Virus record (IMG/VR): IMGVR_UViG_3300016725_000002 | Span: 64,001-128,000 of that record | Strand: one strand, 5' to 3' | DNA: 64,000 nt | DNA from: a virus | Taxonomy: Duplodnaviria > Caudoviricetes | In this document: piece by piece, positions 1 through 64,000 of the stretch | Numbering within the stretch: position 1 is the stretch's first letter | Layout of the letters: the number at the start of each line of letters is the position of its first letter | Position numbers and translations under genes: made by a program | Notes under the pieces: generated by a model | Told to the model about the DNA's origin: nothing | The model's database searches: none | The model's input: only the letters and a program-made list of their open reading frames with translations

Positions 1-1732
1 CTAACACTTTTTCATCTGCTGTCCAAGTGTCGCTAGTACCATAAGGATAATGCTGTGAAGTAATATAAATATTTTCACCTGTACGAGTTTTATTATAAAA
101 CAACATACAACCCTGATTAAAGCCAGTATATTGTGTATTATGTGTATCCTGCAATAAGTGTGACTGACCTAATTCAAGGTCAAGAATACCGGCATCAAGA
201 ATATCAACTGGTATTCCAAGTTCAGCATTAACTGCTGTGGAAGCCAGCATGATTTTATTAGCAGTTTTCGTCTTTATCATATAATAAGTAGCACTTGAAG
301 TTAACCCGGTAGGTAATGTTCCTGTGCTTGAAACAGTACAACTATATCCTGTTTCAATGTTTTCATAAAGAGTATCAGTGATAGTTAATGTATCCTTGGA
401 TAAGTCAACTTTACCATTTGAAGTATCAACTTTATCTAGCAATGTAACAGTTAATGTATCAGAAACAGCTAATGTACCAGTAAAGTTGATGGCTACACCA
501 TCTTTACTTGTAGATAACTGAATTAAGTTATTAACACCTTTAATGACATAATAAATATTATCTTCAGACAGGGGAGCAGCACCTGCAACTGTAGGATATG
601 TACCACTGGCTGAAATACTTAATTTACATCTGTCATTCTTTGCACACAACTGATAAAAACTAGTTGAAGTAGTAAGAGTATCATTAACAAAGTCTAATTC
701 TGTAGCAGTAATAGCAGTAATATTTGTTAAAGAGTTTAATTTTAATGTGAAGGTAGCACCTGCAACAGAAGAGAAGGGAATGAAGGAACCCTTAGCTGCA
801 TCAGAAGCAGAAGAAGCAAGTTGTAATTTATACTTATCCTTATTAACACCCGTCTGGGGAATTACAATGGCATATACAATGGTATCAGGATATAAAGTAG
901 GTGTAGAAACAGGCATATCAGCAGCATTACCTGCTATTACCAATTCCGTACCTGTTACGCAACAAGTCCAAAACTGTTTAGACACAGTAACTTGAGAGTT
1001 TCCTGTATCAACAGTAAATGTAGAGTTAAGACCAGCCATTTTACCATCACTGGTATCTAACTGGTAAGTATCAGGATCAGTAAAACCAGTAGCTATTTCA
1101 GCATTGGGTTTATCGTTACCAAAGTTTAACAGTATAGCAGAACCACCAGTTCCACTAAACTCAATGTAAACACCAGCAGAAGCATTGGCATAGCTGGTAG
1201 CAAGTCGATATGAAAATGTTTCTTCCTGATACGGAATTAAATAATATTTAACACCAAGAGTTAATCCATTAGGAAGAGTATCTGAATTTTCAGCGGAGAA
1301 AGTAAATACATCACCAGTGGAAATACTTTTCCACATGATTTCAGCAGCAACTAATTCTTCTGTAGTAACATTACGAAGATTGACAGTAAATAACCCATCG
1401 TTAAAGGTAACTCCAACTGTATTATAAGGTTTATCCTGATTAAGAATGCAACCACCATAAAGTGATCCATCCTCTGCACGGGAAACCCACAGTTTATTAC
1501 ACTTTTCAAGAACAGCAAGGTTACAATAATGAGCCAAGTCATCACCAGGACTCACTTTTTCATACACAGTATAACGTCTTAAATAATCAGTATCACTTGT
1601 AATAAGAACGGGTTTAAACTCACCTTTATTGGTCTTTAATGCTGTACCAACATACAGACCCGGAAAAGAAGGAACACGTTCGCTTAAATCAACCTCTATT
1701 ATTGTAGTTCTAGCACGACCACTGGGTATCAT
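1..1732 (-). CDS. Contractile tail sheath protein (N-terminal ~577 codons; runs off the window edge)
   Basis: Missing from the ORF track, consistent with no stop inside the window (both ends translated by hand, middle not fully checked). From ATG 1732: MIPSGRARTTIIEVDLSERVPSFPGLYVGTALKTNKGEFKPVLITSDTDYLRRY...NKLWVSRA, the typical sheath N-terminus (E-x-DLS, KG-x3-P-x-LITS, LWVxR). Confidence 0.8.
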   Translation of the reverse strand, partial: MIPSGRARTTIIEVDLSERVPSFPGLYVGTALKTNKGEFKPVLITSDTDYLRRYTVYEKVSPGDDLAHYCNLAVLEKCNKLWVSRAEDGSLYGGCILNQDKPYNTVGVTFNDGLFTVNLRNVTTEELVAAEIMWKSISTGDVFTFSAENSDTLPNGLTLGVKYYLIPYQEETFSYRLATSYANASAGVYIEFSGTGGSAILLNFGNDKPNAEIATGFTDPDTYQLDTSDGKMAGLNSTFTVDTGNSQVTVSKQFWTCCVTGTELVIAGNAADMPVSTPTLYPDTIVYAIVIPQTGVNKDKYKLQLASSASDAAKGSFIPFSSVAGATFTLKLNSLTNITAITATELDFVNDTLTTSTSFYQLCAKNDRCKLSISASGTYPTVAGAAPLSEDNIYYVIKGVNNLIQLSTSKDGVAINFTGTLAVSDTLTVTLLDKVDTSNGKVDLSKDTLTITDTLYENIETGYSCTVSSTGTLPTGLTSSATYYMIKTKTANKIMLASTAVNAELGIPVDILDAGILDLELGQSHLLQDTHNTQYTGFNQGCMLFYNKTRTGENIYITSQHYPYGTSDTWTADEKVL

Positions 1733-1741
1733 AAGTTCTCC

Positions 1742-1996
1742 TTAACGAATAACAGTAACTAAGCCTTTAGCTATAGCATTAGATAATGACATATCCTGAA
1801 CAGAAACAACATCAGATTCAAGATAATTTTTAGCGGTACTTGTATTAGGATATAGAAAAATATCATCTTCTTTAAATACAATTTGAATACCAAAATTGCT
1901 TCTATTCCTAAAAGCAACCTTAGGACTTGAATACTGCTTAGGTTTGGAAGTAGTTACAATGTTAACTACTTTTGGTTTATCATCGGTATTAGCCAT
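1742..1996 (-). CDS. Small hypothetical protein upstream of sheath
   Basis: 84-aa ORF, GGGAG RBS, tight packing. Confidence 0.6.
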   Translation of the reverse strand: MANTDDKPKVVNIVTTSKPKQYSSPKVAFRNRSNFGIQIVFKEDDIFLYPNTSTAKNYLESDVVSVQDMSLSNAIAKGLVTVIR

Positions 1997-2005
1997 AAGT
2001 TCTCC

Positions 2006-2647
2006 CTATGTATTAATTTGAGTGTAGTTAAATTTAGCTAAGGTATTAACATCAAATTCATTATTCCTAATACTTCTAATTAATTTATCTTCTTTACTAA
2101 ATATCAAGTAAGAACCAAGAGAAAAACCTGCTTCATACATGTAAATCAGACCCGTTTCTTCATAAGATTGGCTTTTTGTACCGGAAGGAGGAAGTGTCGG
2201 GTCTTCAAAAGCAGTCAACGAGCAGTCAAGTTCAATATCAATACTGTCGTTTATATAAAACTGCACTGGAATTTTACAATTATTTTGAAGCGCATAATAT
2301 CTAGTAAGTAAATCAAAGCTAGAAAGTTCATCCTGACAATACAAAGTACATGAAAATGTCATAATAATAGGACGCACATTTAATACAAGCGATTTGGTTC
2401 CACCAGCATTATCAGTCATTTGAAATCTAGTTGGTTTAGATGGCCCATTTCGTTGGCTGATTTGAGTTAATGTAAATATTAACCCAGGAAAGGTAATCCT
2501 ATCATCTTTAAGTTTATTAAAATACGCATCTGAATCACCATAAACAACCACGCCAGGATCGTTATTTTGATTTAAAATAGGGTCAGTACCTTCAAAAAAG
2601 AATGACTTTAGATATGCCGCAGTATGGGCAATACTTGTTCTAATCAT
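2006..2647 (-). CDS. Putative tail completion/terminator (neck) protein
   Basis: Lies between capsid and sheath genes; FPGLIFTL...RPIIMTFSCTLYCQD pattern resembles tail terminator folds. Confidence 0.45.
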   Translation of the reverse strand: MIRTSIAHTAAYLKSFFFEGTDPILNQNNDPGVVVYGDSDAYFNKLKDDRITFPGLIFTLTQISQRNGPSKPTRFQMTDNAGGTKSLVLNVRPIIMTFSCTLYCQDELSSFDLLTRYYALQNNCKIPVQFYINDSIDIELDCSLTAFEDPTLPPSGTKSQSYEETGLIYMYEAGFSLGSYLIFSKEDKLIRSIRNNEFDVNTLAKFNYTQINT

Positions 2648-2997
2648 TTTATTATACTAGCAAATACTTCAACTTTTAATGTATTAGTTATCTTTATTCC
2701 CTTTAAACCTTCACATTCATATAGCAGCATATTACATTTTTCTAGTGTAACTATTTCATCTGTGGTTGTTATTAAGTTAATTGTGAATGGCTTTTCATCT
2801 CCGAAATAGTTACTAAGAAAAATGAATGTACTGCTATTAGACACATCAAAATACTTAAATTCTTCAGGGGCAAATTCAATCTTTGGCATATAATTAATGA
2901 AATTAGATAAGTTACAACCACGACTATATGAACCTAGTTTATTGCGGGTTTTATCAACACTTAAACCTAAAGATAGATCAATGTGAAGGGTTGACAT
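2644..2997 (-). CDS. Hypothetical protein
   Basis: 117-aa ORF with GGAG RBS; 4-nt overlap with next gene. Confidence 0.6.
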   Translation of the reverse strand: MSTLHIDLSLGLSVDKTRNKLGSYSRGCNLSNFINYMPKIEFAPEEFKYFDVSNSSTFIFLSNYFGDEKPFTINLITTTDEIVTLEKCNMLLYECEGLKGIKITNTLKVEVFASIIK

Positions 2998-3013
2998 TTA
3001 TACACTCCGTAGT

Positions 3014-3057
3014 AAAAAAGCCCTTCGATAACTTGTAACGGTTATCGAAGGGCTTTT
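3014..3057 (-). terminator. Rho-independent terminator after capsid operon
   Basis: Perfect stem AAAAGCCCTTCGATAAC / GTTATCGAAGGGCTTTT, 8-nt loop, T6 tract on minus strand. Confidence 0.9.
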
Positions 3058-3088
3058 GAGGTCTTAGTTCCCTAAAACCGTTGAGGTT

Positions 3089-3493
3089 TTACCACTTGGT
3101 GTTGGCGAGGCGGGCCACAGAAGCAGGAACCATGACCTTGCTGGTCATTGTGCCGCCGTCATCGTCCGGGTCGGTGTTGGTGTCGTCAGGATCAGTGTCG
3201 TCATCGTCCGGGTCGGTGTCGGTGTCGGTGTCCATGTCGTCATCAGCGTCATCATCGGCGCTGTCGAGTTCATCCTGGTCAGTGTCGAGCATGTCTGTGT
3301 CCATGTCGTCATCAGCATCGTCTTCAGAAAAGCCGAGAGATTCGGCAACGCCGTGCATAACGGGGTCAAGTTCCTGACCCTCGCAAGCAAGGCACATCAA
3401 ACGACCGGCTTCTTCAGCCTGACCAGACTTGCCAGCAATATAAGCCTGAGCTAACAGGCGGCCCTTTGTCACAATTTTAGCGTTGATCTTCAT
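3089..3493 (-). CDS. Highly acidic (Asp/Thr-rich) head-associated protein
   Basis: Directly after MCP; DDADDDMDTD occurs twice plus TDPDD repeats; same GC-rich codon usage as MCP. Confidence 0.6.
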   Translation of the reverse strand: MKINAKIVTKGRLLAQAYIAGKSGQAEEAGRLMCLACEGQELDPVMHGVAESLGFSEDDADDDMDTDMLDTDQDELDSADDDADDDMDTDTDTDPDDDDTDPDDTNTDPDDDGGTMTSKVMVPASVARLANTKW

Positions 3494-3521
3494 GTTTGTT
3501 CTCCTGAAAACTAGTCAGCGA

Positions 3522-4577
3522 CTAGCTGTTAGCGAGGCGTTTGCCCTTAACGATAGAGCGGGTGTTGGCGACCATCATGGAAGTGATCTGGTCGAAGAAC
3601 CAACCACGCTTGGACTGGCCCTGATTGTAGGTATTGATGGGCTCCGTAATCAGATTACGGGCATGCATCACACCGTGGTATTCAGGGGAAGCAATGGCGT
3701 ACAGGTCGCCAGCTTCGAGAACACGCATGTTGGGGCCGCGCACGGCGTCAGACACGATATTCACGCCATACATCTGGCCGATTTCGCCAGTCTGAAGCAC
3801 TTCGTACTGGGTAACGGGGTCAAACACCTGCTGGAACTCTGAACCAGAAATGATATCCTGGTACAGGTTTGAGGAAATGAGCAGGGTTGAGGGCGGCAGG
3901 CCTTCGTTCGTGATAATGTTAATCATGCGGGCGAAGATCTGCGGGGTGAAGGACATGAAGCTCTGCACGTTGTAGCGTGAAGTCGCCGCCACGTCAGCCA
4001 GCTTCTTCCAGAAGCGGTCTTCCGTGACCATGAGGGCTTCAAGGCATTCATCGTATTTTTCTTCCAGCAGGTCGTTGGGGCTGCGCTGGATTTCCATGTT
4101 GGTGATAAGGATTTCGCTCGTGATGCTGAACTCGTTCAGGATCTGGCGGCGTTCACGCGCTTCCACGGGGATGACGCGGCTTTCACTGGACATGGCGTAG
4201 GCAATGGCCTGTTTGTCACGCATGGTGACATAAGGCAGGTCGCCGGATTCCAGAGGTTTGAACTGGAGGAAACGGCGGGCAAAGCCGTCACGGTTGGTCT
4301 GGTCGAGAACTTCGCTTGTAACGGCTTCCGCAAGAATAGCCATTTTGTGGCCGCTCTTGTCAGTGGAGGCTTCAACGAGAGCCTTGGTACGTTCGCGGCG
4401 GGCGTTGACGTTGGCTTCGATGGTAGCCTTATCTTCAAACTTGCCGGAAGCAAGCAGTTCAATAGCTTCTTTCACCTTGGTGATTGCGTCAGCCTTGCAA
4501 GAGGCGTTGATTTCACCGCCATTGTTGAACAGGACGGAACCCCTGCTCTTTGATAAGCCAGGAACTAGAGTTTTCAT
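3522..4577 (-). CDS. Major capsid protein (HK97 fold)
   Basis: 351 aa; EDRFW helix, LISSNLYQDI, TGEIGQMYGVNIVSD and C-terminal RGWFFDQ..MVANTRSIVKG resemble jumbo-phage capsid proteins; strongly biased codons; followed by terminator. Confidence 0.8.
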   Translation of the reverse strand: MKTLVPGLSKSRGSVLFNNGGEINASCKADAITKVKEAIELLASGKFEDKATIEANVNARRERTKALVEASTDKSGHKMAILAEAVTSEVLDQTNRDGFARRFLQFKPLESGDLPYVTMRDKQAIAYAMSSESRVIPVEARERRQILNEFSITSEILITNMEIQRSPNDLLEEKYDECLEALMVTEDRFWKKLADVAATSRYNVQSFMSFTPQIFARMINIITNEGLPPSTLLISSNLYQDIISGSEFQQVFDPVTQYEVLQTGEIGQMYGVNIVSDAVRGPNMRVLEAGDLYAIASPEYHGVMHARNLITEPINTYNQGQSKRGWFFDQITSMMVANTRSIVKGKRLANS

Positions 4578-4602
4578 GTGATTCTCCCTTTAAATCTTTA
4601 CG

Positions 4603-5265
4603 TTATATACGAATGCCCAGGAAGGGAGTGTCAACGCCGGGCACTGACACAACAGAACCGGGAATGGCAGCCAGAGTGCCGTTGCTCGCCTGCATGCCAA
4701 CCAGACCTGTAGCGGTCACGCACAGTGACATAGAGGTGTCAGCGAAGTTGGCTTTGGCGTCAAACTGGTCAGTATACACGATACCTTCCATGATGACGCC
4801 GATGCTGCCCAGCATGTCGGTTGAGGACATTGTGGGGATAAGCACGCGGTCTTCCATAAGCACTTCAGTTGTGCTGGGTGCGTAGCGATACTGCACACGC
4901 ACGGCCATGCCCTTGTTGGCGTCGGGCACTGTCACTTCTTTGCCGGAGACTGTGCATTCAATGGCGGCGCCAGATGTGGCTAGGTACACGGAAAACTGGC
5001 CGGTCAGGGGCTCGTTCTTGAGGATCAATTTGCCAGTTTCGGAGTTGGCGGTCAGCACTTCAACGGCTGATTTGGTGAGAGGAGTGAGGGATTCAGTGTA
5101 GCTGAAGCCCACGAAAGGAGCAACGGTGGTGTTGCCCTGACGAACACATTCCTGCCCGTTCACGATTTCACGAACGAGGGGAAGACCTTCTGCATTCACA
5201 GTCTGGCCGGGGACGATGGCGATTTCCTGTGAATTGAGAATCATTAATCTACCGGTGTGTAACAT
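4603..5265 (-). CDS. Putative capsid decoration/cement protein
   Basis: Immediately upstream of MCP, beta-rich, same GC-rich codon bias. Confidence 0.55.
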   Translation of the reverse strand: MLHTGRLMILNSQEIAIVPGQTVNAEGLPLVREIVNGQECVRQGNTTVAPFVGFSYTESLTPLTKSAVEVLTANSETGKLILKNEPLTGQFSVYLATSGAAIECTVSGKEVTVPDANKGMAVRVQYRYAPSTTEVLMEDRVLIPTMSSTDMLGSIGVIMEGIVYTDQFDAKANFADTSMSLCVTATGLVGMQASNGTLAAIPGSVVSVPGVDTPFLGIRI

Positions 5266-5286
5266 GGGATTTCCTCCAAAAAAGAA

Positions 5287-6537
5287 TTAACGCCGGCGAA
5301 GATTCAGCCGACTCTTTAATTCTGTAACAGAATCATCCTTCACAGAAGAAGTAATTTCCGTCACAGAAGGGTCGAGTAAACGCATGCTACTAGCATTCAA
5401 CGCGGCCCGCACTTTATGATGTTCGGCATCTTCAGCAGTAAAACTGCCGGTGTTTGCCGCACAAATCATAGCCTTAGTTTCTTCAAACACAGGCTGAGGT
5501 TTCTTTAAAAGAGCCACAGCCTTTGCAAGAATGGAAGCGTATAGGGTTGTAGCATTGTTTCCCAATACGGAGCTAACGCAAGCTTCAACCCTCTCACGAG
5601 GAATGCCGCTACCAATTAGCTCATTCATCATGTTATCTCGTAATTCTTTATTAATATCTGGGTAAATGCCTTTAATGCCACCTTCAGTAGCTAACGCCAT
5701 GCACTCGATTAAACGAGGAAGGACGCTATCATTGATTCGGGCTTGAGCAAGGCTTTCAATGTACGCAGGAGTTAAAACTTTATTGCTAAATATTGAACCG
5801 CCAAACTTAGATACGGCGGAACCGACACCTTCAGTTTTGGCTATATGCTTAAATCCAGAAATCATGGAAGTGGTTCCAAAGATACTCTGAATATCAGCAG
5901 AACATTTATTACGTTTAAAGACGTACATTGGATTGCCAGTCTTTGCACTGAAAGCAACCAATGTTCCGTCCGGGCCATTCTCGGCATCGTTTACTGACTT
6001 CCACTGAAGGTCATCAGTATCATCCAAAGATGATTTAACATCATCCTCGGTGTCAGTGGCCCTATTATCAATAACGTCATCATCAACTACGGAATCATCA
6101 TCGTTAGCGTCGTCATCTGACTGGTCATCTGCGTTGACTTCATCGCAGCTACCGTCAGTGCATGCGGCATCAGAAAAGGGGTCAGTTCCATCTTCTGAAT
6201 CATCCGCAGAATTGCATTCAGAAGCTTCACATAATGAAGCTCCGCCGCAAATAGGACAATATAAAGAAGCACTTAATTCAGAACAAGTACGATTGGCATT
6301 TGCAATGCCAAGTTTTGCGCCGCAATCCGTACAAGTAATTTCAGCTTTGTCGGTTTGGTTTACACCAGCAAGCACGTTTGCTTTAACTTGTGTACCTTCA
6401 CCTTCAAACTTCTCGCCACAATGAGGGCAAATGGTAATTTCATTCTTGCTGCCAAGAATTGAGTTACCACAAGCTGTGCAGGAGAACTTTGCAAGAGCTG
6501 ACTTTGACGAATTGGCTGTTATAACCAATGTATTCAC
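5287..6537 (-). CDS. Putative prohead core/scaffolding protein with two Zn ribbons and an acidic linker
   Basis: GTG start with GGAGG RBS; CTACG..CPHCG and CTDCG..CPICG; D/E-rich middle; basic C-terminus (RLNLRRR); first gene of head operon. Confidence 0.5.
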   Translation of the reverse strand: MNTLVITANSSKSALAKFSCTACGNSILGSKNEITICPHCGEKFEGEGTQVKANVLAGVNQTDKAEITCTDCGAKLGIANANRTCSELSASLYCPICGGASLCEASECNSADDSEDGTDPFSDAACTDGSCDEVNADDQSDDDANDDDSVVDDDVIDNRATDTEDDVKSSLDDTDDLQWKSVNDAENGPDGTLVAFSAKTGNPMYVFKRNKCSADIQSIFGTTSMISGFKHIAKTEGVGSAVSKFGGSIFSNKVLTPAYIESLAQARINDSVLPRLIECMALATEGGIKGIYPDINKELRDNMMNELIGSGIPRERVEACVSSVLGNNATTLYASILAKAVALLKKPQPVFEETKAMICAANTGSFTAEDAEHHKVRAALNASSMRLLDPSVTEITSSVKDDSVTELKSRLNLRRR

Positions 6538-6570
6538 AGTCCCTCCGATTATATATTACGGTATTTTAAT

Positions 6571-6577
6571 TAAACTG
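6571..6577 (-). promoter_or_regulatory. CAGTTTA motif (candidate late promoter element)
   Basis: Intergenic, about 34 nt upstream of the head operon; same 7-mer occurs at other gene junctions. Confidence 0.45.
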
Positions 6578-6593
6578 TTGAATGTCATTAAAT

Positions 6594-6929
6594 TTAAAGC
6601 GAATATAGCAATTTATCTAAGTCTAAAATTGAAGGGTATGTAATTACCCTTCCAGAATAGCAATCTAAAGGTGTTAGCATGTCATTATAGAGCATTAAAG
6701 GTACTTTGTATGTTACATATCCATAAATATTATATGATAGTAAATCAGGTCGATATATTTCAGTTATAATCGTATAACTACCAGCAGCAGAAATACTTTT
6801 AATATAATAAGCAAAGGAACTACCTAAAATATCATACATTCCTGCATTATCTGTCATCCAAGGTATAATTTTACCAATATCATACTTTAATGTGGATTGA
6901 AACGCTAAATTTGGCTTTTCTAACGCCAT
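6594..6929 (-). CDS. Baseplate wedge protein, T4 gp53 / LysM-like
   Basis: YRPDLLSYNIYG...LMLYN...GRVITYP motif. Confidence 0.7.
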   Translation of the reverse strand: MALEKPNLAFQSTLKYDIGKIIPWMTDNAGMYDILGSSFAYYIKSISAAGSYTIITEIYRPDLLSYNIYGYVTYKVPLMLYNDMLTPLDCYSGRVITYPSILDLDKLLYSL

Positions 6930-6943
6930 AATTTACCTCATAA

Positions 6944-7462
6944 TTATGAATTAAGTATCACCTTAAATATTGCGTCAACAATCTTTTTTGCGGGTTGCTT
7001 TTTCACCGCAGTAAAAGGTATGTTGTTATTTTCGAGGAATTGTGTGATTTTGGTGTCAATTTGCAGACTTTCTTCTTTTGTGTATAAACAGGGTTTATTA
7101 AAACCATTTATACGGGGGAGCATAAAATTCAAGTTTTCATATGAATTAAACAAAGTTAATGCGAGTTCTTCAAAAGGGCGTTGTATTAGACGTTTTTTGT
7201 TGTAAATAAGCGGAAGCAAAATAGGCGAATCAAGTATCACGAAATCAGTCTTCTTTCTTAAACGATCTAATACCAATTCTTGCTTTGCAAAAATATGTAG
7301 TTGATGTTTCAATGTATCTTTTCTATCAATTAAGACATTATATTTTGCATAATCTGTTATTACTTCAACTTTTAAATCAGCGCAAACCATTGCATCAAAT
7401 ATTCTAGCAGCACAAGTAGTTTTACCAATATTCGGGCCACCAAATAAGTTGATTACTCTCAT
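6944..7462 (-). CDS. P-loop NTPase/kinase (NadR/AAA_28-like)
   Basis: VINLFGGPNIGKTT Walker A; VILDSPILL; ESLQID motif of this phage family. Confidence 0.75.
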   Translation of the reverse strand: MRVINLFGGPNIGKTTCAARIFDAMVCADLKVEVITDYAKYNVLIDRKDTLKHQLHIFAKQELVLDRLRKKTDFVILDSPILLPLIYNKKRLIQRPFEELALTLFNSYENLNFMLPRINGFNKPCLYTKEESLQIDTKITQFLENNNIPFTAVKKQPAKKIVDAIFKVILNS

Positions 7463-7476
7463 CCCCTCTTCCTTGG

Positions 7477-8382
7477 TTAAAGGTGATTAACGCACCAATC
7501 ATACAATGTTGCAGACGGGCGCATATCATAACACCAATCTTGGTCAAGTAAGTGTTGATAAAAGATGCTAAAGTTTTCACTAGTTAGCCCGGTAGTTGTT
7601 GCGTAGCATTTATCACTATATACATCTGATAAAGTCGTATGATAATTAGATACACAACTAAGTATATCATCTATACCATCAACATGGTTTCTTGCAGGTA
7701 AAGTAGGACATATAATTTGCTTACCACATTGTAATGCTTCTAACAAAGCATTAGGAAAAGGGTCAATGAACATTGCGCTTTTAGGAAAGTAATAATGAGT
7801 AATATGATTAAAGAAATCAACTGCATCATGTGTATGATAATGTTGTTTAATCATTGGATGTGTTAGATATGTAGTAGCATTACCCATAGTTACTAATGAA
7901 ATTGGTTTAGTTAACTGATCTAATTCATAACGTAAATACTCAATTGCATCTGGATTTGTATGAACTCTAGCATAAAAACCAACTACGGGTTCGGTTGGTT
8001 TAGAGTCAACTGAAAAGTTAGTAATCATTGGTATAAATGCGTTAAAGAAGTTATTACTATTATACATACTTAATCCATTAGTTATAGGTCGTTGAAGAAA
8101 CTTATTTACACTATTTCTAATATAAAAAATCATATTCAATCGCCTAGCTTTAATTACATTATAATGAAATGCGTATAATTCTGGAGCTTGAAATGTACTA
8201 ATAACTTTAAATTTAGTTGTTAACTCTTCTAAATTTGGTATTTCCGTATCAACTTTAAAATTAAGATTATGTTCTACACAAAATCGTTTTGTTACAGTAT
8301 ATGACCCACGCTTAGCCAAGTCATACTTCTTTCCAATTAAACAATATTTAGAAGAACTTTTCATTATATACCTTAAATGCAC
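7477..8382 (-). CDS. Glycosyltransferase (GT-B fold, GT4-like)
   Basis: VVGFYAR and PKS..FIDPFPNALLEALQCGKQII match the E/D-x-F-x4-E-A-x3-G nucleotide-sugar-binding motif. Confidence 0.7.
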   Translation of the reverse strand: MHLRYIMKSSSKYCLIGKKYDLAKRGSYTVTKRFCVEHNLNFKVDTEIPNLEELTTKFKVISTFQAPELYAFHYNVIKARRLNMIFYIRNSVNKFLQRPITNGLSMYNSNNFFNAFIPMITNFSVDSKPTEPVVGFYARVHTNPDAIEYLRYELDQLTKPISLVTMGNATTYLTHPMIKQHYHTHDAVDFFNHITHYYFPKSAMFIDPFPNALLEALQCGKQIICPTLPARNHVDGIDDILSCVSNYHTTLSDVYSDKCYATTTGLTSENFSIFYQHLLDQDWCYDMRPSATLYDWCVNHL

Positions 8383-8929
8383 GCTTAATTTCTGCTATTG
8401 ATTTTGCTACTGCAATTTCTTGGCAGAAATGTATATAAATATCATACCAATTCTTCTTTTTATCCATTTCATTTTTAGCATCAATAAATAACTCTAATAT
8501 TGTTTCATCTTTATCATTATTTGAATCTAATACTTGTTCAATCAATTGCTCCAATGAAGTATATTTGTAATGAGATAACAAATATGAATACATTGTATAA
8601 TCATAAAAAGCAACATCTAAGTTATCTTGTTGAGAACGAGAGTTTAGTATTATTCTAGCTTTTAACTTGAATGATTTTTTAGCATAATCCAATTTTTCAA
8701 TACTAGAAATAACTTCTTTGTTAACATTTAATTGAGATATATGTTCCAACTTTGTAGTTGAATCAATAGTTATAAATCCTAAGCCTAAATCAAAAGTATT
8801 ATGGATATTACGCAAATAACGATATACTTCATAGCTACATTCTATATAATTCTGACTAGTATTATTTACCTTTATAACCCCGGTAATCAAAATAGTATTA
8901 CCGGGGTTAATTATAGCACCGTATTTCAT
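8348..8929 (-). CDS. Hypothetical protein (partner in radical SAM cluster)
   Basis: 193 aa, AGGAG RBS, helical C-half; sits between Cys-repeat gene and glycosyltransferase. Confidence 0.6.
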   Translation of the reverse strand: MKYGAIINPGNTILITGVIKVNNTSQNYIECSYEVYRYLRNIHNTFDLGLGFITIDSTTKLEHISQLNVNKEVISSIEKLDYAKKSFKLKARIILNSRSQQDNLDVAFYDYTMYSYLLSHYKYTSLEQLIEQVLDSNNDKDETILELFIDAKNEMDKKKNWYDIYIHFCQEIAVAKSIAEIKRAFKVYNEKFF

Positions 8930-8947
8930 AGTGGCTCCTATGAATGG

Positions 8948-9400
8948 TTAATAATAATAATAACGATTAGAATAGTTACAATCGCAAGTACATCCATATG
9001 CACAGTTGCAGCTACAATAATTACAATTACAGGTGCAATAATTGCACTGACATATGCAAACAGCTTGAGAAATATTAATAGCATTTTGAATTTGAGCTAA
9101 TAATCTATTAGTAACTTTTGCCCCAATAGCATAGTTATTCCATGTTATTGCAGCTTTACCATCATTTGCATTACAAGTATTTATACTGTTAATTATAAGA
9201 GATAATGCAGAATTTTTAGCTTTATTACCAACAGCAATTGATTCCCATGCAGGAACTGCTTTACCACGAATGTTTAATTCTGCTGTTAACGCATTAATTG
9301 TTTGGGAAAAGAAAAGAGGTTTTAATTTTGCACCTGCAGTGATAACACTAGTCCACTGAGTTTGTGCTCTAGGTCCTATTACCTGATTCGTACATGCCAT
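8948..9400 (-). CDS. Fibre-like protein with C-terminal CxCxCNY repeats (putative radical SAM substrate)
   Basis: Three W..[AVI]GxK-helix repeats then CICQCNY CTCNCNY CSCNCAYG CTCDCNY; start overlaps end of rSAM gene. Confidence 0.75.
   Translation of the reverse strand: MACTNQVIGPRAQTQWTSVITAGAKLKPLFFSQTINALTAELNIRGKAVPAWESIAVGNKAKNSALSLIINSINTCNANDGKAAITWNNYAIGAKVTNRLLAQIQNAINISQAVCICQCNYCTCNCNYCSCNCAYGCTCDCNYSNRYYYY
8972..9058 (-). repeat. Four tandem CxCxC[NA]Y coding repeats (12 Cys in 29 aa)
   Basis: Read directly from translation; DNA copies diverge at synonymous sites. Confidence 0.95.
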
Positions 9401-10472
9401 ATTTTTTCCTTTGTATTTTTATGAGTGCATATGTAAACTTAGATATTTCTTGTTGAATTAAACAAGCATTTTTATCGCAGGCATAATCTGTTAATTTAGA
9501 GGAATATCTAACTTTATTACTTTTATCATAATTATGAATAGGACATTTATAACAAACTAATGTAGAACATTTATCACAAGCCGAAGGTTGTTTATATGTA
9601 CAATTTAAACCCATCATTGACTTTATACTATTATTAAATATATCACCTCGTACATGTTGATTCTTAGTTGGACTAAAAATACAGCCATGACATAGATAAA
9701 CTATTCCATCACAATCAATACATAAACTATTATCACCTGCAGTACAAAATTGTCTATTATGTGCAAACCAATTAAAGTTATGTTTTGTATTGTTAGTTAC
9801 TATATCTGTTAATATTGTAGTTAATTGATTTCTAAAGGTTTGAAGAGTCTCAGTTGAAAATTGTGGAAATGGTGCATCTGTAACAAAATTTAAACGTAAG
9901 TTTACATCTAATGCAGGATTAATAGTTCGCAGTTCTTTACGAAGTTGGCAGTAATTAAAATAAATTTGTTCAATATATGTAATTTGTGAAGGTTTAATTG
10001 TAGCTTTCAATGAGAATAAAATATCATTTTCAGCTAAGGTTTTAATATTTTTAAGTACCTGAGTATTTGAAGATTGACCTTTAATATTCAATCTATTTAA
10101 ACTTTGAATCGGTTCAAAATCATAACTAACTTGGAATTGAAAATTATACTTACGCCATTTTTTAATATAAGGTATTAATTTATCTATCTCATATCCATTA
10201 GAACTAGTAAAAAATGATTTTACATATCCGTGTAATTTACTCATTATATAATCCATACTCTTATATTCAAGAGTTGGTTCCCCACCCCAAAATACAATAG
10301 AGATTGTATGTGCTGCACCTAATAATTGTTTAAATTCTATTATTCTTTCAATACTCTTATCAAGGACTTCTTTACTAGTACGAATTGGTTCATAACTGCA
10401 CCCACTCTCATAGCAATAGGTGCAACGTAAGTTACAGCTATGAGTTAACATTAAATCTATAGTATAGTTCAT
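9369..10472 (-). CDS. Radical SAM enzyme with SPASM-type domain (peptide/protein maturase class)
   Basis: CNLRCTYC (CxxxCxxC), FWGGEPTL, SNG, VSYD; C-terminal CTAG..C..DG.VYLCHGC..CDKC..CYKCP auxiliary-cluster cysteines. Confidence 0.92.
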   Translation of the reverse strand: MNYTIDLMLTHSCNLRCTYCYESGCSYEPIRTSKEVLDKSIERIIEFKQLLGAAHTISIVFWGGEPTLEYKSMDYIMSKLHGYVKSFFTSSNGYEIDKLIPYIKKWRKYNFQFQVSYDFEPIQSLNRLNIKGQSSNTQVLKNIKTLAENDILFSLKATIKPSQITYIEQIYFNYCQLRKELRTINPALDVNLRLNFVTDAPFPQFSTETLQTFRNQLTTILTDIVTNNTKHNFNWFAHNRQFCTAGDNSLCIDCDGIVYLCHGCIFSPTKNQHVRGDIFNNSIKSMMGLNCTYKQPSACDKCSTLVCYKCPIHNYDKSNKVRYSSKLTDYACDKNACLIQQEISKFTYALIKIQRKKYGMYESGNRT

Positions 10473-10490
10473 ATTGGCTCCTTTGGTGAA

Positions 10491-10865
10491 CTATAATGCA
10501 ATAAAGCTTGCAGCGTGGAATGAGAAGAATTTAGTACCGTTACAAACAATCATAATACCTTCATTGGGAGATAAGGATTTGGAAGCATCATTATCAATTA
10601 GTTGCGTACTTAAAGAAGATTTAACTGTTATTTCAGTAGATCCATTATTTTTAATAAATAAATGAAATCCATCACTTAACGCTGTAGCATTGGGTAATGT
10701 GACAGTAAATGTACCACTTCCAGAAAGGAATTTACGGTAGTCATCAGAAGTTACAGAATAGTTAGCAGTTATTTCAGAAACAGTAATAGGACTACTAAAC
10801 TTTTGCATATTTTTAACTGCATTCATTATGTCTTGTTTTTCTTTCAGGGTGAAGGTATATGCCAT
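10491..10865 (-). CDS. Small tail-fibre-type structural protein
   Basis: TVTLPNA..DGF..IKN.G..LID..L.P.EG..IVCNGTKF beta-sandwich repeat seen in phage fibres; related to C-termini of 10875 and 20472 ORFs. Confidence 0.55.
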   Translation of the reverse strand: MAYTFTLKEKQDIMNAVKNMQKFSSPITVSEITANYSVTSDDYRKFLSGSGTFTVTLPNATALSDGFHLFIKNNGSTEITVKSSLSTQLIDNDASKSLSPNEGIMIVCNGTKFFSFHAASFIAL

Positions 10866-10874
10866 GTTAAACTC

Positions 10875-11276
10875 CTAGATTATCCACCATTTATTACCGT
10901 CATACATAAGACGAACACCGTTTAATGGATCAAGTATAAGACCTATATCTCCATCTAATGCAGTATTAAATGTAATCTGTTTAGTAGCATGAATATTTTT
11001 CACATAAATAATATAACCCGCAGTAGTAGATGATAAAGTAACATTAATACCTGCATACGATGAACTTTCTATTAAGTATGTAGAACCCGGAGTAGGTGTA
11101 ATAGAAAACTTTTGATTATCTTGAGTAGCAGTAAGTAATACTATTTCAGTAGAACCACCATTTGCTAATTTATAAGTACCATCATCCGCAAGAAATTTTT
11201 TACCATCACTATCAATTATAATACGACCTATCTTTTCATTGAGAGTATCTAAGTTTCTTAGAACTTTTGGTTTCAT
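10875..11276 (-). CDS. Small tail-fibre-type structural protein
   Basis: DGKKFLADDGTYK fibre motif; C-terminal LMYDGNKWWII. Confidence 0.55.
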   Translation of the reverse strand: MKPKVLRNLDTLNEKIGRIIIDSDGKKFLADDGTYKLANGGSTEIVLLTATQDNQKFSITPTPGSTYLIESSSYAGINVTLSSTTAGYIIYVKNIHATKQITFNTALDGDIGLILDPLNGVRLMYDGNKWWII

Positions 11277-11284
11277 ATTATCTC

Positions 11285-12022
11285 CTACGCCATAACAACT
11301 ATTTCAGTACCAGCATCATAAGAATCATAAAATTTAATACTATTACTAACAATACCAGATGTACCAATTTCATTATAAGCATAATAGTTACTATCTGAAC
11401 CACCAACACATAAAACACCATCTACAAAAACAAGTAAAGCATTAGTTCCCACTTTATAGCTAGGAACACTTATATCTGTATCAGCAATTAATTTACTTGA
11501 TAAAATAGTGACCATTTTGGTAAGGCTTGAGCCACCAGAACCACCACTTCCACCGTATGCATCAACAATCTTTTTAACTAAAGCAGGTGTAGCTGCTTTA
11601 TCCTCACTAGATACATCAAAACCAGAAGCATATAAAGTTAAACCTGCATTAACTGTAGTAGCCATGCCAATGTCAGAAGCAGCAGGGCCTAAATCATTGA
11701 TAAAACCATGAACACGGGCGGAAACGCCAATAGTATCACTATAAACATAAATAGTTTCCTGCGTGCTAACAACAACACGGGATTTAGTAAAAGTAGATCC
11801 ACCATCAATAGGCTGGTTAAATACAATATAATCTTCAGTATTAACTGAATCAGTAGATGCAGGAATAATTGCTATTCTAACTTTTGCTCGGGTGCCACCA
11901 CGATTGCACATGACTATATCTACGGTAGCAGCATTGGTACTGCTGTTATACCATATTTTAGTCAGCACACCTTGCTGACAATCTAGTTTACCAAATACAC
12001 CGCTTGTAACGGACATAGACAT
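11285..12022 (-). CDS. Putative virion structural/fibre protein
   Basis: CNR...RIAI...EDYI N-domain; DKAATPALVK fibre repeat; Gly linker; YKVGTNALLVFVDGVL C-domain. Confidence 0.55.
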   Translation of the reverse strand: MSMSVTSGVFGKLDCQQGVLTKIWYNSSTNAATVDIVMCNRGGTRAKVRIAIIPASTDSVNTEDYIVFNQPIDGGSTFTKSRVVVSTQETIYVYSDTIGVSARVHGFINDLGPAASDIGMATTVNAGLTLYASGFDVSSEDKAATPALVKKIVDAYGGSGGSGGSSLTKMVTILSSKLIADTDISVPSYKVGTNALLVFVDGVLCVGGSDSNYYAYNEIGTSGIVSNSIKFYDSYDAGTEIVVMA

Positions 12023-12039
12023 CTCCTCTTCATAATGAT

Positions 12040-12077
12040 ACTAGGGGAATACCAGTATAAACTAGTATCCCCCTAGT
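12040..12077 (-). terminator. Stem-loop downstream of the GC-rich fibre gene
   Basis: Minus strand ACTAGGGGGATACTAGT-TTAT-ACTGGTATTCCCCTAGT; fully paired only on the minus-strand RNA (two G-U pairs); no U tract. Confidence 0.65.
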
Positions 12078-12106
12078 GTTTAGTAGCTGATTAAATCAGC
12101 GTTCAA

Positions 12107-13420
12107 TTAAGCTTTAACGTGGGGGTACACAACCACAGAATAAGCGATATCCTGTGTCAGTGTTTCGGCCAGGGTGATGGTGGTGCTGTTGGTCAGCACG
12201 AAAGCATCACTGGACTGGCGAATGCCGCTCAGGTACACTTCAAAGTAGTACACGCTGGAGATGGCAGTGCCCAGAGTGATGGTGCTGCTGCCGGAAGCAA
12301 CAGTACCTTCATAGGTGGTCACAGCGGTGACGGCAGGAGTGGAGCTGATTTCCACGAAGGTCTTGCCGGAGGCAGAAGTAAGCACATACACCTTTTTGGC
12401 GTATGTGTCAGACGCACCGCCTGTAACCACGAACAGGAAGCCTTCCTGCGCGGCGGTGGGAACCAGAGTGGCAAAGTCAGTAGCAGAACCCTGCCAAGCC
12501 ACGGCAGTGCGGCTCAGGCGTGAGTCATTGCCTTCGCAAGCTGTGCCCGCGGTCGTGCCGTAAACGGCAGTCAATGTAACGTCAGCAGACAGGGCGCCGC
12601 CGCCGGAAAGACCAGTGCCAGCGATAACCTGACGGGTAATCGGCACAACGCTGGTGATCTTGGTGTCCGTCCATGCGCTGGTGTCACTGTCCCACACCCA
12701 CACGGAGTCAGTGGCTTCAACGATAGCGTAGGAACCAGCTTCAGGAGCAGGATTTGCGGCCACAAGGGCGGCTTCCGTTGTGTAGTAACCCTTGAGCAGT
12801 GAGGCCTGCTTGATTTCCTTGGTGACGTAGGTTTTCAGGTCAAGCGCGGTGGTCTTCTTGTTGTCCGTACCCAGCTGCATCGGCAGTAAGGTGACGTCCG
12901 TAATGTCAGTTGAAGCCAGCGCGGCGAAACCAGAGAAGTCCTTGTTCAGCTTGAGGGCCAAACCATCGGTCAACTGCTTAACCTGCACAGCGCGGTCAGT
13001 AGCTGTTCCGGTGGTAATGTCACCAGCAGAAGCAATCTGCACAACACCGGGAGTGTCAGTGGTAGCCAGGGCGCCGCCAACGGTCACGTCATTGCCGTTA
13101 GCAGTAACGGTCACGCCCGTGCCAGCTTTGATGTTGGAAGCGATAAGCTTGGTGTCAAGAGCGGTCTGAAGGCCAGTCACCTTGTCAATGGTGATGCCGC
13201 CCACGAGGCCAGAACCGGCGATAGGCGTCCATGTCAGGGCTGACGCGCCGATGGTCTTGAGCATGAACAGAGCTTGTGTGTCGTCTTCGAGGAAGAGGAA
13301 GTTCACGTCACTTGCGGTGACATTGGCGGGAAGCATGCCAGTGCGGTCAGCACTTGTGCCTGTCCAACGAACTGGCTGGGGGTTTTTGAGTAAGGAAGTA
13401 GGGATACGTGTGATACTCAT
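12107..13420 (-). CDS. Putative high-copy fibre protein
   Basis: IDKVTGLQTALD, GVVQIA, AGTGLSGGG.L..DVTL, YGTTAGTACEGNDSRLS are common phage fibre motifs; GC-rich codons like MCP. Confidence 0.7.
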   Translation of the reverse strand: MSITRIPTSLLKNPQPVRWTGTSADRTGMLPANVTASDVNFLFLEDDTQALFMLKTIGASALTWTPIAGSGLVGGITIDKVTGLQTALDTKLIASNIKAGTGVTVTANGNDVTVGGALATTDTPGVVQIASAGDITTGTATDRAVQVKQLTDGLALKLNKDFSGFAALASTDITDVTLLPMQLGTDNKKTTALDLKTYVTKEIKQASLLKGYYTTEAALVAANPAPEAGSYAIVEATDSVWVWDSDTSAWTDTKITSVVPITRQVIAGTGLSGGGALSADVTLTAVYGTTAGTACEGNDSRLSRTAVAWQGSATDFATLVPTAAQEGFLFVVTGGASDTYAKKVYVLTSASGKTFVEISSTPAVTAVTTYEGTVASGSSTITLGTAISSVYYFEVYLSGIRQSSDAFVLTNSTTITLAETLTQDIAYSVVVYPHVKA

Positions 13421-13800
13421 GGTTTTTCTCCACTGTTTTTGGTTAGAAGTCTAATGACTTCATCTGAAACATTAATGTTTTTAATTTTAGCATTAGGCCT
13501 TAATTGTCGCCACAATTGGTACAAAATAGGGTCATTTTTACATGTGTATTCTTTACATGTTTTAGGTCGTATCTCATATATTGTACATCTGTTATCAGAG
13601 CCGAGAAACGGACAAACCAATCCCGGCCCCTTTTTCAATAATAATAATGTTTTACCATCCTTTACAAAAACATTAGCTATATCACTAATGTTTTTATTAA
13701 ACTGCGTAGCAACACGCTTGGCTTCTTCATATGTTAACTTAATCTCGCCAGCTACAACGCAGCATAGACCAGGACATGAATTGCAACGCTTTACTTGCAT
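13417..13800 (-). CDS. YkgJ-family cysteine-cluster (CxxCxxxCC) protein
   Basis: CNSCPGLCC...CPFL...CTIYEIRPKTCKEY. Confidence 0.85.
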   Translation of the reverse strand: MQVKRCNSCPGLCCVVAGEIKLTYEEAKRVATQFNKNISDIANVFVKDGKTLLLLKKGPGLVCPFLGSDNRCTIYEIRPKTCKEYTCKNDPILYQLWRQLRPNAKIKNINVSDEVIRLLTKNSGEKP

Positions 13801-14000
13801 TATAACTCCGATAATTCTCGCATTGCTTTAAGCATATTTTCCCAATTAGAATAGATAAGTTTGCTATTTTTCTTCATTCCAACGAATTTTTTAGCTCTTT
13901 TACTGATTATTTGGTATAACTTAAAGAACTCATTCTTTTGTTCTTCAGTAATACCTGAATCCTCAGATTTAGCTTCAATTTCAATATAATTGATTTTCAT
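13800..14000 (-). CDS. Small hypothetical protein with leader MKINYIEIEA
   Basis: 66 aa, GGAGG RBS. Confidence 0.6.
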   Translation of the reverse strand: MKINYIEIEAKSEDSGITEEQKNEFFKLYQIISKRAKKFVGMKKNSKLIYSNWENMLKAMRELSEL

Positions 14001-14008
14001 GATTCCTC

Positions 14009-14548
14009 CTATTTCCTAAAAGCATTAAAATCAACTCTTTTATTAAATACACCAGTACCAAAGTAATATCCAATTACAGTATCAAACTTTGCACTAGCAT
14101 ACCCAATAACTGTACCAACTAAACCTATTTGATTTACATCTAAGTTCTTAAATTGAGAAGAAAATACAAAGATAACACAAACAATAAAAATTATAGCTGT
14201 CGTAATTGCTAAAATAGCAGGGGTAATTTTATCTTCTTTTAATGATTTAATATATGCTAAATTAGCATTATCCTTGTCAGTATTTTGACTAACAAGTACA
14301 TCCATATTAATATTTAATTCGGTTAACTTATCAGTAACAATAGATTCAACATTCTTTAAGTTTTGAAGGTGTTCCGAAGAACAGTTATTAATGTTGGTTT
14401 GTAATGTTTCTTCAGAGGTATCTGTTGGAAGTTCAAGTGCTTTACAGACTTCGGCACGAACAAAACTATAAAGTATTGGACTTGTTAATGCTAACGCTGC
14501 CTTAGGTGCTACTGTAGAAATTGAATCTATCCAATTTTGTTGCCCCAT
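14009..14548 (-). CDS. Putative holin-like membrane protein
   Basis: Two C-terminal hydrophobic helices ending in TVIGYYFG. Confidence 0.6.
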   Translation of the reverse strand: MGQQNWIDSISTVAPKAALALTSPILYSFVRAEVCKALELPTDTSEETLQTNINNCSSEHLQNLKNVESIVTDKLTELNINMDVLVSQNTDKDNANLAYIKSLKEDKITPAILAITTAIIFIVCVIFVFSSQFKNLDVNQIGLVGTVIGYASAKFDTVIGYYFGTGVFNKRVDFNAFRK

Positions 14549-14550
14549 AA

Positions 14551-14802
14551 TTATCCTTCATCTAATTCTTCCTCTTCAAAGTCAAAATCAGTATAACCTT
14601 CTGATAACATTGAAGTACAATGCACACAATGGGTTGATGTTGGAATTGCTTTTAATCTAGCTAAAGGAATAGGACGTTTACATCTCTTACAAACTACTTC
14701 ACCATTATCAATCATTTGAACATCTGATTTTTTAGCAGATCTAGCATATAATGCTGATTCATATATGCTAGATTGCTGCTGTGCAATATCGGCTGCATCC
14801 AT
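14551..14802 (-). CDS. TraR/DksA-family C4 zinc-finger protein
   Basis: MDAADIA acidic tip; CKRC..PIPLARLKAIP...CVHC. Confidence 0.88.
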   Translation of the reverse strand: MDAADIAQQQSSIYESALYARSAKKSDVQMIDNGEVVCKRCKRPIPLARLKAIPTSTHCVHCTSMLSEGYTDFDFEEEELDEG

Positions 14803-14804
14803 TA

Positions 14805-15281
14805 TTAACCCCTACAAGAACTAGTTATATCCCAATCAAGGTCAATTGTGGGTAAATTTAACTGTGATGTAACAAATATCCAACATGAACTATCAACAGC
14901 AAGTTGAATGTCTTGTATAACTAAACTACAACGTGAAAAACAAGTAGGCATGGTATTAGCTCGTAACCAATTACCTTGAGGTGTAATGGCTAAGGGTGTT
15001 CTACTACGCTTTTTAATAGTTGATCCATCACGATATTCTAATGTTGCAAAAAAGCCATGAGAAGTTTGACTAAATTCGCGTATTGCATAATCTTCAAGAA
15101 TAATTAATTCATCACCAGGTGCACCATAAGGTGAATGGAATTTCCAATACTGAATATCAAGGGAGTTTAAATCCTGATATTCACTTGTACTGATATGAAT
15201 TTCTCCACCACCATTTTGTAATATTTCTTGAATAACTGCATCTGTTAGTTCCATTGTAAATATCTGTTTCTTAACACCCAT
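14805..15281 (-). CDS. ASCH/PUA-like phage protein
   Basis: SPYGAPGDELIILE and W....MP...SR..L.I.DI motifs. Confidence 0.55.
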   Translation of the reverse strand: MGVKKQIFTMELTDAVIQEILQNGGGEIHISTSEYQDLNSLDIQYWKFHSPYGAPGDELIILEDYAIREFSQTSHGFFATLEYRDGSTIKKRSRTPLAITPQGNWLRANTMPTCFSRCSLVIQDIQLAVDSSCWIFVTSQLNLPTIDLDWDITSSCRG

Positions 15282-15289
15282 GTGTCACC

Positions 15290-15535
15290 TCATTTTGAGA
15301 ATTTATTTCTCAACTTAGTTTTTACTAATTCAAATTTCTGTTTATCTTCTTCACTTAAATTAGAACCTGCCCTATTAACATAAAATGAAACGCGGCTTAT
15401 TGCCTGTTTTAAACTGGTAGATTTTTTAAATAAAAAATCAGCAATTTTAGTTGCTGATTCAGTAAAGAGTTTATCAGGTACATCAAGTTTAGATTTATAA
15501 CTACTTAAATTAGTGGAGACTGTAATGTATTTCAT
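15290..15535 (-). CDS. DUF3175-like protein with MKY leader
   Basis: AISRVSFYVNRAGSNLS...KLR recalls DUF3175 (SMLxFYINRAGKNL). Confidence 0.6.
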   Translation of the reverse strand: MKYITVSTNLSSYKSKLDVPDKLFTESATKIADFLFKKSTSLKQAISRVSFYVNRAGSNLSEEDKQKFELVKTKLRNKFSK

Positions 15536-15536
15536 A

Positions 15537-15803
15537 CTACCTCCGGTATGGTTTACTTTTATTAAAGACTTTACCTTTAAATGAACGCTGCATGTGTTTA
15601 TGATGATCTGTATGACAACTAAAACATAAACTAATTAAATTGGATGGATCATTAGTCCCACCTTTACTGAGTTCTCGTTTATGATGTACATTTAAATATG
15701 TTGAATTAGGGGGAAACTCCCGAAAACATTCCTGACAAGTATAGTTATCTCGCTCTTTTACTTGTTGAGCAATTTCATTCCAATTATCAGGATAGCGAGT
15801 CAT
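15537..15803 (-). CDS. HNH endonuclease (small, McrA-like)
   Basis: RDNYTCQEC...VHH...GGTN..NL..LC..CH..HH. Confidence 0.9.
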   Translation of the reverse strand: MTRYPDNWNEIAQQVKERDNYTCQECFREFPPNSTYLNVHHKRELSKGGTNDPSNLISLCFSCHTDHHKHMQRSFKGKVFNKSKPYRR

Positions 15804-16345
15804 TATTTACCACTATGATAAAATTTACCGCTTGATTTTTTATCAGAACTCGATTCTTCTGTATCATCTTCTGAATCTGTATCTTCTTTATCTGCATCAG
15901 ATAAATGAATATCACCTTGAAATAATGCAGAGGCAGTAGCCAAAACTAAAATTGTAGCTTTGTTGTCTATTGCTTCTTCACCATTTTTCTCTACTTCTTT
16001 TTTACCTTCATCAGTCTTTTTAAATTTATCAGTAACTCGTTTACTTAAACCTTTAGCAGCTTCTATTTGTTTCTTTGAAAAACCTTTTAATGCATCTGTT
16101 CCACCTTTTACTTTATCCTTAAACTTTGATAATAAACTAGTTGATTTATCTACTACTTTATCTTGTTCTTTAGGTGTTAACTTAGTTAAATGTTCTGCGA
16201 CACGTTTATCAATTTTTTTATCAAAATGGGATAAAATCTTTTCTTCCATCTTACTAACATATGTTTTATTTCCGTTATTATTAACGTAGTATTTACCACC
16301 CCTAGGGCCAGTGTTCAACTTTAAGGCAACTACTACATATTTCAT
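15803..16345 (-). CDS. Basic protein with GPRGG-x-YY (basic adaptor-like) motif and MKY leader
   Basis: TGPRGGKYYVNNNGNKTYV; Lys-rich body, acidic tail. Confidence 0.6.
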   Translation of the reverse strand: MKYVVVALKLNTGPRGGKYYVNNNGNKTYVSKMEEKILSHFDKKIDKRVAEHLTKLTPKEQDKVVDKSTSLLSKFKDKVKGGTDALKGFSKKQIEAAKGLSKRVTDKFKKTDEGKKEVEKNGEEAIDNKATILVLATASALFQGDIHLSDADKEDTDSEDDTEESSSDKKSSGKFYHSGK

Positions 16346-16833
16346 TTAACTCTCCTAAATACTTTCTTTATAAACTGCTGTACTGTCAACTTCTTTGTTG
16401 CACTAGCAGTTAAATAACAAGATGTAGTATCATTTAGCTGGTAGCGTTTTAAATCCCATCTTTTATCAGTATTAGCGTTCTCAAATACAGAAAAATCTAA
16501 TAACATTACGCCATCAACATCTCGTATAGGAATAGCGTCATAAAAAGGAGTAAAATTATTATGAGTATCAACAGATGTAGGAGAATAAACATCTAAATCA
16601 TATAATACTTTATCAATTGTGAATCTAATACCACTTATTCTTGCAGGAAAGTAGAATGCAGTTATTGGGTTATTAATACTTGGACTGAATGCTACTATAT
16701 CGCCTATTGAGTATCGGGAAGGATAGTTTTTGTGAGGTAAATCAGTTTCTAATTCTTCTAATACATTAGAAAGTTTTTCAGAATCCTTAATATTATTTGA
16801 ATCTATAATTTCAGCAACAACTACATATTTCAT
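16342..16833 (-). CDS. Hypothetical protein, paralogue of 16830..17204, MKY leader
   Basis: Shares FSP...FPA[RK]I...FT..KVLYD...NNF.PFYD.IP...VD with neighbour. Confidence 0.7.
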   Translation of the reverse strand: MKYVVVAEIIDSNNIKDSEKLSNVLEELETDLPHKNYPSRYSIGDIVAFSPSINNPITAFYFPARISGIRFTIDKVLYDLDVYSPTSVDTHNNFTPFYDAIPIRDVDGVMLLDFSVFENANTDKRWDLKRYQLNDTTSCYLTASATKKLTVQQFIKKVFRRVK

Positions 16834-17204
16834 AATAAATCTTGTAACATCTTAGTGAAAGATGTAACTGAAAAAGTTATTTGCTTAGGATAAGATACTT
16901 TGGAAATAATAATACCTTTCTCTGAAAGAATATCATCAATTTCATTTACCATAATACTATCTACATTCTCTAACGGAATATTATCATAAAATGGATTAAA
17001 ATTATTATCAGAAGTAGCTAACTCTTTACATAAGAGGGAAATATCGTATAAAACTTTAGAAGGAGTGAATTTAACATTAACTATTTTGGCAGGAAAATGA
17101 GTACGTTTATCTTCAAAATTATTTAAATCCGGGGAAAATAATACAATTTGACCGGGTTTAAATCTCGCAGGAAAATCAGTATCTGCAACAGTTACATATT
17201 TCAT
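16830..17204 (-). CDS. Hypothetical protein, paralogue of 16342..16833, MKY leader
   Basis: Same shared motif; AGGAG RBS. Confidence 0.7.
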   Translation of the reverse strand: MKYVTVADTDFPARFKPGQIVLFSPDLNNFEDKRTHFPAKIVNVKFTPSKVLYDISLLCKELATSDNNFNPFYDNIPLENVDSIMVNEIDDILSEKGIIISKVSYPKQITFSVTSFTKMLQDLL

Positions 17205-17216
17205 AGATTTCTCCTC

Positions 17217-18782
17217 TTATTTTTTCTTTGCTGGAAAATCTTTATATAATTTATTTAAATATTTTACATCATTTCCTGTAGAGAATCTTTCAACTATAAC
17301 TGAATTTAAATTTCCTTTCTTTTCTAAACAAGTAATAATTCTGTATACTGTAGTATTATACATAGATATGAATCTAAATAATTCTCTTACTTCTTTATTT
17401 TTAGCTTCACCTTCTAATTTGGATAATTTAGAAATTTTATATAAAGTAGGAGTTACTGCATATAAATAACCTGAAAATTTAGCATCCTTTATTACATTCT
17501 TAAAGAAACGACTGATTTCTAATTTATCTGTTAACTTTAATACTTTTTTAAATAAAGGAGTTTTAATAAGTTTAGGATTAAATTCATTTTCATATTCCTG
17601 ACGTTTCGCTTCTCGTCTTTTTATATTCCTAACATATGTAGAAATAATAAATTTATCACATTCAACATTTTCAGGTTGAGCTTCAATTCGCGTAAGTGAA
17701 GCATCCACAATAGGAGCAATACAGGATTCACAATTCTTTAAATTATCAACACTATTCAACAGAAGAGTAGCTGAAGTTTTAAACTTTTTGGGTAATATAA
17801 CATCTTTATCTAATGATAATCGTTTACATTCATATTTAAGTTTAGGGAGTTTAGTACCCATAACATGTAAATCTTTACATGAAACATACTGAGGGTAATA
17901 TTTACTATCTATAATAACTATATCACCATTTAATAACTTTTTAGGTGTTAGTTTATTTTTAACCAAATCAAGAACAGACTTATTTAAGTCTATTGAATCT
18001 AACTTAGAAATATCATCTATAGTATAAAATTTATCAAAACTATAAATATTTAAATTATCTTGGTTAGAAGGCATCTTTGGTTTTAATGTATTTAAAAAAT
18101 CTCTAATTTCAGATACATATTTTTCAGGTACTGTATTTGCTTTACCTCGTATTTGTGAAATAGAATTGTTTTTTATTTCATACTGAACTGTAACATGTGG
18201 AATATTATTTTCATCTCGTAAACTGTATATTTTACACCTTCCATTTTTAACATATGGATAATAACCACCAACGCAGTGACCCATCAGTTCACCTTCACGT
18301 TTAAGTGATTTTTCACCTGTAATATCAACCCAAGTATAAGTACCAAGAGTTAAATAAGTTTTTATTCCATCTTCTTGAATGCTTTTAGCTTTTTTACTAT
18401 TTTTAGCCATAGCTTCATCCCAAGCTTTAACTTTATCAAGAGCTTGAGGAATACTAATTTTAGATATATCTGATTGTTCAGTATTTAAATAATCTATTAC
18501 ATGACTCCAATAATTTTTAAGATCAGTATTTAATATTAATAAATCTAATACTTCACCACGTTTAACTGCTTCTACCATCCATTCAGGACTATCTTTTGAA
18601 GTACGTTTAACTGGTTTAGATTCACCATTATTAATTAAATACTTTCTTAAATTTGAATTTATCCAAGTTTTAACATTAGCATTTAATGCTTGATTAGATA
18701 AATCATCTAAGAATGTTTTTAATTCATCAAGATTAACAATATTTTTTGCAATCATTTCCACTTTTGCTAATACATATCTCAT
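17217..18782 (-). CDS. PcfJ-like domain protein
   Basis: LKREGELMGHCVGGY...IYSLRD...PHVT...QIRGKAN. Confidence 0.8.
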   Translation of the reverse strand: MRYVLAKVEMIAKNIVNLDELKTFLDDLSNQALNANVKTWINSNLRKYLINNGESKPVKRTSKDSPEWMVEAVKRGEVLDLLILNTDLKNYWSHVIDYLNTEQSDISKISIPQALDKVKAWDEAMAKNSKKAKSIQEDGIKTYLTLGTYTWVDITGEKSLKREGELMGHCVGGYYPYVKNGRCKIYSLRDENNIPHVTVQYEIKNNSISQIRGKANTVPEKYVSEIRDFLNTLKPKMPSNQDNLNIYSFDKFYTIDDISKLDSIDLNKSVLDLVKNKLTPKKLLNGDIVIIDSKYYPQYVSCKDLHVMGTKLPKLKYECKRLSLDKDVILPKKFKTSATLLLNSVDNLKNCESCIAPIVDASLTRIEAQPENVECDKFIISTYVRNIKRREAKRQEYENEFNPKLIKTPLFKKVLKLTDKLEISRFFKNVIKDAKFSGYLYAVTPTLYKISKLSKLEGEAKNKEVRELFRFISMYNTTVYRIITCLEKKGNLNSVIVERFSTGNDVKYLNKLYKDFPAKKK

Positions 18783-20470
18783 TATTCCTCTCCTTGATTC
18801 ATTAAGTCAAATACCCGCTTAACTGGTTTAGGTGGTTCTGCACCAGTTTTATCAAAATAATCTTTCATTAAGTCAGAATCAATATAACTCTTAATTGAGT
18901 TAGAGGGATTATGACCTAATTTTTTAGCTACCTCTTCTACAGCAGTATTAAATGTCTTTATTGGGTCTTTTTTACCACGATTGCTTGTTATATCTGTAAA
19001 AATACGGTTTGCATGGAATTTACGGAATCCATGTGCAGTATCAGGAAATCCTAATGAAGTTAAATATTTATTTATATAGGTTGTGCTGACAGGTGTATCA
19101 CCTTTTACGGAGAAAAGGTATTGATTTGCTTTTCGCATATTCTTTAATATTGAAAGAGCTTTAACTATTTTTTCGTTTGTTATCACATGACGTTGATGGA
19201 CATTCTTTTTACCATTATATGAAATAATAGCTTTTCCATCTTTAATTACTACGAATTTAGACAATAAATTATGTATTCCATATACACCATTTGTTTCACT
19301 TTCACCAGTATTACCAATACGTCCAGCAGTGTCGTCAAGAACAGCAGTAACTAAAGCCGCAATTGATTTAGTAGTTAATTCTTTAGAAAGGATTGGTTCA
19401 AAATCTTTAGTATATTGTTTTCTAAGTTTATTTATATCTAATGAATTAGCAAGTTTTGCAGCTTTTTCATATTTAGTTTTTAAACTACGTTTACGATAAT
19501 CCTTTGTATAAAAATGATATTTATTATTATTGATATTAACTTGAGGAAATCCAGTACAATAATAGGTATTATCTTCCTTGGTATAATCAGGATTCATCTT
19601 AATATCAGAACCGGGAATATTTTCTAGTTCTTTACCATATGAAGTATAGTAGTTGAATAAAATTGTTGGTGAAGTGGATAATGCAACTTTGCCTTTAAAT
19701 CCTGAATCAATAGGATTAGGTATTCCTAATTTTTTTAATATGGTTCCTGCTACTTTTACATCTACTAAATCATAACCCTGATTATCAAATTCATTTTCAA
19801 CAACTTGTTTTGCTAATTTCTTATTATCATTTAATGCTTTACGATATTCTTTATAACGTACAGGACTCTTTTTTAATCTTTCAATTTGTTCATCTGATGG
19901 AGTAGTAGTTTTAAATATACGCATTAATACCTTATTATATAATGTTAAATTATTCTTATAATTTTGTGAGGTTTCATCAGAGGTTAAACCTGTAATACTT
20001 TTTAATAAATTACGAATACGAATATCTGGTAAGTATCGTGAGAGAAGTGAAATATTTTTAATCATATTTTCGGATAATTCATCCGCGTTATAAATAGCTA
20101 ACATTTTATTTATTTCTGTAACTGAATCCCTATTAAGTTTTTTAAATTTTTGTTTGTTAGATTGTAAAACTTCATTTAACTCTTGATATATGTCATCATT
20201 TGTTAATAATGCTGGGCCGTATTTAAATAAAGTTTTTAATTTTTTAGTGCGGGTGCATTTGATTTCATCTAGTTGTTCTATAAAATCTGTTAAATAATTA
20301 TTGTAAGTGGTTTTATCTATCTTCTTAAATAATGAATGATTAAATTCCATCTCATGATATAGTTCTAGCATAGGTGGAAGAACTATACTTAAAAATGATA
20401 ATATTTTTAAACCATCTGTATCAAATTTTACCATATCTTGTAATGAAGCATCTAATTCAATTAATTTCAT
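18782..20470 (-). CDS. DNA topoisomerase IB with long N-terminal extension
   Basis: Catalytic residues in order: GRIGN (R), YNGKKNV (K), HGFRKFHAN (R), LGHN (H), KSYID (Y). Confidence 0.85.
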   Translation of the reverse strand: MKLIELDASLQDMVKFDTDGLKILSFLSIVLPPMLELYHEMEFNHSLFKKIDKTTYNNYLTDFIEQLDEIKCTRTKKLKTLFKYGPALLTNDDIYQELNEVLQSNKQKFKKLNRDSVTEINKMLAIYNADELSENMIKNISLLSRYLPDIRIRNLLKSITGLTSDETSQNYKNNLTLYNKVLMRIFKTTTPSDEQIERLKKSPVRYKEYRKALNDNKKLAKQVVENEFDNQGYDLVDVKVAGTILKKLGIPNPIDSGFKGKVALSTSPTILFNYYTSYGKELENIPGSDIKMNPDYTKEDNTYYCTGFPQVNINNNKYHFYTKDYRKRSLKTKYEKAAKLANSLDINKLRKQYTKDFEPILSKELTTKSIAALVTAVLDDTAGRIGNTGESETNGVYGIHNLLSKFVVIKDGKAIISYNGKKNVHQRHVITNEKIVKALSILKNMRKANQYLFSVKGDTPVSTTYINKYLTSLGFPDTAHGFRKFHANRIFTDITSNRGKKDPIKTFNTAVEEVAKKLGHNPSNSIKSYIDSDLMKDYFDKTGAEPPKPVKRVFDLMNQGEE

Positions 20471-20471
20471 A

Positions 20472-21338
20472 TTAACCTAGGTAAAAGTTAGTACCATCAC
20501 AAACTAATGTAAGCACCTGCTTATTTGTAGTAATAGCTATAGAAGTTTCGCCTTCTATTTTATATAAATCTGTATCTTCAGTAGTTAATATTAAATCATC
20601 ACCTTCATACATACGTTTAACGTAAAAAATGCCATTATCAACAATAGGAAGTTTTAACGTCATAGCACTTGTTACAATTAAGAAATCTCCAGAATCAATA
20701 TCTGTTAAATCATAAACAGTATTAATTGTTTTTACCGTTGTATAAATCGTACTACCTGTAGGAGATGTTTGCGCCGAATCATTCTCCCCACCCATAAAGT
20801 AAATGTAGGACGCACCAGAATTAGACCCAGTCTGATTAGACATATTAGAACTATTAGCAGGTAAATCGGCACGAGTGGCATAGGTAAATTCATCACTAGA
20901 TTCAAGTGAAAGACCTCTTGAATAACCCCAAACAATTTTTAATTGAATAAGAACTGGAGTAGCACCCGTAGAGGTACTACCGGGTTTATACAAATCACCA
21001 AGTTTACCAATAAAAATTAATCTATTGGTTGCATCAAATAAACCGAACTCTTTTAAATAAGTAGCTGCACATTCATCTGCTGGAATATATGCAGTAAGTA
21101 ATACACTACCTTCATCTGTACCTTCTAAATTCTGTAAACTAACAATTTTTCCACGCCAAACTTCATTAATTAATCGTGTTTGTGTATCATCTAAAGTTAC
21201 AGTTGCAGCACCATTAGCATCCCCAACTGCAAAATATTTTATATCAATGGGTGCATTGCCATCAAGAACCGCATTCTGTTTTAATGCTGCTCCTATAGTA
21301 GTAATAGCAATATTTATACTAGAATCAACTGTTGCCAT
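20472..21338 (-). CDS. Tail-collar fibre protein (DUF3751-like N-terminus)
   Basis: ITTIG...FAVGDANG...QTRLINEVWR...IPA...LKEFGLFD. Confidence 0.8.
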   Translation of the reverse strand: MATVDSSINIAITTIGAALKQNAVLDGNAPIDIKYFAVGDANGAATVTLDDTQTRLINEVWRGKIVSLQNLEGTDEGSVLLTAYIPADECAATYLKEFGLFDATNRLIFIGKLGDLYKPGSTSTGATPVLIQLKIVWGYSRGLSLESSDEFTYATRADLPANSSNMSNQTGSNSGASYIYFMGGENDSAQTSPTGSTIYTTVKTINTVYDLTDIDSGDFLIVTSAMTLKLPIVDNGIFYVKRMYEGDDLILTTEDTDLYKIEGETSIAITTNKQVLTLVCDGTNFYLG

Positions 21339-21347
21339 GATATCTCC

Positions 21348-21791
21348 TTAACAAATTTGAGGTTCATTTAATAAATTAGTCTTTAAATAAGCTTCTTGAC
21401 TTTCAACAGTAGCTTCAAATAAGCTAGATATATTTTTATTATCTTGTGTAATAGTTGGAGCTATATTTGAATATGTAATCATATTTTGAATATCCTGAAT
21501 AACTGTGCTTTTTCTCCAAATATATTGTTTAATTTCAGTTAATGCATATATTACGAAGGCATTTAAATCTTTAGTTCCATTTTCATATTCAAAATAATCA
21601 CAAATTGAACCTTGGTCATCACTCAAACGTAAGGTAAATACATATTTATTTTCTATTGGAGTTAAATTTATAATCAAACACCCATTAGACCTAGGGGAGT
21701 ACAAAGGAAGTCTTAAAAAAGATTTTCCTTTGTACTCCACTTGATAAAATGAAGTGTTTTCGTTACGCGCAGTAACGAAAACGTAGTTCAT
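21348..21791 (-). CDS. Hypothetical protein with leader MNYVFVTA
   Basis: 147-aa ORF, TAATG coupling with upstream gene. Confidence 0.6.
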   Translation of the reverse strand: MNYVFVTARNENTSFYQVEYKGKSFLRLPLYSPRSNGCLIINLTPIENKYVFTLRLSDDQGSICDYFEYENGTKDLNAFVIYALTEIKQYIWRKSTVIQDIQNMITYSNIAPTITQDNKNISSLFEATVESQEAYLKTNLLNEPQIC

Positions 21792-22417
21792 TACGCAATC
21801 TTAGCAAGGTTACGAAGAATACTAGCAACAATAATTGAAGAATCTGAACCAACCGGAATATTTAATTTAGAAAGATAAATCATGTCTACACCATTAGTTG
21901 TAAGTGTAGGAATAACACCACCGGGCCAACGAATATTTGAAGGCCAATTTATTGTAAAATTACCACCATTAACTAACACTAAAACAGCCATTTTATTAGA
22001 TACACCGGCATTAATATTAATAGTCATATTTTCCACGCAAGTGTGATAGAAAATATCACCAGCATTATCATTTAATGTAAAAGCTAAGGTACTATTACTA
22101 TAAGTAGATGCACCAAATTTAGGGGCATCTTTAACTGTTTCACTAACACGGCGCAGAACAATACCTATAATAACATTATAAGGTGTATCTTCAGTTACAG
22201 CTTCAGAAAAAGTAATTGTATTATTAGTAATAGAATATTCATTCTGTGAAATACCACTAAGGCTTACAATTAAGCTTTCACCATCAATAACGCTTTCATC
22301 TGCTAAAACAATAGAATTACTACCTTTAGTCATTATTCCGGAGTAATTTCTAACACTGGATTCAGTAACGAAAGGTTGAGGTGAAACAAGAGTTATGTTC
22401 GCTTTTGTAATAGGCAT
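21791..22417 (-). CDS. Fibre-associated protein (ITKAN..PFVT adaptor domain plus WP..WPGG..P.LT domain)
   Basis: N-domain shared with 33468, 34780 and 36320 ORFs; C-domain INWPSNIRWPGGVIPTLT typical of phage fibre tips. Confidence 0.65.
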   Translation of the reverse strand: MPITKANITLVSPQPFVTESSVRNYSGIMTKGSNSIVLADESVIDGESLIVSLSGISQNEYSITNNTITFSEAVTEDTPYNVIIGIVLRRVSETVKDAPKFGASTYSNSTLAFTLNDNAGDIFYHTCVENMTININAGVSNKMAVLVLVNGGNFTINWPSNIRWPGGVIPTLTTNGVDMIYLSKLNIPVGSDSSIIVASILRNLAKIA

Positions 22418-22486
22418 GTCTGTTCTCCGAAAGAGGGTTAAAGGTTAATGAAAGTAGAAGGAATTAATACCATTCATGCTTTAATA

Positions 22487-22493
22487 TAAACTG
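22487..22493 (-). promoter_or_regulatory. CAGTTTA motif (candidate late promoter element)
   Basis: Intergenic, context ATTAACAGTTTA. Confidence 0.45.
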
Positions 22494-22526
22494 TTAATTA
22501 GCTTAATCTAAAGAAATATTGGTGTG

Positions 22527-23135
22527 CTATTTTAATTTTTTCCACATTACTGCTCCTGCTTCATCTATATTTTGAGGTGAGCAATCAACGTCAAAAACAT
22601 AAGATATTAATCTACTATATAATTGTTTAAATTTATCTTCATGTCCATAACTTAACGCTTTAACATCTTTGAAGATTTGTTTATTTTGTTCACTATGTTC
22701 AGCAGTTAATGATAGAAATTTATTATGCTTAATAGCTAAAGTTGTTATGCATAAATGGGTATATTCATGAAGTAACGCAGATAATGTGGATTTATTAGGT
22801 AAAGATAGCATTAAGCCATCTTTAGATGTTTGATAACCTAACATTACTAATAATAAATTATTTATATAAATAGCTTGCGCTCCATCAATATTGCGTTCTT
22901 GTTGAATTTCATTAAACACATCATTAAACCATGCATAACTTTTGGGTATACGCAATAATTTAAAGTTTTTTAGTTCTTTAGCATATTGTTTATTTAAATA
23001 TCGGGTGAAATTGTTAGTTACTATAAATTGGTTAGCAGTACATGGAATAACTCGTTTACTCAATGAAACACAAACATCAACTATTTCTTTATACTTATTT
23101 CTATTAACTGCCAAAGTTATGTATTTCATGCCCAT
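22527..23135 (-). CDS. HExxH zinc metalloprotease (SprT-like) with MKY leader
   Basis: LLHEYTHL...YGHEDKFK; alternative start MKYITLA at 23129. Confidence 0.65.
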   Translation of the reverse strand: MGMKYITLAVNRNKYKEIVDVCVSLSKRVIPCTANQFIVTNNFTRYLNKQYAKELKNFKLLRIPKSYAWFNDVFNEIQQERNIDGAQAIYINNLLLVMLGYQTSKDGLMLSLPNKSTLSALLHEYTHLCITTLAIKHNKFLSLTAEHSEQNKQIFKDVKALSYGHEDKFKQLYSRLISYVFDVDCSPQNIDEAGAVMWKKLK

Positions 23136-24601
23136 CTAACTCCCTTTAATGTACGCTTAATATGTTTCTTTTGATTTAACGTAAGTTTATTCAATTTACG
23201 GTATGTCTTTTTATCAAAGTTAAGCCATCTACTATCTAAATGATATAAACCTGTTAATCTTGCAGCATAAGTAACCGCAATAGCAGCTTGAATTTCATCT
23301 GTAAACCTACCTAGTTCAAATTTGCCTAATTTAGCGATAAAAGTATTTCTGTCCTTATTCAATCCTATATATTTAGAGGTTTTATCCTTTGATATTCTAA
23401 CAAATGGAGGTTTAATATAATTATCATCAATAGGAAGTTTAATGTGTTTATTTTCATAGTCAGGAAAGTTTAAAACTGCATCTTTTCCATGAAAACGTCT
23501 AGCAGCTACATCATAAACTTTAGCTGCAAACTCTTCATTAGAAAATGTTCCAATACTCTTAGTAGAACCATTAATAGTAATGCCAACTCGATAATTATTA
23601 TCTTTAGTAGTACGAACACCAAAATATTTACTAGTAGTGTTACCTTTTTTATTAAAAATAGTTTGTAACATTTGTTTCTTATTTATATCAACTTTACCTT
23701 CAATTATATTAGATAAGCAGCAGTTAAATTTGTTGTTATCATGATGTTCATACTTTCTATAATTTAAATTTAAAATTGCGAATAAGGGTTTTTGTTGGTT
23801 ATTTATGTCAATTCCTAAAATAGAACCATAATAATAGAATTTATATTTACATAATTCAGCATAATAGCGTCTATCACAATAAAAGAATTTACTTTCACAA
23901 TTACCAAAAAGCCGTATTTTTAATACCTTACCTAATTTTTTATTAATTACAAGTTTAATATTATCTTTAAAGTTTTCTAACCTTTTTTCTTTTCGTATTT
24001 GATTTGAATGTATTTTACTCTCAACAGCATCCTCAGCACTTTTTCTTAAATCTTCTTCTGTTGGAAATATTACATATTCGTGTGCAAAATCTACATAACG
24101 TACTTTTAATTTAGTATGCTGCTTAATTTTATTTGGGAAGTTAATTCTAGCAAATTCACCAAAGAAAAACAAAGCGGCTTTATCATAAGTTAAAGCCGCT
24201 GTTATTTCATCATCAAATCTACCTAAACGATAAGTATTATAGTATAAGGTAATTTCAACATTGTATTTAGGTCCACCTTTTGTGTTTTGAACCCAAACAC
24301 CTTTATATGGACTAGAACAATTAGAGCGTTTTTTAGAATTTGCAATATTCTGACTTTGATAAGCTAAACGTAAGTTATCTCGTGTGTTATTTAATATATC
24401 CCTATTTTTATGGTCAACATAGATAGGGGAAAGTTTAGTTAAATTCATTACTTTTCTATGTAAAAATTCATTAGTTGATGCTAAACAAACATAACCTTGG
24501 ATATTTAGTACCAATCGTTCATTTTTATACTTTTTGTATATATCTTCATCAACTAGTGTAACCTTCTTAGACTTGTGTATAGGTAAAGTGTATTGTTTCA
24601 T
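23126..24601 (-). mobile_element. Free-standing HNH-AP2 homing endonuclease gene (three AP2 domains)
   Basis: LHR..VDHKNRDILNNTRDNLR (HNH); AP2 repeats SPYKGV..LGRFDDEITAA, SKYFGV..IGTFSNEEFAA, SKYIGL..LGRFTDEIQAA. Confidence 0.85.
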
Positions 24602-24680
24602 AATAGACTCCTTTTTGGCTGTAGTGCTATTATGAAACTGGTTTAATGCAGTGAAAAATGCCGTATATTTTTTATGATTT

Positions 24681-25448
24681 TTATTTTAATTTCATATCTA
24701 TGAAATCACCTACGGCACTATAGTCGGCTGGTGCTTCGGAGAGAATTGAAATCTCGCCGAATATAGGATTACAGGCTGAAACATAATGTAATCGTCCATT
24801 AAAAATACCACCATAAGAACGAACATCTTTAAAATCAGAGTGATAGCAAGTACAAGTACGCTGACATTCAGGTCCAAGTACACCACCACAAACGCTACAT
24901 TGAAATACACCATTCAATGCACCCATACTGTATACACCACCAAAACGAAGAACACTATCAACAATAGTACATTTAGTTCTATCAATTAAAGCAAGCAAGA
25001 ATACTTTTACTACTTTATATTTAGGAACAGGAACAACTGACACGTCAACAACAATACCTTGAGCATCACGCAAATTTTTATTATTATGATTCTTACAAAC
25101 TGGTCTACCCATAAAAGTTTTATAACGCTGACAGCCATATTCAGGATCAAATTCAAATAAAGTTTTAGTCATAAAACCCTGCATATTTCTATTCGGTATA
25201 TCACTTGTTAATGCCGGAATACGTACTACAATATAATCCTTTAAATTAGGTGAAATATTATAATGTCCTGCTGCAAATTTAACCCAAGATAAATCAATGG
25301 GAGCATTATAACTTGAATCCATTGCAGAAGCAGTTATTGTAGTACGTTTATGTAATTCTTCAAGAATACTAGTTTTACGATTCTGTTTATATAATTCAAT
25401 GGTGTTAGTGCTGTTATAAGCATCACCTAATATAATTGCTTTTGCCAT
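24681..25448 (-). CDS. Prohead (capsid maturation) protease with Zn-ribbon insertion
   Basis: PNRN..F, GRPV..NH (His), G.VVD, YSMG (Ser), CSVCG, EISIL..PAD follow the HK97/herpes-type protease motif order. Confidence 0.75.
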   Translation of the reverse strand: MAKAIILGDAYNSTNTIELYKQNRKTSILEELHKRTTITASAMDSSYNAPIDLSWVKFAAGHYNISPNLKDYIVVRIPALTSDIPNRNMQGFMTKTLFEFDPEYGCQRYKTFMGRPVCKNHNNKNLRDAQGIVVDVSVVPVPKYKVVKVFLLALIDRTKCTIVDSVLRFGGVYSMGALNGVFQCSVCGGVLGPECQRTCTCYHSDFKDVRSYGGIFNGRLHYVSACNPIFGEISILSEAPADYSAVGDFIDMKLK

Positions 25449-25458
25449 TTTTATTCTC

Positions 25459-26508
25459 CTAAATTAATTGTAAATTCACAGTTCCATTTCCACCATTGCC
25501 ACCAGAAACACTTCCGGTATATACTCCACCTAATCCACCAGTTGTTGTGATTTTACTAGTTGTATTAATGGTTCCTTTATGAAAAAGATGAATTGCACCA
25601 CCACCAGAACCACCGCCGCCTTGTGAGAATGGATATGTACCACCTATAGTTTGGTGACCACAACCACCAGCAGAACCATTCGATTGAATTGAACCGGATG
25701 ATCCAATAATTATATTTCCGCGAACAAAAAGTATCATTAATCCACCAGTTCCATTAGAACCTACTTTTCCGCTTGAATATTTTACAGTACCACCCGGATT
25801 ACCAGCTCCACCACCACCTTGTGCAGCATATCCAGAACCAGTGTCATATGCACCAGCACCACCAGCACCACCAGAATCACTTCCAGCAGTCGCATGTGTA
25901 AATACTGCTGTCGATGCAAAACCTATAGATGGAGAGTCTGATGCTCCACCACCAGCACCAGATCCGCCAGAGAATGATGATCCATGACCACCACGATACA
26001 TATAGTTACCACCACCAGCGGCACATGCTCCATTAATCCCAGTTCCACCATCTGATGTTGAAGTTAATGATGTTTTATTTGTTGTTCCAAGACCACCAGT
26101 TTTATTAATTAAAGTAAAATTTGTGTAATCTTTTCCACTTTCAAGACTATCTAAATAAAAGATTTTTTTATTATATTTATCTATAACTATGTATTTTCCT
26201 TCAGCATTAGCACCCCTCGCTGTCATAGAAAGCGTTCCATTAACAGTTAGATCACCTAAAATATTTAAATATAACCCCTTACAACGTAATGTTGGGGTAA
26301 CGGTATGTCCAGCATTAACGGTAAAATTATTATATGTTCTAACAACAGGATCACCATCTAGTACAGAAGAAAACTGGTCATGTGCTATATCACCTGTTGA
26401 TGAAAAATCACCTAAATTTGAAGTAAAAGAAAAAACAGTGTTATAAATTCCATTATATTCTGGAAAATAAATTCCATCACTAATATTATAATTGAGTAAT
26501 TCTAGCAT
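25459..26508 (-). CDS. Glycine-rich fibre/receptor-binding protein, MLELLNYN tag
   Basis: GxxG-rich C-terminal domain (GGGGAGNPGG, GGGGSGGGAI). Confidence 0.75.
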   Translation of the reverse strand: MLELLNYNISDGIYFPEYNGIYNTVFSFTSNLGDFSSTGDIAHDQFSSVLDGDPVVRTYNNFTVNAGHTVTPTLRCKGLYLNILGDLTVNGTLSMTARGANAEGKYIVIDKYNKKIFYLDSLESGKDYTNFTLINKTGGLGTTNKTSLTSTSDGGTGINGACAAGGGNYMYRGGHGSSFSGGSGAGGGASDSPSIGFASTAVFTHATAGSDSGGAGGAGAYDTGSGYAAQGGGGAGNPGGTVKYSSGKVGSNGTGGLMILFVRGNIIIGSSGSIQSNGSAGGCGHQTIGGTYPFSQGGGGSGGGAIHLFHKGTINTTSKITTTGGLGGVYTGSVSGGNGGNGTVNLQLI

Positions 26509-26522
26509 ATTTTTCTCCTCCT
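26483..26522 (-). repeat. 40-bp RBS + MLELLNYNI repeat (second copy 27467..27506, 38/40 identical; weaker copies at ~28170-28207 and ~30728-30760)
   Basis: Direct comparison; both mismatches are synonymous third positions. Confidence 0.9.
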
Positions 26523-26538
26523 TAATTCCTTTAATTCA

Positions 26539-27492
26539 TTAAATCTTACTAAGTCTACCATATAAATCATCTCTTGAGTAATTTAAATCTCCTTCTAAAA
26601 GTGCGGAAAAAATACCATTTGATATATTACCAAAATTTAATACTGCTTGTGAACGACCCATAACAGAATATCTATCTGGGTATGTTGTTGAGTTTTTGTC
26701 ATCTGATAATGACTCTGCTATAAAAACATCTCCAAAATCAAAATTATTTATTTTACCACTTTTCATTTTAACTATACCGTTAGTTATTTTTTGTGTTGTT
26801 ACAGTAGCAGAAAATCCAGTGTCTATAAATGTATCTACACCATTATTATTAAATACAAAATATCTCCCACTTTCTGTAGTGTATATCCCATCGCATATTT
26901 GCCATCCAGAGGCAGGGAGGAAAAAATCAATTATATTTTTATAATTCGGATATATACTAGAAATATTCAATGATCGTCCTGTTTTAAATTCTATTAAAAA
27001 TAAAAACCGGATAGCACATAGTTGATAAAATGATATTGACCCAAATCCAGTTAGTCCATTTGTGTTTCGGTTTTTTGCATAAGTTCTAATTTGTTGTCTG
27101 TTTAAATTTCCAGCTAAAACACCCTTCAAACTTGTTAATTTATTATTTTGTAATCCGGCAAGATATTTACCAATCCAAAAACAATCTTGTTCTATACCAT
27201 TTTTCATGAATGCTGGATGACAATGAGAACCTTCAAATTTTTCTTCAGATATATAAATTGATTTATGATCTGTGTTTTTTATATAAAATTTTGGAATACG
27301 AACCATCTGTTGATTATCAATCACATCATCAGACCAATTAAAATTTGGAAGAGATTTAAAATCGAATGATTTTGGTTCATCATTTTCATTTACATTTATC
27401 CAACTTCCACCATTATTTCCAGATAATATTAATTTTACACCAATAATAGGTTTATAGTTTAATTGTATATTGTAATTAAGTAATTCTAGCAT
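26539..27492 (-). CDS. Mtd-like / C-type-lectin-fold tail protein, MLELLNYN tag
   Basis: MVRIPKFY...HPAF..NG.E.D.FWIGKY; ends GRLSKI. Confidence 0.7.
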   Translation of the reverse strand: MLELLNYNIQLNYKPIIGVKLILSGNNGGSWINVNENDEPKSFDFKSLPNFNWSDDVIDNQQMVRIPKFYIKNTDHKSIYISEEKFEGSHCHPAFMKNGIEQDCFWIGKYLAGLQNNKLTSLKGVLAGNLNRQQIRTYAKNRNTNGLTGFGSISFYQLCAIRFLFLIEFKTGRSLNISSIYPNYKNIIDFFLPASGWQICDGIYTTESGRYFVFNNNGVDTFIDTGFSATVTTQKITNGIVKMKSGKINNFDFGDVFIAESLSDDKNSTTYPDRYSVMGRSQAVLNFGNISNGIFSALLEGDLNYSRDDLYGRLSKI

Positions 27493-27508
27493 ATTTTTCT
27501 CCTCCTAT

Positions 27509-28195
27509 TTAAAATTTTATTTGTAAATGTTTTATATAAAAATATAAATTATATTGCCAAAAAGAACCAGACCAATTCATTGATATTGGTGGTATACTAA
27601 TATGAATAGTGTTATTTGTCTGTTCAAAGTCCTTTAGATATTGTTTATAATTTAAAAAATTAATATGAAATGTTTTCTCTGTAGTGGTTTTTGTCCAATC
27701 TAAATTAATACGACTGAGAAATAACCATTATCCATCATTACAATTTGAGTTCCCCCAATAGTTATATGTTTTAGTTTGGGAATTTGAAATACTAGTCCAA
27801 AATTTTTGAAATGAAAAAAGAACAATCGAACTTCCTTTGTCGTTTTTCAAATTTATTGAAAATTGACCGATTCGATTTTCTGATAATAAATTTGTGCATG
27901 TTATATCTAATGTTTTTGGAACCCCAATACATTTATAACTACATAAATTATCTAATGTACTAACACCTTCTGGTATAGTATTATAGTCAACAGTTTTATT
28001 TAATACAAATCTGGTTCCATAATTACTATATTCCGAGGATATATAAGAATCATTAGGCCATAGAATATTTTTATTCTCGGTGTTTTTAAAAATAATATTA
28101 TCCTTGATTTCTTGATAAGATAATAAATCATTTGAATTAAATAAAAAGGAGCTTTCAAATGAACTTTTTATATTATAATTAAGCAATTCTAACAT
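27509..28195 (-). pseudogene. MLELLNYN-tagged gene interrupted by one in-frame TAA at 27728..27730
   Basis: After the TAA the same frame stays open for 72 codons (WLFLSRINLDW...HLQIKF) to TAA 27509..27511, which abuts the next RBS. Confidence 0.75.
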
Positions 28196-28224
28196 ATTAT
28201 TCCTCCCTAATAGCTACTTTTTAA

Positions 28225-28231
28225 TAAACTG
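28225..28231 (-). promoter_or_regulatory. CAGTTTA motif (candidate late promoter element)
   Basis: Between a terminator and the MLELLNYN gene array; context ATTAGCAGTTTA. Confidence 0.45.
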
Positions 28232-28238
28232 CTAATAC

Positions 28239-28272
28239 TAAAGCCCATACAATATATATTGTATGGGCTTTA
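28239..28272 (-). terminator. Perfect 34-bp palindrome / terminator
   Basis: TAAAGCCCATACAATAT-ATATTGTATGGGCTTTA directly after stop of 28273 ORF. Confidence 0.8.
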
Positions 28273-29286
28273 TTAATATGCTATATAAATTCCACCAGAT
28301 TCCACCAGCCCTGACAATGATCCAGGGAAAAACTCATTAAGATTATTAGGTGTTGTGTCGATATTTATGATACTATTTAAATTCACTAAAAATCTCTTTC
28401 CTTGAAATAAACCGGCATTTTCTTGTTTATCTATATAATTGTATGTTTTATAAACAGGATGAACATCTAATCCGGAGCTTACATGTTTATAGCTTTGGAA
28501 AATGGAGTTATAAGAGCTAATAACAAATGCATCTATATTAACGCTTGTAGAGAATATATCTACGTTTTGTATTATATTAGAAGAAGAATTTAATAAAATT
28601 GAGAAAATGCAATTTATGTTTGGAGAATTAGATATGAATATATTATGAGTTTGTTTTCCTTGAATCGATGAAGTTGCACCATCTCTTGTTTTGATTACAC
28701 ATATATTTGGATTAGAAATATTTTCTAAAACATATTCACAGTTGTCAAGATAACACACGGTTCCATTTCCGGAAATATCTATAACATTAAACTCGTCTAT
28801 ACTAGAATTGTTTAGAGGGGCGAACGTAACGTTATAGAACCGATAGTCAGATGATTTAACTAAACACCTTCCCAATTTCACATTCTTTTTATTACCAGAT
28901 AAACTTCTTATAAAAATTGATCCTGTAGTTGATGTATATGCAGGAAATATCGTCTCATCATTTAAAGCATATGAGCCATCAGCTAAGTAAATGTTACAAG
29001 CATAATTAGATAAATTATACTTTTCTGATACAAAATTCAAAGCAAATTGGAGGGTTTTGAAAGGGAATGAGATCGATTTCCCTCTTTCAGAATCCTCATC
29101 ATCTATTCCTGTGGTTGAATTTACATAAAATGCTATACTATTTTTCAACCAAATATATGTATTAAGATCTTTACCTACCTGTGTTGTTATATTATCTAAA
29201 CTATCTAGTTCTGTTAAGAAAGAATGTGCCTCTATGAGAAATTTCAAAAGTTGAAATTTAGTTCCAAATGGATAAGTAAAATTCAT
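28273..29286 (-). CDS. Tailspike-like (beta-helix) protein
   Basis: FYVNSTTGIDD...G....PFKTLQFA...IYLADGSY cap motif of beta-helix proteins; paralogue of next gene. Confidence 0.7.
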   Translation of the reverse strand: MNFTYPFGTKFQLLKFLIEAHSFLTELDSLDNITTQVGKDLNTYIWLKNSIAFYVNSTTGIDDEDSERGKSISFPFKTLQFALNFVSEKYNLSNYACNIYLADGSYALNDETIFPAYTSTTGSIFIRSLSGNKKNVKLGRCLVKSSDYRFYNVTFAPLNNSSIDEFNVIDISGNGTVCYLDNCEYVLENISNPNICVIKTRDGATSSIQGKQTHNIFISNSPNINCIFSILLNSSSNIIQNVDIFSTSVNIDAFVISSYNSIFQSYKHVSSGLDVHPVYKTYNYIDKQENAGLFQGKRFLVNLNSIINIDTTPNNLNEFFPGSLSGLVESGGIYIAY

Positions 29287-30275
29287 TATGAACTCCTCTT
29301 TGTTATATAAAATCCGTTATTAAGGCTTATAAAGCCGGCTGTATTGCCGGAGAAATAATTTTCTGTTTGATTTTCTTCTGTAAATAATTCTATTATTCCA
29401 TTTGTTGCTATATAATAATATCTACCAGTTAGACTTTCACCTGAGGAAGTAACTTTTGGAATTCTGCCTGAAATAAGTTTATTCTCTATCACTGCACCTG
29501 TCTGTGACGATGCACAACCTCTTGTAAATTTAGAAACCACAGTTAAAATTATATTAACGTCTTGTTCTATTGAGAGCAAGCTATTTCGTGCTGCAGTGAA
29601 TATTGCTACAACGGTCGGGCATTTGATATAAACATTAATAGGATTTTGTCCTTTAAAATAAAATTGACCTTTATTATCTATTGAAGTTGCATACATGTTT
29701 GCAGAGTTTAAATTCTCTAAAATAAAATCACAATTATAGATTTCGGTTTTAGAATAATTATTGCATGATATACATGAATTATTATTTGAAGAATCTTTGT
29801 ATTGTGAATTTAATGTTAAGTCTTTGAGAATATAAAACATTCTGCTATTTGATGCAATTTTTCCGACTTTTACATTTTGTTTATTTCCGGATAAACTACG
29901 GATAGTTATACATCCAGAAGAACTAATATAAATAGGAAGAGAAATCTGTTTATTTAATTCGTATTCTCCATCTGCTAAAAGAATTGTTGCCCCGAAGTTT
30001 AAAAGATTAAATCTAGAAGCAGTAAAATTCAATGCATATTGTAAGGTCTTAAAAGGTTTCGTAACTAATAATCCTCTATCTGCTTGAGTTTCATCGTCTA
30101 TACCAGAAGAAGAATTTACATAAATTTTCAGCTCTTCTGTTATATATGTGTATAAATTCAAGTTTTGAGAAACTCTTTTTGATATATTACTAATACTATT
30201 TAATTCATCTAAAAAATCATAACACTGTTTTATAAATTTAAGTATTTGAAGAGTTGATTTTGGTATTGAAAACAT
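29286..30275 (-). CDS. Tailspike-like (beta-helix) protein
   Basis: IYVNSSSGIDD...RGL...PFKTLQYA...LLADGEY; shares QxLKF..FLxELxS N-terminus with 28273 ORF. Confidence 0.7.
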   Translation of the reverse strand: MFSIPKSTLQILKFIKQCYDFLDELNSISNISKRVSQNLNLYTYITEELKIYVNSSSGIDDETQADRGLLVTKPFKTLQYALNFTASRFNLLNFGATILLADGEYELNKQISLPIYISSSGCITIRSLSGNKQNVKVGKIASNSRMFYILKDLTLNSQYKDSSNNNSCISCNNYSKTEIYNCDFILENLNSANMYATSIDNKGQFYFKGQNPINVYIKCPTVVAIFTAARNSLLSIEQDVNIILTVVSKFTRGCASSQTGAVIENKLISGRIPKVTSSGESLTGRYYYIATNGIIELFTEENQTENYFSGNTAGFISLNNGFYITKRSS

Positions 30276-30343
30276 AAATCCTACTCCTTAATATAAATTT
30301 GAATCCATTCATATAGAATGTTAAATATTTTTTGTTAAAAAAT

Positions 30344-30380
30344 AGTGAATAATAATATATTAAAAAAATTATTATTCACT
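30344..30380 (-). terminator. AT-rich hairpin with T tract
   Basis: AGTGAATAATAAT / ATTATTATTCACT 13-bp stem followed by ATTTTTT on minus strand. Confidence 0.6.
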
Positions 30381-30385
30381 TTTAA

Positions 30386-30751
30386 TTAAATTTGAATTAA
30401 ATTTACAGTTCCGTTACCGCCATCACCACCAAAAATACTACTAGAAAGTTTTCCACCTATTCCACCCGTTGCTGTCATAGAAAGCATTCCATTTACAGTT
30501 AAATCACCTAATATATTTAAATATAACCCCTTACAACGTAAAGTCGGTGTAACCATATGTCCTGTATTAACGGTAAAATTGTTATATGTTTTAACTACTG
30601 GGTTACCATCAAGAGTTGAGGTAAACTGGTCATGTGCTATATCACCCGTTGATGAAAAATCACCTAAATTTGAAGTAAAACTAAAAATAGACTCATAGGT
30701 TGAAAGATAATCAGGAGAGAAACTTGTATTATAATTAAGTAGTTCTAGCAT
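30386..30751 (-). CDS. Internally deleted paralogue of 25459..26508, MLELLNYN tag (possibly pseudogene)
   Basis: Near-identical FSFTSNLGDF...LSMTA block fused in frame to the last ~27 aa; 228 aa shorter. Confidence 0.75.
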   Translation of the reverse strand: MLELLNYNTSFSPDYLSTYESIFSFTSNLGDFSSTGDIAHDQFTSTLDGNPVVKTYNNFTVNTGHMVTPTLRCKGLYLNILGDLTVNGMLSMTATGGIGGKLSSSIFGGDGGNGTVNLIQI

Positions 30752-31248
30752 TTGTCCTCCAGTTCAAGTATAAATTGTTCTATCCAAGTTGTATGCTGTT
30801 TATCAAATTTATAAGTTTTCTTTGCAATTGTATTATAAAATTGTCTAAGTTTTAATACATTATGTGTAGTAATATATTCCATTGCTTTCCAGTCACTAAT
30901 CATATGTGCAATTTGGGCTTTGGTCATTTTATTAACATCTGAAAAGTATTCAGGATGATGGTCATTGTGTTGATAATGATATTTCCAAGCATCATCAGCT
31001 AATTTTTCAATTTCAGTAGAAGGGTAAGGAATATGTAAATTATAGTGAGCATTTATCCAAATATATCCAGAATATTCGGGTTCAATAAATTTAGAAGCAT
31101 CATGTTCTTTTACATCATTTAACAGATTATTTGCAATACTAGGATAGAGTTTTGCAATCATTTTTGCAAAATGCTGAACTAGTTGTATATGACGCTTAGT
31201 TCTTACTATAAAATCTTGTTCGTATGTATCAATTTCAGTATACTTCAT
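30745..31248 (-). CDS. HD-like protein (DUF5662-like) with MKY leader
   Basis: RHIQLV..HDASKF..E..HYQHNDHHPEYF..MISDW. Confidence 0.75.
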   Translation of the reverse strand: MKYTEIDTYEQDFIVRTKRHIQLVQHFAKMIAKLYPSIANNLLNDVKEHDASKFIEPEYSGYIWINAHYNLHIPYPSTEIEKLADDAWKYHYQHNDHHPEYFSDVNKMTKAQIAHMISDWKAMEYITTHNVLKLRQFYNTIAKKTYKFDKQHTTWIEQFILELEDKC

Positions 31249-31260
31249 AATGCTCCTCTT

Positions 31261-31584
31261 TTATAAACTGACTAATGACTGAAACCGTTTAGGAAGAAAT
31301 TTACTAAGTTTAGGTGAAATACTTATCTTATTGCATGTAAAACTATCTGGTGTAACAATAAATATATCTTCAGTTTTATACTTATCTCTAACCCATTTTG
31401 GATCTGAATTATTCACATCAATTATCTTATTTAAGGTCAATGTATTAATAATCCAATTCCTTAAATTAGACTTAACCCATTTTCTAACATTAAGATTAGT
31501 TGCTCGTTCTTCTAATTTATTTAAATATTCTATTGCACTATTTGAAAAATATACATTTCTAGCTAATATTTCAACATACTTCAT
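31261..31584 (-). pseudogene. Truncated paralogue of the PcfJ-protein N-terminus (MKYVEILARN)
   Basis: First 29 bp identical to start of 32012..33430; NVRKWVKSNLRNWIIN matches NVKTWINSNLRKYLIN of 17217 ORF; lacks the PcfJ domain. Confidence 0.6.
31264..31270 (-). promoter_or_regulatory. CAGTTTA motif (candidate late promoter element)
   Basis: Context ATTAGTCAGTTTA, about 16 nt before ATG 31248; overlaps the last codons of the truncated ORF. Confidence 0.4.
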
Positions 31585-32012
31585 AATTGAATACACTCAA
31601 TATTATTTTCAATTAGAAAATCTATCCCAGAAACATCTCTATCATATCGTTCAACATATTTTACACTTGATATTCCTGCTGCAAAGATTATCTTAGCACA
31701 ATGAATACAAGGTGAATGTGAAACATATAATGTACAATTATTAGTTGCTATTCCATGTTTAGCACAAAAACTAATTACATTTTGTTCTGCATGTAATTCA
31801 TATCTTACTGAAAAATTATGATGAAGCTGTGAAAAATTTTCATCAGCATATTCAAAAATATCACAACAATGTGTGTTACCAGAAGTAACTCCATTTTTAC
31901 CAGTTGCTATAATTCTATCGTCTTTAACAAGTAATGCAGCAACCTGAACTCTTTTACATGTAGAAGATTTTTGAATTATATTTAAGTGCTCCATAAATAT
32001 TTCTTCTTTCAT
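31581..32012 (-). CDS. dCMP deaminase
   Basis: STC.R.QV.A, HAEQN, SPCIHCAK. Confidence 0.93.
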   Translation of the reverse strand: MKEEIFMEHLNIIQKSSTCKRVQVAALLVKDDRIIATGKNGVTSGNTHCCDIFEYADENFSQLHHNFSVRYELHAEQNVISFCAKHGIATNNCTLYVSHSPCIHCAKIIFAAGISSVKYVERYDRDVSGIDFLIENNIECIQL

Positions 32013-33430
32013 CAGTTTTCCTCCAATTTATTTACTGATATTTCAGATAAATTTGTTATATGACAATTACGTTTTAATATTAAACGTCTAATTTTAGACT
32101 TTTTTGGTAAGGTAATATTACCTGAGATATTTAAACTTAAAATATCTAAATCTAATGGTTTTTCAAACCATATTTTATTTTGTCCTATAATAAATAATTC
32201 TTTACATATAAAATCATAAGCAGATTTAAATGTACAATTATTAATAAGTATTACATTTCCAGTTACATTAGATATTTTATCAATATGACAGTTATTAAAT
32301 GCTGCAACTTTTGTACATTTCATCTCTGCAAGAAATTTACTATCATGAATAGTAATACTTTCTCTTACTTCAAAATTACCTGTAATTTTACAAGATTCAA
32401 ATTTACCTAAGTAAATAAGACTATCTTGAAAATCAATACTAGAGTTATCGCAATTCATTCTAGGTATTTTTGAATTTATTGTAGTTATATTACAATTATT
32501 GCAAGATAGATCATTAATATATGTTTTATTTGGAATGATAATATTTTTATTATTATCAAATTTAACAGAAACAACTCGTAATCCTTGAACAGATTTATCT
32601 GCTTCAATTATTCGTTTAAAATCTTTATCAGATATATGTCCTTCATATTCTGCATGACTTGGTAGTTTATCTAAACTATATAATTTATCATCAATTGTAA
32701 TTGCTCCTAATCTTGATACATCTAATGAATTAATTTCCATAAATGGTATTCTTTGTGAATTGATTAAATCTAAAATATACGACATATAATTAACTGGAAT
32801 TGTATTGTTTTTTCCTTTTACTTGACGTATTGCATCATCTGTAACTTCAACTGTAACATGGGGTTTATTTTGGGAGTCGCGTAAACTATAAATATAAGTC
32901 ATACCTTCCCTAACTTGTTCCCAATAATCACCAACACAATGGTTCATTATAGAACCTTCATATTCCAAACCCAATTTACTATTAATTCTAACCCATTTGT
33001 AGTTATTTGAATACTGAAATATCAACGCATAATCATTTGACCCAGCTTCATCAGATTTTTTAAACGACAAATCCCATTCCTCAATCTTTTTCTTTAATTG
33101 AGGAATGGAAAGACGGGTCAAATCCCTAGTTGAAGGTAAGGTGTTAATATAATCCATCCAATGTTCAAATTCATCTATAGATAAAGAAAAATTAGGTAAT
33201 ACAATTTCCTTCCCTTCATTTAGTGCTTTTATTACCCAATTCGGATATGAAATACTTTTATTTTTTAATTTAAATACTCCATCATAATCTTTTATGATAT
33301 ATCGTCTAAAAACAGTATCAAACCATTTTCTTCCATTATCCTGCCTAAGTTTTTTCCGAAAATCTTTCATTTGATTTTCAGCACTTAAATCAAAATACAT
33401 GTTTCTAGCTAATATTTCAACATACTTCAT
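32012..33430 (-). CDS. PcfJ-like domain protein with MKY leader
   Basis: EGSIMNHCVGDY...IYSLRD..NKPHVTVE...QVKGKNN; C-terminal low-complexity beta-repeat region. Confidence 0.8.
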   Translation of the reverse strand: MKYVEILARNMYFDLSAENQMKDFRKKLRQDNGRKWFDTVFRRYIIKDYDGVFKLKNKSISYPNWVIKALNEGKEIVLPNFSLSIDEFEHWMDYINTLPSTRDLTRLSIPQLKKKIEEWDLSFKKSDEAGSNDYALIFQYSNNYKWVRINSKLGLEYEGSIMNHCVGDYWEQVREGMTYIYSLRDSQNKPHVTVEVTDDAIRQVKGKNNTIPVNYMSYILDLINSQRIPFMEINSLDVSRLGAITIDDKLYSLDKLPSHAEYEGHISDKDFKRIIEADKSVQGLRVVSVKFDNNKNIIIPNKTYINDLSCNNCNITTINSKIPRMNCDNSSIDFQDSLIYLGKFESCKITGNFEVRESITIHDSKFLAEMKCTKVAAFNNCHIDKISNVTGNVILINNCTFKSAYDFICKELFIIGQNKIWFEKPLDLDILSLNISGNITLPKKSKIRRLILKRNCHITNLSEISVNKLEEN

Positions 33431-33467
33431 TGTCCCTCCAGTTAGTAATTTAGCTCCTTACTAACTT

Positions 33468-34769
33468 TTAAATTTTACTTAGTCTACCAGAACCACGAAC
33501 TGCTGTTGTATCTGGTGTGAAATTGAAACCTAAATTAAAAATACCGGTTGCTGTGGCTAATTGTAAATATCCACCACCTACCTGACAATAACATGTTTTT
33601 GAAGCAACATTACCAAAATAAATAGCTGAATAGGAACCAGCAGTTGCCGTTGTTGATCCACTTTTCATCAAAAAAATATCTTTAAAATTAAAATTAGTTG
33701 ATTCGTCAGTTAATAACATTATTGGATAATATTGTATTGTATTACTATTAACAGGTAATATAATATCCGTATTGACTAATGATTTATTACCTTTATTATC
33801 AAATATCTGTATTTTATTATTCACATCAATCTGTAAACCTTGAATTACTTCCCAAGTATTACCCCATAGTCCAATTATACCACGGTAATTTGCAGTAATA
33901 ACCGCTGCGTCATTAGTTGTTTTTAAAACGCCTGAATTTGTAGTTGTTCCACTATTGTTACCACTACCAATAGTATTTACAGCATCCGTAGTTTTGTACT
34001 CAATTAAAAATAAAAGTTGTATAGCTGAGATTTGATAAATATTTAATAAATCAAAGTTACTTCTATTTGTTGCTGAAGTTAATATTTCATTATATAGTTT
34101 ATTAGTTGTTGGTAAGACTCCAGGTATACTACATAATTTGTTATTAGAATCAATATATCCTTCATATTTACCGATATAAAAATAATCCATTTCTACACCA
34201 GATTTCATGAAAGCAGGATGAACTCTAAATCCGGCTAGTTTAGTTGGCGATATTGTAATAAGTGAATGGTCATTATTTTTAATATAGAATTTAGGAATAC
34301 GAATCATATATTGACCATCAATAATTACTTCTTTTATATTACTATATATTGGATGATTATTAAAGTAATTTGGATCCGGTTTAAATATTCTACCTTCATA
34401 ATCTACATTATACCAAGTACCACTTGTATTTCCATCAGCATATTTATTTACACCAATAATATATTTAGTCATTGAGGTTAACTTAGATTTAGTTAACTTT
34501 TGTAACATAACACCTATCATAACTTTATAATTACAATCTTTATCTACTGTATCATTTAATTGGATAGTATTATTAGATATAGTAAAATCAAGCTGAATAA
34601 CGCCATCTAATATTACTAATACAGTTTCTTCATCTAATTTATTTATATTCTGAGCTAAGATAATAGAATTAGAACCTGCTAGTAATGTACCTGTAAACTC
34701 TCTATATGACGAATTTGTTACAAATGGTTTCTGTTTCAGAAGTTGAGTGTTTGCTCTAGTTATTCCCAT
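33468..34769 (-). CDS. Adaptor domain + Mtd-like/C-type-lectin-fold tail protein
   Basis: MIRIPKFY..HPAF..YIGKYEG..YRGIIGLWGNTWE..GRLSKI. Confidence 0.72.
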   Translation of the reverse strand: MGITRANTQLLKQKPFVTNSSYREFTGTLLAGSNSIILAQNINKLDEETVLVILDGVIQLDFTISNNTIQLNDTVDKDCNYKVMIGVMLQKLTKSKLTSMTKYIIGVNKYADGNTSGTWYNVDYEGRIFKPDPNYFNNHPIYSNIKEVIIDGQYMIRIPKFYIKNNDHSLITISPTKLAGFRVHPAFMKSGVEMDYFYIGKYEGYIDSNNKLCSIPGVLPTTNKLYNEILTSATNRSNFDLLNIYQISAIQLLFLIEYKTTDAVNTIGSGNNSGTTTNSGVLKTTNDAAVITANYRGIIGLWGNTWEVIQGLQIDVNNKIQIFDNKGNKSLVNTDIILPVNSNTIQYYPIMLLTDESTNFNFKDIFLMKSGSTTATAGSYSAIYFGNVASKTCYCQVGGGYLQLATATGIFNLGFNFTPDTTAVRGSGRLSKI

Positions 34770-34779
34770 AATATTCTCC

Positions 34780-36090
34780 TTAAATTTTAGTTAATCTACC
34801 AGCAATAGTTGGTGCAGCTGCATTTGAAAGTTTTGAATAACATGATAAATCAAATAATCCAATGTTTGCTGTTATTTGAGAATATCCTCCACCAAAACAA
34901 AGAACACATTCAAATCCCAAACAACTATTTACAAAACAACTTGAGTAAGAACCAGATGTTCTGGTTGTTGAAACTGTTTTTGGTATAAATAAATCTTTAA
35001 AATCAAAATTTATTCCAGTAAGTACGGACATATCTACAATATAAGGAAATGACGAAATTGTTGCCGGATTTACGGTAATAAAACCAGTAGGTAAATAATT
35101 TTTATAACCTTGATTATCAAAAATTATTAATTGACCCGTTGAATCTGTTTTTGCACCATTTATTAATTCCCAAGCATTACCCCATAATCCAATTATACCA
35201 CGATAGTTGGCTGTAATAACAGATGCGTCGTTCGTTGTTTTTAAAGATCCAGCCGCTGCTATTTCGCCACAATTATTACCACTTCCAATTAACGAAACAA
35301 CATCTGTTGATTTTAGTTCTATTAAAATTAATGTTTGTACTGCAGATATTTGATATATATTCATAACATCAAATCCGGTGAAACCATTAACATTTCTATT
35401 TGATGCATAAGTTAGTAATGAAGTAATTGTGTTATTCACGGCTGGCATAACAGAAGGTAAACTACATAATTTTGCATCTGTTAAACTACCTTCATATTTA
35501 CCAATGTAGAAACAATCTTGTTCTACACCAGCTTTCATAAAAGCAGGGTGACAATGAAAACCATCAAGTTTTATAGGAGAAATATAAATAGCAACGTGAT
35601 TATCATTCTTAACATAAAATTTAGGAATCTTAATCATATATTGACCATCTATTTGTACTTCAGTAATATTGCCATATATTGGATGATTAGCAAAATAAGC
35701 AGAATCTCTAGCTACAATTGCCCCATCATAATTAAGATGATGCCAAGTACCGGCCCCTCCACCCATAGCAAAACGGTAAATACCTATTACATTACTTAAT
35801 GAATCATAAGTATAATCTACATTCTTTAACATAACACCAATCATAATTTTATATTCAATATTTTCAGTAAAAGTAGAAGGAAATACAATTTTGTTATTTG
35901 TAATCGTATAATCTAGTTGTACAACACCATTCAAAATAATTAAGATTGATTCTTGGTCAATACGGTATTCAGAAGATAATGTAATAGAGTTTGATTCCGC
36001 AGTTAAAGTTCCAGAATACTCTCGATAAGTAGAGTCTGTTACAAAGGGTTTGTCTTGTAACATTATTGCATTTGCTCTGGTCAATTTCAT
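34780..36090 (-). CDS. Adaptor domain + Mtd-like/C-type-lectin-fold tail protein
   Basis: Paralogue of 33468 ORF; ends GRLTKI. Confidence 0.72.
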   Translation of the reverse strand: MKLTRANAIMLQDKPFVTDSTYREYSGTLTAESNSITLSSEYRIDQESILIILNGVVQLDYTITNNKIVFPSTFTENIEYKIMIGVMLKNVDYTYDSLSNVIGIYRFAMGGGAGTWHHLNYDGAIVARDSAYFANHPIYGNITEVQIDGQYMIKIPKFYVKNDNHVAIYISPIKLDGFHCHPAFMKAGVEQDCFYIGKYEGSLTDAKLCSLPSVMPAVNNTITSLLTYASNRNVNGFTGFDVMNIYQISAVQTLILIELKSTDVVSLIGSGNNCGEIAAAGSLKTTNDASVITANYRGIIGLWGNAWELINGAKTDSTGQLIIFDNQGYKNYLPTGFITVNPATISSFPYIVDMSVLTGINFDFKDLFIPKTVSTTRTSGSYSSCFVNSCLGFECVLCFGGGYSQITANIGLFDLSCYSKLSNAAAPTIAGRLTKI

Positions 36091-36098
36091 GTGGTTTC

Positions 36099-36320
36099 CT
36101 ACCTCTCAACATGATAATAAATAAAATAATCATTACATTCATTTCGTAATGATACAATTCTTTCACCTTTGATATAATCAACTCTATCTAATCTATAATA
36201 ATCAGGACAATAACCTACACCTTTTATTATTAATTTATCATTAATAATGAGTGACCAAGTATGAAAATTATCTCTACAAAAATATAGTTCTACAAAGTAT
36301 TCTTTAGGTAAAATAATCAT
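36099..36320 (-). CDS. Small hypothetical protein
   Basis: 73 aa, TAATG coupling; fills the gap between two paralogues. Confidence 0.5.
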   Translation of the reverse strand: MIILPKEYFVELYFCRDNFHTWSLIINDKLIIKGVGYCPDYYRLDRVDYIKGERIVSLRNECNDYFIYYHVER

Positions 36321-37633
36321 TAAATTTTACTTAATCTTGCACCCAGTGCAGCCCCACTACTTGCTGCTACGAAAGTGAAGCCAATAGAAAATAATCCAGA
36401 CTGATAACTATTTGACCCACCAGTACAAACATATACATCAACACCATTGGTACAACCAAGGAAATATGCACAGTATGAAGACGGACTTGTCGTAGCTGAA
36501 TATTCTATAGGTATAAATACATCTTTTAAATCAAAGTTTGTTCCAGTAAGAGTTGAACATTTATTAATATATCCACAGTTAACACCTAATGAAGCAGTAG
36601 CATATGCGGGAATAGCTAATCCAGTATTTTTCCAAGTGCTTGTACCTGTATTATCCATTATTTGGAGAATGTTATTTGATACCATTATACCACTAAGAAA
36701 TTCCCAAACATTACCCCATAAACCTATAATACCACGATAACTAGCCGTGATATTATTTGTACCCGTAGTTATTTCTATTCCAGCTGAACCATCAGAATTA
36801 CCTTTACCTATTAAATTTTTTGCATCTGGAGATTTTGTTTCAATTAATGCTAACATTTGAATGGCACTAATCATATAAACACTAGGTAAATTAAATCCAG
36901 TTACACCATTAACATTTCTTGCACCTATGTATGTAAGAAATGTAGCTAAAGTTGTATTAGTACATACTGTAGCTCCTGGCTGACTACAAAGTTTACCAGA
37001 AGTTAAACTACCTTCATATTTACCAATATAAAAACAATCTTGTTCAATATTATTTTTAATAAAAGCAGGGTGACAGTGAAAGCCAGTTAATTTTTTTGGA
37101 GAAATCCAAATTTGTTCATGGTTATTATTTTTAACATAAAATTTAGGAATCTTAATCATGTATTGACCATCAACTATTTCTTGTACAATATTTTTAAATA
37201 TTGGATGATTATTAAAATAATCTGAAGAATATCTAACTAAAATATTATCATATGTAATGTTATGCCAAACACCTGCAGTTCCAGTACGGGAAGTTAACTG
37301 CACACCAACTACATTATTTTTATCTTCTGCTGATATTTCAGCAGATTCAACAACTCGACTAAGAGAACTAGGAATTATTACTTTATATACTGTATCTGTT
37401 GGTAAGGAATCTCCAAAGTTAATAACATTATTATTTAGTGTAAAACCAAATTGTACAACACCATCTAGTATGACAGTAATTTTATCTGTATTACTTACAG
37501 CCACATTACTAGGGATAGTTATAGTTGAATCACCTTGCTTTAATAATCCAGTAAGCTCAACTGAATTTTCAGTAACAGCGAGCATTGGTTCTGGATATAT
37601 TAATGTCAAATCCAGTTTTGTTAAGTTAGCCAT
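36320..37633 (-). CDS. Adaptor domain + Mtd-like/C-type-lectin-fold tail protein
   Basis: Third paralogue; ends GARLSKI. Confidence 0.72.
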   Translation of the reverse strand: MANLTKLDLTLIYPEPMLAVTENSVELTGLLKQGDSTITIPSNVAVSNTDKITVILDGVVQFGFTLNNNVINFGDSLPTDTVYKVIIPSSLSRVVESAEISAEDKNNVVGVQLTSRTGTAGVWHNITYDNILVRYSSDYFNNHPIFKNIVQEIVDGQYMIKIPKFYVKNNNHEQIWISPKKLTGFHCHPAFIKNNIEQDCFYIGKYEGSLTSGKLCSQPGATVCTNTTLATFLTYIGARNVNGVTGFNLPSVYMISAIQMLALIETKSPDAKNLIGKGNSDGSAGIEITTGTNNITASYRGIIGLWGNVWEFLSGIMVSNNILQIMDNTGTSTWKNTGLAIPAYATASLGVNCGYINKCSTLTGTNFDLKDVFIPIEYSATTSPSSYCAYFLGCTNGVDVYVCTGGSNSYQSGLFSIGFTFVAASSGAALGARLSKI

Positions 37634-37650
37634 GTTTCCACCTGTTTTTG

Positions 37651-39396
37651 CTACATTTTAATGAGGTTTGGTTTAATGTTATTAGCAAATTTTAGTATCT
37701 GACGTACATCATTAGGAGTAACTTTAACATTAGGCGGCATATTACGTTGAATATAATCTTTTAATAGACTTGTATCTGTTATAGTTGCAATATCCTTAGC
37801 TCTCTGAACATTAGTCTGTAATTTACCAATATCAGCCTTTTTTACAGAACCATACATGCCGCTTCCTTCGCCATCATCTTCTTTTGGTGGAGGCGAGATT
37901 TTTGCAATATTATCATTCCATTCTTTTATCTTTTTTCTATATTCTAAGTCTTGATTAATTGAATCAAGTAGTACATTCATATTTACACCAGCATATTGTG
38001 CAATTATACCTAATGGTAAATTCAATCCAAGTTCTTTAGCTTGTGTAGCTAAGTTAAGAGCGTTACTATCACCACGACTTTCTAATTCTTTACTCCATTT
38101 TAACTCAGGAATTTGATATATAGCAGCTTCTGCTAAGTTTCTACTACCTGTAATAATTGCACGCTGCACAGTTTTTTCATCTCTTGCAGCATGATTACTA
38201 GTTGTATCATATCTAACATTATGGTTTAATTCAGCTTTAGTACGTCTACGAAACTTATGATATTTAGCAAGAAGCAAAAATACTTTATCATATAAAACAG
38301 CTCTAGTTAATGTATCACGAAAATTCTTTAGATTCTCCATAAACATTGTCATTGAGTTATCTTGGTTTGCATAGTTTGTATCTGCACCCCAAGATTCACT
38401 CAAACCTAAAGCACGAAGTTTAATTTGGGTGAATCCATCACGTTCATTACTTACTGACCAAAAATCAGAACCACTTCTAACTTCATTTGTACTAACATCA
38501 GGTCGTGTTACGACAATAGCACCTTGTGGGTCTCTATCTGCATTTGAAAACATAGAGGCAACGGCTTGATATTGGTCATCTGTAGGTTCCCAAGTATCTG
38601 AACCGATTGTAACGTGTAAAATACCACGTTGTCTACGCATACTGGCAAGTAATGTACCACGGGTTAAGGCTTTTTCCATAATCCAAATAGGTAATACACG
38701 AGTAAGATAACTAAAAGTTTGTATACCGGGTAAATTAGAACGATTCAACACAATAGTAGTTAATTGATCTAGAGGTATTGTTCCCTTCTTTAATTTTTCC
38801 ATTAAATCGGGACTAATTTCTTTCATTGCTTCCTTATCTCGTTCATCTTTAGATGAAAGAAATGCTTTCATCTCTGGAGAAACTTTTAAATCAACTTTAG
38901 GATCATAACCAATCATAGGAATAGGAGTTATATCACAAGTATCGGGATTATATACAATACAGTCTGAAAAGATACCACGAGTTTTATCAAAAACAAGTGA
39001 ACCAATTGATACACCTAATACTAAATAACAAGTGCTAAGATACGTCATTAAACGTACAAGATTTAATTCACTTAAACAATCTTCATATAATTTTTGTACT
39101 GGTTGATCTTTAATACCAATTAAAGAATAACTACTCCAAGGAAGACTAGATAATTGGTCAATGGCTGGGCCACTAACAGAATCCATCATATAAATTTCAC
39201 GATACATTTTATATAATGTATTTTTATCCTTTAAATTGACAAAACCTTCTAATAATGAATAGGATAAATCAGATTGTATTACTGTCCCACCTGCCCCGAA
39301 TCCAGCAGAAGAAGGACTTGATGATAGAGAGCTGCCCGTCATAGAGATTTTGCTCGATACCGAGCCAAGTATTGCCTGTTTATTCAGTGAAAACAT
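37651..39396 (-). CDS. Portal protein
   Basis: 581 aa; YREIYMMDSVSGPAIDQLSSLPWS, KLRALGLSE, NYAN...FMENL..FRD.LT pattern of portal proteins. Confidence 0.75.
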   Translation of the reverse strand: MFSLNKQAILGSVSSKISMTGSSLSSSPSSAGFGAGGTVIQSDLSYSLLEGFVNLKDKNTLYKMYREIYMMDSVSGPAIDQLSSLPWSSYSLIGIKDQPVQKLYEDCLSELNLVRLMTYLSTCYLVLGVSIGSLVFDKTRGIFSDCIVYNPDTCDITPIPMIGYDPKVDLKVSPEMKAFLSSKDERDKEAMKEISPDLMEKLKKGTIPLDQLTTIVLNRSNLPGIQTFSYLTRVLPIWIMEKALTRGTLLASMRRQRGILHVTIGSDTWEPTDDQYQAVASMFSNADRDPQGAIVVTRPDVSTNEVRSGSDFWSVSNERDGFTQIKLRALGLSESWGADTNYANQDNSMTMFMENLKNFRDTLTRAVLYDKVFLLLAKYHKFRRRTKAELNHNVRYDTTSNHAARDEKTVQRAIITGSRNLAEAAIYQIPELKWSKELESRGDSNALNLATQAKELGLNLPLGIIAQYAGVNMNVLLDSINQDLEYRKKIKEWNDNIAKISPPPKEDDGEGSGMYGSVKKADIGKLQTNVQRAKDIATITDTSLLKDYIQRNMPPNVKVTPNDVRQILKFANNIKPNLIKM

Positions 39397-39407
39397 AACA
39401 GCTCCTC

Positions 39408-39713
39408 TTATAATTTAGCGACTATTGATTTTAAATATGCATCAAGATTATCATCATTTATACCTGTATCATATAATTTACCAATAAATTCATTAAATTT
39501 TTTATTACTTCTAAATAATCCCCAAAATACATCCCATCTACAGCGTTTAACTGAATCATTACCAATTTTTTGAGTAATATACTGTTTCTCAATATCTTTA
39601 TATGATGTAATACTTTTATTTTTAATTAATTTCTTTATATAATCTTTAATAAATTTTTCTAATTTATTATAATCATCTGTAGAAATCTTTTTAGAAATAA
39701 CAATATACTTCAT
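39408..39713 (-). CDS. Hypothetical protein with MKY leader
   Basis: 101 aa; RCRWDVFW...LYD.GINDDNLD. Confidence 0.6.
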   Translation of the reverse strand: MKYIVISKKISTDDYNKLEKFIKDYIKKLIKNKSITSYKDIEKQYITQKIGNDSVKRCRWDVFWGLFRSNKKFNEFIGKLYDTGINDDNLDAYLKSIVAKL

Positions 39714-40126
39714 TTTTCCTCCCGCGAAATTATATCTAAAGGTTCGGTAATTGGCATGTTTTTAACAGGTATATTTGTAAAGTATCGTAAATTAGCAGGA
39801 ATGGAATGAAATACCTTAATAGTTTTCTTATTATGTATTGAAATTATTCCATCGTGTTTAATCATAATTTCATTTAATGGAGAATCTTTAAAATATGTTA
39901 AAGTTCTAGTATTATATTTATCTAAATGAAATTCTACATAAACTTCATGTAAAAATAGAAAGCTTTTATGGTGTGATACACATAAAAAGTCTTTCCATAA
40001 CTCTATTTGTTTATAATCAAGAGGAAGAAAAAATATTGTATGTTTAGGCTTCACTTTAATATGAGGCCATCTATTGTTTAAAGTTAAAGTCCTCTTAGGT
40101 GTAAGCCTAAAAAATGACTGCTTCAT
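39710..40126 (-). CDS. Hypothetical protein
   Basis: 138-aa ORF with ATGA overlap to next gene. Confidence 0.55.
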   Translation of the reverse strand: MKQSFFRLTPKRTLTLNNRWPHIKVKPKHTIFFLPLDYKQIELWKDFLCVSHHKSFLFLHEVYVEFHLDKYNTRTLTYFKDSPLNEIMIKHDGIISIHNKKTIKVFHSIPANLRYFTNIPVKNMPITEPLDIISREEK

Positions 40127-40140
40127 AACTAAACTGCTGT

Positions 40141-42759
40141 TTAAGCAACCGGACGTAATGGGTCGATTCGATAAGCTTGCACATGAGGATCATCAATGTA
40201 AAATACAGGAGTTGAACTATTAGAATCAGCTTGCGCTGTAGATTGATAGGATCCTGAATTAGAAGGAGAGGGAGAAGGATTATTTGGGGTAATTTGAGCA
40301 GTATTTAAATCTTGTTGTGCAGAAGTAGCTGCATTAGCGGCATTAGCTGCGGCAGTAGCAGTTTGAGATTGAACTGGGGGCGCTTCTTGTGCAAGTTGTG
40401 TATCCCCAGAAGTAGAATCCTTAGATAATGCTTGCTTTTCATTAGCAGATAAATAATCTGAACCTATACGCTTACCAGTTTGTTTATTCTGTTTATCTAA
40501 TTGCATTTGTTGTGTCTGCCTATCAGTTGCAGCAAAATGCCAACTTTCTCCATTCACAGTACGTTTTAAACCATATTTAGTACCTAATTCTTCCATACTT
40601 AATCCTTTAGCTTTAAGAGCAGCCTCAAGTTGTGGTACTTGTGACTCAGAAAAGTCAAAAGCTGTACCTGTACCATGATCTGAGCCACCGGGTGTAGCAG
40701 CACGACCTGGACCATATTTACGATAAGTATTAATTTGTTCATTATAATCACGATAACCTTCTGAAAAATTAGGTTTTATACCTGTAGTTTCATAAATTTG
40801 TTTAGACATTGCTGCCATACGAGTTGCAGTTTCTGGATCCATTCTACTTATATCTGCATTTCCTGCAAATTGCATTGAATCATATCCAGGTAAAGTTGTA
40901 ACATCAATTGTTCCATCTTTATTTAATTTTACACCAGAATCTTTTGCTAAAGTCATTAAGGGTTGATTAGTATTAGTAGTATTTACATTTTTTGATGATT
41001 TTTCACGCTCTAAATTCGCAAACGCGGTCATTCTTTCTGTTCCACGTTCACCTAATCTATTAACAACACCTGCAATTTCACCAGCAGATGAGGATTTAAA
41101 ACGTGAAACATTTCCTGCTGCTTTATTTTTACCTTCTGCATCATCACCGTATAATCTATTATCATAAACAGCATTTAGTAAATCCTCATTACTTACAGAA
41201 CCTTTTTCTTTTAAGACTTTATTATAAGCTTGATTAAATATTTCAGAAGAATTTCCACCGTGCTGTACACCAGTTGAATATAAAACTTGCTGAAGTGTAG
41301 AACTTTTATCAATCATACTGGCTAAATCTTTATTTGAATCTGCTATTTTATTATAATTGGGATTATAAAACTTTCCCTTTGCATAATTTTCTTCAAAATC
41401 TTTATGCTGTTGCTTAGTAGCTGCATCTGCATTTCTATAGAAATTTTCCCAAGCAGCTTTTCCTTCTTTAGTTCCTGTACCTGCGGCTTGCATTTTAGCT
41501 GCAAGCTCTTTACCACCTGCAATATCACTATTTTGAAGAGCTCTTAAATATTCTTGAATTGAACCCTGTTTATCCGAAAATTGAGTAAGACCATAGCTAT
41601 ACCCACCATTTTTATCTATAGATACATTACCTATATTTCCACCAGTTTCAAATTTTTGTGATAAAGCTGTTAATCCTGTATCTGTATTCGGTATTACTCC
41701 AGTACCACCACGTGATCTATTTATTGAGCCAGCATTTAATCCACCACCACCTGTTAATCCAGTACCACCCAATCCAGTACCTTGATAATTAGGATTAGAG
41801 CCATACCCAAAAAATCCTTTAATTTTATCCCAAGCATTACTAAACATTCCGCCATCTTCTTGTTTTACTTTTATATCTGCTTTATCAATAACAATAACCG
41901 GGGCAGAACCATCTACTCCCATTTTACTGAATTGTTTTGCTGTATCACTATCTTGTTCAAGAACTTTTTTACCAGATAAGTTAACATCAGCTATTTTAAT
42001 ATTACTAGAATTTTGACTACTAAATAATCCACCAACTTTACTACCTAACCAATCCCCAGCTACACTTCCTGCAATACCACCAATAGCAGTACCTGCACCG
42101 GGAACAACAGAACCAACTAAACTACCTAAGCCTCCACCTATTATGGAACCAATTGAGCCACCTATTGCGTTAGCATCACCAGAAGCAACGGACATGCCCA
42201 AATCTACAGCAGATAATGCTGCTCCTAATAGGGGAATCTTTTTTAAAGCCCCTTTACTTTTAGATAATATTCCACCCTTAGTTGAAGGTGATTCAATAGT
42301 TGTACCTTTAGGTTTATCACCAGATAATAAATCTGAAATAAAATTCTGTTTAGACTGTTTAGGTACATCTTGAATATTTGATTCTATTGAACCCTGTCTA
42401 TTATTAAACCAATTAGACGCTTTTGGAGATATTTTTGTAGCTTTATTATTTCTGGAATTTTTAAAATCTTTAAATGCATCAATAGCATCAAAAACTAATC
42501 CATTTCCTGAAGAAGAGGAAGAAGAACCACCAGTGTTAGTTTTAATAGGTTTACCTTTATATTTACCTGTAACAAATGCATTTGTTACATCTTTCAATTG
42601 AGTTAATATTTGATTATTTGAATCTTGAATACTTTGTATATCTTGTTTAACTTTATCAGAGGATTCTGTTACAGGAGGTCTGAAAGTAAAATTACTAAAT
42701 TCTGAAGAAGTAGATTTAGATGATAATTGGTTTAATGTAATTGGAGTAGCACCAGCCAT
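40141..42759 (-). CDS. Tape-measure-like/tail-associated protein with two peptidoglycan hydrolase domains
   Basis: Gly/Ala-rich hydrophobic segment (IPLLGAAL..GGSIGSIIGG..VVPGAGTAIGG); lysozyme-like LSQKFETGG..SYGLTQF..TGVQHG; M15/VanY-type EGYRDYNEQ..PGGSDHGTGTAFD..ESWHF. Confidence 0.75.
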   Translation of the reverse strand: MAGATPITLNQLSSKSTSSEFSNFTFRPPVTESSDKVKQDIQSIQDSNNQILTQLKDVTNAFVTGKYKGKPIKTNTGGSSSSSSGNGLVFDAIDAFKDFKNSRNNKATKISPKASNWFNNRQGSIESNIQDVPKQSKQNFISDLLSGDKPKGTTIESPSTKGGILSKSKGALKKIPLLGAALSAVDLGMSVASGDANAIGGSIGSIIGGGLGSLVGSVVPGAGTAIGGIAGSVAGDWLGSKVGGLFSSQNSSNIKIADVNLSGKKVLEQDSDTAKQFSKMGVDGSAPVIVIDKADIKVKQEDGGMFSNAWDKIKGFFGYGSNPNYQGTGLGGTGLTGGGGLNAGSINRSRGGTGVIPNTDTGLTALSQKFETGGNIGNVSIDKNGGYSYGLTQFSDKQGSIQEYLRALQNSDIAGGKELAAKMQAAGTGTKEGKAAWENFYRNADAATKQQHKDFEENYAKGKFYNPNYNKIADSNKDLASMIDKSSTLQQVLYSTGVQHGGNSSEIFNQAYNKVLKEKGSVSNEDLLNAVYDNRLYGDDAEGKNKAAGNVSRFKSSSAGEIAGVVNRLGERGTERMTAFANLEREKSSKNVNTTNTNQPLMTLAKDSGVKLNKDGTIDVTTLPGYDSMQFAGNADISRMDPETATRMAAMSKQIYETTGIKPNFSEGYRDYNEQINTYRKYGPGRAATPGGSDHGTGTAFDFSESQVPQLEAALKAKGLSMEELGTKYGLKRTVNGESWHFAATDRQTQQMQLDKQNKQTGKRIGSDYLSANEKQALSKDSTSGDTQLAQEAPPVQSQTATAAANAANAATSAQQDLNTAQITPNNPSPSPSNSGSYQSTAQADSNSSTPVFYIDDPHVQAYRIDPLRPVA

Positions 42760-42771
42760 ATTAGTACCTCA

Positions 42772-42969
42772 TTAAGTTACTCGTAATCCAAGCGGTGAAG
42801 ATGGTTTATTTGGCGTAGGTTTCTCTTTTAAGATTCTATAGTTATAACTAATTATAGACCAAGGAACTTTTCTTAATTCTTGGTCACTTCCAAAACCATT
42901 TATACTAAGGGAGTATACCATATTCAATATCGAGCGTAGATTCTCGAAAGGGTAGAAAAATGAGGCCAC
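42772..42969 (-). CDS. Short downstream partner of tail chaperone (+1 frame; possible frameshift extension or gp51-like gene)
   Basis: Overlaps upstream ORF by 65 nt; no convincing RBS; ELRKVPW motif. Confidence 0.5.
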   Translation of the reverse strand: MASFFYPFENLRSILNMVYSLSINGFGSDQELRKVPWSIISYNYRILKEKPTPNKPSSPLGLRVT

Positions 42970-44002
42970 CCCCTAAAACCTCTAAAGATATTTTATGTCC
43001 ACATTGATTTTGGCGTTCTTTAGCTAAACGTAATAGAGGAGGAAGTTCACCATTCCACTCAGATATTTGAGCTAATTTTTCTTTATTTTCCTGTTCTATT
43101 TTATCATCATCTTTTTCTTTAGGAAGGGATAATTTACAAGTAAAATTAATCTCTTTAATACCATAACGTAACATATCATATACTTTATTTATAATATTAT
43201 AATCTCTTTCATTTGAAATAGTATGTAGCTTATCATAAGCATATTCAAAGGGATGACTTATACAACTAGCTGCAAGAGTTGCTACTCTATCAGGAATTGG
43301 ACTTCCTGTTAAATCTAGTATATATTCATTGTCTTTCTTAGCAAAAAATAAGTCTTCTTCCATTAAGAAGATAACATCACCTATTGTATGTAAGCCAAAC
43401 TCAAATATTTCATCTGGATGTGACATAAATCTAACTTTAATTGGTAAATCTATTTCTAATTCATTTAATTCCACTTCACTTAATTTAAAAGAATGTGTCC
43501 CAACTTGTCCACACTTGTCACATCTATATGGAATAGCAAATTCTCTATCTCCACCTAAAGCTTCAAGTTTACGAACAAAGCAGGCACTAGTAAAATCATA
43601 ATAAGGAAGAAGTAAAATATTAGAAAGATTTTTACAACGTATACCTTTTAACATTAATTTATATCGTTGTGCTGGAAGTATATCAGCATTATTTAAATAT
43701 TCAAAATCACCATAATCATATCTTTTATATTCAACAGAATTATTACTATCATATACTTTATTATTTGAAGGCATACGTTCAATAGGAATCCAAAGTTCTT
43801 TATCTTTAACCATAGTCTTTTCTTCTAATTTTTGAAGATTTTTATTTGCTTGTAATACATCAAGTGCTTCACGAGTTTCATCCGTTAAGATTTTTGGTGG
43901 TTCTTCTTTTTCTTGTATTTTTATAGGCATGTTAGGTTGAATTGGTTTTTTAAATTTTCTGGGTGCTCTTTCATTAGAAACACCTAATTGAGTTGAGTTC
44001 AT
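42905..44002 (-). CDS. Tail/baseplate hub assembly chaperone (T4 gp26-like)
   Basis: MPSNNKVY, YRCDKCG and distal C...CGH Zn ligands; located between tube-like gene and tape measure. Confidence 0.6.
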   Translation of the reverse strand: MNSTQLGVSNERAPRKFKKPIQPNMPIKIQEKEEPPKILTDETREALDVLQANKNLQKLEEKTMVKDKELWIPIERMPSNNKVYDSNNSVEYKRYDYGDFEYLNNADILPAQRYKLMLKGIRCKNLSNILLLPYYDFTSACFVRKLEALGGDREFAIPYRCDKCGQVGTHSFKLSEVELNELEIDLPIKVRFMSHPDEIFEFGLHTIGDVIFLMEEDLFFAKKDNEYILDLTGSPIPDRVATLAASCISHPFEYAYDKLHTISNERDYNIINKVYDMLRYGIKEINFTCKLSLPKEKDDDKIEQENKEKLAQISEWNGELPPLLRLAKERQNQCGHKISLEVLGGGLIFLPFRESTLDIEYGILP

Positions 44003-44014
44003 TTCTTTTTCTCC

Positions 44015-44554
44015 TTAACTAAATATATCTTTTTCAAAAGCAGCTACACAAAATTCGTATTCATTAGATACAATATCACCACTACTATTTCTAGCCATTG
44101 CCATATTAAATGCAGGAAATACTTTATATATTCCGTATTTAATATTATCATTTTTACTATCATAATTTATTATACAACAAGAACAACAACAATCTTTTAA
44201 TGGTAAAACATAACCTATATCTGAATTAGTCATTGCATCTAACCAATCATTCATCCATTTGGATACTTGTAATTTATAATCATCTAATACTGTTACAGTA
44301 ATAGTACGGTATGAAGTACGAACTGGAATTGCAAAATTACCTATACTTCCACTAAAATCTTGTTTTTCAATAGAGTTTAAACCTATATTACAATCAGTGG
44401 CAGGAAACCAACTGCTGAATATAGGTGGGACAGTCATTTTTAAATATGATGATTCTGGTTGAGAGAAACAAATATTCCAAGTATAGGAACGAGCCCAATC
44501 ACCAACGGAACGTAATTCTTCTACAGATACAAATGTTTTTAAGTTACTTATCAT
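44015..44554 (-). CDS. Tail tube-like / tube initiator protein
   Basis: YTWNICF...ITVTVLDD...VSKWMNDW...VFP pattern of the gp19/gp54 fold. Confidence 0.6.
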   Translation of the reverse strand: MISNLKTFVSVEELRSVGDWARSYTWNICFSQPESSYLKMTVPPIFSSWFPATDCNIGLNSIEKQDFSGSIGNFAIPVRTSYRTITVTVLDDYKLQVSKWMNDWLDAMTNSDIGYVLPLKDCCCSCCIINYDSKNDNIKYGIYKVFPAFNMAMARNSSGDIVSNEYEFCVAAFEKDIFS

Positions 44555-45161
44555 ATATCACCTCTTCTAATGCAAAAATATTAGGATTAAGCTTACTATA
44601 TTTAGTATAATACTGAAGATATAAATTTCTTTTTCTATTAATACTTTTAGGTGTAACACTAAATTTTTTAAAAATAGGTAAAGATGTAACTTGATTAATA
44701 CAAGAATAATTTGAATTTAAACAATAAGGACGCTCTTTATAATAAAAAACATTTGAATATTTAGATATATAAAATTTTACAAATACATTATACATATTAA
44801 TCAAACCCATATTAACTAATATATGTGTTGGACATACTCTAGTAATTATATCATTAATACAATTAGTAACTTTTAAATATTCATCTAAATAATACTGAAA
44901 ATAACAGGTATGTTGTTCTTGTAAATTTGTGTAAAGCCCAAGTCTTGGTGTAGTATCTTCTTCTGACATAGGCATTATATAACAGTTAGAAACAAAATAA
45001 TAGGCCATTTCCTTACAATATTTTTTACTTAATTCTGCATGTTCAGCATTTCCACAGAGGGTGCTTAAATAAATATCACATCCGCATTTATCCAAAAATG
45101 TTTGTGCATTTAAGCATGCATCACCAAAGAAGGTTTCTAATACTAATAACTTGGGTTTCAT
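44544..45161 (-). CDS. Degenerate PIG-L/LmbE-like protein
   Basis: LLVLETFFGDACL aligns by eye with vsPHxDDaxL; YYKERPY and final E..Y typical; metal-binding His residues absent. Confidence 0.4.
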   Translation of the reverse strand: MKPKLLVLETFFGDACLNAQTFLDKCGCDIYLSTLCGNAEHAELSKKYCKEMAYYFVSNCYIMPMSEEDTTPRLGLYTNLQEQHTCYFQYYLDEYLKVTNCINDIITRVCPTHILVNMGLINMYNVFVKFYISKYSNVFYYKERPYCLNSNYSCINQVTSLPIFKKFSVTPKSINRKRNLYLQYYTKYSKLNPNIFALEEVIYDK

Positions 45162-45163
45162 GT

Positions 45164-45475
45164 TTACCCTGCGAAGATACTGCCCTCTCTGGCAGGAAGT
45201 TGTATTTCTTTAATTTGACGTGAAACTTGAATTTCATTACAAGCTTTAATTGGATATGGATATACTGCACGTTCATTTGTACAATATCTTGCTTTTCTGC
45301 TAGGAGATAAAGTTACTTCAATTAACTTTTGACCACATAAAGGACAAACTGTAGGAACATCATTTTCTAAATTAGGAATACCATCATATGTAGATACCGC
45401 TTCAAAAGCCTTAGCTTCTGAAACGCCCGCTTCTAGTAAAGCTTTTGTTAAGTATTCTTGCCGTTTATTTTGCAT
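45164..45475 (-). CDS. Small Zn-ribbon protein
   Basis: CPLCG...YCTNER; GGAGG RBS. Confidence 0.6.
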   Translation of the reverse strand: MQNKRQEYLTKALLEAGVSEAKAFEAVSTYDGIPNLENDVPTVCPLCGQKLIEVTLSPSRKARYCTNERAVYPYPIKACNEIQVSRQIKEIQLPAREGSIFAG

Positions 45476-45485
45476 AATTTCCTCC

Positions 45486-48400
45486 TTATGCTATACAACC
45501 AATACCTGAAATAATACGAGTACCAGAATCATTTTTGCCATTAGAACTGCCAGAGCTTATTACTCCAATAGTTCCAATTTTATCATTTAATTCAGAGTCA
45601 CTTGCATCTGTATCAAAAAATTCCGCATAATCTTCATCAATTAATATTGCATGCCCTAAACAAACAGAGCGAAGTATATCATCTGAAGTTTCATCACCTT
45701 TAGTAATAATTCTTCCATTATCTTTACTTGTAATAAGTTGAATAATTAAATGGGATACAGGCTTATCTTTAGTTAAGACAGCTAATTCTGTATCTAATGA
45801 TACAATATTTTTTATATCTTGTTCACATTTAGGTAATATAAAATTTTCACTCAATATATTAGTTTTTAAATCAGTAAAATCTTGCATATTTACAGAATAT
45901 TGTATTGTATCTATTCCAAAATCATCAAATATACGTTGACGTAAATCAATACTTTGCCATCTATCAAAGCAAACAAGTTGAATATTAAACGCCTCAATTA
46001 TTTTAGATATTACAGTTTCATAAATTTTGTTAAAAGAAAGGGCTATACCTTCTTCAGGTTGAATTTCAATTATACCAGAACATGCAGGAATTTTAATAAA
46101 TTCCTCTGTTTCTTCATTATATCTATTTATAAAATGTAATATAGAAATAGCAAAAGAGTTATCATTATATCCACAGTCAATTGCTAAACAACTTGGAATT
46201 TGATGTGGTCTAGTTTTTATAATTGGATATCTTAAATATGCACCTAAACTATCTTTATGTAACTTGTAATTTGCAACTTCCAATACATTACGTTTGTTAC
46301 TTAATACACTTATAATACTTGCAGGGCTACGAATATATAAATTTTCACCAAATGGAGGATTAGCACCAAAGTTAGCTTCTGCTGCTACCGCATCCTTAGC
46401 ATAATCATCCTTAAAGGAGGCTCGTGTAAAGTTAGGATTAAATTCCCAAGTTGGTAATTTAAATCCATACATAGAATCAATGACCTTACTTTGTTTATAT
46501 AATCTCATAATTTTATCTAATTTAGAACGAGGCGAACTAATATAAATAGCATGAGCATTAGGTACATCCGGATATAATTCTACTAACTTTTCACTTTCAT
46601 TTCTAACAGTTTTTAAACTATTCTCAAGAGCAATTGCTACTTCATCTGCATCTAGAGTAATACTTCCATCTTTACCTGTAAACCAACCAACTTCGTCCAT
46701 TGATTCAAAAATTCTAGTATTGTGTACTAATATGCTATTAGCTGCAAATAAATGTTCTGGTGAATCAACTTCTATATCATATACGGTTTTAAATCCAATA
46801 TTAACTTGCTTCGTACATTTTACAAAGATAATATTTTTATCAATATATTGTAAATATTGTTCGGGTACTTCAATATTATATAATTTATTTAATTCACTTT
46901 TTGTGTAAACATTAGTACCGGGAATAAGATACGCACTGCAATCTTCTTGTGAAAATTCAACAGGAGGAAATCCTAAATGCTTATTAAGAATATTAGCATC
47001 ATAATTAGTAACATAAATATGAGATTTAAATCTAAAGCAGTTGCAGAATTTTAATATGGCTTGTTGTAAAATAAAGGAACTATCCTTAAATTTATTTGGT
47101 GATACTCTACGTAATCTAATATATGACAGAATATTTTCTCTAGTTGATTTAAGAATATTCAGATTAAATTTTTCACTAAATCTTGTATCAAGTTGACACA
47201 TTACATATTTATCTAATATGTTTTCAGCTTCAATTAATCCTTCATTATAACATGGAATACGATGATCCGTTGTTACTTGTAACGTGATACCGTTGCCAAA
47301 ATAGCATTTAACTACTTCTTTCTTTAATTGTTGTTTTTCATAACCAGTTATTTTAAATTCATTACCTCTATCAATAACTTTACCATTTATAAGATGTTTA
47401 GCATCACTAGCATTTATACTACCTGTAGTAGTTGTAATTAATGTATTACCTGTAATACATCTACCTCTTAACTTACGTTTATCTGGGCCAGCAGGAACAA
47501 TACTAATACGTTTATTTGTATATACTGCGAAAGTATCTTTTAATTTTATTAATTCTGTACCTAAACGTATTCCTTCATCTCTTAAAAAGTTATTATACAT
47601 TGTAAACCAAGGTGAATTGGTTATATTTGCATAAAAATCTCGCCACAAGTTATCATATGCATCTTGAAAGCGCAAACCAACGAAAGTCATTGTAAAGGTA
47701 ACACTGTTTAACTGTTTCATAAATGTTACAGGATTTGGTAAACAAAGATATTGTTGCAGAATACATGCTGCTAAAATACCGTGGAAGATAGATTTTCCAC
47801 TATTACTACTTATAAATCCATTAGCAATAAACCTATGATACTTGGGTACAGTATAATCATAGACTGTTTGATTTTGTTCCTGTATGATCTTTGAAACTTT
47901 AACCCATTTTATACCAGTATAAGGCAAAGTAGAATAAATTTTAATACTATTAGGGGATAAAATATTAAATTCAATACCTAAATTAATTAGCATATAAGAA
48001 AGCATACGAATGAAATCTTCCGTATTTGATATAATACCATCTATATTTTCAAGGTTAGATAAATACTTAATTTGACATTCTTTAGAACTAGTAAGTATTG
48101 ATTCTAATGAAGATAAATCATCTATAGTACCAAATACATTAGTTCCCCATTCAATGGGAATTAAATCATTTACTTTGATATCTGATAAATTAACAAATTC
48201 ACATTTACTACCACTAATACATTTAATAGGGTGGTTAGGAGTACCACTAATTTTGTAGTTAAGCCCATCGGCATATATAGTAATTACTGGACTATTTTCA
48301 TATGTATAAAAATCACTTGGTTTTTCAAAATTTTCATATCTTACATGTTTACCTAAATCATCTGGAATATATAATAAATCTGAAATACAATTAGTTATAC

Positions 48401-49259
48401 GTTTATATCCAGTATCACTTAGTACAAATGAGTCACCAGTTATACAACGCTGTCCGGCTAATCCAACTAACGTGTTATAGTTATTATGCTCATGTTTAAC
48501 AATTGCTTCATATCTTGATTGCCCACATTTAGGACATTTACCATTAACATAAAATACAGTTCTATCGAGTATTTCATCAACCGGAGTGTTAACTTTAACT
48601 TTATTACGAATAAATTTTAAATCAGAACATTTGGTACAATACGCTCCAAAATAATCTAATGATATTTGAAGCTGTCTTGGAAATAAGTTAATACCCATAA
48701 ATTTAGGATCAATAATAAATTGAACCGGGTTGGTACTTTTAGGTATATCTTGTTCATTAATTAATTCAAAAACTCTTGGGTCATATTCACTGTTAATAAT
48801 TCTTGAAACTAATGCTTCAGGACTCCAATCATTTGGTTGTTTTTCAGAATCAAAGTTAGCACCTAATGCATTTTTATCAGCTTCAAGCAATCTTTCATCT
48901 TCATATTCACTAAGTAATTTTGAAGCTTCCTTATCTAAATTTTTTAATTTAATAGGCTTCTTTTCTAATTTTACTTTTTTATCTTTTACTTTTTTTACTT
49001 TTACTTCTTCTTGCTTTTGTAGATAAAGGTCATAATCTGGGAATCGTGAATAATCAGGTAGTTTTGCAGAATCTAATTGTTTTTCAAAATTAACACATAC
49101 ATGATATATACCTATCTTTTTTCCTAAAGTATGACATGCTTTAACATGTAAACATCTTCTACACCCAGCTCTATTATCAATAAATGATGAACAGTGTTTT
49201 TTATTACCTTTACAAGTATATAATCGTAATAACTGGGCACAATTTTCACAATTTAACAT
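45486..49259 (-). CDS. terL: Terminase large subunit with two inteins (about 795 aa after splicing)
   Basis: LFPRQ, Walker A GQR|SGKS, LRGR|TRIFESMDE Walker B, YISSP, LPTWEFNP, nuclease AIDCG..NSFA, FDRWQS, SDDI. Confidence 0.9.
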   Translation of the reverse strand: MLNCENCAQLLRLYTCKGNKKHCSSFIDNRAGCRRCLHVKACHTLGKKIGIYHVCVNFEKQLDSAKLPDYSRFPDYDLYLQKQEEVKVKKVKDKKVKLEKKPIKLKNLDKEASKLLSEYEDERLLEADKNALGANFDSEKQPNDWSPEALVSRIINSEYDPRVFELINEQDIPKSTNPVQFIIDPKFMGINLFPRQLQISLDYFGAYCTKCSDLKFIRNKVKVNTPVDEILDRTVFYVNGKCPKCGQSRYEAIVKHEHNNYNTLVGLAGQRCITGDSFVLSDTGYKRITNCISDLLYIPDDLGKHVRYENFEKPSDFYTYENSPVITIYADGLNYKISGTPNHPIKCISGSKCEFVNLSDIKVNDLIPIEWGTNVFGTIDDLSSLESILTSSKECQIKYLSNLENIDGIISNTEDFIRMLSYMLINLGIEFNILSPNSIKIYSTLPYTGIKWVKVSKIIQEQNQTVYDYTVPKYHRFIANGFISSNSGKSIFHGILAACILQQYLCLPNPVTFMKQLNSVTFTMTFVGLRFQDAYDNLWRDFYANITNSPWFTMYNNFLRDEGIRLGTELIKLKDTFAVYTNKRISIVPAGPDKRKLRGRCITGNTLITTTTGSINASDAKHLINGKVIDRGNEFKITGYEKQQLKKEVVKCYFGNGITLQVTTDHRIPCYNEGLIEAENILDKYVMCQLDTRFSEKFNLNILKSTRENILSYIRLRRVSPNKFKDSSFILQQAILKFCNCFRFKSHIYVTNYDANILNKHLGFPPVEFSQEDCSAYLIPGTNVYTKSELNKLYNIEVPEQYLQYIDKNIIFVKCTKQVNIGFKTVYDIEVDSPEHLFAANSILVHNTRIFESMDEVGWFTGKDGSITLDADEVAIALENSLKTVRNESEKLVELYPDVPNAHAIYISSPRSKLDKIMRLYKQSKVIDSMYGFKLPTWEFNPNFTRASFKDDYAKDAVAAEANFGANPPFGENLYIRSPASIISVLSNKRNVLEVANYKLHKDSLGAYLRYPIIKTRPHQIPSCLAIDCGYNDNSFAISILHFINRYNEETEEFIKIPACSGIIEIQPEEGIALSFNKIYETVISKIIEAFNIQLVCFDRWQSIDLRQRIFDDFGIDTIQYSVNMQDFTDLKTNILSENFILPKCEQDIKNIVSLDTELAVLTKDKPVSHLIIQLITSKDNGRIITKGDETSDDILRSVCLGHAILIDEDYAEFFDTDASDSELNDKIGTIGVISSGSSNGKNDSGTRIISGIGCIA
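46719..47459 (-). mobile_element. Mini-intein 2 in TerL (247 aa)
   Basis: CITGNTLI...TTDH...VYDIEV...FAANSILVHN|T; no intact LAGLIDADG. Confidence 0.92.
47802..48446 (-). mobile_element. Mini-intein 1 in TerL Walker A (215 aa)
   Basis: CITGDSFV...GTPNHP...VYDYTV...FIANGFISSN|S; endonuclease remnant only. Confidence 0.92.
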
Positions 49260-49268
49260 AAATACTCC

Positions 49269-49379
49269 TTAGTATATGTCTTCTAGAATTTCACAAATCT
49301 CTTTTTGCTTTTGCATCAATACAATCATCTCTTCACATATAGTCATAGCTTCAGTCAAAGTCATTTCAATTTCGGGCAT
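49269..49379 (-). CDS. 36-aa small protein (not in ORF track)
   Basis: AAGGAG RBS; MPEIEMTLTEAMTICEEMIVLMQKQKEICEILEDIY; stop overlaps TerL RBS. Confidence 0.55.
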   Translation of the reverse strand: MPEIEMTLTEAMTICEEMIVLMQKQKEICEILEDIY

Positions 49380-49398
49380 AGCTTGTGCTCCTTAATAG

Positions 49399-49428
49399 AA
49401 AAAGCGGATTAAGTTTCCCTAATCCGCT
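49399..49428 (-). terminator. Rho-independent terminator
   Basis: AGCGGATTAGG-GAAA-CTTAATCCGCT then T tract on minus strand (GNRA loop). Confidence 0.85.
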
Positions 49429-49434
49429 CCCTTC

Positions 49435-50127
49435 CTAATGTTTAGGAATATATTTTGAAACATCCTTGATTGCTTCAACATCAGCTTGAGTCACTATAAT
49501 AGTACCATCGTTAACTATTGTATCAGATAAATCAAATTTTTTATTTACTCCACCAACCATTCTAGTTACACCAGATTTAACAGGCTTTGAAATAATAGCA
49601 TCAAAATCAATAATAGGATCAACAGAAGAAGATGCACTTGTTATAATTCTTTTATCCGTATTAGGAATAAATGGAGGAATTTGTTTCATGCACCAAGGAC
49701 AGAAGGGTAAGCCAAAATATGCACTTTTATTGCATTCATCATTTATGCACTTAGGTCTAGCTTTATATTTAGTTTGACCTGCATTCTTTTTAAATTTTAA
49801 TTTCATGGGTTGTTCATTTATTAAATCTTGTAAGTTAACATCATCATAATCTTCAACATTATAAGGATAAGGAGCTCCATTGTCTTGATAATTTATTTTT
49901 GGTAAAGATTCTGGAAACAAGGAAAGACCTTCCGGGTCAACAGTAAATAAATCGGTTATAAAATGTTTTAAATTATCTTTTGAAAATGTAATATTATTAT
50001 CCTGGCAACATTTATACATATCATCAATATTGGCAGAAAGCAAAGCTAAATCTTTTAATGACATACCTTTATAATTTTGATGCTGTAATACAATGTTAGA
50101 TAATATTATTCCGATGGATTTTTTCAT
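49435..50127 (-). CDS. Hypothetical protein with C4 Zn finger
   Basis: CINDEC...FCPWC. Confidence 0.6.
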   Translation of the reverse strand: MKKSIGIILSNIVLQHQNYKGMSLKDLALLSANIDDMYKCCQDNNITFSKDNLKHFITDLFTVDPEGLSLFPESLPKINYQDNGAPYPYNVEDYDDVNLQDLINEQPMKLKFKKNAGQTKYKARPKCINDECNKSAYFGLPFCPWCMKQIPPFIPNTDKRIITSASSSVDPIIDFDAIISKPVKSGVTRMVGGVNKKFDLSDTIVNDGTIIVTQADVEAIKDVSKYIPKH

Positions 50128-50174
50128 TTTTTCTCCCGTTGAATTAACCTATTGATTTTTTCATATTAGTCCCC

Positions 50175-50681
50175 TCATTTTTTTGGAGATATCGGCTCAT
50201 GCTGCACTAACGAAGCATATTTTTCAAGTATTTTCTTTAATTCTTTCATACTAGAATTATCTGTTTTAGGAATTATTTCAAATTTTTCAGCAATCATAGC
50301 TTCAAGAAATCGTTCTTCATATTCAGTCATTCCACAAGCTCTGCATAACTGAATAACTGAAATTATATCTCGTATTTTTGTGAAAGTAGTTTCAATATAA
50401 ATAAAATCACTTTCTTTAACATTTAAAATATTATTATCTTTTTGTGCAATATAAAGTAGATCATATTTAGTAGCATTATATGCTAAATCAATTTTAGTTT
50501 GATAATTAAATACAGATTTAAAAGCTAGTAAATACTGGGAAGCCTCTTTAGACTTCCCAGTAATTCTTTTTAATGTATTACTGGTTTGACGTAAATTATC
50601 TAATCTAATATCTTGTTCAGTTTTCTTCTCATTTTTAGATAATTGTACATTAGTTACATCCCATTCAGATATTTTAGACAT
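50175..50681 (-). CDS. Hypothetical helical protein
   Basis: 168-aa ORF in operon. Confidence 0.6.
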   Translation of the reverse strand: MSKISEWDVTNVQLSKNEKKTEQDIRLDNLRQTSNTLKRITGKSKEASQYLLAFKSVFNYQTKIDLAYNATKYDLLYIAQKDNNILNVKESDFIYIETTFTKIRDIISVIQLCRACGMTEYEERFLEAMIAEKFEIIPKTDNSSMKELKKILEKYASLVQHEPISPKK

Positions 50682-51140
50682 TTATTCACCAGAAATATAT
50701 TCTTTAACACCATTCAATACCGACTTCATACTAAAAGAAGCACTACGAACATATTCAAGTGCATCATCTATTATTTCAATAAAATTATCAATCCTATCAA
50801 TAAAAACAGTTATTGATTCACTTTCAATTGCTATTATTTTATCTTGGTCGCCTTTACGTTTTTTATAAAAATCATCAGTTTTATTGATAATTTCATTCTT
50901 ACGTTTTTCATAAATACTAGCAACTTTAGCACGAATTGACTTTGAAGAAATCTTCATATGGGTGAGTCTTTCTTCATAAGCCGCTGCTATTACTAAACTG
51001 TTAAGTAAATGTTCGATTCGCTGTTTAGGTGGTAAAGATGAATCCTTAGCTTTTAAATAAACTCTCCGTAATTTAATGCAATTAAACACATCTTCATCAC
51101 GATTAATTTGATTAAATGACTTTTTTAGTTGCTTTAACAT
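50682..51140 (-). CDS. Coiled-coil protein (possibly UvsY-like)
   Basis: All-helical 152 aa in a replication/recombination block; assignment weak. Confidence 0.35.
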   Translation of the reverse strand: MLKQLKKSFNQINRDEDVFNCIKLRRVYLKAKDSSLPPKQRIEHLLNSLVIAAAYEERLTHMKISSKSIRAKVASIYEKRKNEIINKTDDFYKKRKGDQDKIIAIESESITVFIDRIDNFIEIIDDALEYVRSASFSMKSVLNGVKEYISGE

Positions 51141-51141
51141 A

Positions 51142-51723
51142 TTAGGATTTTAACAAACTTAATGCTTCATCCTTCAAAGATTTAACATCATGAGACGTTA
51201 AATCACCAATTGCTCGAATAGCAGAAGAAATAAAAGTAGAATTAGATTTAATTCCACGGCAGGAACAACAAGTATGAGTTACATCAGTCATAATAACCAT
51301 TACAAACTTTGGTTTTACTATTTCATAAAAAGTATCAGCAATATCGCAAACTAACATTTCTTGAATATGCGGTTGAGCAGATAAAAATTTAATCAATCTA
51401 GGAATTTTTGATAATCCAATAATTTTAGTATCTGGTAAATATGCTAAATGACATGTACCAAAAAATGGGAAAAAGTGATGGGCGCAAATAGAATTAAAAC
51501 TAACATCCTTAACTATTTGTAAATTATCAACAGTACCCGCAGAAAAACTCGTACATTTAAAATCTAAATCTTTAGGTGATTTAAACATAAATTCAGTCCA
51601 AGCTTTAGCAATTCGTTTAGGGGTATCTTTTATATGTTCATTAAAATCCGCGGGCATATTTTCATAAAAACCTAATTCTTGAAAAGCACTTTTAATGTGG
51701 TCAGCGGCTTTTTCTATACTCAT
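51142..51723 (-). CDS. folE: GTP cyclohydrolase I
   Basis: DTPKRIAK, SICAHHFFPFFG, IGLSKIPR, HIQE, HTCCSCRG. Confidence 0.95.
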   Translation of the reverse strand: MSIEKAADHIKSAFQELGFYENMPADFNEHIKDTPKRIAKAWTEFMFKSPKDLDFKCTSFSAGTVDNLQIVKDVSFNSICAHHFFPFFGTCHLAYLPDTKIIGLSKIPRLIKFLSAQPHIQEMLVCDIADTFYEIVKPKFVMVIMTDVTHTCCSCRGIKSNSTFISSAIRAIGDLTSHDVKSLKDEALSLLKS

Positions 51724-52157
51724 TTTTCCTCCCCTAAATGAATTTGCATTACTCTAGGTAAATCAGTTATTGTTTCTGCATCATTACCATAACTAATAAG
51801 AGATAGATATTGATTTTCATAAGAAATTACTTTACATACTCGCTCTACTTCTACAACATTCATTTCACTAGAACATGCACTAATTGCATGAGGTGAATGT
51901 CTATATTTAATACTTTTTAGATTTTTTAACATAATCATATTACCTACACATTTATTTAAATTACTATGATAGATTTCAAATACATTAAAAAATTTAGTTA
52001 GCATTACTTGCTGCATACGAATAGAATCAATACTTAACGTATTATATACAAATATTCTATTTGATACTGTTGGAATATCTACTTCATAAAATTGGTATAT
52101 AGGAAATATAGGCCAAGTATTTCGTATATATTTATCTATTACTTCTTTTATTTCCAT
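51720..52157 (-). CDS. Hypothetical protein
   Basis: 145-aa ORF coupled on both sides. Confidence 0.55.
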   Translation of the reverse strand: MEIKEVIDKYIRNTWPIFPIYQFYEVDIPTVSNRIFVYNTLSIDSIRMQQVMLTKFFNVFEIYHSNLNKCVGNMIMLKNLKSIKYRHSPHAISACSSEMNVVEVERVCKVISYENQYLSLISYGNDAETITDLPRVMQIHLGEEK

Positions 52158-53257
52158 TAAGCAGCCTCAATTGGGCCGATAGTAATAAATTTTAATTTAT
52201 CTGTTGCTTGTTTAAACAAAAAGTATTTAAAATCTCCACCAAATCTTAATGTAGATGATTCATCAATTAAAGAACACATAGATAATGCACTGTCCACAAA
52301 TAATTCTGGAATACCAAATTTTACAGAATCACCAATATCATTACTTAAAACTTTACATTTATCTTTTGTACTACCAATAGTATTTTCAAGAGAAAGAATC
52401 ATTTTCCCATTTTTTACATGAAAATCAACAATACCATTACCATTAGCAATAGAACGAATACTATCAAGTACATTCTGTACCTGCTTCAATTCTAATTTAA
52501 TTTCACCTTCCATTAAACTTGAATTAGACATTAATTCATTACATGCTTCAATAAGACCAGTAAATTGAGTATCAATAAGAGTAGGTAATGAAAGAGTCAT
52601 AGAATCACTTTTAATAAGTAGCATTTTGTCAGTTAGAATAATTTCAAGTTCACTTTCAATCATTGATAATGCAAGTTTGAATTTTTCAATAGGAATACAC
52701 AATTCAAATTCATCTGAACCTAAAGACTGCGAGAATGCATATTTTGCGAACATATTTGTAGTAGCAAATGTAAGAGCCATTTCTTTCTTTGAATTTGAAA
52801 GTAATGCATAACCTGTATTATTAGGGTCAGGGGACATAAATTGAACAAGTTCCAAATTATTCTTAAAAGTTCCAACTTCTTTAGATTTGATTTTAAGTTT
52901 CATTTCATTATCAGAACAATCAGGTTCTTCTAAATCTTCCGGGTTAATTTTAAAGGTTACATACAGTTCCATTTTAGTACCTGCAATAACATTAAGAATA
53001 TTTTGTTCTTTATTAAAAGAACATTCAAGTGTATTATTACGAAGTTTAAACAATGTTTCAAATACTTCTTGCTGGATTTTAAACTTACCTGTTTTCTTTA
53101 CTTCAGCTGGAACAAATTTATGAATATAAGTATCAACATTGATAGTCAACCATAAACCTTCTTTTTCAACTTCTACAACTAATTCTGTAAACTTACCGGT
53201 AAGTTTTAACATACTATTGTAAATTGACTGTAATGATTTTTTGTCTACAGTAAACAT
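52157..53257 (-). CDS. Probable DNA sliding clamp (Pol III beta-like)
   Basis: 366 aa with three repeated ~120-aa alpha/beta domains, acidic, FATTN where ATDG is usual; replication context. Confidence 0.6.
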   Translation of the reverse strand: MFTVDKKSLQSIYNSMLKLTGKFTELVVEVEKEGLWLTINVDTYIHKFVPAEVKKTGKFKIQQEVFETLFKLRNNTLECSFNKEQNILNVIAGTKMELYVTFKINPEDLEEPDCSDNEMKLKIKSKEVGTFKNNLELVQFMSPDPNNTGYALLSNSKKEMALTFATTNMFAKYAFSQSLGSDEFELCIPIEKFKLALSMIESELEIILTDKMLLIKSDSMTLSLPTLIDTQFTGLIEACNELMSNSSLMEGEIKLELKQVQNVLDSIRSIANGNGIVDFHVKNGKMILSLENTIGSTKDKCKVLSNDIGDSVKFGIPELFVDSALSMCSLIDESSTLRFGGDFKYFLFKQATDKLKFITIGPIEAA

Positions 53258-53275
53258 TTTGTGGTTCTCCTTTGG

Positions 53276-55270
53276 CTATTTATATTGTTTCAAAAATTGT
53301 TCTTTAGTTAAAACTTTTACTCCAAGTTCTTTAGCTTTTGCTACTTTTGAAGATGTAGAATTTTTATCTTTTATTAAAAGAATAGTAGTCTTTGAGTTCA
53401 CACTTGAACCCTCTGTACCACCATTTTCTTTTATATATTTAGATATATCTGCATCTCTAAAACCAGTAAATACAATAATCTGGCCTTTCAACTTGCTAGA
53501 TTTAAGCCGAGTTGGCTTTGGTAATATAAACGTAACTTTATTTGAAAGTTTCGTCAAGAATATTTTAAACTTTTGTAAACTTTTTACAAAAGAAGAAGCA
53601 AGTATGTCAGAAAAACCAAATAAGTCTGTTACCTTTGATACTTCTTCTTTTGTACCTTTCCATTTCAATACATCAGGATATGCTTTAATTATTTGTTCTA
53701 ATCTACCTACACCTAAGTCACCATTAAAAAGTGTACTTGCATACATTAAATCAGCTAAATTCACATCTTTAATTGCTTCTTGGATTTGGTCTACAATTTT
53801 ATTTGCTTGAGTATTTTGAATTCCTGGTAATTTTTTTAATTGATTAGGTTTAGCATCAATAATTTTATTAATTGAATTAAATCCATTGTCATATAAGTTA
53901 GCAAAAGTTTTACCAGAAATAGTCTTTACGCCTAAAGACCTAAAGAAATTTGTAATACGCATTACTTTTAATTCATCATTATCTTTAGTATTGACTAATT
54001 TAATATCTACATGAGTATCATTCCAAACATAGTCTTCAGTTGGCATATCAGCTTTAGTAGATTTAACTACACTTTGAATATAGGGTATTACATCTTGACT
54101 ACGAATAACTTCAAGTAATGAACCCTTACCAATTTTATTATCATAAATAAATGCAGCATTATGTGCTGTAGCTCTTGATACATTAACCCCACCTAATTTC
54201 AGTGGCCCGCCCTTTTTAGGATCTTCAACTAAAATAACAGGTGTTAAATATCCATATTTACTCAACTGCCATATAACTTGTTTTACTTTACCAACCCTTG
54301 TTTCAAGAATTGAATTATCTTTAAATGCTATAGAATTTTTAGGATTATCTATAGAAGGAGCTTCATATACATCTTTATTAGCAACTAACCCATCAATTTC
54401 AAAATTACTTGTAGCTTTTCTTTTTTCAAAGAGTTTTGATATTTTTTCAGCAGTAGGATTCTTCATTATTATCCAATCAGGCGTATCAAATTTTAAAGAA
54501 TCTAAAAACTTAAAACCTGCACTTGGTTTAAGTTTAGGTTCTATAACAGTATAAGCAACAAACTTTACATGTTGTAATGCTTTAGAAACCTTACCACCAT
54601 TTAACAATCCACTCATCATACTTCGTGGATTAGAAAAATCTTTTTCATATTTTTTGAATAATGATTTAGGTATTATAAGCTCACCGCGAACTTTATATGC
54701 CTTTTTAACTTTTAATTGCTTTTTTAAATCTGGAATGTGTGGAATTAAATATGATACATCTTGTCCAGTAATACCATCACCTCGAGAATATAAAGTAACA
54801 TTACCTTTCCCATCATTAACAATCCCACCGGACATTCCATCCATCTTATTACTCAATACTATGTAATCTACTCCATTTAACCATTTATCAACAGATTCGG
54901 GATGTTTTTTATTTTGAGATGCCATTGGGAATGGTAATTTAGTCATTCTGCTACTTGCGTTTGAAGCAGGTTTTTTAGGGATAGGTGCACCTACTTTAAC
55001 CAAGTATTTATTATTAGGAGATTTATCTCTAAGTATATCTACTAATTTATCATATTTTGCGTCAGTAATTATTGTTCTGTATAATTCATATACTTTAGGA
55101 GTAAGAGTTACTCCCTCATTATAATAGGCTTCATCGCATACCTTTAAAAAGGATACTAATTGTGATATTTTCCAATCTTCTACAACATTCAATCCATATT
55201 TTTTTATTTCTCGTATCATAGATAAAGCATTATCAGGTTGAGTAAATGCTTCCACTTCAACTAGTTTCAT
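53276..55270 (-). CDS. ligA: NAD-dependent DNA ligase
   Basis: AYYN..ITDAKYD, KMDG, SRGDG..GQDVS, VRGE, NPR, IDGLV, AFK, RATAHN, VIP, HhH, C-terminal BRCT (VFTG..GG..SVNSKT). Confidence 0.95.
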   Translation of the reverse strand: MKLVEVEAFTQPDNALSMIREIKKYGLNVVEDWKISQLVSFLKVCDEAYYNEGVTLTPKVYELYRTIITDAKYDKLVDILRDKSPNNKYLVKVGAPIPKKPASNASSRMTKLPFPMASQNKKHPESVDKWLNGVDYIVLSNKMDGMSGGIVNDGKGNVTLYSRGDGITGQDVSYLIPHIPDLKKQLKVKKAYKVRGELIIPKSLFKKYEKDFSNPRSMMSGLLNGGKVSKALQHVKFVAYTVIEPKLKPSAGFKFLDSLKFDTPDWIIMKNPTAEKISKLFEKRKATSNFEIDGLVANKDVYEAPSIDNPKNSIAFKDNSILETRVGKVKQVIWQLSKYGYLTPVILVEDPKKGGPLKLGGVNVSRATAHNAAFIYDNKIGKGSLLEVIRSQDVIPYIQSVVKSTKADMPTEDYVWNDTHVDIKLVNTKDNDELKVMRITNFFRSLGVKTISGKTFANLYDNGFNSINKIIDAKPNQLKKLPGIQNTQANKIVDQIQEAIKDVNLADLMYASTLFNGDLGVGRLEQIIKAYPDVLKWKGTKEEVSKVTDLFGFSDILASSFVKSLQKFKIFLTKLSNKVTFILPKPTRLKSSKLKGQIIVFTGFRDADISKYIKENGGTEGSSVNSKTTILLIKDKNSTSSKVAKAKELGVKVLTKEQFLKQYK

Positions 55271-55272
55271 AT

Positions 55273-55818
55273 TTACTCCAAAATTATAAATATTTGACGA
55301 GTATCTTCAAATATTTTTGTATCCTTACCTAAAATAAAGTCAATAGTACAAGATAAACTTAACTTTGGATCAGTTGAATATTTAGGTTTAGTAATTGAAT
55401 ATGAAAATAATGTTCCTTTAGTTTCATAAAAATCTTTCATTTCTGCAGTAACAATATGTTCAAAAGTTTTTAATACAATTATTGGATCATTAAACTTACG
55501 AATTTGTTGTTTAATCTTTGAATGAATTTCACAAATCTTTTCATTAAAAATGAATAAATCATCTACCATAGTTTCTGTAATATCGTATAAAATACTTAAA
55601 TACTTTTTCTTCCATTGTGTAGTAATAATTGGAATAACAATATCAAAAGGAAGATAAAGTAATTTATGTTTAAATGTATAACTCTTTCCATTAATCTTTG
55701 CAATTAAACGTATTACCTCTTTATTATATTCAACTATTGGATAAAATTCCTTATGAGATTTAAAAGTATCAAAGAAATATGGGGTAAGTTTGTCGTTAGG
55801 AATACGCGTCCAATTCAT
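55273..55818 (-). CDS. Hypothetical protein
   Basis: 181 aa, AGGAG RBS. Confidence 0.6.
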   Translation of the reverse strand: MNWTRIPNDKLTPYFFDTFKSHKEFYPIVEYNKEVIRLIAKINGKSYTFKHKLLYLPFDIVIPIITTQWKKKYLSILYDITETMVDDLFIFNEKICEIHSKIKQQIRKFNDPIIVLKTFEHIVTAEMKDFYETKGTLFSYSITKPKYSTDPKLSLSCTIDFILGKDTKIFEDTRQIFIILE

Positions 55819-55831
55819 TTTAATTTACTCC

Positions 55832-57220
55832 TTAATCATCTGGCACGTCTGAACCAGTTGAATCAAAACCCTTACTTAGGGATTTGTCTTTTTTCTTGTA
55901 TGGCTTTGAAGAACCCATATCTTCAATCCAATCATTAAATCTTGAACATGCTAAGTCTGCTTTTAATGGAAATGGGATTGGATTCTGATTTCGTGCTTTA
56001 ATTTGGTTTATATCTATTCGCTGATTTTCCATAATATCTTGAGATTGTTGAGTCCAAGTCCACATATTAGATGCGTGCTCTTTAAGACCCTTACTATATC
56101 TAATATCATCTGTCTTATCATCTAACTGTGCTAGTAATACAATTTGCGTTCTATTCTTACTTGCAAATCGTTTAGCATATGCAGAATCGTTATATAAACT
56201 TTCCCATTTTTCAGAACTAGTTTGTGACATTAAGTTTAAGTAGTCAACCCCAATAATATCATATTTATTTGCATTTAACTTTTCCAAAACTTCTGGTAAG
56301 GTTTCACCCATATCAGGCATATAGAAATCTATACAACCTTGATCTGTATTATCATTGGGTGCACAAAATTCTCGAATTGCTTTAATTATTTTCTTATAAT
56401 ATCTTTTGAGATTTTTCAGTAGTTCATTAACAGGAATACTTAATAAATTTGAAGCAAGACGAAGTAACATCTGTTCTTCACTCATTTCAAGTGGTAACAG
56501 ACAACATCTTGCCCCTTGACTTCTAGCATTGATAAAATATTGCAAAAGCATACTTGATTTACCACAACCTGATTTAGCTGCGATAACAAACAAAGAATCT
56601 AAGGGAATACCAATGTTAATAGAGTCAAATGCTGAGAATCCAGTAGGTACAAAAAAGTTATTTTTCATATTTTTATATAATTCTTTTAATTTTATTTTTG
56701 AATTTTTTTCGTTTACTTCAAATAAAGAACCTTTATTAACTTTAAATGTATCAATTTCTTGAACAGTTGTTCTTACTAAATCAAGTAATGGCTCTAAACT
56801 TTCAGTTGTCATGTCTTCAACTTGAAGACCTTCAGACAACTCATTTTGTAATTCTATTAGTTTTAAATGTTTAGCATCATATAAGGTTCTTTTTATAAAA
56901 GTTAAATATTGCTTTTCATTGGTAGGTAAACTTAAACTATCATCCTTCTCACGAAGTTTTAGTCTACGAAGTTCTAAAGCTTTTAGTTTTGTTGCATTCT
57001 TAGTACCTAATTCTGGTAAACTTATTAATTCTGACCATGTATAAAAATCACCAGAATCATCGAAATGTTGTTTTATTAAACGTAAACTCTTTCTATATAA
57101 ATTAGATGAAAAATATTCAGGTCGTATATCACCAATTACTTTTACATTAACATGCTCACGCCTAGGAGAACATAGACTCTTTAAAAGAATGTGCTGAGTC
57201 CATTCTCTTCTGGAAATCAT
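55832..57220 (-). CDS. dnaB: Replicative DNA helicase (DnaB family)
   Basis: PTGFSAFD, AAKSGCGKS, LEMSEEQ..RL, VDYLNLM, LLAQL, IRYS, KARN. Confidence 0.92.
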   Translation of the reverse strand: MISRREWTQHILLKSLCSPRREHVNVKVIGDIRPEYFSSNLYRKSLRLIKQHFDDSGDFYTWSELISLPELGTKNATKLKALELRRLKLREKDDSLSLPTNEKQYLTFIKRTLYDAKHLKLIELQNELSEGLQVEDMTTESLEPLLDLVRTTVQEIDTFKVNKGSLFEVNEKNSKIKLKELYKNMKNNFFVPTGFSAFDSINIGIPLDSLFVIAAKSGCGKSSMLLQYFINARSQGARCCLLPLEMSEEQMLLRLASNLLSIPVNELLKNLKRYYKKIIKAIREFCAPNDNTDQGCIDFYMPDMGETLPEVLEKLNANKYDIIGVDYLNLMSQTSSEKWESLYNDSAYAKRFASKNRTQIVLLAQLDDKTDDIRYSKGLKEHASNMWTWTQQSQDIMENQRIDINQIKARNQNPIPFPLKADLACSRFNDWIEDMGSSKPYKKKDKSLSKGFDSTGSDVPDD

Positions 57221-57399
57221 TATTCTTCATCCTTAGTACCGCAGTATGAACACCAAAGACTGTTGCATTTTTCCACATCAAGAGCAGAATTTAAATATTC
57301 AGTACATTCTTTATTTGTACATGTTGAAACAAAAATTTGTTCAAGAGGATTTAATTCATCTTTAATCCATTGTTTCTTTAGGAAAGGGCAGGGTGTCAT
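57220..57399 (-). CDS. 59-aa Cys-rich small protein (not in ORF track)
   Basis: MTPCPFLK...CTNKEC...CNSLWCSYCG; coupled by TGATG and TAATG overlaps; AGGAAG RBS. Confidence 0.6.
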   Translation of the reverse strand: MTPCPFLKKQWIKDELNPLEQIFVSTCTNKECTEYLNSALDVEKCNSLWCSYCGTKDEE

Positions 57400-58139
57400 C
57401 AGTCTTCTTCCTTAAAGCTTAATTTGAAGTTTTGAAGAATTTTTTTGCCAGCAGTATCTACACAGAATACTGGATATCTAAATTCAGAATTATCCAGTAC
57501 ATTATTTGTTTCATCTTTCACCCAAAATTCTTTTGGTATAACTCCTTTATAACCTTCAACGTGCAAAGCACCATTTAAAGGATGGTGCAAATAATTATCA
57601 AAAAAATCTATTCCATCTACACCACCAATAACAACAATTCTACAACTATTATAATAATAATCTAATAAATCTCGAATTTGATATAGCCGTTCCTTTTCAG
57701 GTAATACACTACGAATAATAACTACATCAGGACGCAATGCACTAGGATTAATTGAAGGATCATATTTTGGAGTAACACACTTCCATTGTAAATTTACAGT
57801 ATGTCTATAATTACGAACCATACCTAATAACATAGTAAATGCAACTTCATGTGCAAGATAATCATTGATACTACTACTAACACAAAGTACATATGGATTA
57901 ACTTCATTAGTAGGTTTTATAATTTTATTATAAATACGTTGCTGTGTCTTTTTATCAACTCTATATGATTCAGATTTTCGTGTAAACTTTGAACTATTTT
58001 CAGTTGAAATTTTTCTAGTACCAGATAGTATACTAAAATTATAGGTATCAAATACTGCACCCGGTTCAACTTTTGGATAAGCATAATAAGGAACTTTGTT
58101 TAATTTAAGTTGTCGAGCAAATGCCATCCTCGAAATCAT
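57399..58139 (-). CDS. Hypothetical protein (possible degenerate helicase-loader-like fold)
   Basis: alpha/beta pattern PDVVII...IRDLLD..RIVV near DnaB; no Walker A. Confidence 0.4.
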   Translation of the reverse strand: MISRMAFARQLKLNKVPYYAYPKVEPGAVFDTYNFSILSGTRKISTENSSKFTRKSESYRVDKKTQQRIYNKIIKPTNEVNPYVLCVSSSINDYLAHEVAFTMLLGMVRNYRHTVNLQWKCVTPKYDPSINPSALRPDVVIIRSVLPEKERLYQIRDLLDYYYNSCRIVVIGGVDGIDFFDNYLHHPLNGALHVEGYKGVIPKEFWVKDETNNVLDNSEFRYPVFCVDTAGKKILQNFKLSFKEED

Positions 58140-59121
58140 TGTTTCTCCAAGGTAAAGTTGTGAAAGTCTTAGTTTGTGGGAGTTTAAAAGAATGCTCTGA
58201 AGTTGTTCTAACTAGTTTATTCGATAAATATAAAGCATATCTTGATATAAATTCTACATGTTGATTTCTACCATTCTCTTCAATATTTATTGCTAAGTCA
58301 TTAGTAAAATTAACATACTTACAATTTAGTTGCAAGCTACTTCGAGAATCATCATTCCATTTATATTTAAATGGAAATTTTACATAATCCTGCATATTAT
58401 AAAATTCTTTTATTCCTTTATTAACTTTACAATATTTACACATATAACTATTAGGATATTCACAAACACAGCAGGACTCAGAAGTAAAATTAATATTAGT
58501 AAATAAGTCATAAGAGTTAAGTTGACCTAGGGTAGTTCTTAGATATAAGATATAATATAACAATTTATCCCAATTTCTTATTTCACTATCTGCATATAAA
58601 TTTGTATCTAATTGTTTTTGAACTCGTGTAATATCATCTAAAAATAAGATAGGATTTTGACAATAAGACAAATACATTATTGGTATAATTTTATTTGTCT
58701 CAGATGTAGTACAAGTAGTAAATGTGGTACGTTGAAACTTTTCTACTTTAATTATATATGCAAAGGGTTTTTTACCCTCTAGTATATCTTGAATTGTTAT
58801 TTTAGATAAATTAAATTCCCTAAATAATGAATCCATATCTATTAAAGAAAGTAAACTAAAATATGGATTAAATTCTGGATTAACATATGTATCAGTATGA
58901 ACAACATCACAGCAGCTAACAATTGGACAAGAGGCACATTTACTTGATTGTTTATAACATTTTTTTGATAAATCTTTACGAATTGTTTGAAGTTGCAAAT
59001 CTAATTTTTCAATTATTTGCTTATACTCAGGAAACGCTCTAAATACATCTACAAAAGTATCACCAGCACGACTAGATAATTTTCGTTTTGTTATGGAAAT
59101 TAGTTCATTTGATTTGCGCAT
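58105..59121 (-). CDS. Hypothetical Cys-rich protein
   Basis: CYK..CASCP..CC and CCVC..CKYC clusters. Confidence 0.55.
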   Translation of the reverse strand: MRKSNELISITKRKLSSRAGDTFVDVFRAFPEYKQIIEKLDLQLQTIRKDLSKKCYKQSSKCASCPIVSCCDVVHTDTYVNPEFNPYFSLLSLIDMDSLFREFNLSKITIQDILEGKKPFAYIIKVEKFQRTTFTTCTTSETNKIIPIMYLSYCQNPILFLDDITRVQKQLDTNLYADSEIRNWDKLLYYILYLRTTLGQLNSYDLFTNINFTSESCCVCEYPNSYMCKYCKVNKGIKEFYNMQDYVKFPFKYKWNDDSRSSLQLNCKYVNFTNDLAINIEENGRNQHVEFISRYALYLSNKLVRTTSEHSFKLPQTKTFTTLPWRNNDFEDGICSTT

Positions 59122-59132
59122 ATAACCTCACA

Positions 59133-60704
59133 TCACATAATACAACGTAATCCGCCTTTACTTCTACTACTATTAGATTGTTTCGTTTGACGTTTATTGA
59201 ACTTATATTTACGCATTACTTTTTCTATAGCTTGAATAGACTTATCACTTAAATCACCAATATCTTCAAATATACGAATAAGGGGTTTTTCTTTCTTTTT
59301 ATATTGAGTTCTAATACGACTAAATTCTTGGTATAAATCTTCTTCAAAAGTTCTATAAGTATGAAGATTAATATAAATACAACTCATTGGAGGAGCATTA
59401 AACCCAAGTGAAATAATTTGTTCATTACCAATTACAACATCATATTTACCTTTTCTAATATCCTTTTGTAATTCTTCACGGAGTTGCTTGTGTAGTTCAC
59501 CATGATATTCACAAATCTTTACGTTCAATCCTTCTTTACGACATTTCTTTCTAATAAGTTTTGATAATAAAGCAATCTGGGCGTGACGCTTAACAGGTAA
59601 CATAATTCTATGATTATTTTTTAAATCTGTTATAACCTTTTTTGCAATGAAATTATTTCTATGTTCATCTTTTGCTAACTTAGTCCAAAGACCATTCCAG
59701 CCCTTATCACTTGAAGGTATTGGAGGAGCCATCCATTTAGTATTAGTAATAATATAATCACAAGCAAGTTGTTCCGCCCCACCTTTTGCTAAGATTGGGC
59801 CGAAAGTAAATTCATTTTTAAATTGCTTATTATCTCTACGTTTTGGAGTAGCAGTTACACCTAATCTATATCTAGCATAAAATGAGTTTATTACTCGGTG
59901 AAATTCATCTGACGCAGCTTTATGTATTTCATCTACTACAATTAATCCAAATAATTTCTTACAAACTTTTAATCTATCTTTACCATACTTATTTATAAAC
60001 TGTTGATATGTGCATATACATACTTTAAGCTTTTTCATCTTAGAAACATCAGGATTAATTTCAATATCTGATTTTTTAAGTGTTGTAAACTGTAAATAGT
60101 CTAAATAAAATTGTCGTGCAAGATCGATTTTATGAACTAAAATTAAAATACGAGTTTCAAGTTTATGTCCAACGAAAGCGGTTAACAGAGTTTTACCAAA
60201 ACGCGGTGGGCAAACTAAAACACCATTCCTATTTTCATTCCAAAGTTTTGCTAATCTTAACTGCTCTGAACTTCTACTTTTATCAAGTTTTGAGTAATCC
60301 ATAGACCAAGGATTTTTTAATTTAGGTAGGGTTCTTATATCTTTAAATTTTAAATCATATCCTTCATCCTTTAATATACTAACTAATACTTTATTTGCTT
60401 CTAAATTACTTAATTCAAATTTTATATACTTTGAGGATTTACTCATACATTTATCTTTATGCTCACTCATTTTACAACCAAAACAGGCAGAAATAGGTTT
60501 TCTGCCTAATTCTGCCGCAGCTTCTTTTAATTTACATTTTTTATTTGTAGTATGAACGAAACAATTATATGGATTGTGTGTTGTTTGGATAAATAATTCT
60601 TTGATTTGTTTTTTACTAGACTTTGAAATATTATTCCAAACTTTTATTGGAAGCAAAAGTTTATTAGCTAATATAGCTGTAACTTCTGTATTAAATAATC
60701 CCAC
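59133..60704 (-). CDS. Superfamily 2 helicase (UvsW/ResIII-like)
   Basis: GTG start, GGAGG RBS; PPRFGKT, DEIH, VTATP, GFNAP, QEFSRI. Confidence 0.9.
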   Translation of the reverse strand: MGLFNTEVTAILANKLLLPIKVWNNISKSSKKQIKELFIQTTHNPYNCFVHTTNKKCKLKEAAAELGRKPISACFGCKMSEHKDKCMSKSSKYIKFELSNLEANKVLVSILKDEGYDLKFKDIRTLPKLKNPWSMDYSKLDKSRSSEQLRLAKLWNENRNGVLVCPPRFGKTLLTAFVGHKLETRILILVHKIDLARQFYLDYLQFTTLKKSDIEINPDVSKMKKLKVCICTYQQFINKYGKDRLKVCKKLFGLIVVDEIHKAASDEFHRVINSFYARYRLGVTATPKRRDNKQFKNEFTFGPILAKGGAEQLACDYIITNTKWMAPPIPSSDKGWNGLWTKLAKDEHRNNFIAKKVITDLKNNHRIMLPVKRHAQIALLSKLIRKKCRKEGLNVKICEYHGELHKQLREELQKDIRKGKYDVVIGNEQIISLGFNAPPMSCIYINLHTYRTFEEDLYQEFSRIRTQYKKKEKPLIRIFEDIGDLSDKSIQAIEKVMRKYKFNKRQTKQSNSSRSKGGLRCIM

Positions 60705-60721
60705 TAATTACCTCCATAAGA

Positions 60722-60757
60722 AATATGGGGTGGTAAACTTAAATACCACCCCATATT
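60722..60757 (-). terminator. Rho-independent terminator
   Basis: AATATGGGGTGGTA / TACCACCCCATATT 14-bp perfect stem. Confidence 0.85.
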
Positions 60758-60765
60758 AAATACTA

Positions 60766-61383
60766 TTACTTGCGTGTTATACTGCGTAATCCTGAATTTT
60801 TAAATGATTCTAATCGAGTTTCAACATACTCGAGAAGTTCACCACATGTTTCGGGACATGTAGATTTAATCCATTCAAGTGTAAACTGAGTAAGTGGCTC
60901 TTCTTTATCTAAAGCAACAATAATTGCAAGTTTATCACTGCAACCCATATCATCATCTGCTAAACATTCACGAATTTTAGGTTCAATTTCATCCATATCA
61001 CCGACAGCACTAATATTAAGTGCCGCCAAATCTGAATCTTCATAACGTAAGTCATCAGTAACAAGATTAAGTTTTTTACGGACAAGTTCATTTTCGCGTG
61101 AACCTTCCTTAGTTTCAAGAATAGAAAGGGCTTCTTTTTCAGTAAGAAGTTTAAGTACGCCAGTGCGAAGTGCATGGCGAATTTCAGAAGAATTTTTAAC
61201 CATGTCAGTTTTAGCCCACTGACGTAAATCCATAGGAATAAAAGTTCTAGGAATAGTAACGATAACGGTATCGTTACCTGAAATAAGACGGAAATTGAAA
61301 TCCGTCTTAGTCATATTTCTAACATAAATAGGAGCATTATCTTCAATAGTATCAAGATTTAAAGCTTGTGATTTATTCGTCAT
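60766..61383 (-). CDS. Hypothetical protein (likely start MTNKSQ at 61383)
   Basis: GAGGAGG upstream of ATG 61383; IPRTFIPMDL motif. Confidence 0.6.
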   Translation of the reverse strand: MTNKSQALNLDTIEDNAPIYVRNMTKTDFNFRLISGNDTVIVTIPRTFIPMDLRQWAKTDMVKNSSEIRHALRTGVLKLLTEKEALSILETKEGSRENELVRKKLNLVTDDLRYEDSDLAALNISAVGDMDEIEPKIRECLADDDMGCSDKLAIIVALDKEEPLTQFTLEWIKSTCPETCGELLEYVETRLESFKNSGLRSITRK

Positions 61384-64000
61384 CGTCTTCGTCCTCCTCA
61401 GGTTCGAAATCATTTCCTTGACTTGCATAATATAAATCCATTCCAATACCTTTTTTAATTTGCTTTAAACAATGCTTACGCAAATCAAAAGAAGCGGTAC
61501 GTTTTCCTGTATCTACTTCTTTATCAAGAATTAAATTCTTTAAGTCTTCATATTTAAAGGTAAGGTCACTAAGATTTTTAGCGGCCTTTGAACCATCTTT
61601 CAATATAATCTGAAATCCACGTCTAGCTGAATCAAGTTGTCCAGTTAGCTGTAGATAGGTAATGGTATCAAGGACAGGATCAATACCACAACCTGTTTTA
61701 CCACCACGCTTTGTCCAGATTCGACCCTTAATCTGGGCGTAAGGTGTAGTAATTTTATTCTTTTTATTTCGTATAATAAAATGACGATATTCATCTCGTC
61801 CATTATTTTCAATTTCAATTGGTCCACCACCATTTGGGTTAGATACTGAACCAATTCTATTACGTAGATCACAAAAATGTTTTAATGCTTCACCACCAGG
61901 ATTATATTCAGGGTCGCCATATCCAGCATTAGGATTTTTACGCACCTGATTAACACCAATAATGGTATAGCCTTTAGCTGAAATAAGGGATTTAATTTGA
62001 TTAATATAGTTACCAAACATACGACCCTGTTGAGCCATAGCGGCTGAATCATCTTCAGCCGTTTGCCTAGGAGTCATAGCAGCATAACTATCAATAAAAG
62101 TAATACCTTCACATCCACCATAATTATTAGGAACTCTTGTTCCATACAAGCCACTTGATTTAAGAAGCTTTTTATCAAAATCAATTTTTAAAGTTTTTAA
62201 CATAGCTTCAAGATCTTTAGCAAGCAATCCGCCAGTCTTCTTTTTAGTCTTAGCATCTACAGGAGTCCAAGTATACCACCACTCATCCTGCATAAGACAT
62301 TTATCTGGTAAACTCTTTAATTGTTTAATTAACAATAATAAACATTGTTCACCAAAAGAAGGTTTGTATAACCTAATTTTAGGACGAATTGCCCAACCAG
62401 AATCATCTTTAGTTCTCATACCAAAGATATTTTCTGGTTTTTCATTAGGCATTCCTGCAATATTAAGAAACCATTTTTTATCTAATGATCCTTCAAAGTC
62501 GAAATAATTACCACAAGTATACTTAGGAATATAAATTAAACCTTGTCCTAATGCTGCATTACCATGGGTTGTATTATGAACAACTATATTATTTGCAATA
62601 AATTGACTACTATTAGGTACGGTTAGATCATAAACATCATGTAATTTTTTAGATTTAGATATTTTAGCCACTTTTGTATACATAAGATTTTCTTTTAATA
62701 AGATAGAAACTTTGTTATATAAATCAGAATTTATAATTTTTAAGTGATCTATGTTTAATTCTGGTAATGCATTACAAGTTAAATGACCTTCGTTAGATAG
62801 CAATCTACCTTTAGTCATTTCATCATTAAAACTACCAAGCAAGCTTATCTTCTGACTAATTTTTCCATTAGAATAAACTCCATTTTTACTAACTACTTCT
62901 CTAGCTTTAGCTAAATTAGCAGCTAAATATGGAATAATATAATTTTTACTCCATCCTTTTGAAATAGATATATTTTTATCTAGTGAAAAAGTATCAAAAA
63001 ATGTTTGAGAAAATACAGTTGGAATATGTAAATAATAATATGAATTTTCACTATAGTCAACTGGCCCTTTCTTTTTTGAGAAAGAACTAAAAATCCCAAA
63101 TTCATTTAATACAACTTGCATCTGCTTCATTAAATTTTGACTAGCTGAACATAAATAAACAGCACTTGAATCTGGTAAATAAGAATCACAAGATAAATAA
63201 CCTTCAATAAATGCTTTAACACACTCTTCATTAGATTGTAAAATACTCCAAGGAATAACTTTATTTTTTGCTAAAGAATTTAATCCTAAATATTTAATAT
63301 ACGCAGTTAATTGCGTTGATCTAATATGTAAATTAGGACAATCTGAATCATTAAATTCTAAATCTAAATCAAATAAGTCTTTAATTAATTTTTTATAATT
63401 TTTTTGAGTTTTTACATTATTAGTACAAAAATTTATTCCATAACTATTATCATAACTACCATTCGCAGTTAAATATCCCAAAAATTTTGCTAACTTTGTA
63501 TTCATACTAGTTGCAATAGGATAAGATTTAGCAGTATAGGAAGTATTATTATATCTTTTTTCTTCATATATAAAATTTAAATTACAGTTACTAATTGCAA
63601 AGTTCTTCTTTCCAAAAGAACTACAAATAAAATCATTTACTTTTATATCTTTTAATTGTTTCCATTCCAAATTTAATTCTTTAGTAATTACTAAAATAGG
63701 ATGTTCTGGTGTACCACCTAGGGTACGACCATCTTGTAAATATAATTTATAAATATTAGATTTAGTATGAAATATATGAGAGGTTAATTGTTTATTATTT
63801 TTAGTATAAATATTTATATTTTTTTCTTTAAAACCATTAATTTTTCCAACTAAATCTTTAATCTTAAAGATTCCATTTTCTGTAGGTACATATGAATTAC
63901 CTAAAATGCATTTACCGCCAGATTCCGGCCCAACCCAATCATATGCACGACCTGGATAATAACCACCACCTAAAATAGCAACATCTAAAGCAAGACTTCC
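61373..64000 (-). CDS. recA: RecA/UvsX recombinase with intein (5' end outside window)
   Basis: Manual extension: GSLALDVAILGGG..PGR....GPESGGK|intein|TT; FDFEGSLD, FIDSYAAM, NQVR, GDPEYNPGGEALK, KNK. Confidence 0.93.
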   Translation of the reverse strand, partial: GSLALDVAILGGGYYPGRAYDWVGPESGGKCILGNSYVPTENGIFKIKDLVGKINGFKEKNINIYTKNNKQLTSHIFHTKSNIYKLYLQDGRTLGGTPEHPILVITKELNLEWKQLKDIKVNDFICSSFGKKNFAISNCNLNFIYEEKRYNNTSYTAKSYPIATSMNTKLAKFLGYLTANGSYDNSYGINFCTNNVKTQKNYKKLIKDLFDLDLEFNDSDCPNLHIRSTQLTAYIKYLGLNSLAKNKVIPWSILQSNEECVKAFIEGYLSCDSYLPDSSAVYLCSASQNLMKQMQVVLNEFGIFSSFSKKKGPVDYSENSYYYLHIPTVFSQTFFDTFSLDKNISISKGWSKNYIIPYLAANLAKAREVVSKNGVYSNGKISQKISLLGSFNDEMTKGRLLSNEGHLTCNALPELNIDHLKIINSDLYNKVSILLKENLMYTKVAKISKSKKLHDVYDLTVPNSSQFIANNIVVHNTTHGNAALGQGLIYIPKYTCGNYFDFEGSLDKKWFLNIAGMPNEKPENIFGMRTKDDSGWAIRPKIRLYKPSFGEQCLLLLIKQLKSLPDKCLMQDEWWYTWTPVDAKTKKKTGGLLAKDLEAMLKTLKIDFDKKLLKSSGLYGTRVPNNYGGCEGITFIDSYAAMTPRQTAEDDSAAMAQQGRMFGNYINQIKSLISAKGYTIIGVNQVRKNPNAGYGDPEYNPGGEALKHFCDLRNRIGSVSNPNGGGPIEIENNGRDEYRHFIIRNKKNKITTPYAQIKGRIWTKRGGKTGCGIDPVLDTITYLQLTGQLDSARRGFQIILKDGSKAAKNLSDLTFKYEDLKNLILDKEVDTGKRTASFDLRKHCLKQIKKGIGMDLYYASQGNDFEPEEDEDDDE
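62573..63910 (-). mobile_element. Intein with LAGLIDADG homing endonuclease in RecA P-loop (446 aa)
   Basis: CILGNSYV...GTPEHP...FLGYLTANG...FIEGYLSCDS...VYDLTV...IANNIVVHN|T. Confidence 0.95.

Follow-up and report, generated by a model that had tools for sequence, protein, structure and literature searches.

A phage gene cassette that may mature a cysteine-heptad fibre-type protein with a radical-SAM enzyme, a conserved partner and a glycosyltransferase

The stretch of DNA analysed here (the window; 64,000 nucleotides, IMGVR_UViG_3300016725_000002:64001-128000) comes from an uncultured jumbo phage, in which a compact cassette of four open reading frames (ORFs), all on the minus strand, sits amid tail-fibre and head genes. 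These encode (i) a radical-SAM (rSAM) enzyme of 367 aa (9369-10472) whose C-terminal domain is SPASM-like with seven Cys and which lacks an N-terminal RRE, assigned to an orthogroup that we call rSAM-A, (ii) a fibre-type protein of 150 aa (8948-9400) that starts with Met-Ala-Cys, continues with three W...G.K-helix repeats of ~35 aa and closes with a C-terminal Cys-heptad tail, (iii) a conserved partner of 193 aa (8348-8929) from a family termed c1, with a small beta domain and a helical bundle, and (iv) a GT-B (GT4-like) glycosyltransferase (GT; 7477-8382) of 301 aa, or of 295 aa according to gene callers, which place its start six codons later. The heptad tail holds four consecutive CxCxC[N/A]Y units (8972-9058, minus strand; residues 115-143, 12 Cys), the presumed target of modification. 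Further genes on the same strand flank the cassette. A P-loop protein (6944-7462; 172 aa; Pfam AAA_28, 32.9 bits), probably an accessory of the cassette, is 32% identical (4e-24) to the product of an AAA_28 gene located between the rSAM genes of another cassette, L075. Directly upstream of the rSAM gene are three small fibre-like genes (10491-12022; 245, 133 and 124 aa) with PHROG tail-fibre matches, which are kept in the same order and at matching sizes in the related loci L063 and L072. Downstream there is a gp53-like or baseplate-wedge-like gene (6594-6929; 111 aa; phrog_15542 at 1.6e-10, phrog_7145 at 6e-4 and a weak match to Pfam Phage_gp53), and in L063 the GT is likewise followed by a 111-aa gene.

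Intergenic gaps or overlaps do not exceed 35 nt across every gene from 12022 down to 6594, and the packing is therefore operon-like; counts from a promoter and terminator scan of 6000-14200 were equal to those of shuffled sequence. An earlier reading made from the DNA alone (the sequence-only reading) had placed the cassette in a structural transcription unit and had described a 32-nt overlap between the rSAM gene and the 150-aa gene. The fibre-like and head genes around the locus agree with the former and put it in the late structural module, and the overlap is indeed shared by the two ORFs at 9369-9400 on the minus strand. The same genome record has 17 further rSAM-like ORFs outside the window (18 in total), and a second paralogue of the 193-aa helper lies ~37 kb away.

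Translation of the 150-aa gene returns the four-unit tail as previously described, CICQCNY-CTCNCNY-CSCNCAYG-CTCDCNY followed by SNRYYYY, with 12 Cys within 29 residues and 14 in the whole protein. The three W-x2-h-x-h-G-x-K plus helix repeats that had been recognized before the tail are also present (residues 16-50, 52-85 and 87-114), and align with conserved blocks of related proteins. In an alignment with 12 relatives, C3, E41, R45 and the Cys and Tyr residues of the heptads are invariant, and the family consensus of the heptad is C-T-C-[N/D/Q]-C-N-Y with a spacer of zero or one residue, so that each unit contains two nested C-x-x-[N/D/Q] motifs. The pattern (CxCxCNY)x2 was found in 52 IMG/VR loci, every match lying within a long ORF that reads CxCxCNY, and the DNA of the window tail matches Campylobacter phage genes; the heptad repeat is not a chance feature. 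The DNA of the array has itself diverged, since only 2.1 copies of a 21-bp unit, at 79%, are recognized in it by Tandem Repeats Finder, and it is thus the protein that is conserved.

The sequence of the 150-aa protein retrieved no confirmed related locus, and a DNA pattern search was used in its place; a near-length protein search returned one relative only, and tblastn of the L063 heptad protein against cultured phages gave no match, presumably because of the low-complexity filter. The window protein matches phrog_26958, and none of 13 heptad proteins belongs to a family in Pfam or NCBIfam. Candidate substrates range from 140 to 540 aa across loci. A homotrimer prediction for three copies of the 150-aa protein (alignment A3) scored 0.00 and was counted neither way.

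Gene linkage was assessed in 34 dereplicated loci (locus groups) carrying (CxCxCNY)n. An rSAM gene occurs within 3 kb of the repeat gene in 28 of them, the co-occurrence that the sequence-only reading had proposed to check, and repeat proteins that mostly lack an rSAM neighbour, which it had named as evidence against itself, were not what was seen. An orthologue of the window enzyme (at least 90 bits) lies within 3.6 kb in 19 locus groups, two further records hold 8 and 11 rSAM genes, and the heptad loci in which no rSAM gene was seen (L019, L028 and L054) belong to records that are only 7-23% complete. The expected partner follows as well, since in 24/34 groups the next gene after the Cys gene is a c1 homologue, detected with a family profile. 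The expectation for the GT was realized in part: its family adjoins the Cys/c1 pair in some lineages, but is present in 6/34 groups. The linkage also runs in the opposite direction, as a Cys-tailed protein comes after each of the six enzyme homologues found from the enzyme sequence alone, and the c1 gene follows in all five of the enzyme-found loci that could be tested. Among 50,697 cultured-phage records, the enzyme matches 15, all of them Firehammervirus, and enzyme and repeat co-occur only in those same Campylobacter phages. These patterns support the view that the rSAM enzyme, the Cys-tailed protein and the 193-aa protein form a conserved functional unit. The cassette is one of a large and mostly viral family, which is absent from curated libraries. 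Its recurrence in many phages that are not related to one another makes it probable that phages enzymatically modify one of their own particle proteins; a literature search brought up no publication in which a phage structural protein is modified by an rSAM enzyme.

What kind of protein carries the heptads is best seen in the relatives, many of which have heptads that run straight into the Peptidase_S74 fibre chaperone. In L017, PF13884 scores 34.3 bits directly after the heptads, and the motif SDxRLK comes right after the array in 18 of the 34 locus groups. Taking either PF13884 or SDxRLK after the last repeat as the mark of an S74 fibre, relatives carry it and the window protein does not; the latter ends in NYSNRYYYY and has lost the S74 stub, and PF13884 has no match in the genome record. 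The nearest structural cluster in the Atlas consists to 91% of S74-bearing viral proteins (TM 0.70). Known fibres and spikes with S74 as a C-terminal intramolecular chaperone (endosialidase, T5 pb1) have neither Cys repeats nor rSAM partners. In the relatives the array extends up to the SDxRLK cleavage motif of the S74 domain, the point at which the tip of a trimeric fibre terminates.

The cultured relatives are found in Campylobacter Firehammervirus, where CPt10_1891, CPT_0180 and IBB_35 gene 3-9 are true homologues of the heptad array and of the helix before it (the 150-aa protein is homologous to the middle of CPt10_1891), and where an orthologous rSAM gene (28% identity, 7e-45) lies 2.3 kb from the heptad gene; CPT_0184 is an rSAM orthologue of these phages. 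They differ from the window protein in being 534 aa long with a long Cys-rich C-terminal extension, in the three unrelated genes that separate them from the rSAM gene, and in having no adjacent c1 or GT homologue. A 21-bp intragenic repeat had already been noted in the Campylobacter phage heptad gene (PMC2853527), no proposed function for the three proteins was found in the literature, and IBB_35 gene 3-9 is listed in a purified-virion mass spectrometry (MS) table at 2.6% coverage (PMC3322345 supplement). This virion homologue, and the position of S74 straight after the heptads, bear out the earlier remark that the N-terminal region is no classical RiPP leader, and support the assignment of the Cys-tailed protein, on homology, as probably fibre-type and not a leader-core RiPP. 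The accompanying idea of an anaerobic host found no support, given that cultured carriers are confined to phages of Campylobacter, which is microaerophilic, and that nothing in the window bears on oxygen.

The enzyme belongs to the Radical SAM superfamily, with CX3CX2C at C13/C17/C20 and 42.5 bits to Pfam Radical_SAM (PF04055) against a cutoff of 29.5. Invariant positions in 18 orthologues are C13/C17/C20, GGEP at 63-66, C243, G246, C261, C299, C302, C307, C310 and C337. This is the seven-Cys arrangement of SPASM domains with two auxiliary clusters (C...G...C / CX2CX5CX3C / C), in which the window spacing CX2CX4CX2C is a variant of the canonical form, and the C-terminal Cys region aligns to the SPASM region of CteB. 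The curated SPASM model PF13186 gives no match at E ≤ 0.1, and membership is proposed because of the Cys pattern and the full-length alignment to PapB and anSME models. The best NCBIfam models are those of Cys-peptide maturases (PapB at 6e-27, CXXX-repeat, CefB, SCIFF), none of which comes near its cutoff; with 94.7 bits to the PapB-family equivalog (NF047865) against a cutoff of 340, the enzyme is, by score, a relative of that family and not a member. Its best match in the PDB is CteB (5WGG), followed by anSME. The curated models, the nearest structures and the invariant cluster Cys are the reasons for reading it as a putative Cys-peptide maturase. The RRE (PqqD-like) that classical rSAM RiPP systems have in or beside the enzyme is absent: only 12 residues precede CX3CX2C, CteB is aligned only from its residue 101 onwards, and no RRE match is detectable in the 193-aa partner, whose N-terminal domain was barely covered by the search.

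Thioether chemistry by rSAM enzymes is known from small bacterial peptides and, since 2026, also from one archaeal protein. The latter, the CrpC/CrpA pair of Methanococcus voltae, is the closest precedent for the window system: a C-x-x-[Q/D]-type motif is linked to rSAM thioether formation on the 28.8-kDa CrpA, ranthionine thioethers were shown by MS, and a second small protein of the cluster raises the yield (PMC13692751). In both cases a SPASM rSAM gene stands beside the gene of a Cys-repeat protein, and not of a short peptide, with C-x-x-Q/D-type repeats, and in the window the two genes overlap. The differences are that CrpC/CrpA belongs to an archaeal cell and not to a virus, that CrpC has an RRE and falls in TIGR04463, that the repeat is 17 residues long versus 7, that there is no fibre context, S74 or GT, and that only the rSAM superfamily is shared with the window proteins. 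PapB and CteB, the closest curated model and solved structure, contain three Fe-S clusters and make thioethers from Cys to Asp/Thr side chains, but they act on leader-bearing peptides of 40-50 aa, an N-terminal RRE is present in CteB, and the window enzyme scores far below the cutoffs. The anaerobic sulfatase-maturating enzyme (anSME, 4K37), whose NCBIfam model aligns over the full length of the window rSAM, is a SPASM enzyme without an RRE that acts on Cys/Ser of a full-length folded protein; it makes one formylglycine per sulfatase at C/S-x-P/A-x-R, whereas the window has neither a sulfatase nor that motif. Two points count against a thioether-forming role: CteB and CrpC rely on an RRE, which this enzyme does not have, and its scores are far below every equivalog cutoff.

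The 193-aa protein, possibly a fibre-assembly or substrate-presenting helper, belongs to the most constant partner family of the cassette. Its AlphaFold2 (AF2) model (pLDDT 86) has no significant fold match by profile against the PDB, Foldseek against the PDB, VIA wide, BFVD or Atlas shape search, where generic helical bundles only were returned; phmmer against 1.8 billion representatives found 7 matches, and Pfam identified no family common to 13 c1 members. Sub-threshold hints to DUF4376 and to tail-fibre-assembly proteins were weak.

The GT-B call for the last gene of the cassette stands, as the AF2 model is confident (pLDDT 90.3, pTM 0.89), displays the two Rossmann domains of this fold, and has 39 Foldseek matches in the PDB at E ≤ 1e-3 (TM by query mostly 0.44-0.59), the top ones all being GT-B enzymes (SenB, BshA, BH4 glucosyltransferase, PglA, Gtf3/GtfC). 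At the level of curated GT families, Pfam Glyco_trans_1_4 scores 24.6 bits, below the cutoff of 27, and a profile of 13 GT homologues found no PDB sequence. The glycocin enzymes SunS and ThuS glycosylate Cys in ribosomal peptides, the reaction invoked by the sequence-only reading, which rightly added that a different GT family is involved: they are GT2 enzymes of GT-A fold, unlike the window GT. Related cassettes add GT2, UDP-glucose dehydrogenase, epimerase, KdsA-like and cytidylyltransferase genes, but GT2 (PF00535) has no match in the genome record of the window. Another family of ~300 aa, c3, is present in 25 loci and in the window genome and has no PDB sequence match; hhalign against the GT family gave only a local match of 36 columns at 1% probability over a D-P-x-P...E...K motif, which was rejected as evidence.

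Three other readings of the locus have to be weighed. A Cys-rich C-terminal core beside an rSAM/SPASM enzyme is also the layout of ranthipeptide and sactipeptide clusters (PMC13692751), and the 150-aa protein might then be a RiPP precursor whose 114-residue leader is cut off, freeing a modified Cys-rich peptide as a phage antimicrobial or signal. We consider this very improbable, because the precursors of classical RiPP clusters are short leader-core peptides accompanied by a protease or an exporter, whereas no protease, exporter or transporter gene was seen in the cassette of the window or among its conserved neighbours, because the enzyme has no RRE, and because the gene lies within a structural module and relatives fuse the array to the fibre chaperone domain or to a 534-aa virion protein. 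The GT and the AAA_28 protein may be unrelated neighbours, for instance with a GT for DNA or for the host envelope, leaving a system of rSAM enzyme, Cys protein and 193-aa protein. The low frequency of the GT family among locus groups and the absence of AAA_28 from the closest relative, L063, speak for this, as does the fact that GT-B enzymes such as the T4 DNA glucosyltransferases also glucosylate phage DNA. It is nonetheless rather unlikely: six or more lineages, including L015/L043, L040, L062, L063 and L064, have a homologue of the GT after the Cys/c1 pair, immediately behind the c1 gene even in distant ones (33-77% identity), and other GT types take this place in other cassettes.

The heptads could also be a metal-binding or iron-sulfur/disulfide ladder on the axis of a trimeric fibre, in the manner of the HxH iron sites along the fibre axis of T4 gp37, while the rSAM enzymes act elsewhere, for example on unusual sugars that GTs attach to the fibre. 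Relatives indeed have extra N-terminal C-x-x-H repeats that resemble metal sites, their cassettes contain many genes for sugar-nucleotide enzymes and GTs, sugars are substrates of some SPASM/twitch enzymes, among them BtrN, and the 18 rSAM-like ORFs of the genome are more than one substrate seems to need. On the other side, the orthogroup adjacent to the Cys gene is closest to Cys-peptide maturases and anSME and not to sugar enzymes, the enzyme tracks Cys-tailed proteins even without sugar genes nearby and across differing repeat grammars, and the minimal cassette of the window has one rSAM and one GT only; the ladder reading as a whole therefore seems improbable. The many extra rSAM and sugar genes of relatives do allow that some rSAM enzymes act on sugars and not on protein.

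On balance we lean towards a phage module of four to five genes that matures a particle protein, in which the heptad fibre protein would receive thioether cross-links from the rSAM enzyme with the aid of a helper and a GT. The substrate would be the short 150-aa fibre-type protein, with the heptads at the site that in relatives directly precedes the Peptidase_S74 chaperone. By analogy with the known Cys-peptide maturases, the RRE-less SPASM-type enzyme would probably abstract hydrogen from the side chains of Asn/Asp/Gln (or Thr/Tyr) in the heptads, and these would then be joined to Cys sulfurs, giving ranthionine-type thioethers within the nested C-x-x-[N/D/Q] motifs. A role in folding or in substrate presentation is probable for the 193-aa partner, and the GT-B enzyme would probably add a sugar to the same heptad protein. 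The low coverage (2.6%) of the virion match, the missing S74 stub of the window protein and the heptad loci without an rSAM gene count against this reading.

A wider and more tentative proposal, which we put a little below an even chance, is that several unrelated phage lineages staple, and probably glycosylate, a fibre tip by means of dedicated RRE-less rSAM enzymes acting on a folded or folding protein, a class of virion maturation without a described example, and that the phage of the window devotes up to 18 rSAM-like genes to this and related chemistry. If true, this would be a new kind of virion maturation, with rSAM thioether chemistry aimed at a protein of the phage particle, and with cross-links that are covalent and redox-proof although they form in a reducing cytoplasm, possibly combined with glycosylation of a receptor-binding tip. 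A puzzle that has stood for 15 years would be explained as well, namely the 11-12 radical-SAM genes carried by Campylobacter group II phages (PMC2853527). The cultured Campylobacter carriers make the idea directly testable, and such tips, if they exist, could have consequences for host range, for how stable the phage is in the gut and for efforts to engineer robust fibres.

The cassette consists of four genes, all encoded by the minus strand, as ORF listing and translation confirm: a radical-SAM (rSAM) enzyme of 367 aa (9369-10472), a 150-aa protein (8948-9400), a 193-aa protein (8348-8929) and a 301-aa protein (7477-8382) with a GT-B model. The first two genes share the 32-nt overlap described in the sequence-only reading, no intergenic gap between 12022 and 6594 exceeds 35 nt, and a promoter and terminator scan of 6000-14200 returned nothing informative. 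Translation likewise bears out two features read in the 150-aa protein, namely three W...G.K-helix repeats and a 12-Cys tail made of four CxCxC[N/A]Y units (heptads; 12 Cys within 29 residues), after which comes SNRYYYY. The placement among structural genes also agrees with the window annotation, with tail-fibre-like genes on one side and a gp53-like gene, head protein and major capsid protein on the other.

Some neighbouring features deserve mention. GC content is 0.42-0.50 at 2000-6000 and 12000-14000 (background 0.28), and these regions correspond to the major capsid and head genes plus a 437-aa tail-fibre-like gene. Directly upstream of the latter lies a gene for a 127-aa CxxCxxCC protein (PF03692, putative zinc/iron-chelating domain; 13417-13800, minus strand), a pair that recurs in the related contig L072. 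Between the gp53-like and head genes, a 416-aa protein (5287-6537, minus strand) with no PHROG match has several N-terminal CxxC pairs and then a long acidic stretch. After the glycosyltransferase comes an AAA_28 P-loop gene (6944-7462, minus strand), 32% identical (4e-24) to a gene between the rSAM genes of L075, an unrelated cassette, and possibly an accessory that recurs among cassettes.

The enzyme scores above the Pfam Radical_SAM cutoff, and its best curated matches are PapB (6e-27), followed by the CXXX-repeat, Cys-every-fifth and SCIFF maturases, plus anSME; apart from anSME all are Cys-peptide maturases, with scores far under the equivalog cutoffs in every case. Across 18 aligned orthologues the invariant positions are the three Cys of the radical-SAM motif, the GGEP segment and, towards the C-terminus, seven Cys arranged in SPASM order, a pattern that upholds the reading as an rSAM enzyme with SPASM-type cysteines. 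The closest solved structures are CteB (5WGG) and anSME. Since the alignment to CteB begins at CteB residue 101, the preceding region of CteB, its RRE (the PqqD-like domain of classical RiPP enzymes), has no counterpart in the window enzyme.

Among cultured phages, DNA matches to the cassette are confined to the heptad-coding stretch and fall in a 534-aa gene of Campylobacter Firehammervirus phages, annotated with a 21-bp intragenic repeat that its authors noted without interpretation (PMC2853527). The rSAM enzyme encoded 2.3 kb away is orthologous to that of the window, aligning over the full length at 28% identity (7e-45). When a back-translated (CxCxCNY)x2 DNA pattern was searched against IMG/VR, 52 loci matched, always inside a long ORF in the frame reading CxCxCNY, and the proteins (140-540 aa) carry 4-28 units close to the C-terminus. 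Just 5 contigs match among one genome each of 185,579 prokaryote species, which indicates a mainly viral family. No Pfam or NCBIfam model matched the 13 heptad proteins tested. Three relatives are extended at the N-terminus by repeats of a C-x-x-H-x(5-6) unit placed before the conserved domain (L062:6390-7082, L064:5152-6816, L063:6140-6778), of which the window protein retains only the invariant Met-Ala-Cys start; this extension might serve as a second site of metal binding or modification.

Co-occurrence of the repeat proteins with the partner genes, as anticipated from sequence, was checked in these loci after dereplication into 34 groups. An rSAM gene lies within 3 kb of the heptad gene in 28/34 groups, and 19 groups have an orthologue of the window enzyme (at least 90 bits) no more than 3.6 kb from the heptad gene. 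Two of the apparent exceptions, L020 and L037, do have rSAM genes (8 and 11) at other places in their records; none was seen in L019, L028 or L054, whose records are only 7-23% complete, and the L014 locus spans 1.1 kb, almost without flank. A homologue of the 193-aa protein lies within 1.5 kb in 24 groups, and the glycosyltransferase is present in 6/34. In the reverse direction, six enzyme homologues were picked by enzyme sequence alone and their contigs then read: a Cys-rich-tailed protein directly follows the enzyme in 6/6, and a homologue of the 193-aa protein comes next in 5/5 testable cases (E 1e-24 to 1e-35). This linkage persists where the repeat grammar differs, as in L075, L076 and L077 (other Cys-rich grammars, then the fibre chaperone Peptidase_S74) or L073 (a 511-aa protein with 93 Cys). 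The enzyme family matches 15 of 50,697 cultured phage records (E <= 1e-8), all Firehammervirus and the same phages that carry the heptad gene. Among relatives, L063 is nearest to the window cassette and keeps the entire order 244-132-124-rSAM-Cys-199-GT-111. Taken from gene neighbourhoods, the linkage of enzyme and Cys protein is strong.

In trimeric phage fibres and spikes, S74 serves as the folding domain at the C-terminus. The final heptad runs straight into SDxRLK in 18/34 groups, 6 of which continue into a full S74 (in L017, 34.3 bits with the cutoff at 22); in other groups a small ORF of its own encodes what remains of S74. The window protein has lost the S74 stub, and its nearest Atlas structural cluster is a viral family, 91% with S74 (TM 0.70). 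The Campylobacter homologue, IBB_35 gene 3-9 (60.3 kDa), is in the MS list of purified-virion proteins with 2.6% coverage (PMC3322345 supplement). Like the structural cluster and the position of the cassette among structural genes, this detection fits a role in the fibre or virion. Fibre identity of the heptad proteins is strongly indicated. Many of them end 12 residues into S74 (SDxRLKxxIxY; split at L046:6013-6318, L062:7093-7383 and L023:4685-7600), and in L023 four tandem heptad genes precede one single S74-remainder ORF, which suggests a chaperone acting in trans.

The 301-aa protein yields a confident model (pLDDT 90.3, pTM 0.89) whose listed PDB neighbours are all GT-B glycosyltransferases (SenB, BshA, BH4 glucosyltransferase, PglA, Gtf3/GtfC), in keeping with its original assignment; its Pfam glycosyltransferase match is slightly under cutoff. 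The 193-aa protein (pLDDT 86) is modelled as a small beta domain with a helical bundle, for which no structure library searched gave a significant match. We infer roles in the cassette for both from position only. Related cassettes add sugar-related genes (GT2, UDP-glucose dehydrogenase, epimerase, KdsA-like, cytidylyltransferase), so that glycosylation looks like a recurrent theme. At L064:8897-15360, a glycosyltransferase is followed by DAHP_synth_1 (KdsA-like), rSAM/SPASM, transaldolase-like, cytidylyltransferase and epimerase genes, a set that points tentatively to a sugar donor of Kdo-like or nonulosonic type.

The version of the cassette in the window is minimal, with a single rSAM, four heptads and no S74. 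The phage is a jumbo myovirus, and its capsid protein shares just 33-35% identity with the capsid proteins of PaBG-, Erwinia- and Vibrio-type jumbo phages, which argues that the module has moved between phage lineages. The record (161.7 kb, 59% complete) has 18 rSAM-like ORFs, 10 of them exceeding the Pfam cutoff, more than the 11-12 rSAM genes reported for Campylobacter phages CP220 and CPt10 (PMC2853527). About 16 cluster upstream of the window, in an island 10-35 kb away (about 29.8-54.9 kb of the record; locus L065 covers 26-44 kb), together with a second paralogue of the 193-aa protein (276 aa) and a gene of another recurrent family, c3. Adjoining that paralogue, a 122-aa protein with two GHGTI...TC[KR]C units (L065:6799-7167, minus strand) could be another substrate.

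No literature on rSAM modification of phage structural proteins was found. The nearest parallel is the SPASM enzyme CrpC, shown by MS to introduce ranthionine links into CrpA, a Cys-repeat protein of 28.8 kDa (PMC13692751). In anSME there is a known case of a SPASM enzyme that lacks an RRE and works on a whole protein. The heptad consensus, C-T-C-[N/D/Q]-C-N-Y plus 0 or 1 spacer residue (N6 and Y7 being inflated by the search pattern used), gives two nested C-x-x-[N/D/Q] motifs per unit, a type tied to rSAM thioether formation (PMC13692751) and shared with CrpC/CrpA, as is the pairing of a SPASM enzyme with a Cys-repeat protein. By this analogy, we propose that the window enzyme would cross-link the heptads of the fibre protein through Cys-to-side-chain thioethers.

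Follow-up and report, generated by a model that had tools for sequence, protein, structure and literature searches.

A short N-terminal tag shared by otherwise unrelated proteins of an uncultured PaBG-related phage and its possible role as a capsid-loading address

Why would a phage start proteins that are otherwise unrelated with the same few residues? The question was raised by a 64,000-nt stretch of DNA (the window, at its full length), which is contained in a 161.7-kb (161,660-bp) record, approximately 59% complete, of an uncultured large phage that is a distant member of the PaBG group. ORFs were called greedily on the whole record, and 22 of the resulting 190 ORF starts matched a strict pattern, M-[KRN]-[YLI]-[VIT]-x-[VIL]. 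When three looser variants were added, the number of tagged genes rose to 25 (14 of them in the window), and roughly one gene in eight of this phage carries the tag. After collapse of paralogues, these genes represented 14 families with the strict pattern and 16 families with the variants. A preliminary description of this DNA had proposed a leader shared by mostly unrelated proteins, which agrees with our results; all of the 14 N-termini that it listed are present at the starts it gave, on the minus strand.

The consensus of the tag is M-K-Y-[VI]-x-[IVL]-x-[AST], which is extended to ...A-R-N in some families. Tyr3 was the most conserved residue after Met1, and positions 4, 6 and 8 were also selected, whereas positions 7-8 were only loosely small. 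Glu occurred at position 5 only, in about half of the tags, and positions 9-12 had no conserved Glu or any other conserved residue. Information was lost by residue 9 (past residue 8 only A-R-N was kept, in some families), consistent with the earlier statement that nothing is shared after residue ~10. The tagged genes of the window are:

13800..14000, minus strand: ORFan of 66 aa whose tag is a variant, K2 being followed by two additional residues and then by Y-I-E-I-E-A; no Pfam or PHROG match
15290..15535, minus strand: 81-aa tagged protein whose C-terminal half is DUF3175 (PF11373, 5e-10)
15803..16345, minus strand: tagged protein of 180 aa, rich in Lys and with an acidic tail; no family match
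16342..16833, minus strand: tagged ORFan of 163 aa; the next gene is its paralogue
16830..17204, minus strand: 124-aa tagged ORFan, paralogue of the preceding gene
17217..18782, minus strand: 521-aa PcfJ-like protein (A3 in the alignment), with M-R-Y-V first, a 3-residue insertion and then the conserved segment of the family
18782..20470, minus strand: 562-aa type IB topoisomerase (TopIB; PF01028) with a weak tag, M-K-L-I-E-L
21348..21791, minus strand: 147-aa tagged ORFan, extended form ending A-R-N
22527..23129, minus strand: 200-aa tagged protein with HExxH at residues 121-125; no Pfam or PHROG match
30745..31248, minus strand: 167-aa tagged DUF5662 protein, His/Asp-rich and all-helical
31261..31584, minus strand: tagged PcfJ-like N-domain in a truncated copy of 107 aa
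32012..33430, minus strand: PcfJ-like protein of 472 aa, tagged; its C-terminal part is a beta-solenoid
39408..39713, minus strand: 101-aa tagged ORFan, directly upstream of the portal gene
53276..55270, minus strand: 664-aa NAD-dependent DNA ligase with a weak tag, M-K-L-V-E-V; a doubtful member

The two small paralogue groups noted earlier do exist, but the larger one proved to be part of a nine-member PcfJ-like family that accounts for nine of the 25 tagged genes genome-wide. TopIB and the ligase, previously named as tag bearers, start in the right form, but only in its weak M-K-L version. For the HExxH protein, a start at 23129 fitted Shine-Dalgarno spacing better than one at 23135. Most of the tagged proteins had no family in a Pfam search, a PHROGs search of ten tagged singletons found none, and none of the tagged proteins matched a PHROG virion family. 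A SprT-like lead was also present among the tagged proteins.

The motif is real and is under selection at the peptide level. Only 0.39 strict-pattern starts were expected from the amino-acid frequencies of the proteome, compared with the 22 observed (an enrichment over composition of approximately 50-fold), and the whole proteome contained the pattern 24 times, in 22 cases at an N-terminus. The comparison with shuffled N-termini that the preliminary description had suggested gave a similar picture: column shuffles of the real N-termini (5000 trials) yielded 3.45 matches on average and never more than 11. This null is conservative, because the tagged genes themselves feed the column frequencies. 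Codons inside the tag (AAA 15 and AAG 6; TAT 15 and TAC 6; GTA, GTT, GTG, ATT and ATA) varied as they do genome-wide, and a Shine-Dalgarno sequence was the sole feature shared within the 40 nt 5' of tagged genes. An origin of the tag at the nucleotide level or as a cassette was therefore rejected, since neither codons nor upstream DNA are common to the tagged genes; conservation is thus of the peptide, as had been claimed.

The tag was retained in orthologues, and was found on other genes, of the uncultured relatives L011, L012, L018/L054/L055 and L019. It is the pattern, not one fixed sequence, that was maintained across orthologues at 44-55% identity. The tag is needed at the extreme N-terminus, and it has come and gone irrespective of the body of the protein that bears it. 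Insertion variants (A3 of the PcfJ-like alignment and P0004) still begin M-[KR]-Y-V. The L011 orthologue of the DUF3175 protein is also tagged; in the G003 homologue, 53 aa without a tag take the place of this N-terminus. Among TopIB orthologues, P0002 and P0004 have the canonical M-K-Y form and a 35%-identical orthologue is untagged; the ligase orthologue in G002 probably starts M-K-L-S-E-V, and those of G001 and G003 are untagged. The preliminary description had asked whether cellular homologues lack the leader, and among the homologues compared here the distant ones do: 147 of 150 representatives of the DUF5662 family (the tag being present in three), PcfJ proteins P0014-P0017, and TopIB of G002, G003 and PaBG were all untagged. 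One loose pattern was matched by 26 of 190 starts in this phage, compared with 3 of 269 and 3 of 163 in the related phages G001 (GC 41%) and G002 (GC 50%), respectively, and 10 of 233 in G003 (GC 34%), with 7 of these 10 coming from one nine-member paralogue family. PaBG itself has no tag. No match was found in a nucleotide search of the phage collection for close relatives or in IMG/VR with a degenerate DNA pattern for the PcfJ-type tag, and TopIB as a single query found no relative in IMG/VR. A literature search found no paper describing the tag and nothing useful on PcfJ in phages.

Structure models pointed to a tag that lies outside the folds of its bearers. In the AlphaFold model of the DUF5662 protein, the first 10 residues had a pLDDT of 75 versus 96-99 for most later blocks, and these residues also fall outside the family profile. 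In that of the PcfJ-like protein (32012..33430), residues 1-7 were below 50, although the PcfJ-like alignment shows no variation at M1 and hardly any at Y3. Conserved residues outside the domain fold, as expected of an exposed motif, were thus found in both models, in which the tag is an exposed short linear motif left unpacked by two different folds. The tag as an integral first beta-strand of each fold was rejected for these two folds, because AlphaFold leaves it unpacked in both; the earlier term 'beta-strand' did not hold, as the tag is disordered in one model and extends a helix, with low confidence, in the other.

Genome context linked the tagged genes to the structural genes. Three untagged genes of the window are needed here:

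3522..4577, minus strand: major capsid protein (phrog_2522, 4e-60)
5287..6537, minus strand: scaffold-like protein of 416 aa, its gene lying two genes 5' of the capsid gene, in synteny with PaBG gp82-gp81-gp80
37651..39396, minus strand: portal protein (phrog_16240, 3e-112)

All 25 tagged genes were on the strand of the capsid, portal, sheath and fibre genes, and none of the 32 plus-strand genes was tagged (Fisher p = 0.0096). The portal gene is adjoined by tagged genes both here and in L055. Tagged genes were mostly lineage-specific, and their products had a median pI of 8.9 versus 6.5 for the rest (p = 0.003; p = 0.012 with one per family). The cargo looks DNA-related, as judged from TopIB, the SprT-like lead, the HExxH protein and the Lys-rich protein. 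A list of proposed cargo would include the type IB topoisomerase, putative DNA-protein-crosslink proteases, an HD-like hydrolase and the nine PcfJ/beta-solenoid proteins. The scaffold-like protein, which has zinc-ribbon-like CxxC pairs, an acidic tract, a helical C-terminus and an N-terminus consisting of a short hydrophobic segment ending A-N-S-S, is a candidate receptor of the tag only. Multisubunit RNA polymerase domains, which were sought in the phage record with a phage nucleus in mind, were not present.

Among the readings considered, the one that we favor, though tentatively and by analogy, is that the tag most likely marks proteins for loading into the virus particle, in the manner of T4 internal proteins. 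The exposed short linear motif would serve as an address: upon late expression, it would dock unrelated proteins, most of them accessory and many of them basic or acting on DNA, on a common receptor in the assembling head, e.g. the scaffold-like core or the portal, and the docked proteins would be enclosed with the DNA and delivered at infection. The capsid interior as destination, the receptor and the delivery into the host are all presumed here. Removal of the tag by a protease is no part of this explanation. Of the T4-analogous reading put forward before, an N-terminal peptide-level signal that is kept in relatives, unpacked and encoded on the structural strand was retained, whereas its cleavage and its beta-strand nature were not. 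Cleavage after Ala was unsupported, because the loosely small positions 7-8 include no conserved cut motif and no head protease was recognizable; S77/S78 (PF03420, PF04586) had no match in the ~59% complete record, in G001-G003 or in the complete PaBG genome. A point in favor of loading is that virion proteins of the PaBG group are proteolytically processed (PMC7412058). No more than 14 virion proteins are listed in the PaBG paper, which is silent on whether PaBG TopIB sits in the virion, and no proteome was found for a tagged relative. A bolder version, in which a portable 8-10-residue tag loads at least 16 unrelated families into the capsid for co-injection in PaBG-related huge phages, as a protease-site-free and independently arisen CTS-like system with a much larger cargo, is possible but rather doubtful.

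Other explanations place the tag outside the head or make it a substrate. It might be a plug by which exchangeable proteins, and the nine PcfJ-like/beta-solenoid proteins in particular, dock to an adaptor of the tail, baseplate or fibre. Tail-fibre genes are interleaved with tagged genes, the beta-solenoid at the C-terminus of nine tagged proteins would also suit external spikes, that of the PcfJ-like model has some likeness to polysaccharide lyases, and a second N-terminal peptide, M-L-E-L-L-N-Y-N, on four fibre-region proteins (one of which, at 26539-27492 of the window, is homologous to fibre-like paralogues) suggests that this phage uses short N-terminal plugs. However, the likeness to lyases was weak, as were all Foldseek matches to the PDB (best E = 0.018), and TopIB, the His/Asp hydrolase-like DUF5662 protein, the SprT-like lead and the Lys-rich protein make little sense outside the capsid, which leaves external docking an unlikely role. 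We consider it similarly improbable that the tag is a handle on which a phage enzyme, such as a SPASM radical-SAM protein, modifies residues such as K2 or Y3. The nearest published enzyme is anSME/AtsB. The high conservation of Y3 would fit such a role, as would the approximately 18 radical-SAM genes of this genome, the tagged cluster at genome 27.7-34.1 kb, which comes immediately after the radical-SAM operon, and the nine-member M-K-Y family directly after two SPASM homologues in G003. Yet proximity of tag and enzyme was seen only at this one cluster and in the G003 array; most of the tagged genes of this phage lie at a distance of 6-20 or more genes from a radical-SAM gene, and L011, L012 and ~39 kb of the L018 phage have many tags but no radical-SAM Pfam match on called genes.

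It may also be that the tag targets nothing. An N-terminus favored in the host because it aids expression, early elongation or folding, or protects the protein from N-terminal degradation, would need only a short motif, Lys at position 2 is a common start in bacteria and phages (untagged genes included), and a Lys-Tyr pair right behind the start codon is reported to favor translation in E. coli. This explanation has only a small chance of being correct, given that the most highly expressed genes (capsid, sheath and portal) and all of the plus-strand genes do without the tag, as do G003 orthologues at similar GC, and that codons are unconstrained while positions 4, 6 and 8 are selected as well. 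Least probable of all is a tag with no common function, the native start of one expanded family that was spread to neighboring genes by recombination between 5' ends. The share of PcfJ-like genes (nine of the 25) and the near confinement of the tag to one family in G003 are in its favor, but it fits poorly with upstream DNA and codons that are not common to tagged genes, a pattern rather than a single sequence held across diverged orthologues, and a tag that is re-established as the very first residues where a protein has an insertion.

If the tag is a loading signal, the injected proteins of an uncultured huge phage could be predicted from sequence alone, and they would likely be counter-defence and DNA-care factors. 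It would also mean that the T4-style use of a single address for many cargoes is widespread, having evolved repeatedly, each time with another sequence. For the packaging of foreign proteins, so minimal a tag (8 residues) would be of practical use. Should it be an enzyme handle or a docking plug instead, it would still define a testable set of proteins with a shared fate.

The closest known system is the T4 CTS, which starts M-K-T-Y-Q-E-F-I-A-E and resembles the consensus here but for one residue. As with the CTS of IPI-III and Alt, a ~10-residue N-terminal peptide is the sole common part of diverse, often basic accessory proteins, and a relative's PARP-like gene with a tag-like start (M-K-L-V-D-V) recalls Alt, a packaged protein. 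In both systems the targeting information would lie in the first residues (positions 3, 4 and 6 here): the first 10 residues of T4 IPIII suffice for packaging, with residues 4 and 7 mattering most (PMC9026906), and the set of CTS bearers differs between T4 relatives (PMC3012670). On the other hand, packaging is established for the T4 CTS, whereas it is a proposal for the tag; the tag has far more bearers (16 families, 25 genes), it lacks the terminal (L/I)-x-E cleavage motif, no S77 (gp21-like) protease was detectable in the incomplete record, and the head genes are PaBG-type, not T4-type. An N-terminal segment of phage P1 DarB sends the protein or a reporter into the capsid (PMC9024508); the signal is likewise at the N-terminus, but it is 30 residues long and was described for one protein. 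Finally, the heads of the giant phages SPN3US and phiKZ also receive many proteins, and some paralogues have N-termini in common (PMC5694885). Unlike the tag described here, however, the propeptides of these proteins do not form a single short motif; most exceed 100 residues, and a gp21-like protease removes them at a site of the A/S/G-x-E type.

Greedy ORF calling over the whole record yielded 190 ORFs, and we found that the pattern M-[KRN]-[YLI]-[VIT]-x-[VIL] heads 22 of them, against 0.39 expected from proteome composition. Across the proteome the pattern occurs 24 times and is N-terminal in those 22 cases. Within-column shuffling of N-termini, which preserves the AT-rich start bias as well as the tagged genes' own contribution, gave a mean of 3.45 and a maximum of 11 in 5000 trials. 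With three obvious variants included, 25 genes carry the tag, 14 of which are in the window; a further, truncated copy sits where the contig begins. All-against-all BLASTP placed the tagged genes in 16 families (a PcfJ-like family of nine members, one pair and 14 singletons). The shared leader on otherwise unrelated proteins noticed in the preliminary description is real. When one representative per family was used, positions 2-4 and 6 had a high information content and positions 5 and 8 a moderate one, whereas only background remained from position 9 onwards. Therefore, the motif is M-K-Y-[VI]-x-[IVL]-x-[AST], extended to A-R-N in several families.

The signal resides in the peptide, not in the nucleotides. 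Within the tag, Lys is encoded by AAA 15 times and AAG 6 times, Tyr by TAT 15 times and TAC 6 times, and five different codons appear at position 4, a variety at least equal to genome-wide usage (AAA 77%, TAT 87%). The 40 nt upstream of the tagged genes have nothing in common except the Shine-Dalgarno sequence. Free codon use and unshared upstream DNA bear out the proposal that conservation is at the peptide level, and they rule out an ATG-AAA-TAT start bias as the source of the motif. A loose pattern applied in the same scan matched 26/190 in this phage, 10/233 in the related genome G003 (GC 34%), 3/163 in G002 (GC 50%) and 3/269 in G001 (GC 41%); seven of the ten matches in G003 fall in one nine-member paralogue family.

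The source record is a single 161,660 bp IMG/VR virus entry (GC 30%, CheckV completeness about 59%), and nearly all window genes lie on the minus strand. The main landmarks are as follows:

immediately left of the window: tail sheath
3522-4577: major capsid protein
4603-5265: 220-aa virion protein
5287-6537, minus strand: 416-aa scaffold-like protein
12107-13420: fibre-like protein
37651-39396: portal
45486-49259, minus strand: large terminase, 1257 aa

A DnaB-like helicase and a clamp-like protein were also identified among the window genes. The portal shares 32% identity with its counterparts in Pseudomonas phage PaBG and in Erwinia, Dickeya and Vibrio jumbo phages, and the PaBG gene order (terminase, portal, TopIB, scaffold-like gene, structural gene, capsid, sheath) is matched. 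Together these similarities show an uncultured, AT-rich phage that is distantly related to the PaBG group. The terminase aligns with its relatives in three blocks (approximately residues 3-271, 483-600 and 844-1254), so two large insertions are implied, possibly inteins or homing elements. An intein/LAGLIDADG insertion is present in the portal of the L018 phage, a relative. A small HNH endonuclease gene near TopIB (window 15537-15803) also occurs in relatives, directly upstream of TopIB in contigs L007-L009 and one to two genes off in L011 and L012.

All 25 tagged genes are on the minus strand, shared with the virion genes, whereas the 32 genes of the plus strand include no tagged one (p = 0.0096), and one tagged gene adjoins the portal. 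Recognisable bearers are TopIB, nine PcfJ-like proteins whose beta-solenoids vary, DUF3175 and DUF5662 proteins, and a NAD ligase with a weak form of the tag; an HExxH protein, a Lys-rich protein and a 372-aa protein with only a SprT-like lead are also tagged. No PHROG family was found for ten tagged singletons. Median pI is 8.9 for tagged proteins versus 6.5 for the rest (p = 0.003; one per family, p = 0.012). The tag is absent from the capsid, sheath, portal, terminase, helicase, clamp and fibre proteins, much as first listed for DnaB, clamp, terminase and tail/fibre proteins.

In relatives, TopIB orthologues of 44-55% identity carry the canonical M-K-Y, in one case ahead of the segment aligning with this phage's N-terminus, whereas an orthologue of 35% identity begins with 27 extra residues that lack the tag. 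Close PcfJ-like orthologues are tagged, and the N-termini of distant ones are long and lack the tag; in the PcfJ-like alignment, two members have a 3-residue insertion after M-[KR]-Y-V, these four residues staying at the extreme N-terminus. Among 150 DUF5662 family representatives, the tag is present only in the query and two others, and nearly all alignments begin at query residue 7 or later. One of those two others lies on a contig of 87.7 kb from a relative, the L018 phage, which also has tagged PcfJ-like and other genes. Further unrelated tagged genes were found in L011, L012, L019 and about 39 kb of the L018 phage (L018, L054, L055), including three large portal-flanking proteins. G003 has 59 genes in common with this phage and a 51% identical capsid protein; its TopIB, DUF3175, DUF5662 and ligase orthologues are untagged and its tag sits on another nine-member family. 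Thus, within a sub-lineage, gain and loss of the tag are independent of the protein body to which it is attached.

That expanded family, which has no Pfam match and starts M-[KREQ]-Y-[VIT]-x-[IFV]-...-A-R-[RK]-N-P, comprises nine paralogues in G003:C1 106,826-117,638, which immediately follow a pair of SPASM radical-SAM genes, as well as three copies flanking the L018-phage portal (L055 832-4329, 8313-9857). No relationship of this family to PcfJ was detected with hhalign. In the 233-kb distant relative G001 (L015 / G001:C1 ~25,700-33,500, GC 41%), consecutive TopIB-adjacent genes, with no mutual similarity by BLASTP, mostly start with M-K-[IL]-[DN]-[LV], possibly this lineage's own equivalent of the tag.

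The preliminary description regarded the leader as a beta-strand, which is absent from both structure models. The DUF5662 model (69-sequence alignment) is an all-helical domain with a mean pLDDT of 95.7, and its first ten residues form an extension of lower confidence (pLDDT 75). In the PcfJ-like model (12 sequences; mean pLDDT 85), residues 1-7 are below 50 despite an invariant M1 and a nearly invariant Y3 in the alignment. Such conservation without packing, as modelled, is the hallmark of a linear motif binding another partner. The PcfJ-like paralogues (AlphaFold model m41d59b7f094e, window 32012-33430) combine a conserved N-domain (H-C ... Y-S-L-R-D ... P-H-V-T-V-E) with beta-solenoid C-termini that vary greatly; PcfJ-like proteins are frequent in SPO1-like and other large phages.

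The observation is solid, and the function of the tag is putative. The best-supported reading is an N-terminal address tag on diverse accessory proteins, whose exposed peptide would dock them on one receptor in late assembly. A candidate receptor, and no more than that, is the 416-aa scaffold-like protein, whose gene lies two genes upstream of the capsid gene. This protein contains two CxxC pairs resembling a zinc ribbon, an extended Asp-rich stretch and a C-terminus that is helical, and its N-terminus, a hydrophobic run followed by A-N-S-S, resembles those of the G002, G003 and PaBG orthologues. As the destination we tentatively favour the head interior, because the bearers are DNA-related and basic, a tagged gene adjoins the portal, the T4 IPIII precedent also counts, and a PARP-like gene of a relative has a tag-like start. 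This gene, an ADP-ribosyltransferase following TopIB in a GC-51% relative (L007 7541-8362; start M-K-L-V-D-V), was likened to T4 Alt, a packaged protein.

Fibre genes interleaved with tagged genes and beta-solenoids on tagged proteins would suit an external docking plug, as would a second N-terminal peptide, M-L-E-L-L-N-Y-N, heading four fibre-region proteins:

25459-26508, minus strand
26539-27492, minus strand
27728-28195, minus strand
30386-30751, minus strand

However, DNA enzymes are among the bearers, and such a plug seems unlikely. The four proteins have differing bodies and synonymous codon differences, and one shows homology to the fibre-like paralogues at 33468-37633, in their C-terminal part; judging from sequence, their leader might serve for docking to a fibre or baseplate. 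It appears equally improbable that the tag is a handle by which an enzyme, for example one of the SPASM radical-SAM type, modifies the proteins: arrays of tagged genes come immediately after such genes in this phage and in G003, but no such gene was seen at the tagged loci of other relatives. We also doubt an effect on expression or stability, since highly expressed genes are untagged, codon use is free and the tag is restricted to one strand. Mere spread out of one family is the least probable, given that the pattern is maintained across diverged orthologues.

For the address tag, a literature search found no paper on this motif, and the closest known system is the T4 capsid targeting sequence (CTS). 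In T4 IPIII, the first ten residues are enough for packaging, with targeting by residues 4 and 7, and CTS bearers differ among relatives (PMC9026906, PMC3012670). Cleavage after Ala, as initially proposed, is not supported: no conserved cut motif follows the tag, and searches for S77 and S78 proteases found none in this ~59%-complete record, the three relatives (G001-G003) or complete PaBG. PaBG virion proteins do undergo proteolytic processing (PMC7412058), which shows that the PaBG group has a maturation protease. The suggestion of an analogous but distinct system holds in that a short N-terminal peptide is shared by unrelated proteins; the terminal protease site was not found in the tag, nor the T4-type protease and core in this phage. 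Because neither of these two defining T4 features was found, we do not class the tag as a CTS, although by analogy it would work like one. The P1 DarB signal (PMC9024508) and the propeptides of SPN3US and phiKZ (PMC5694885) are looser analogues.
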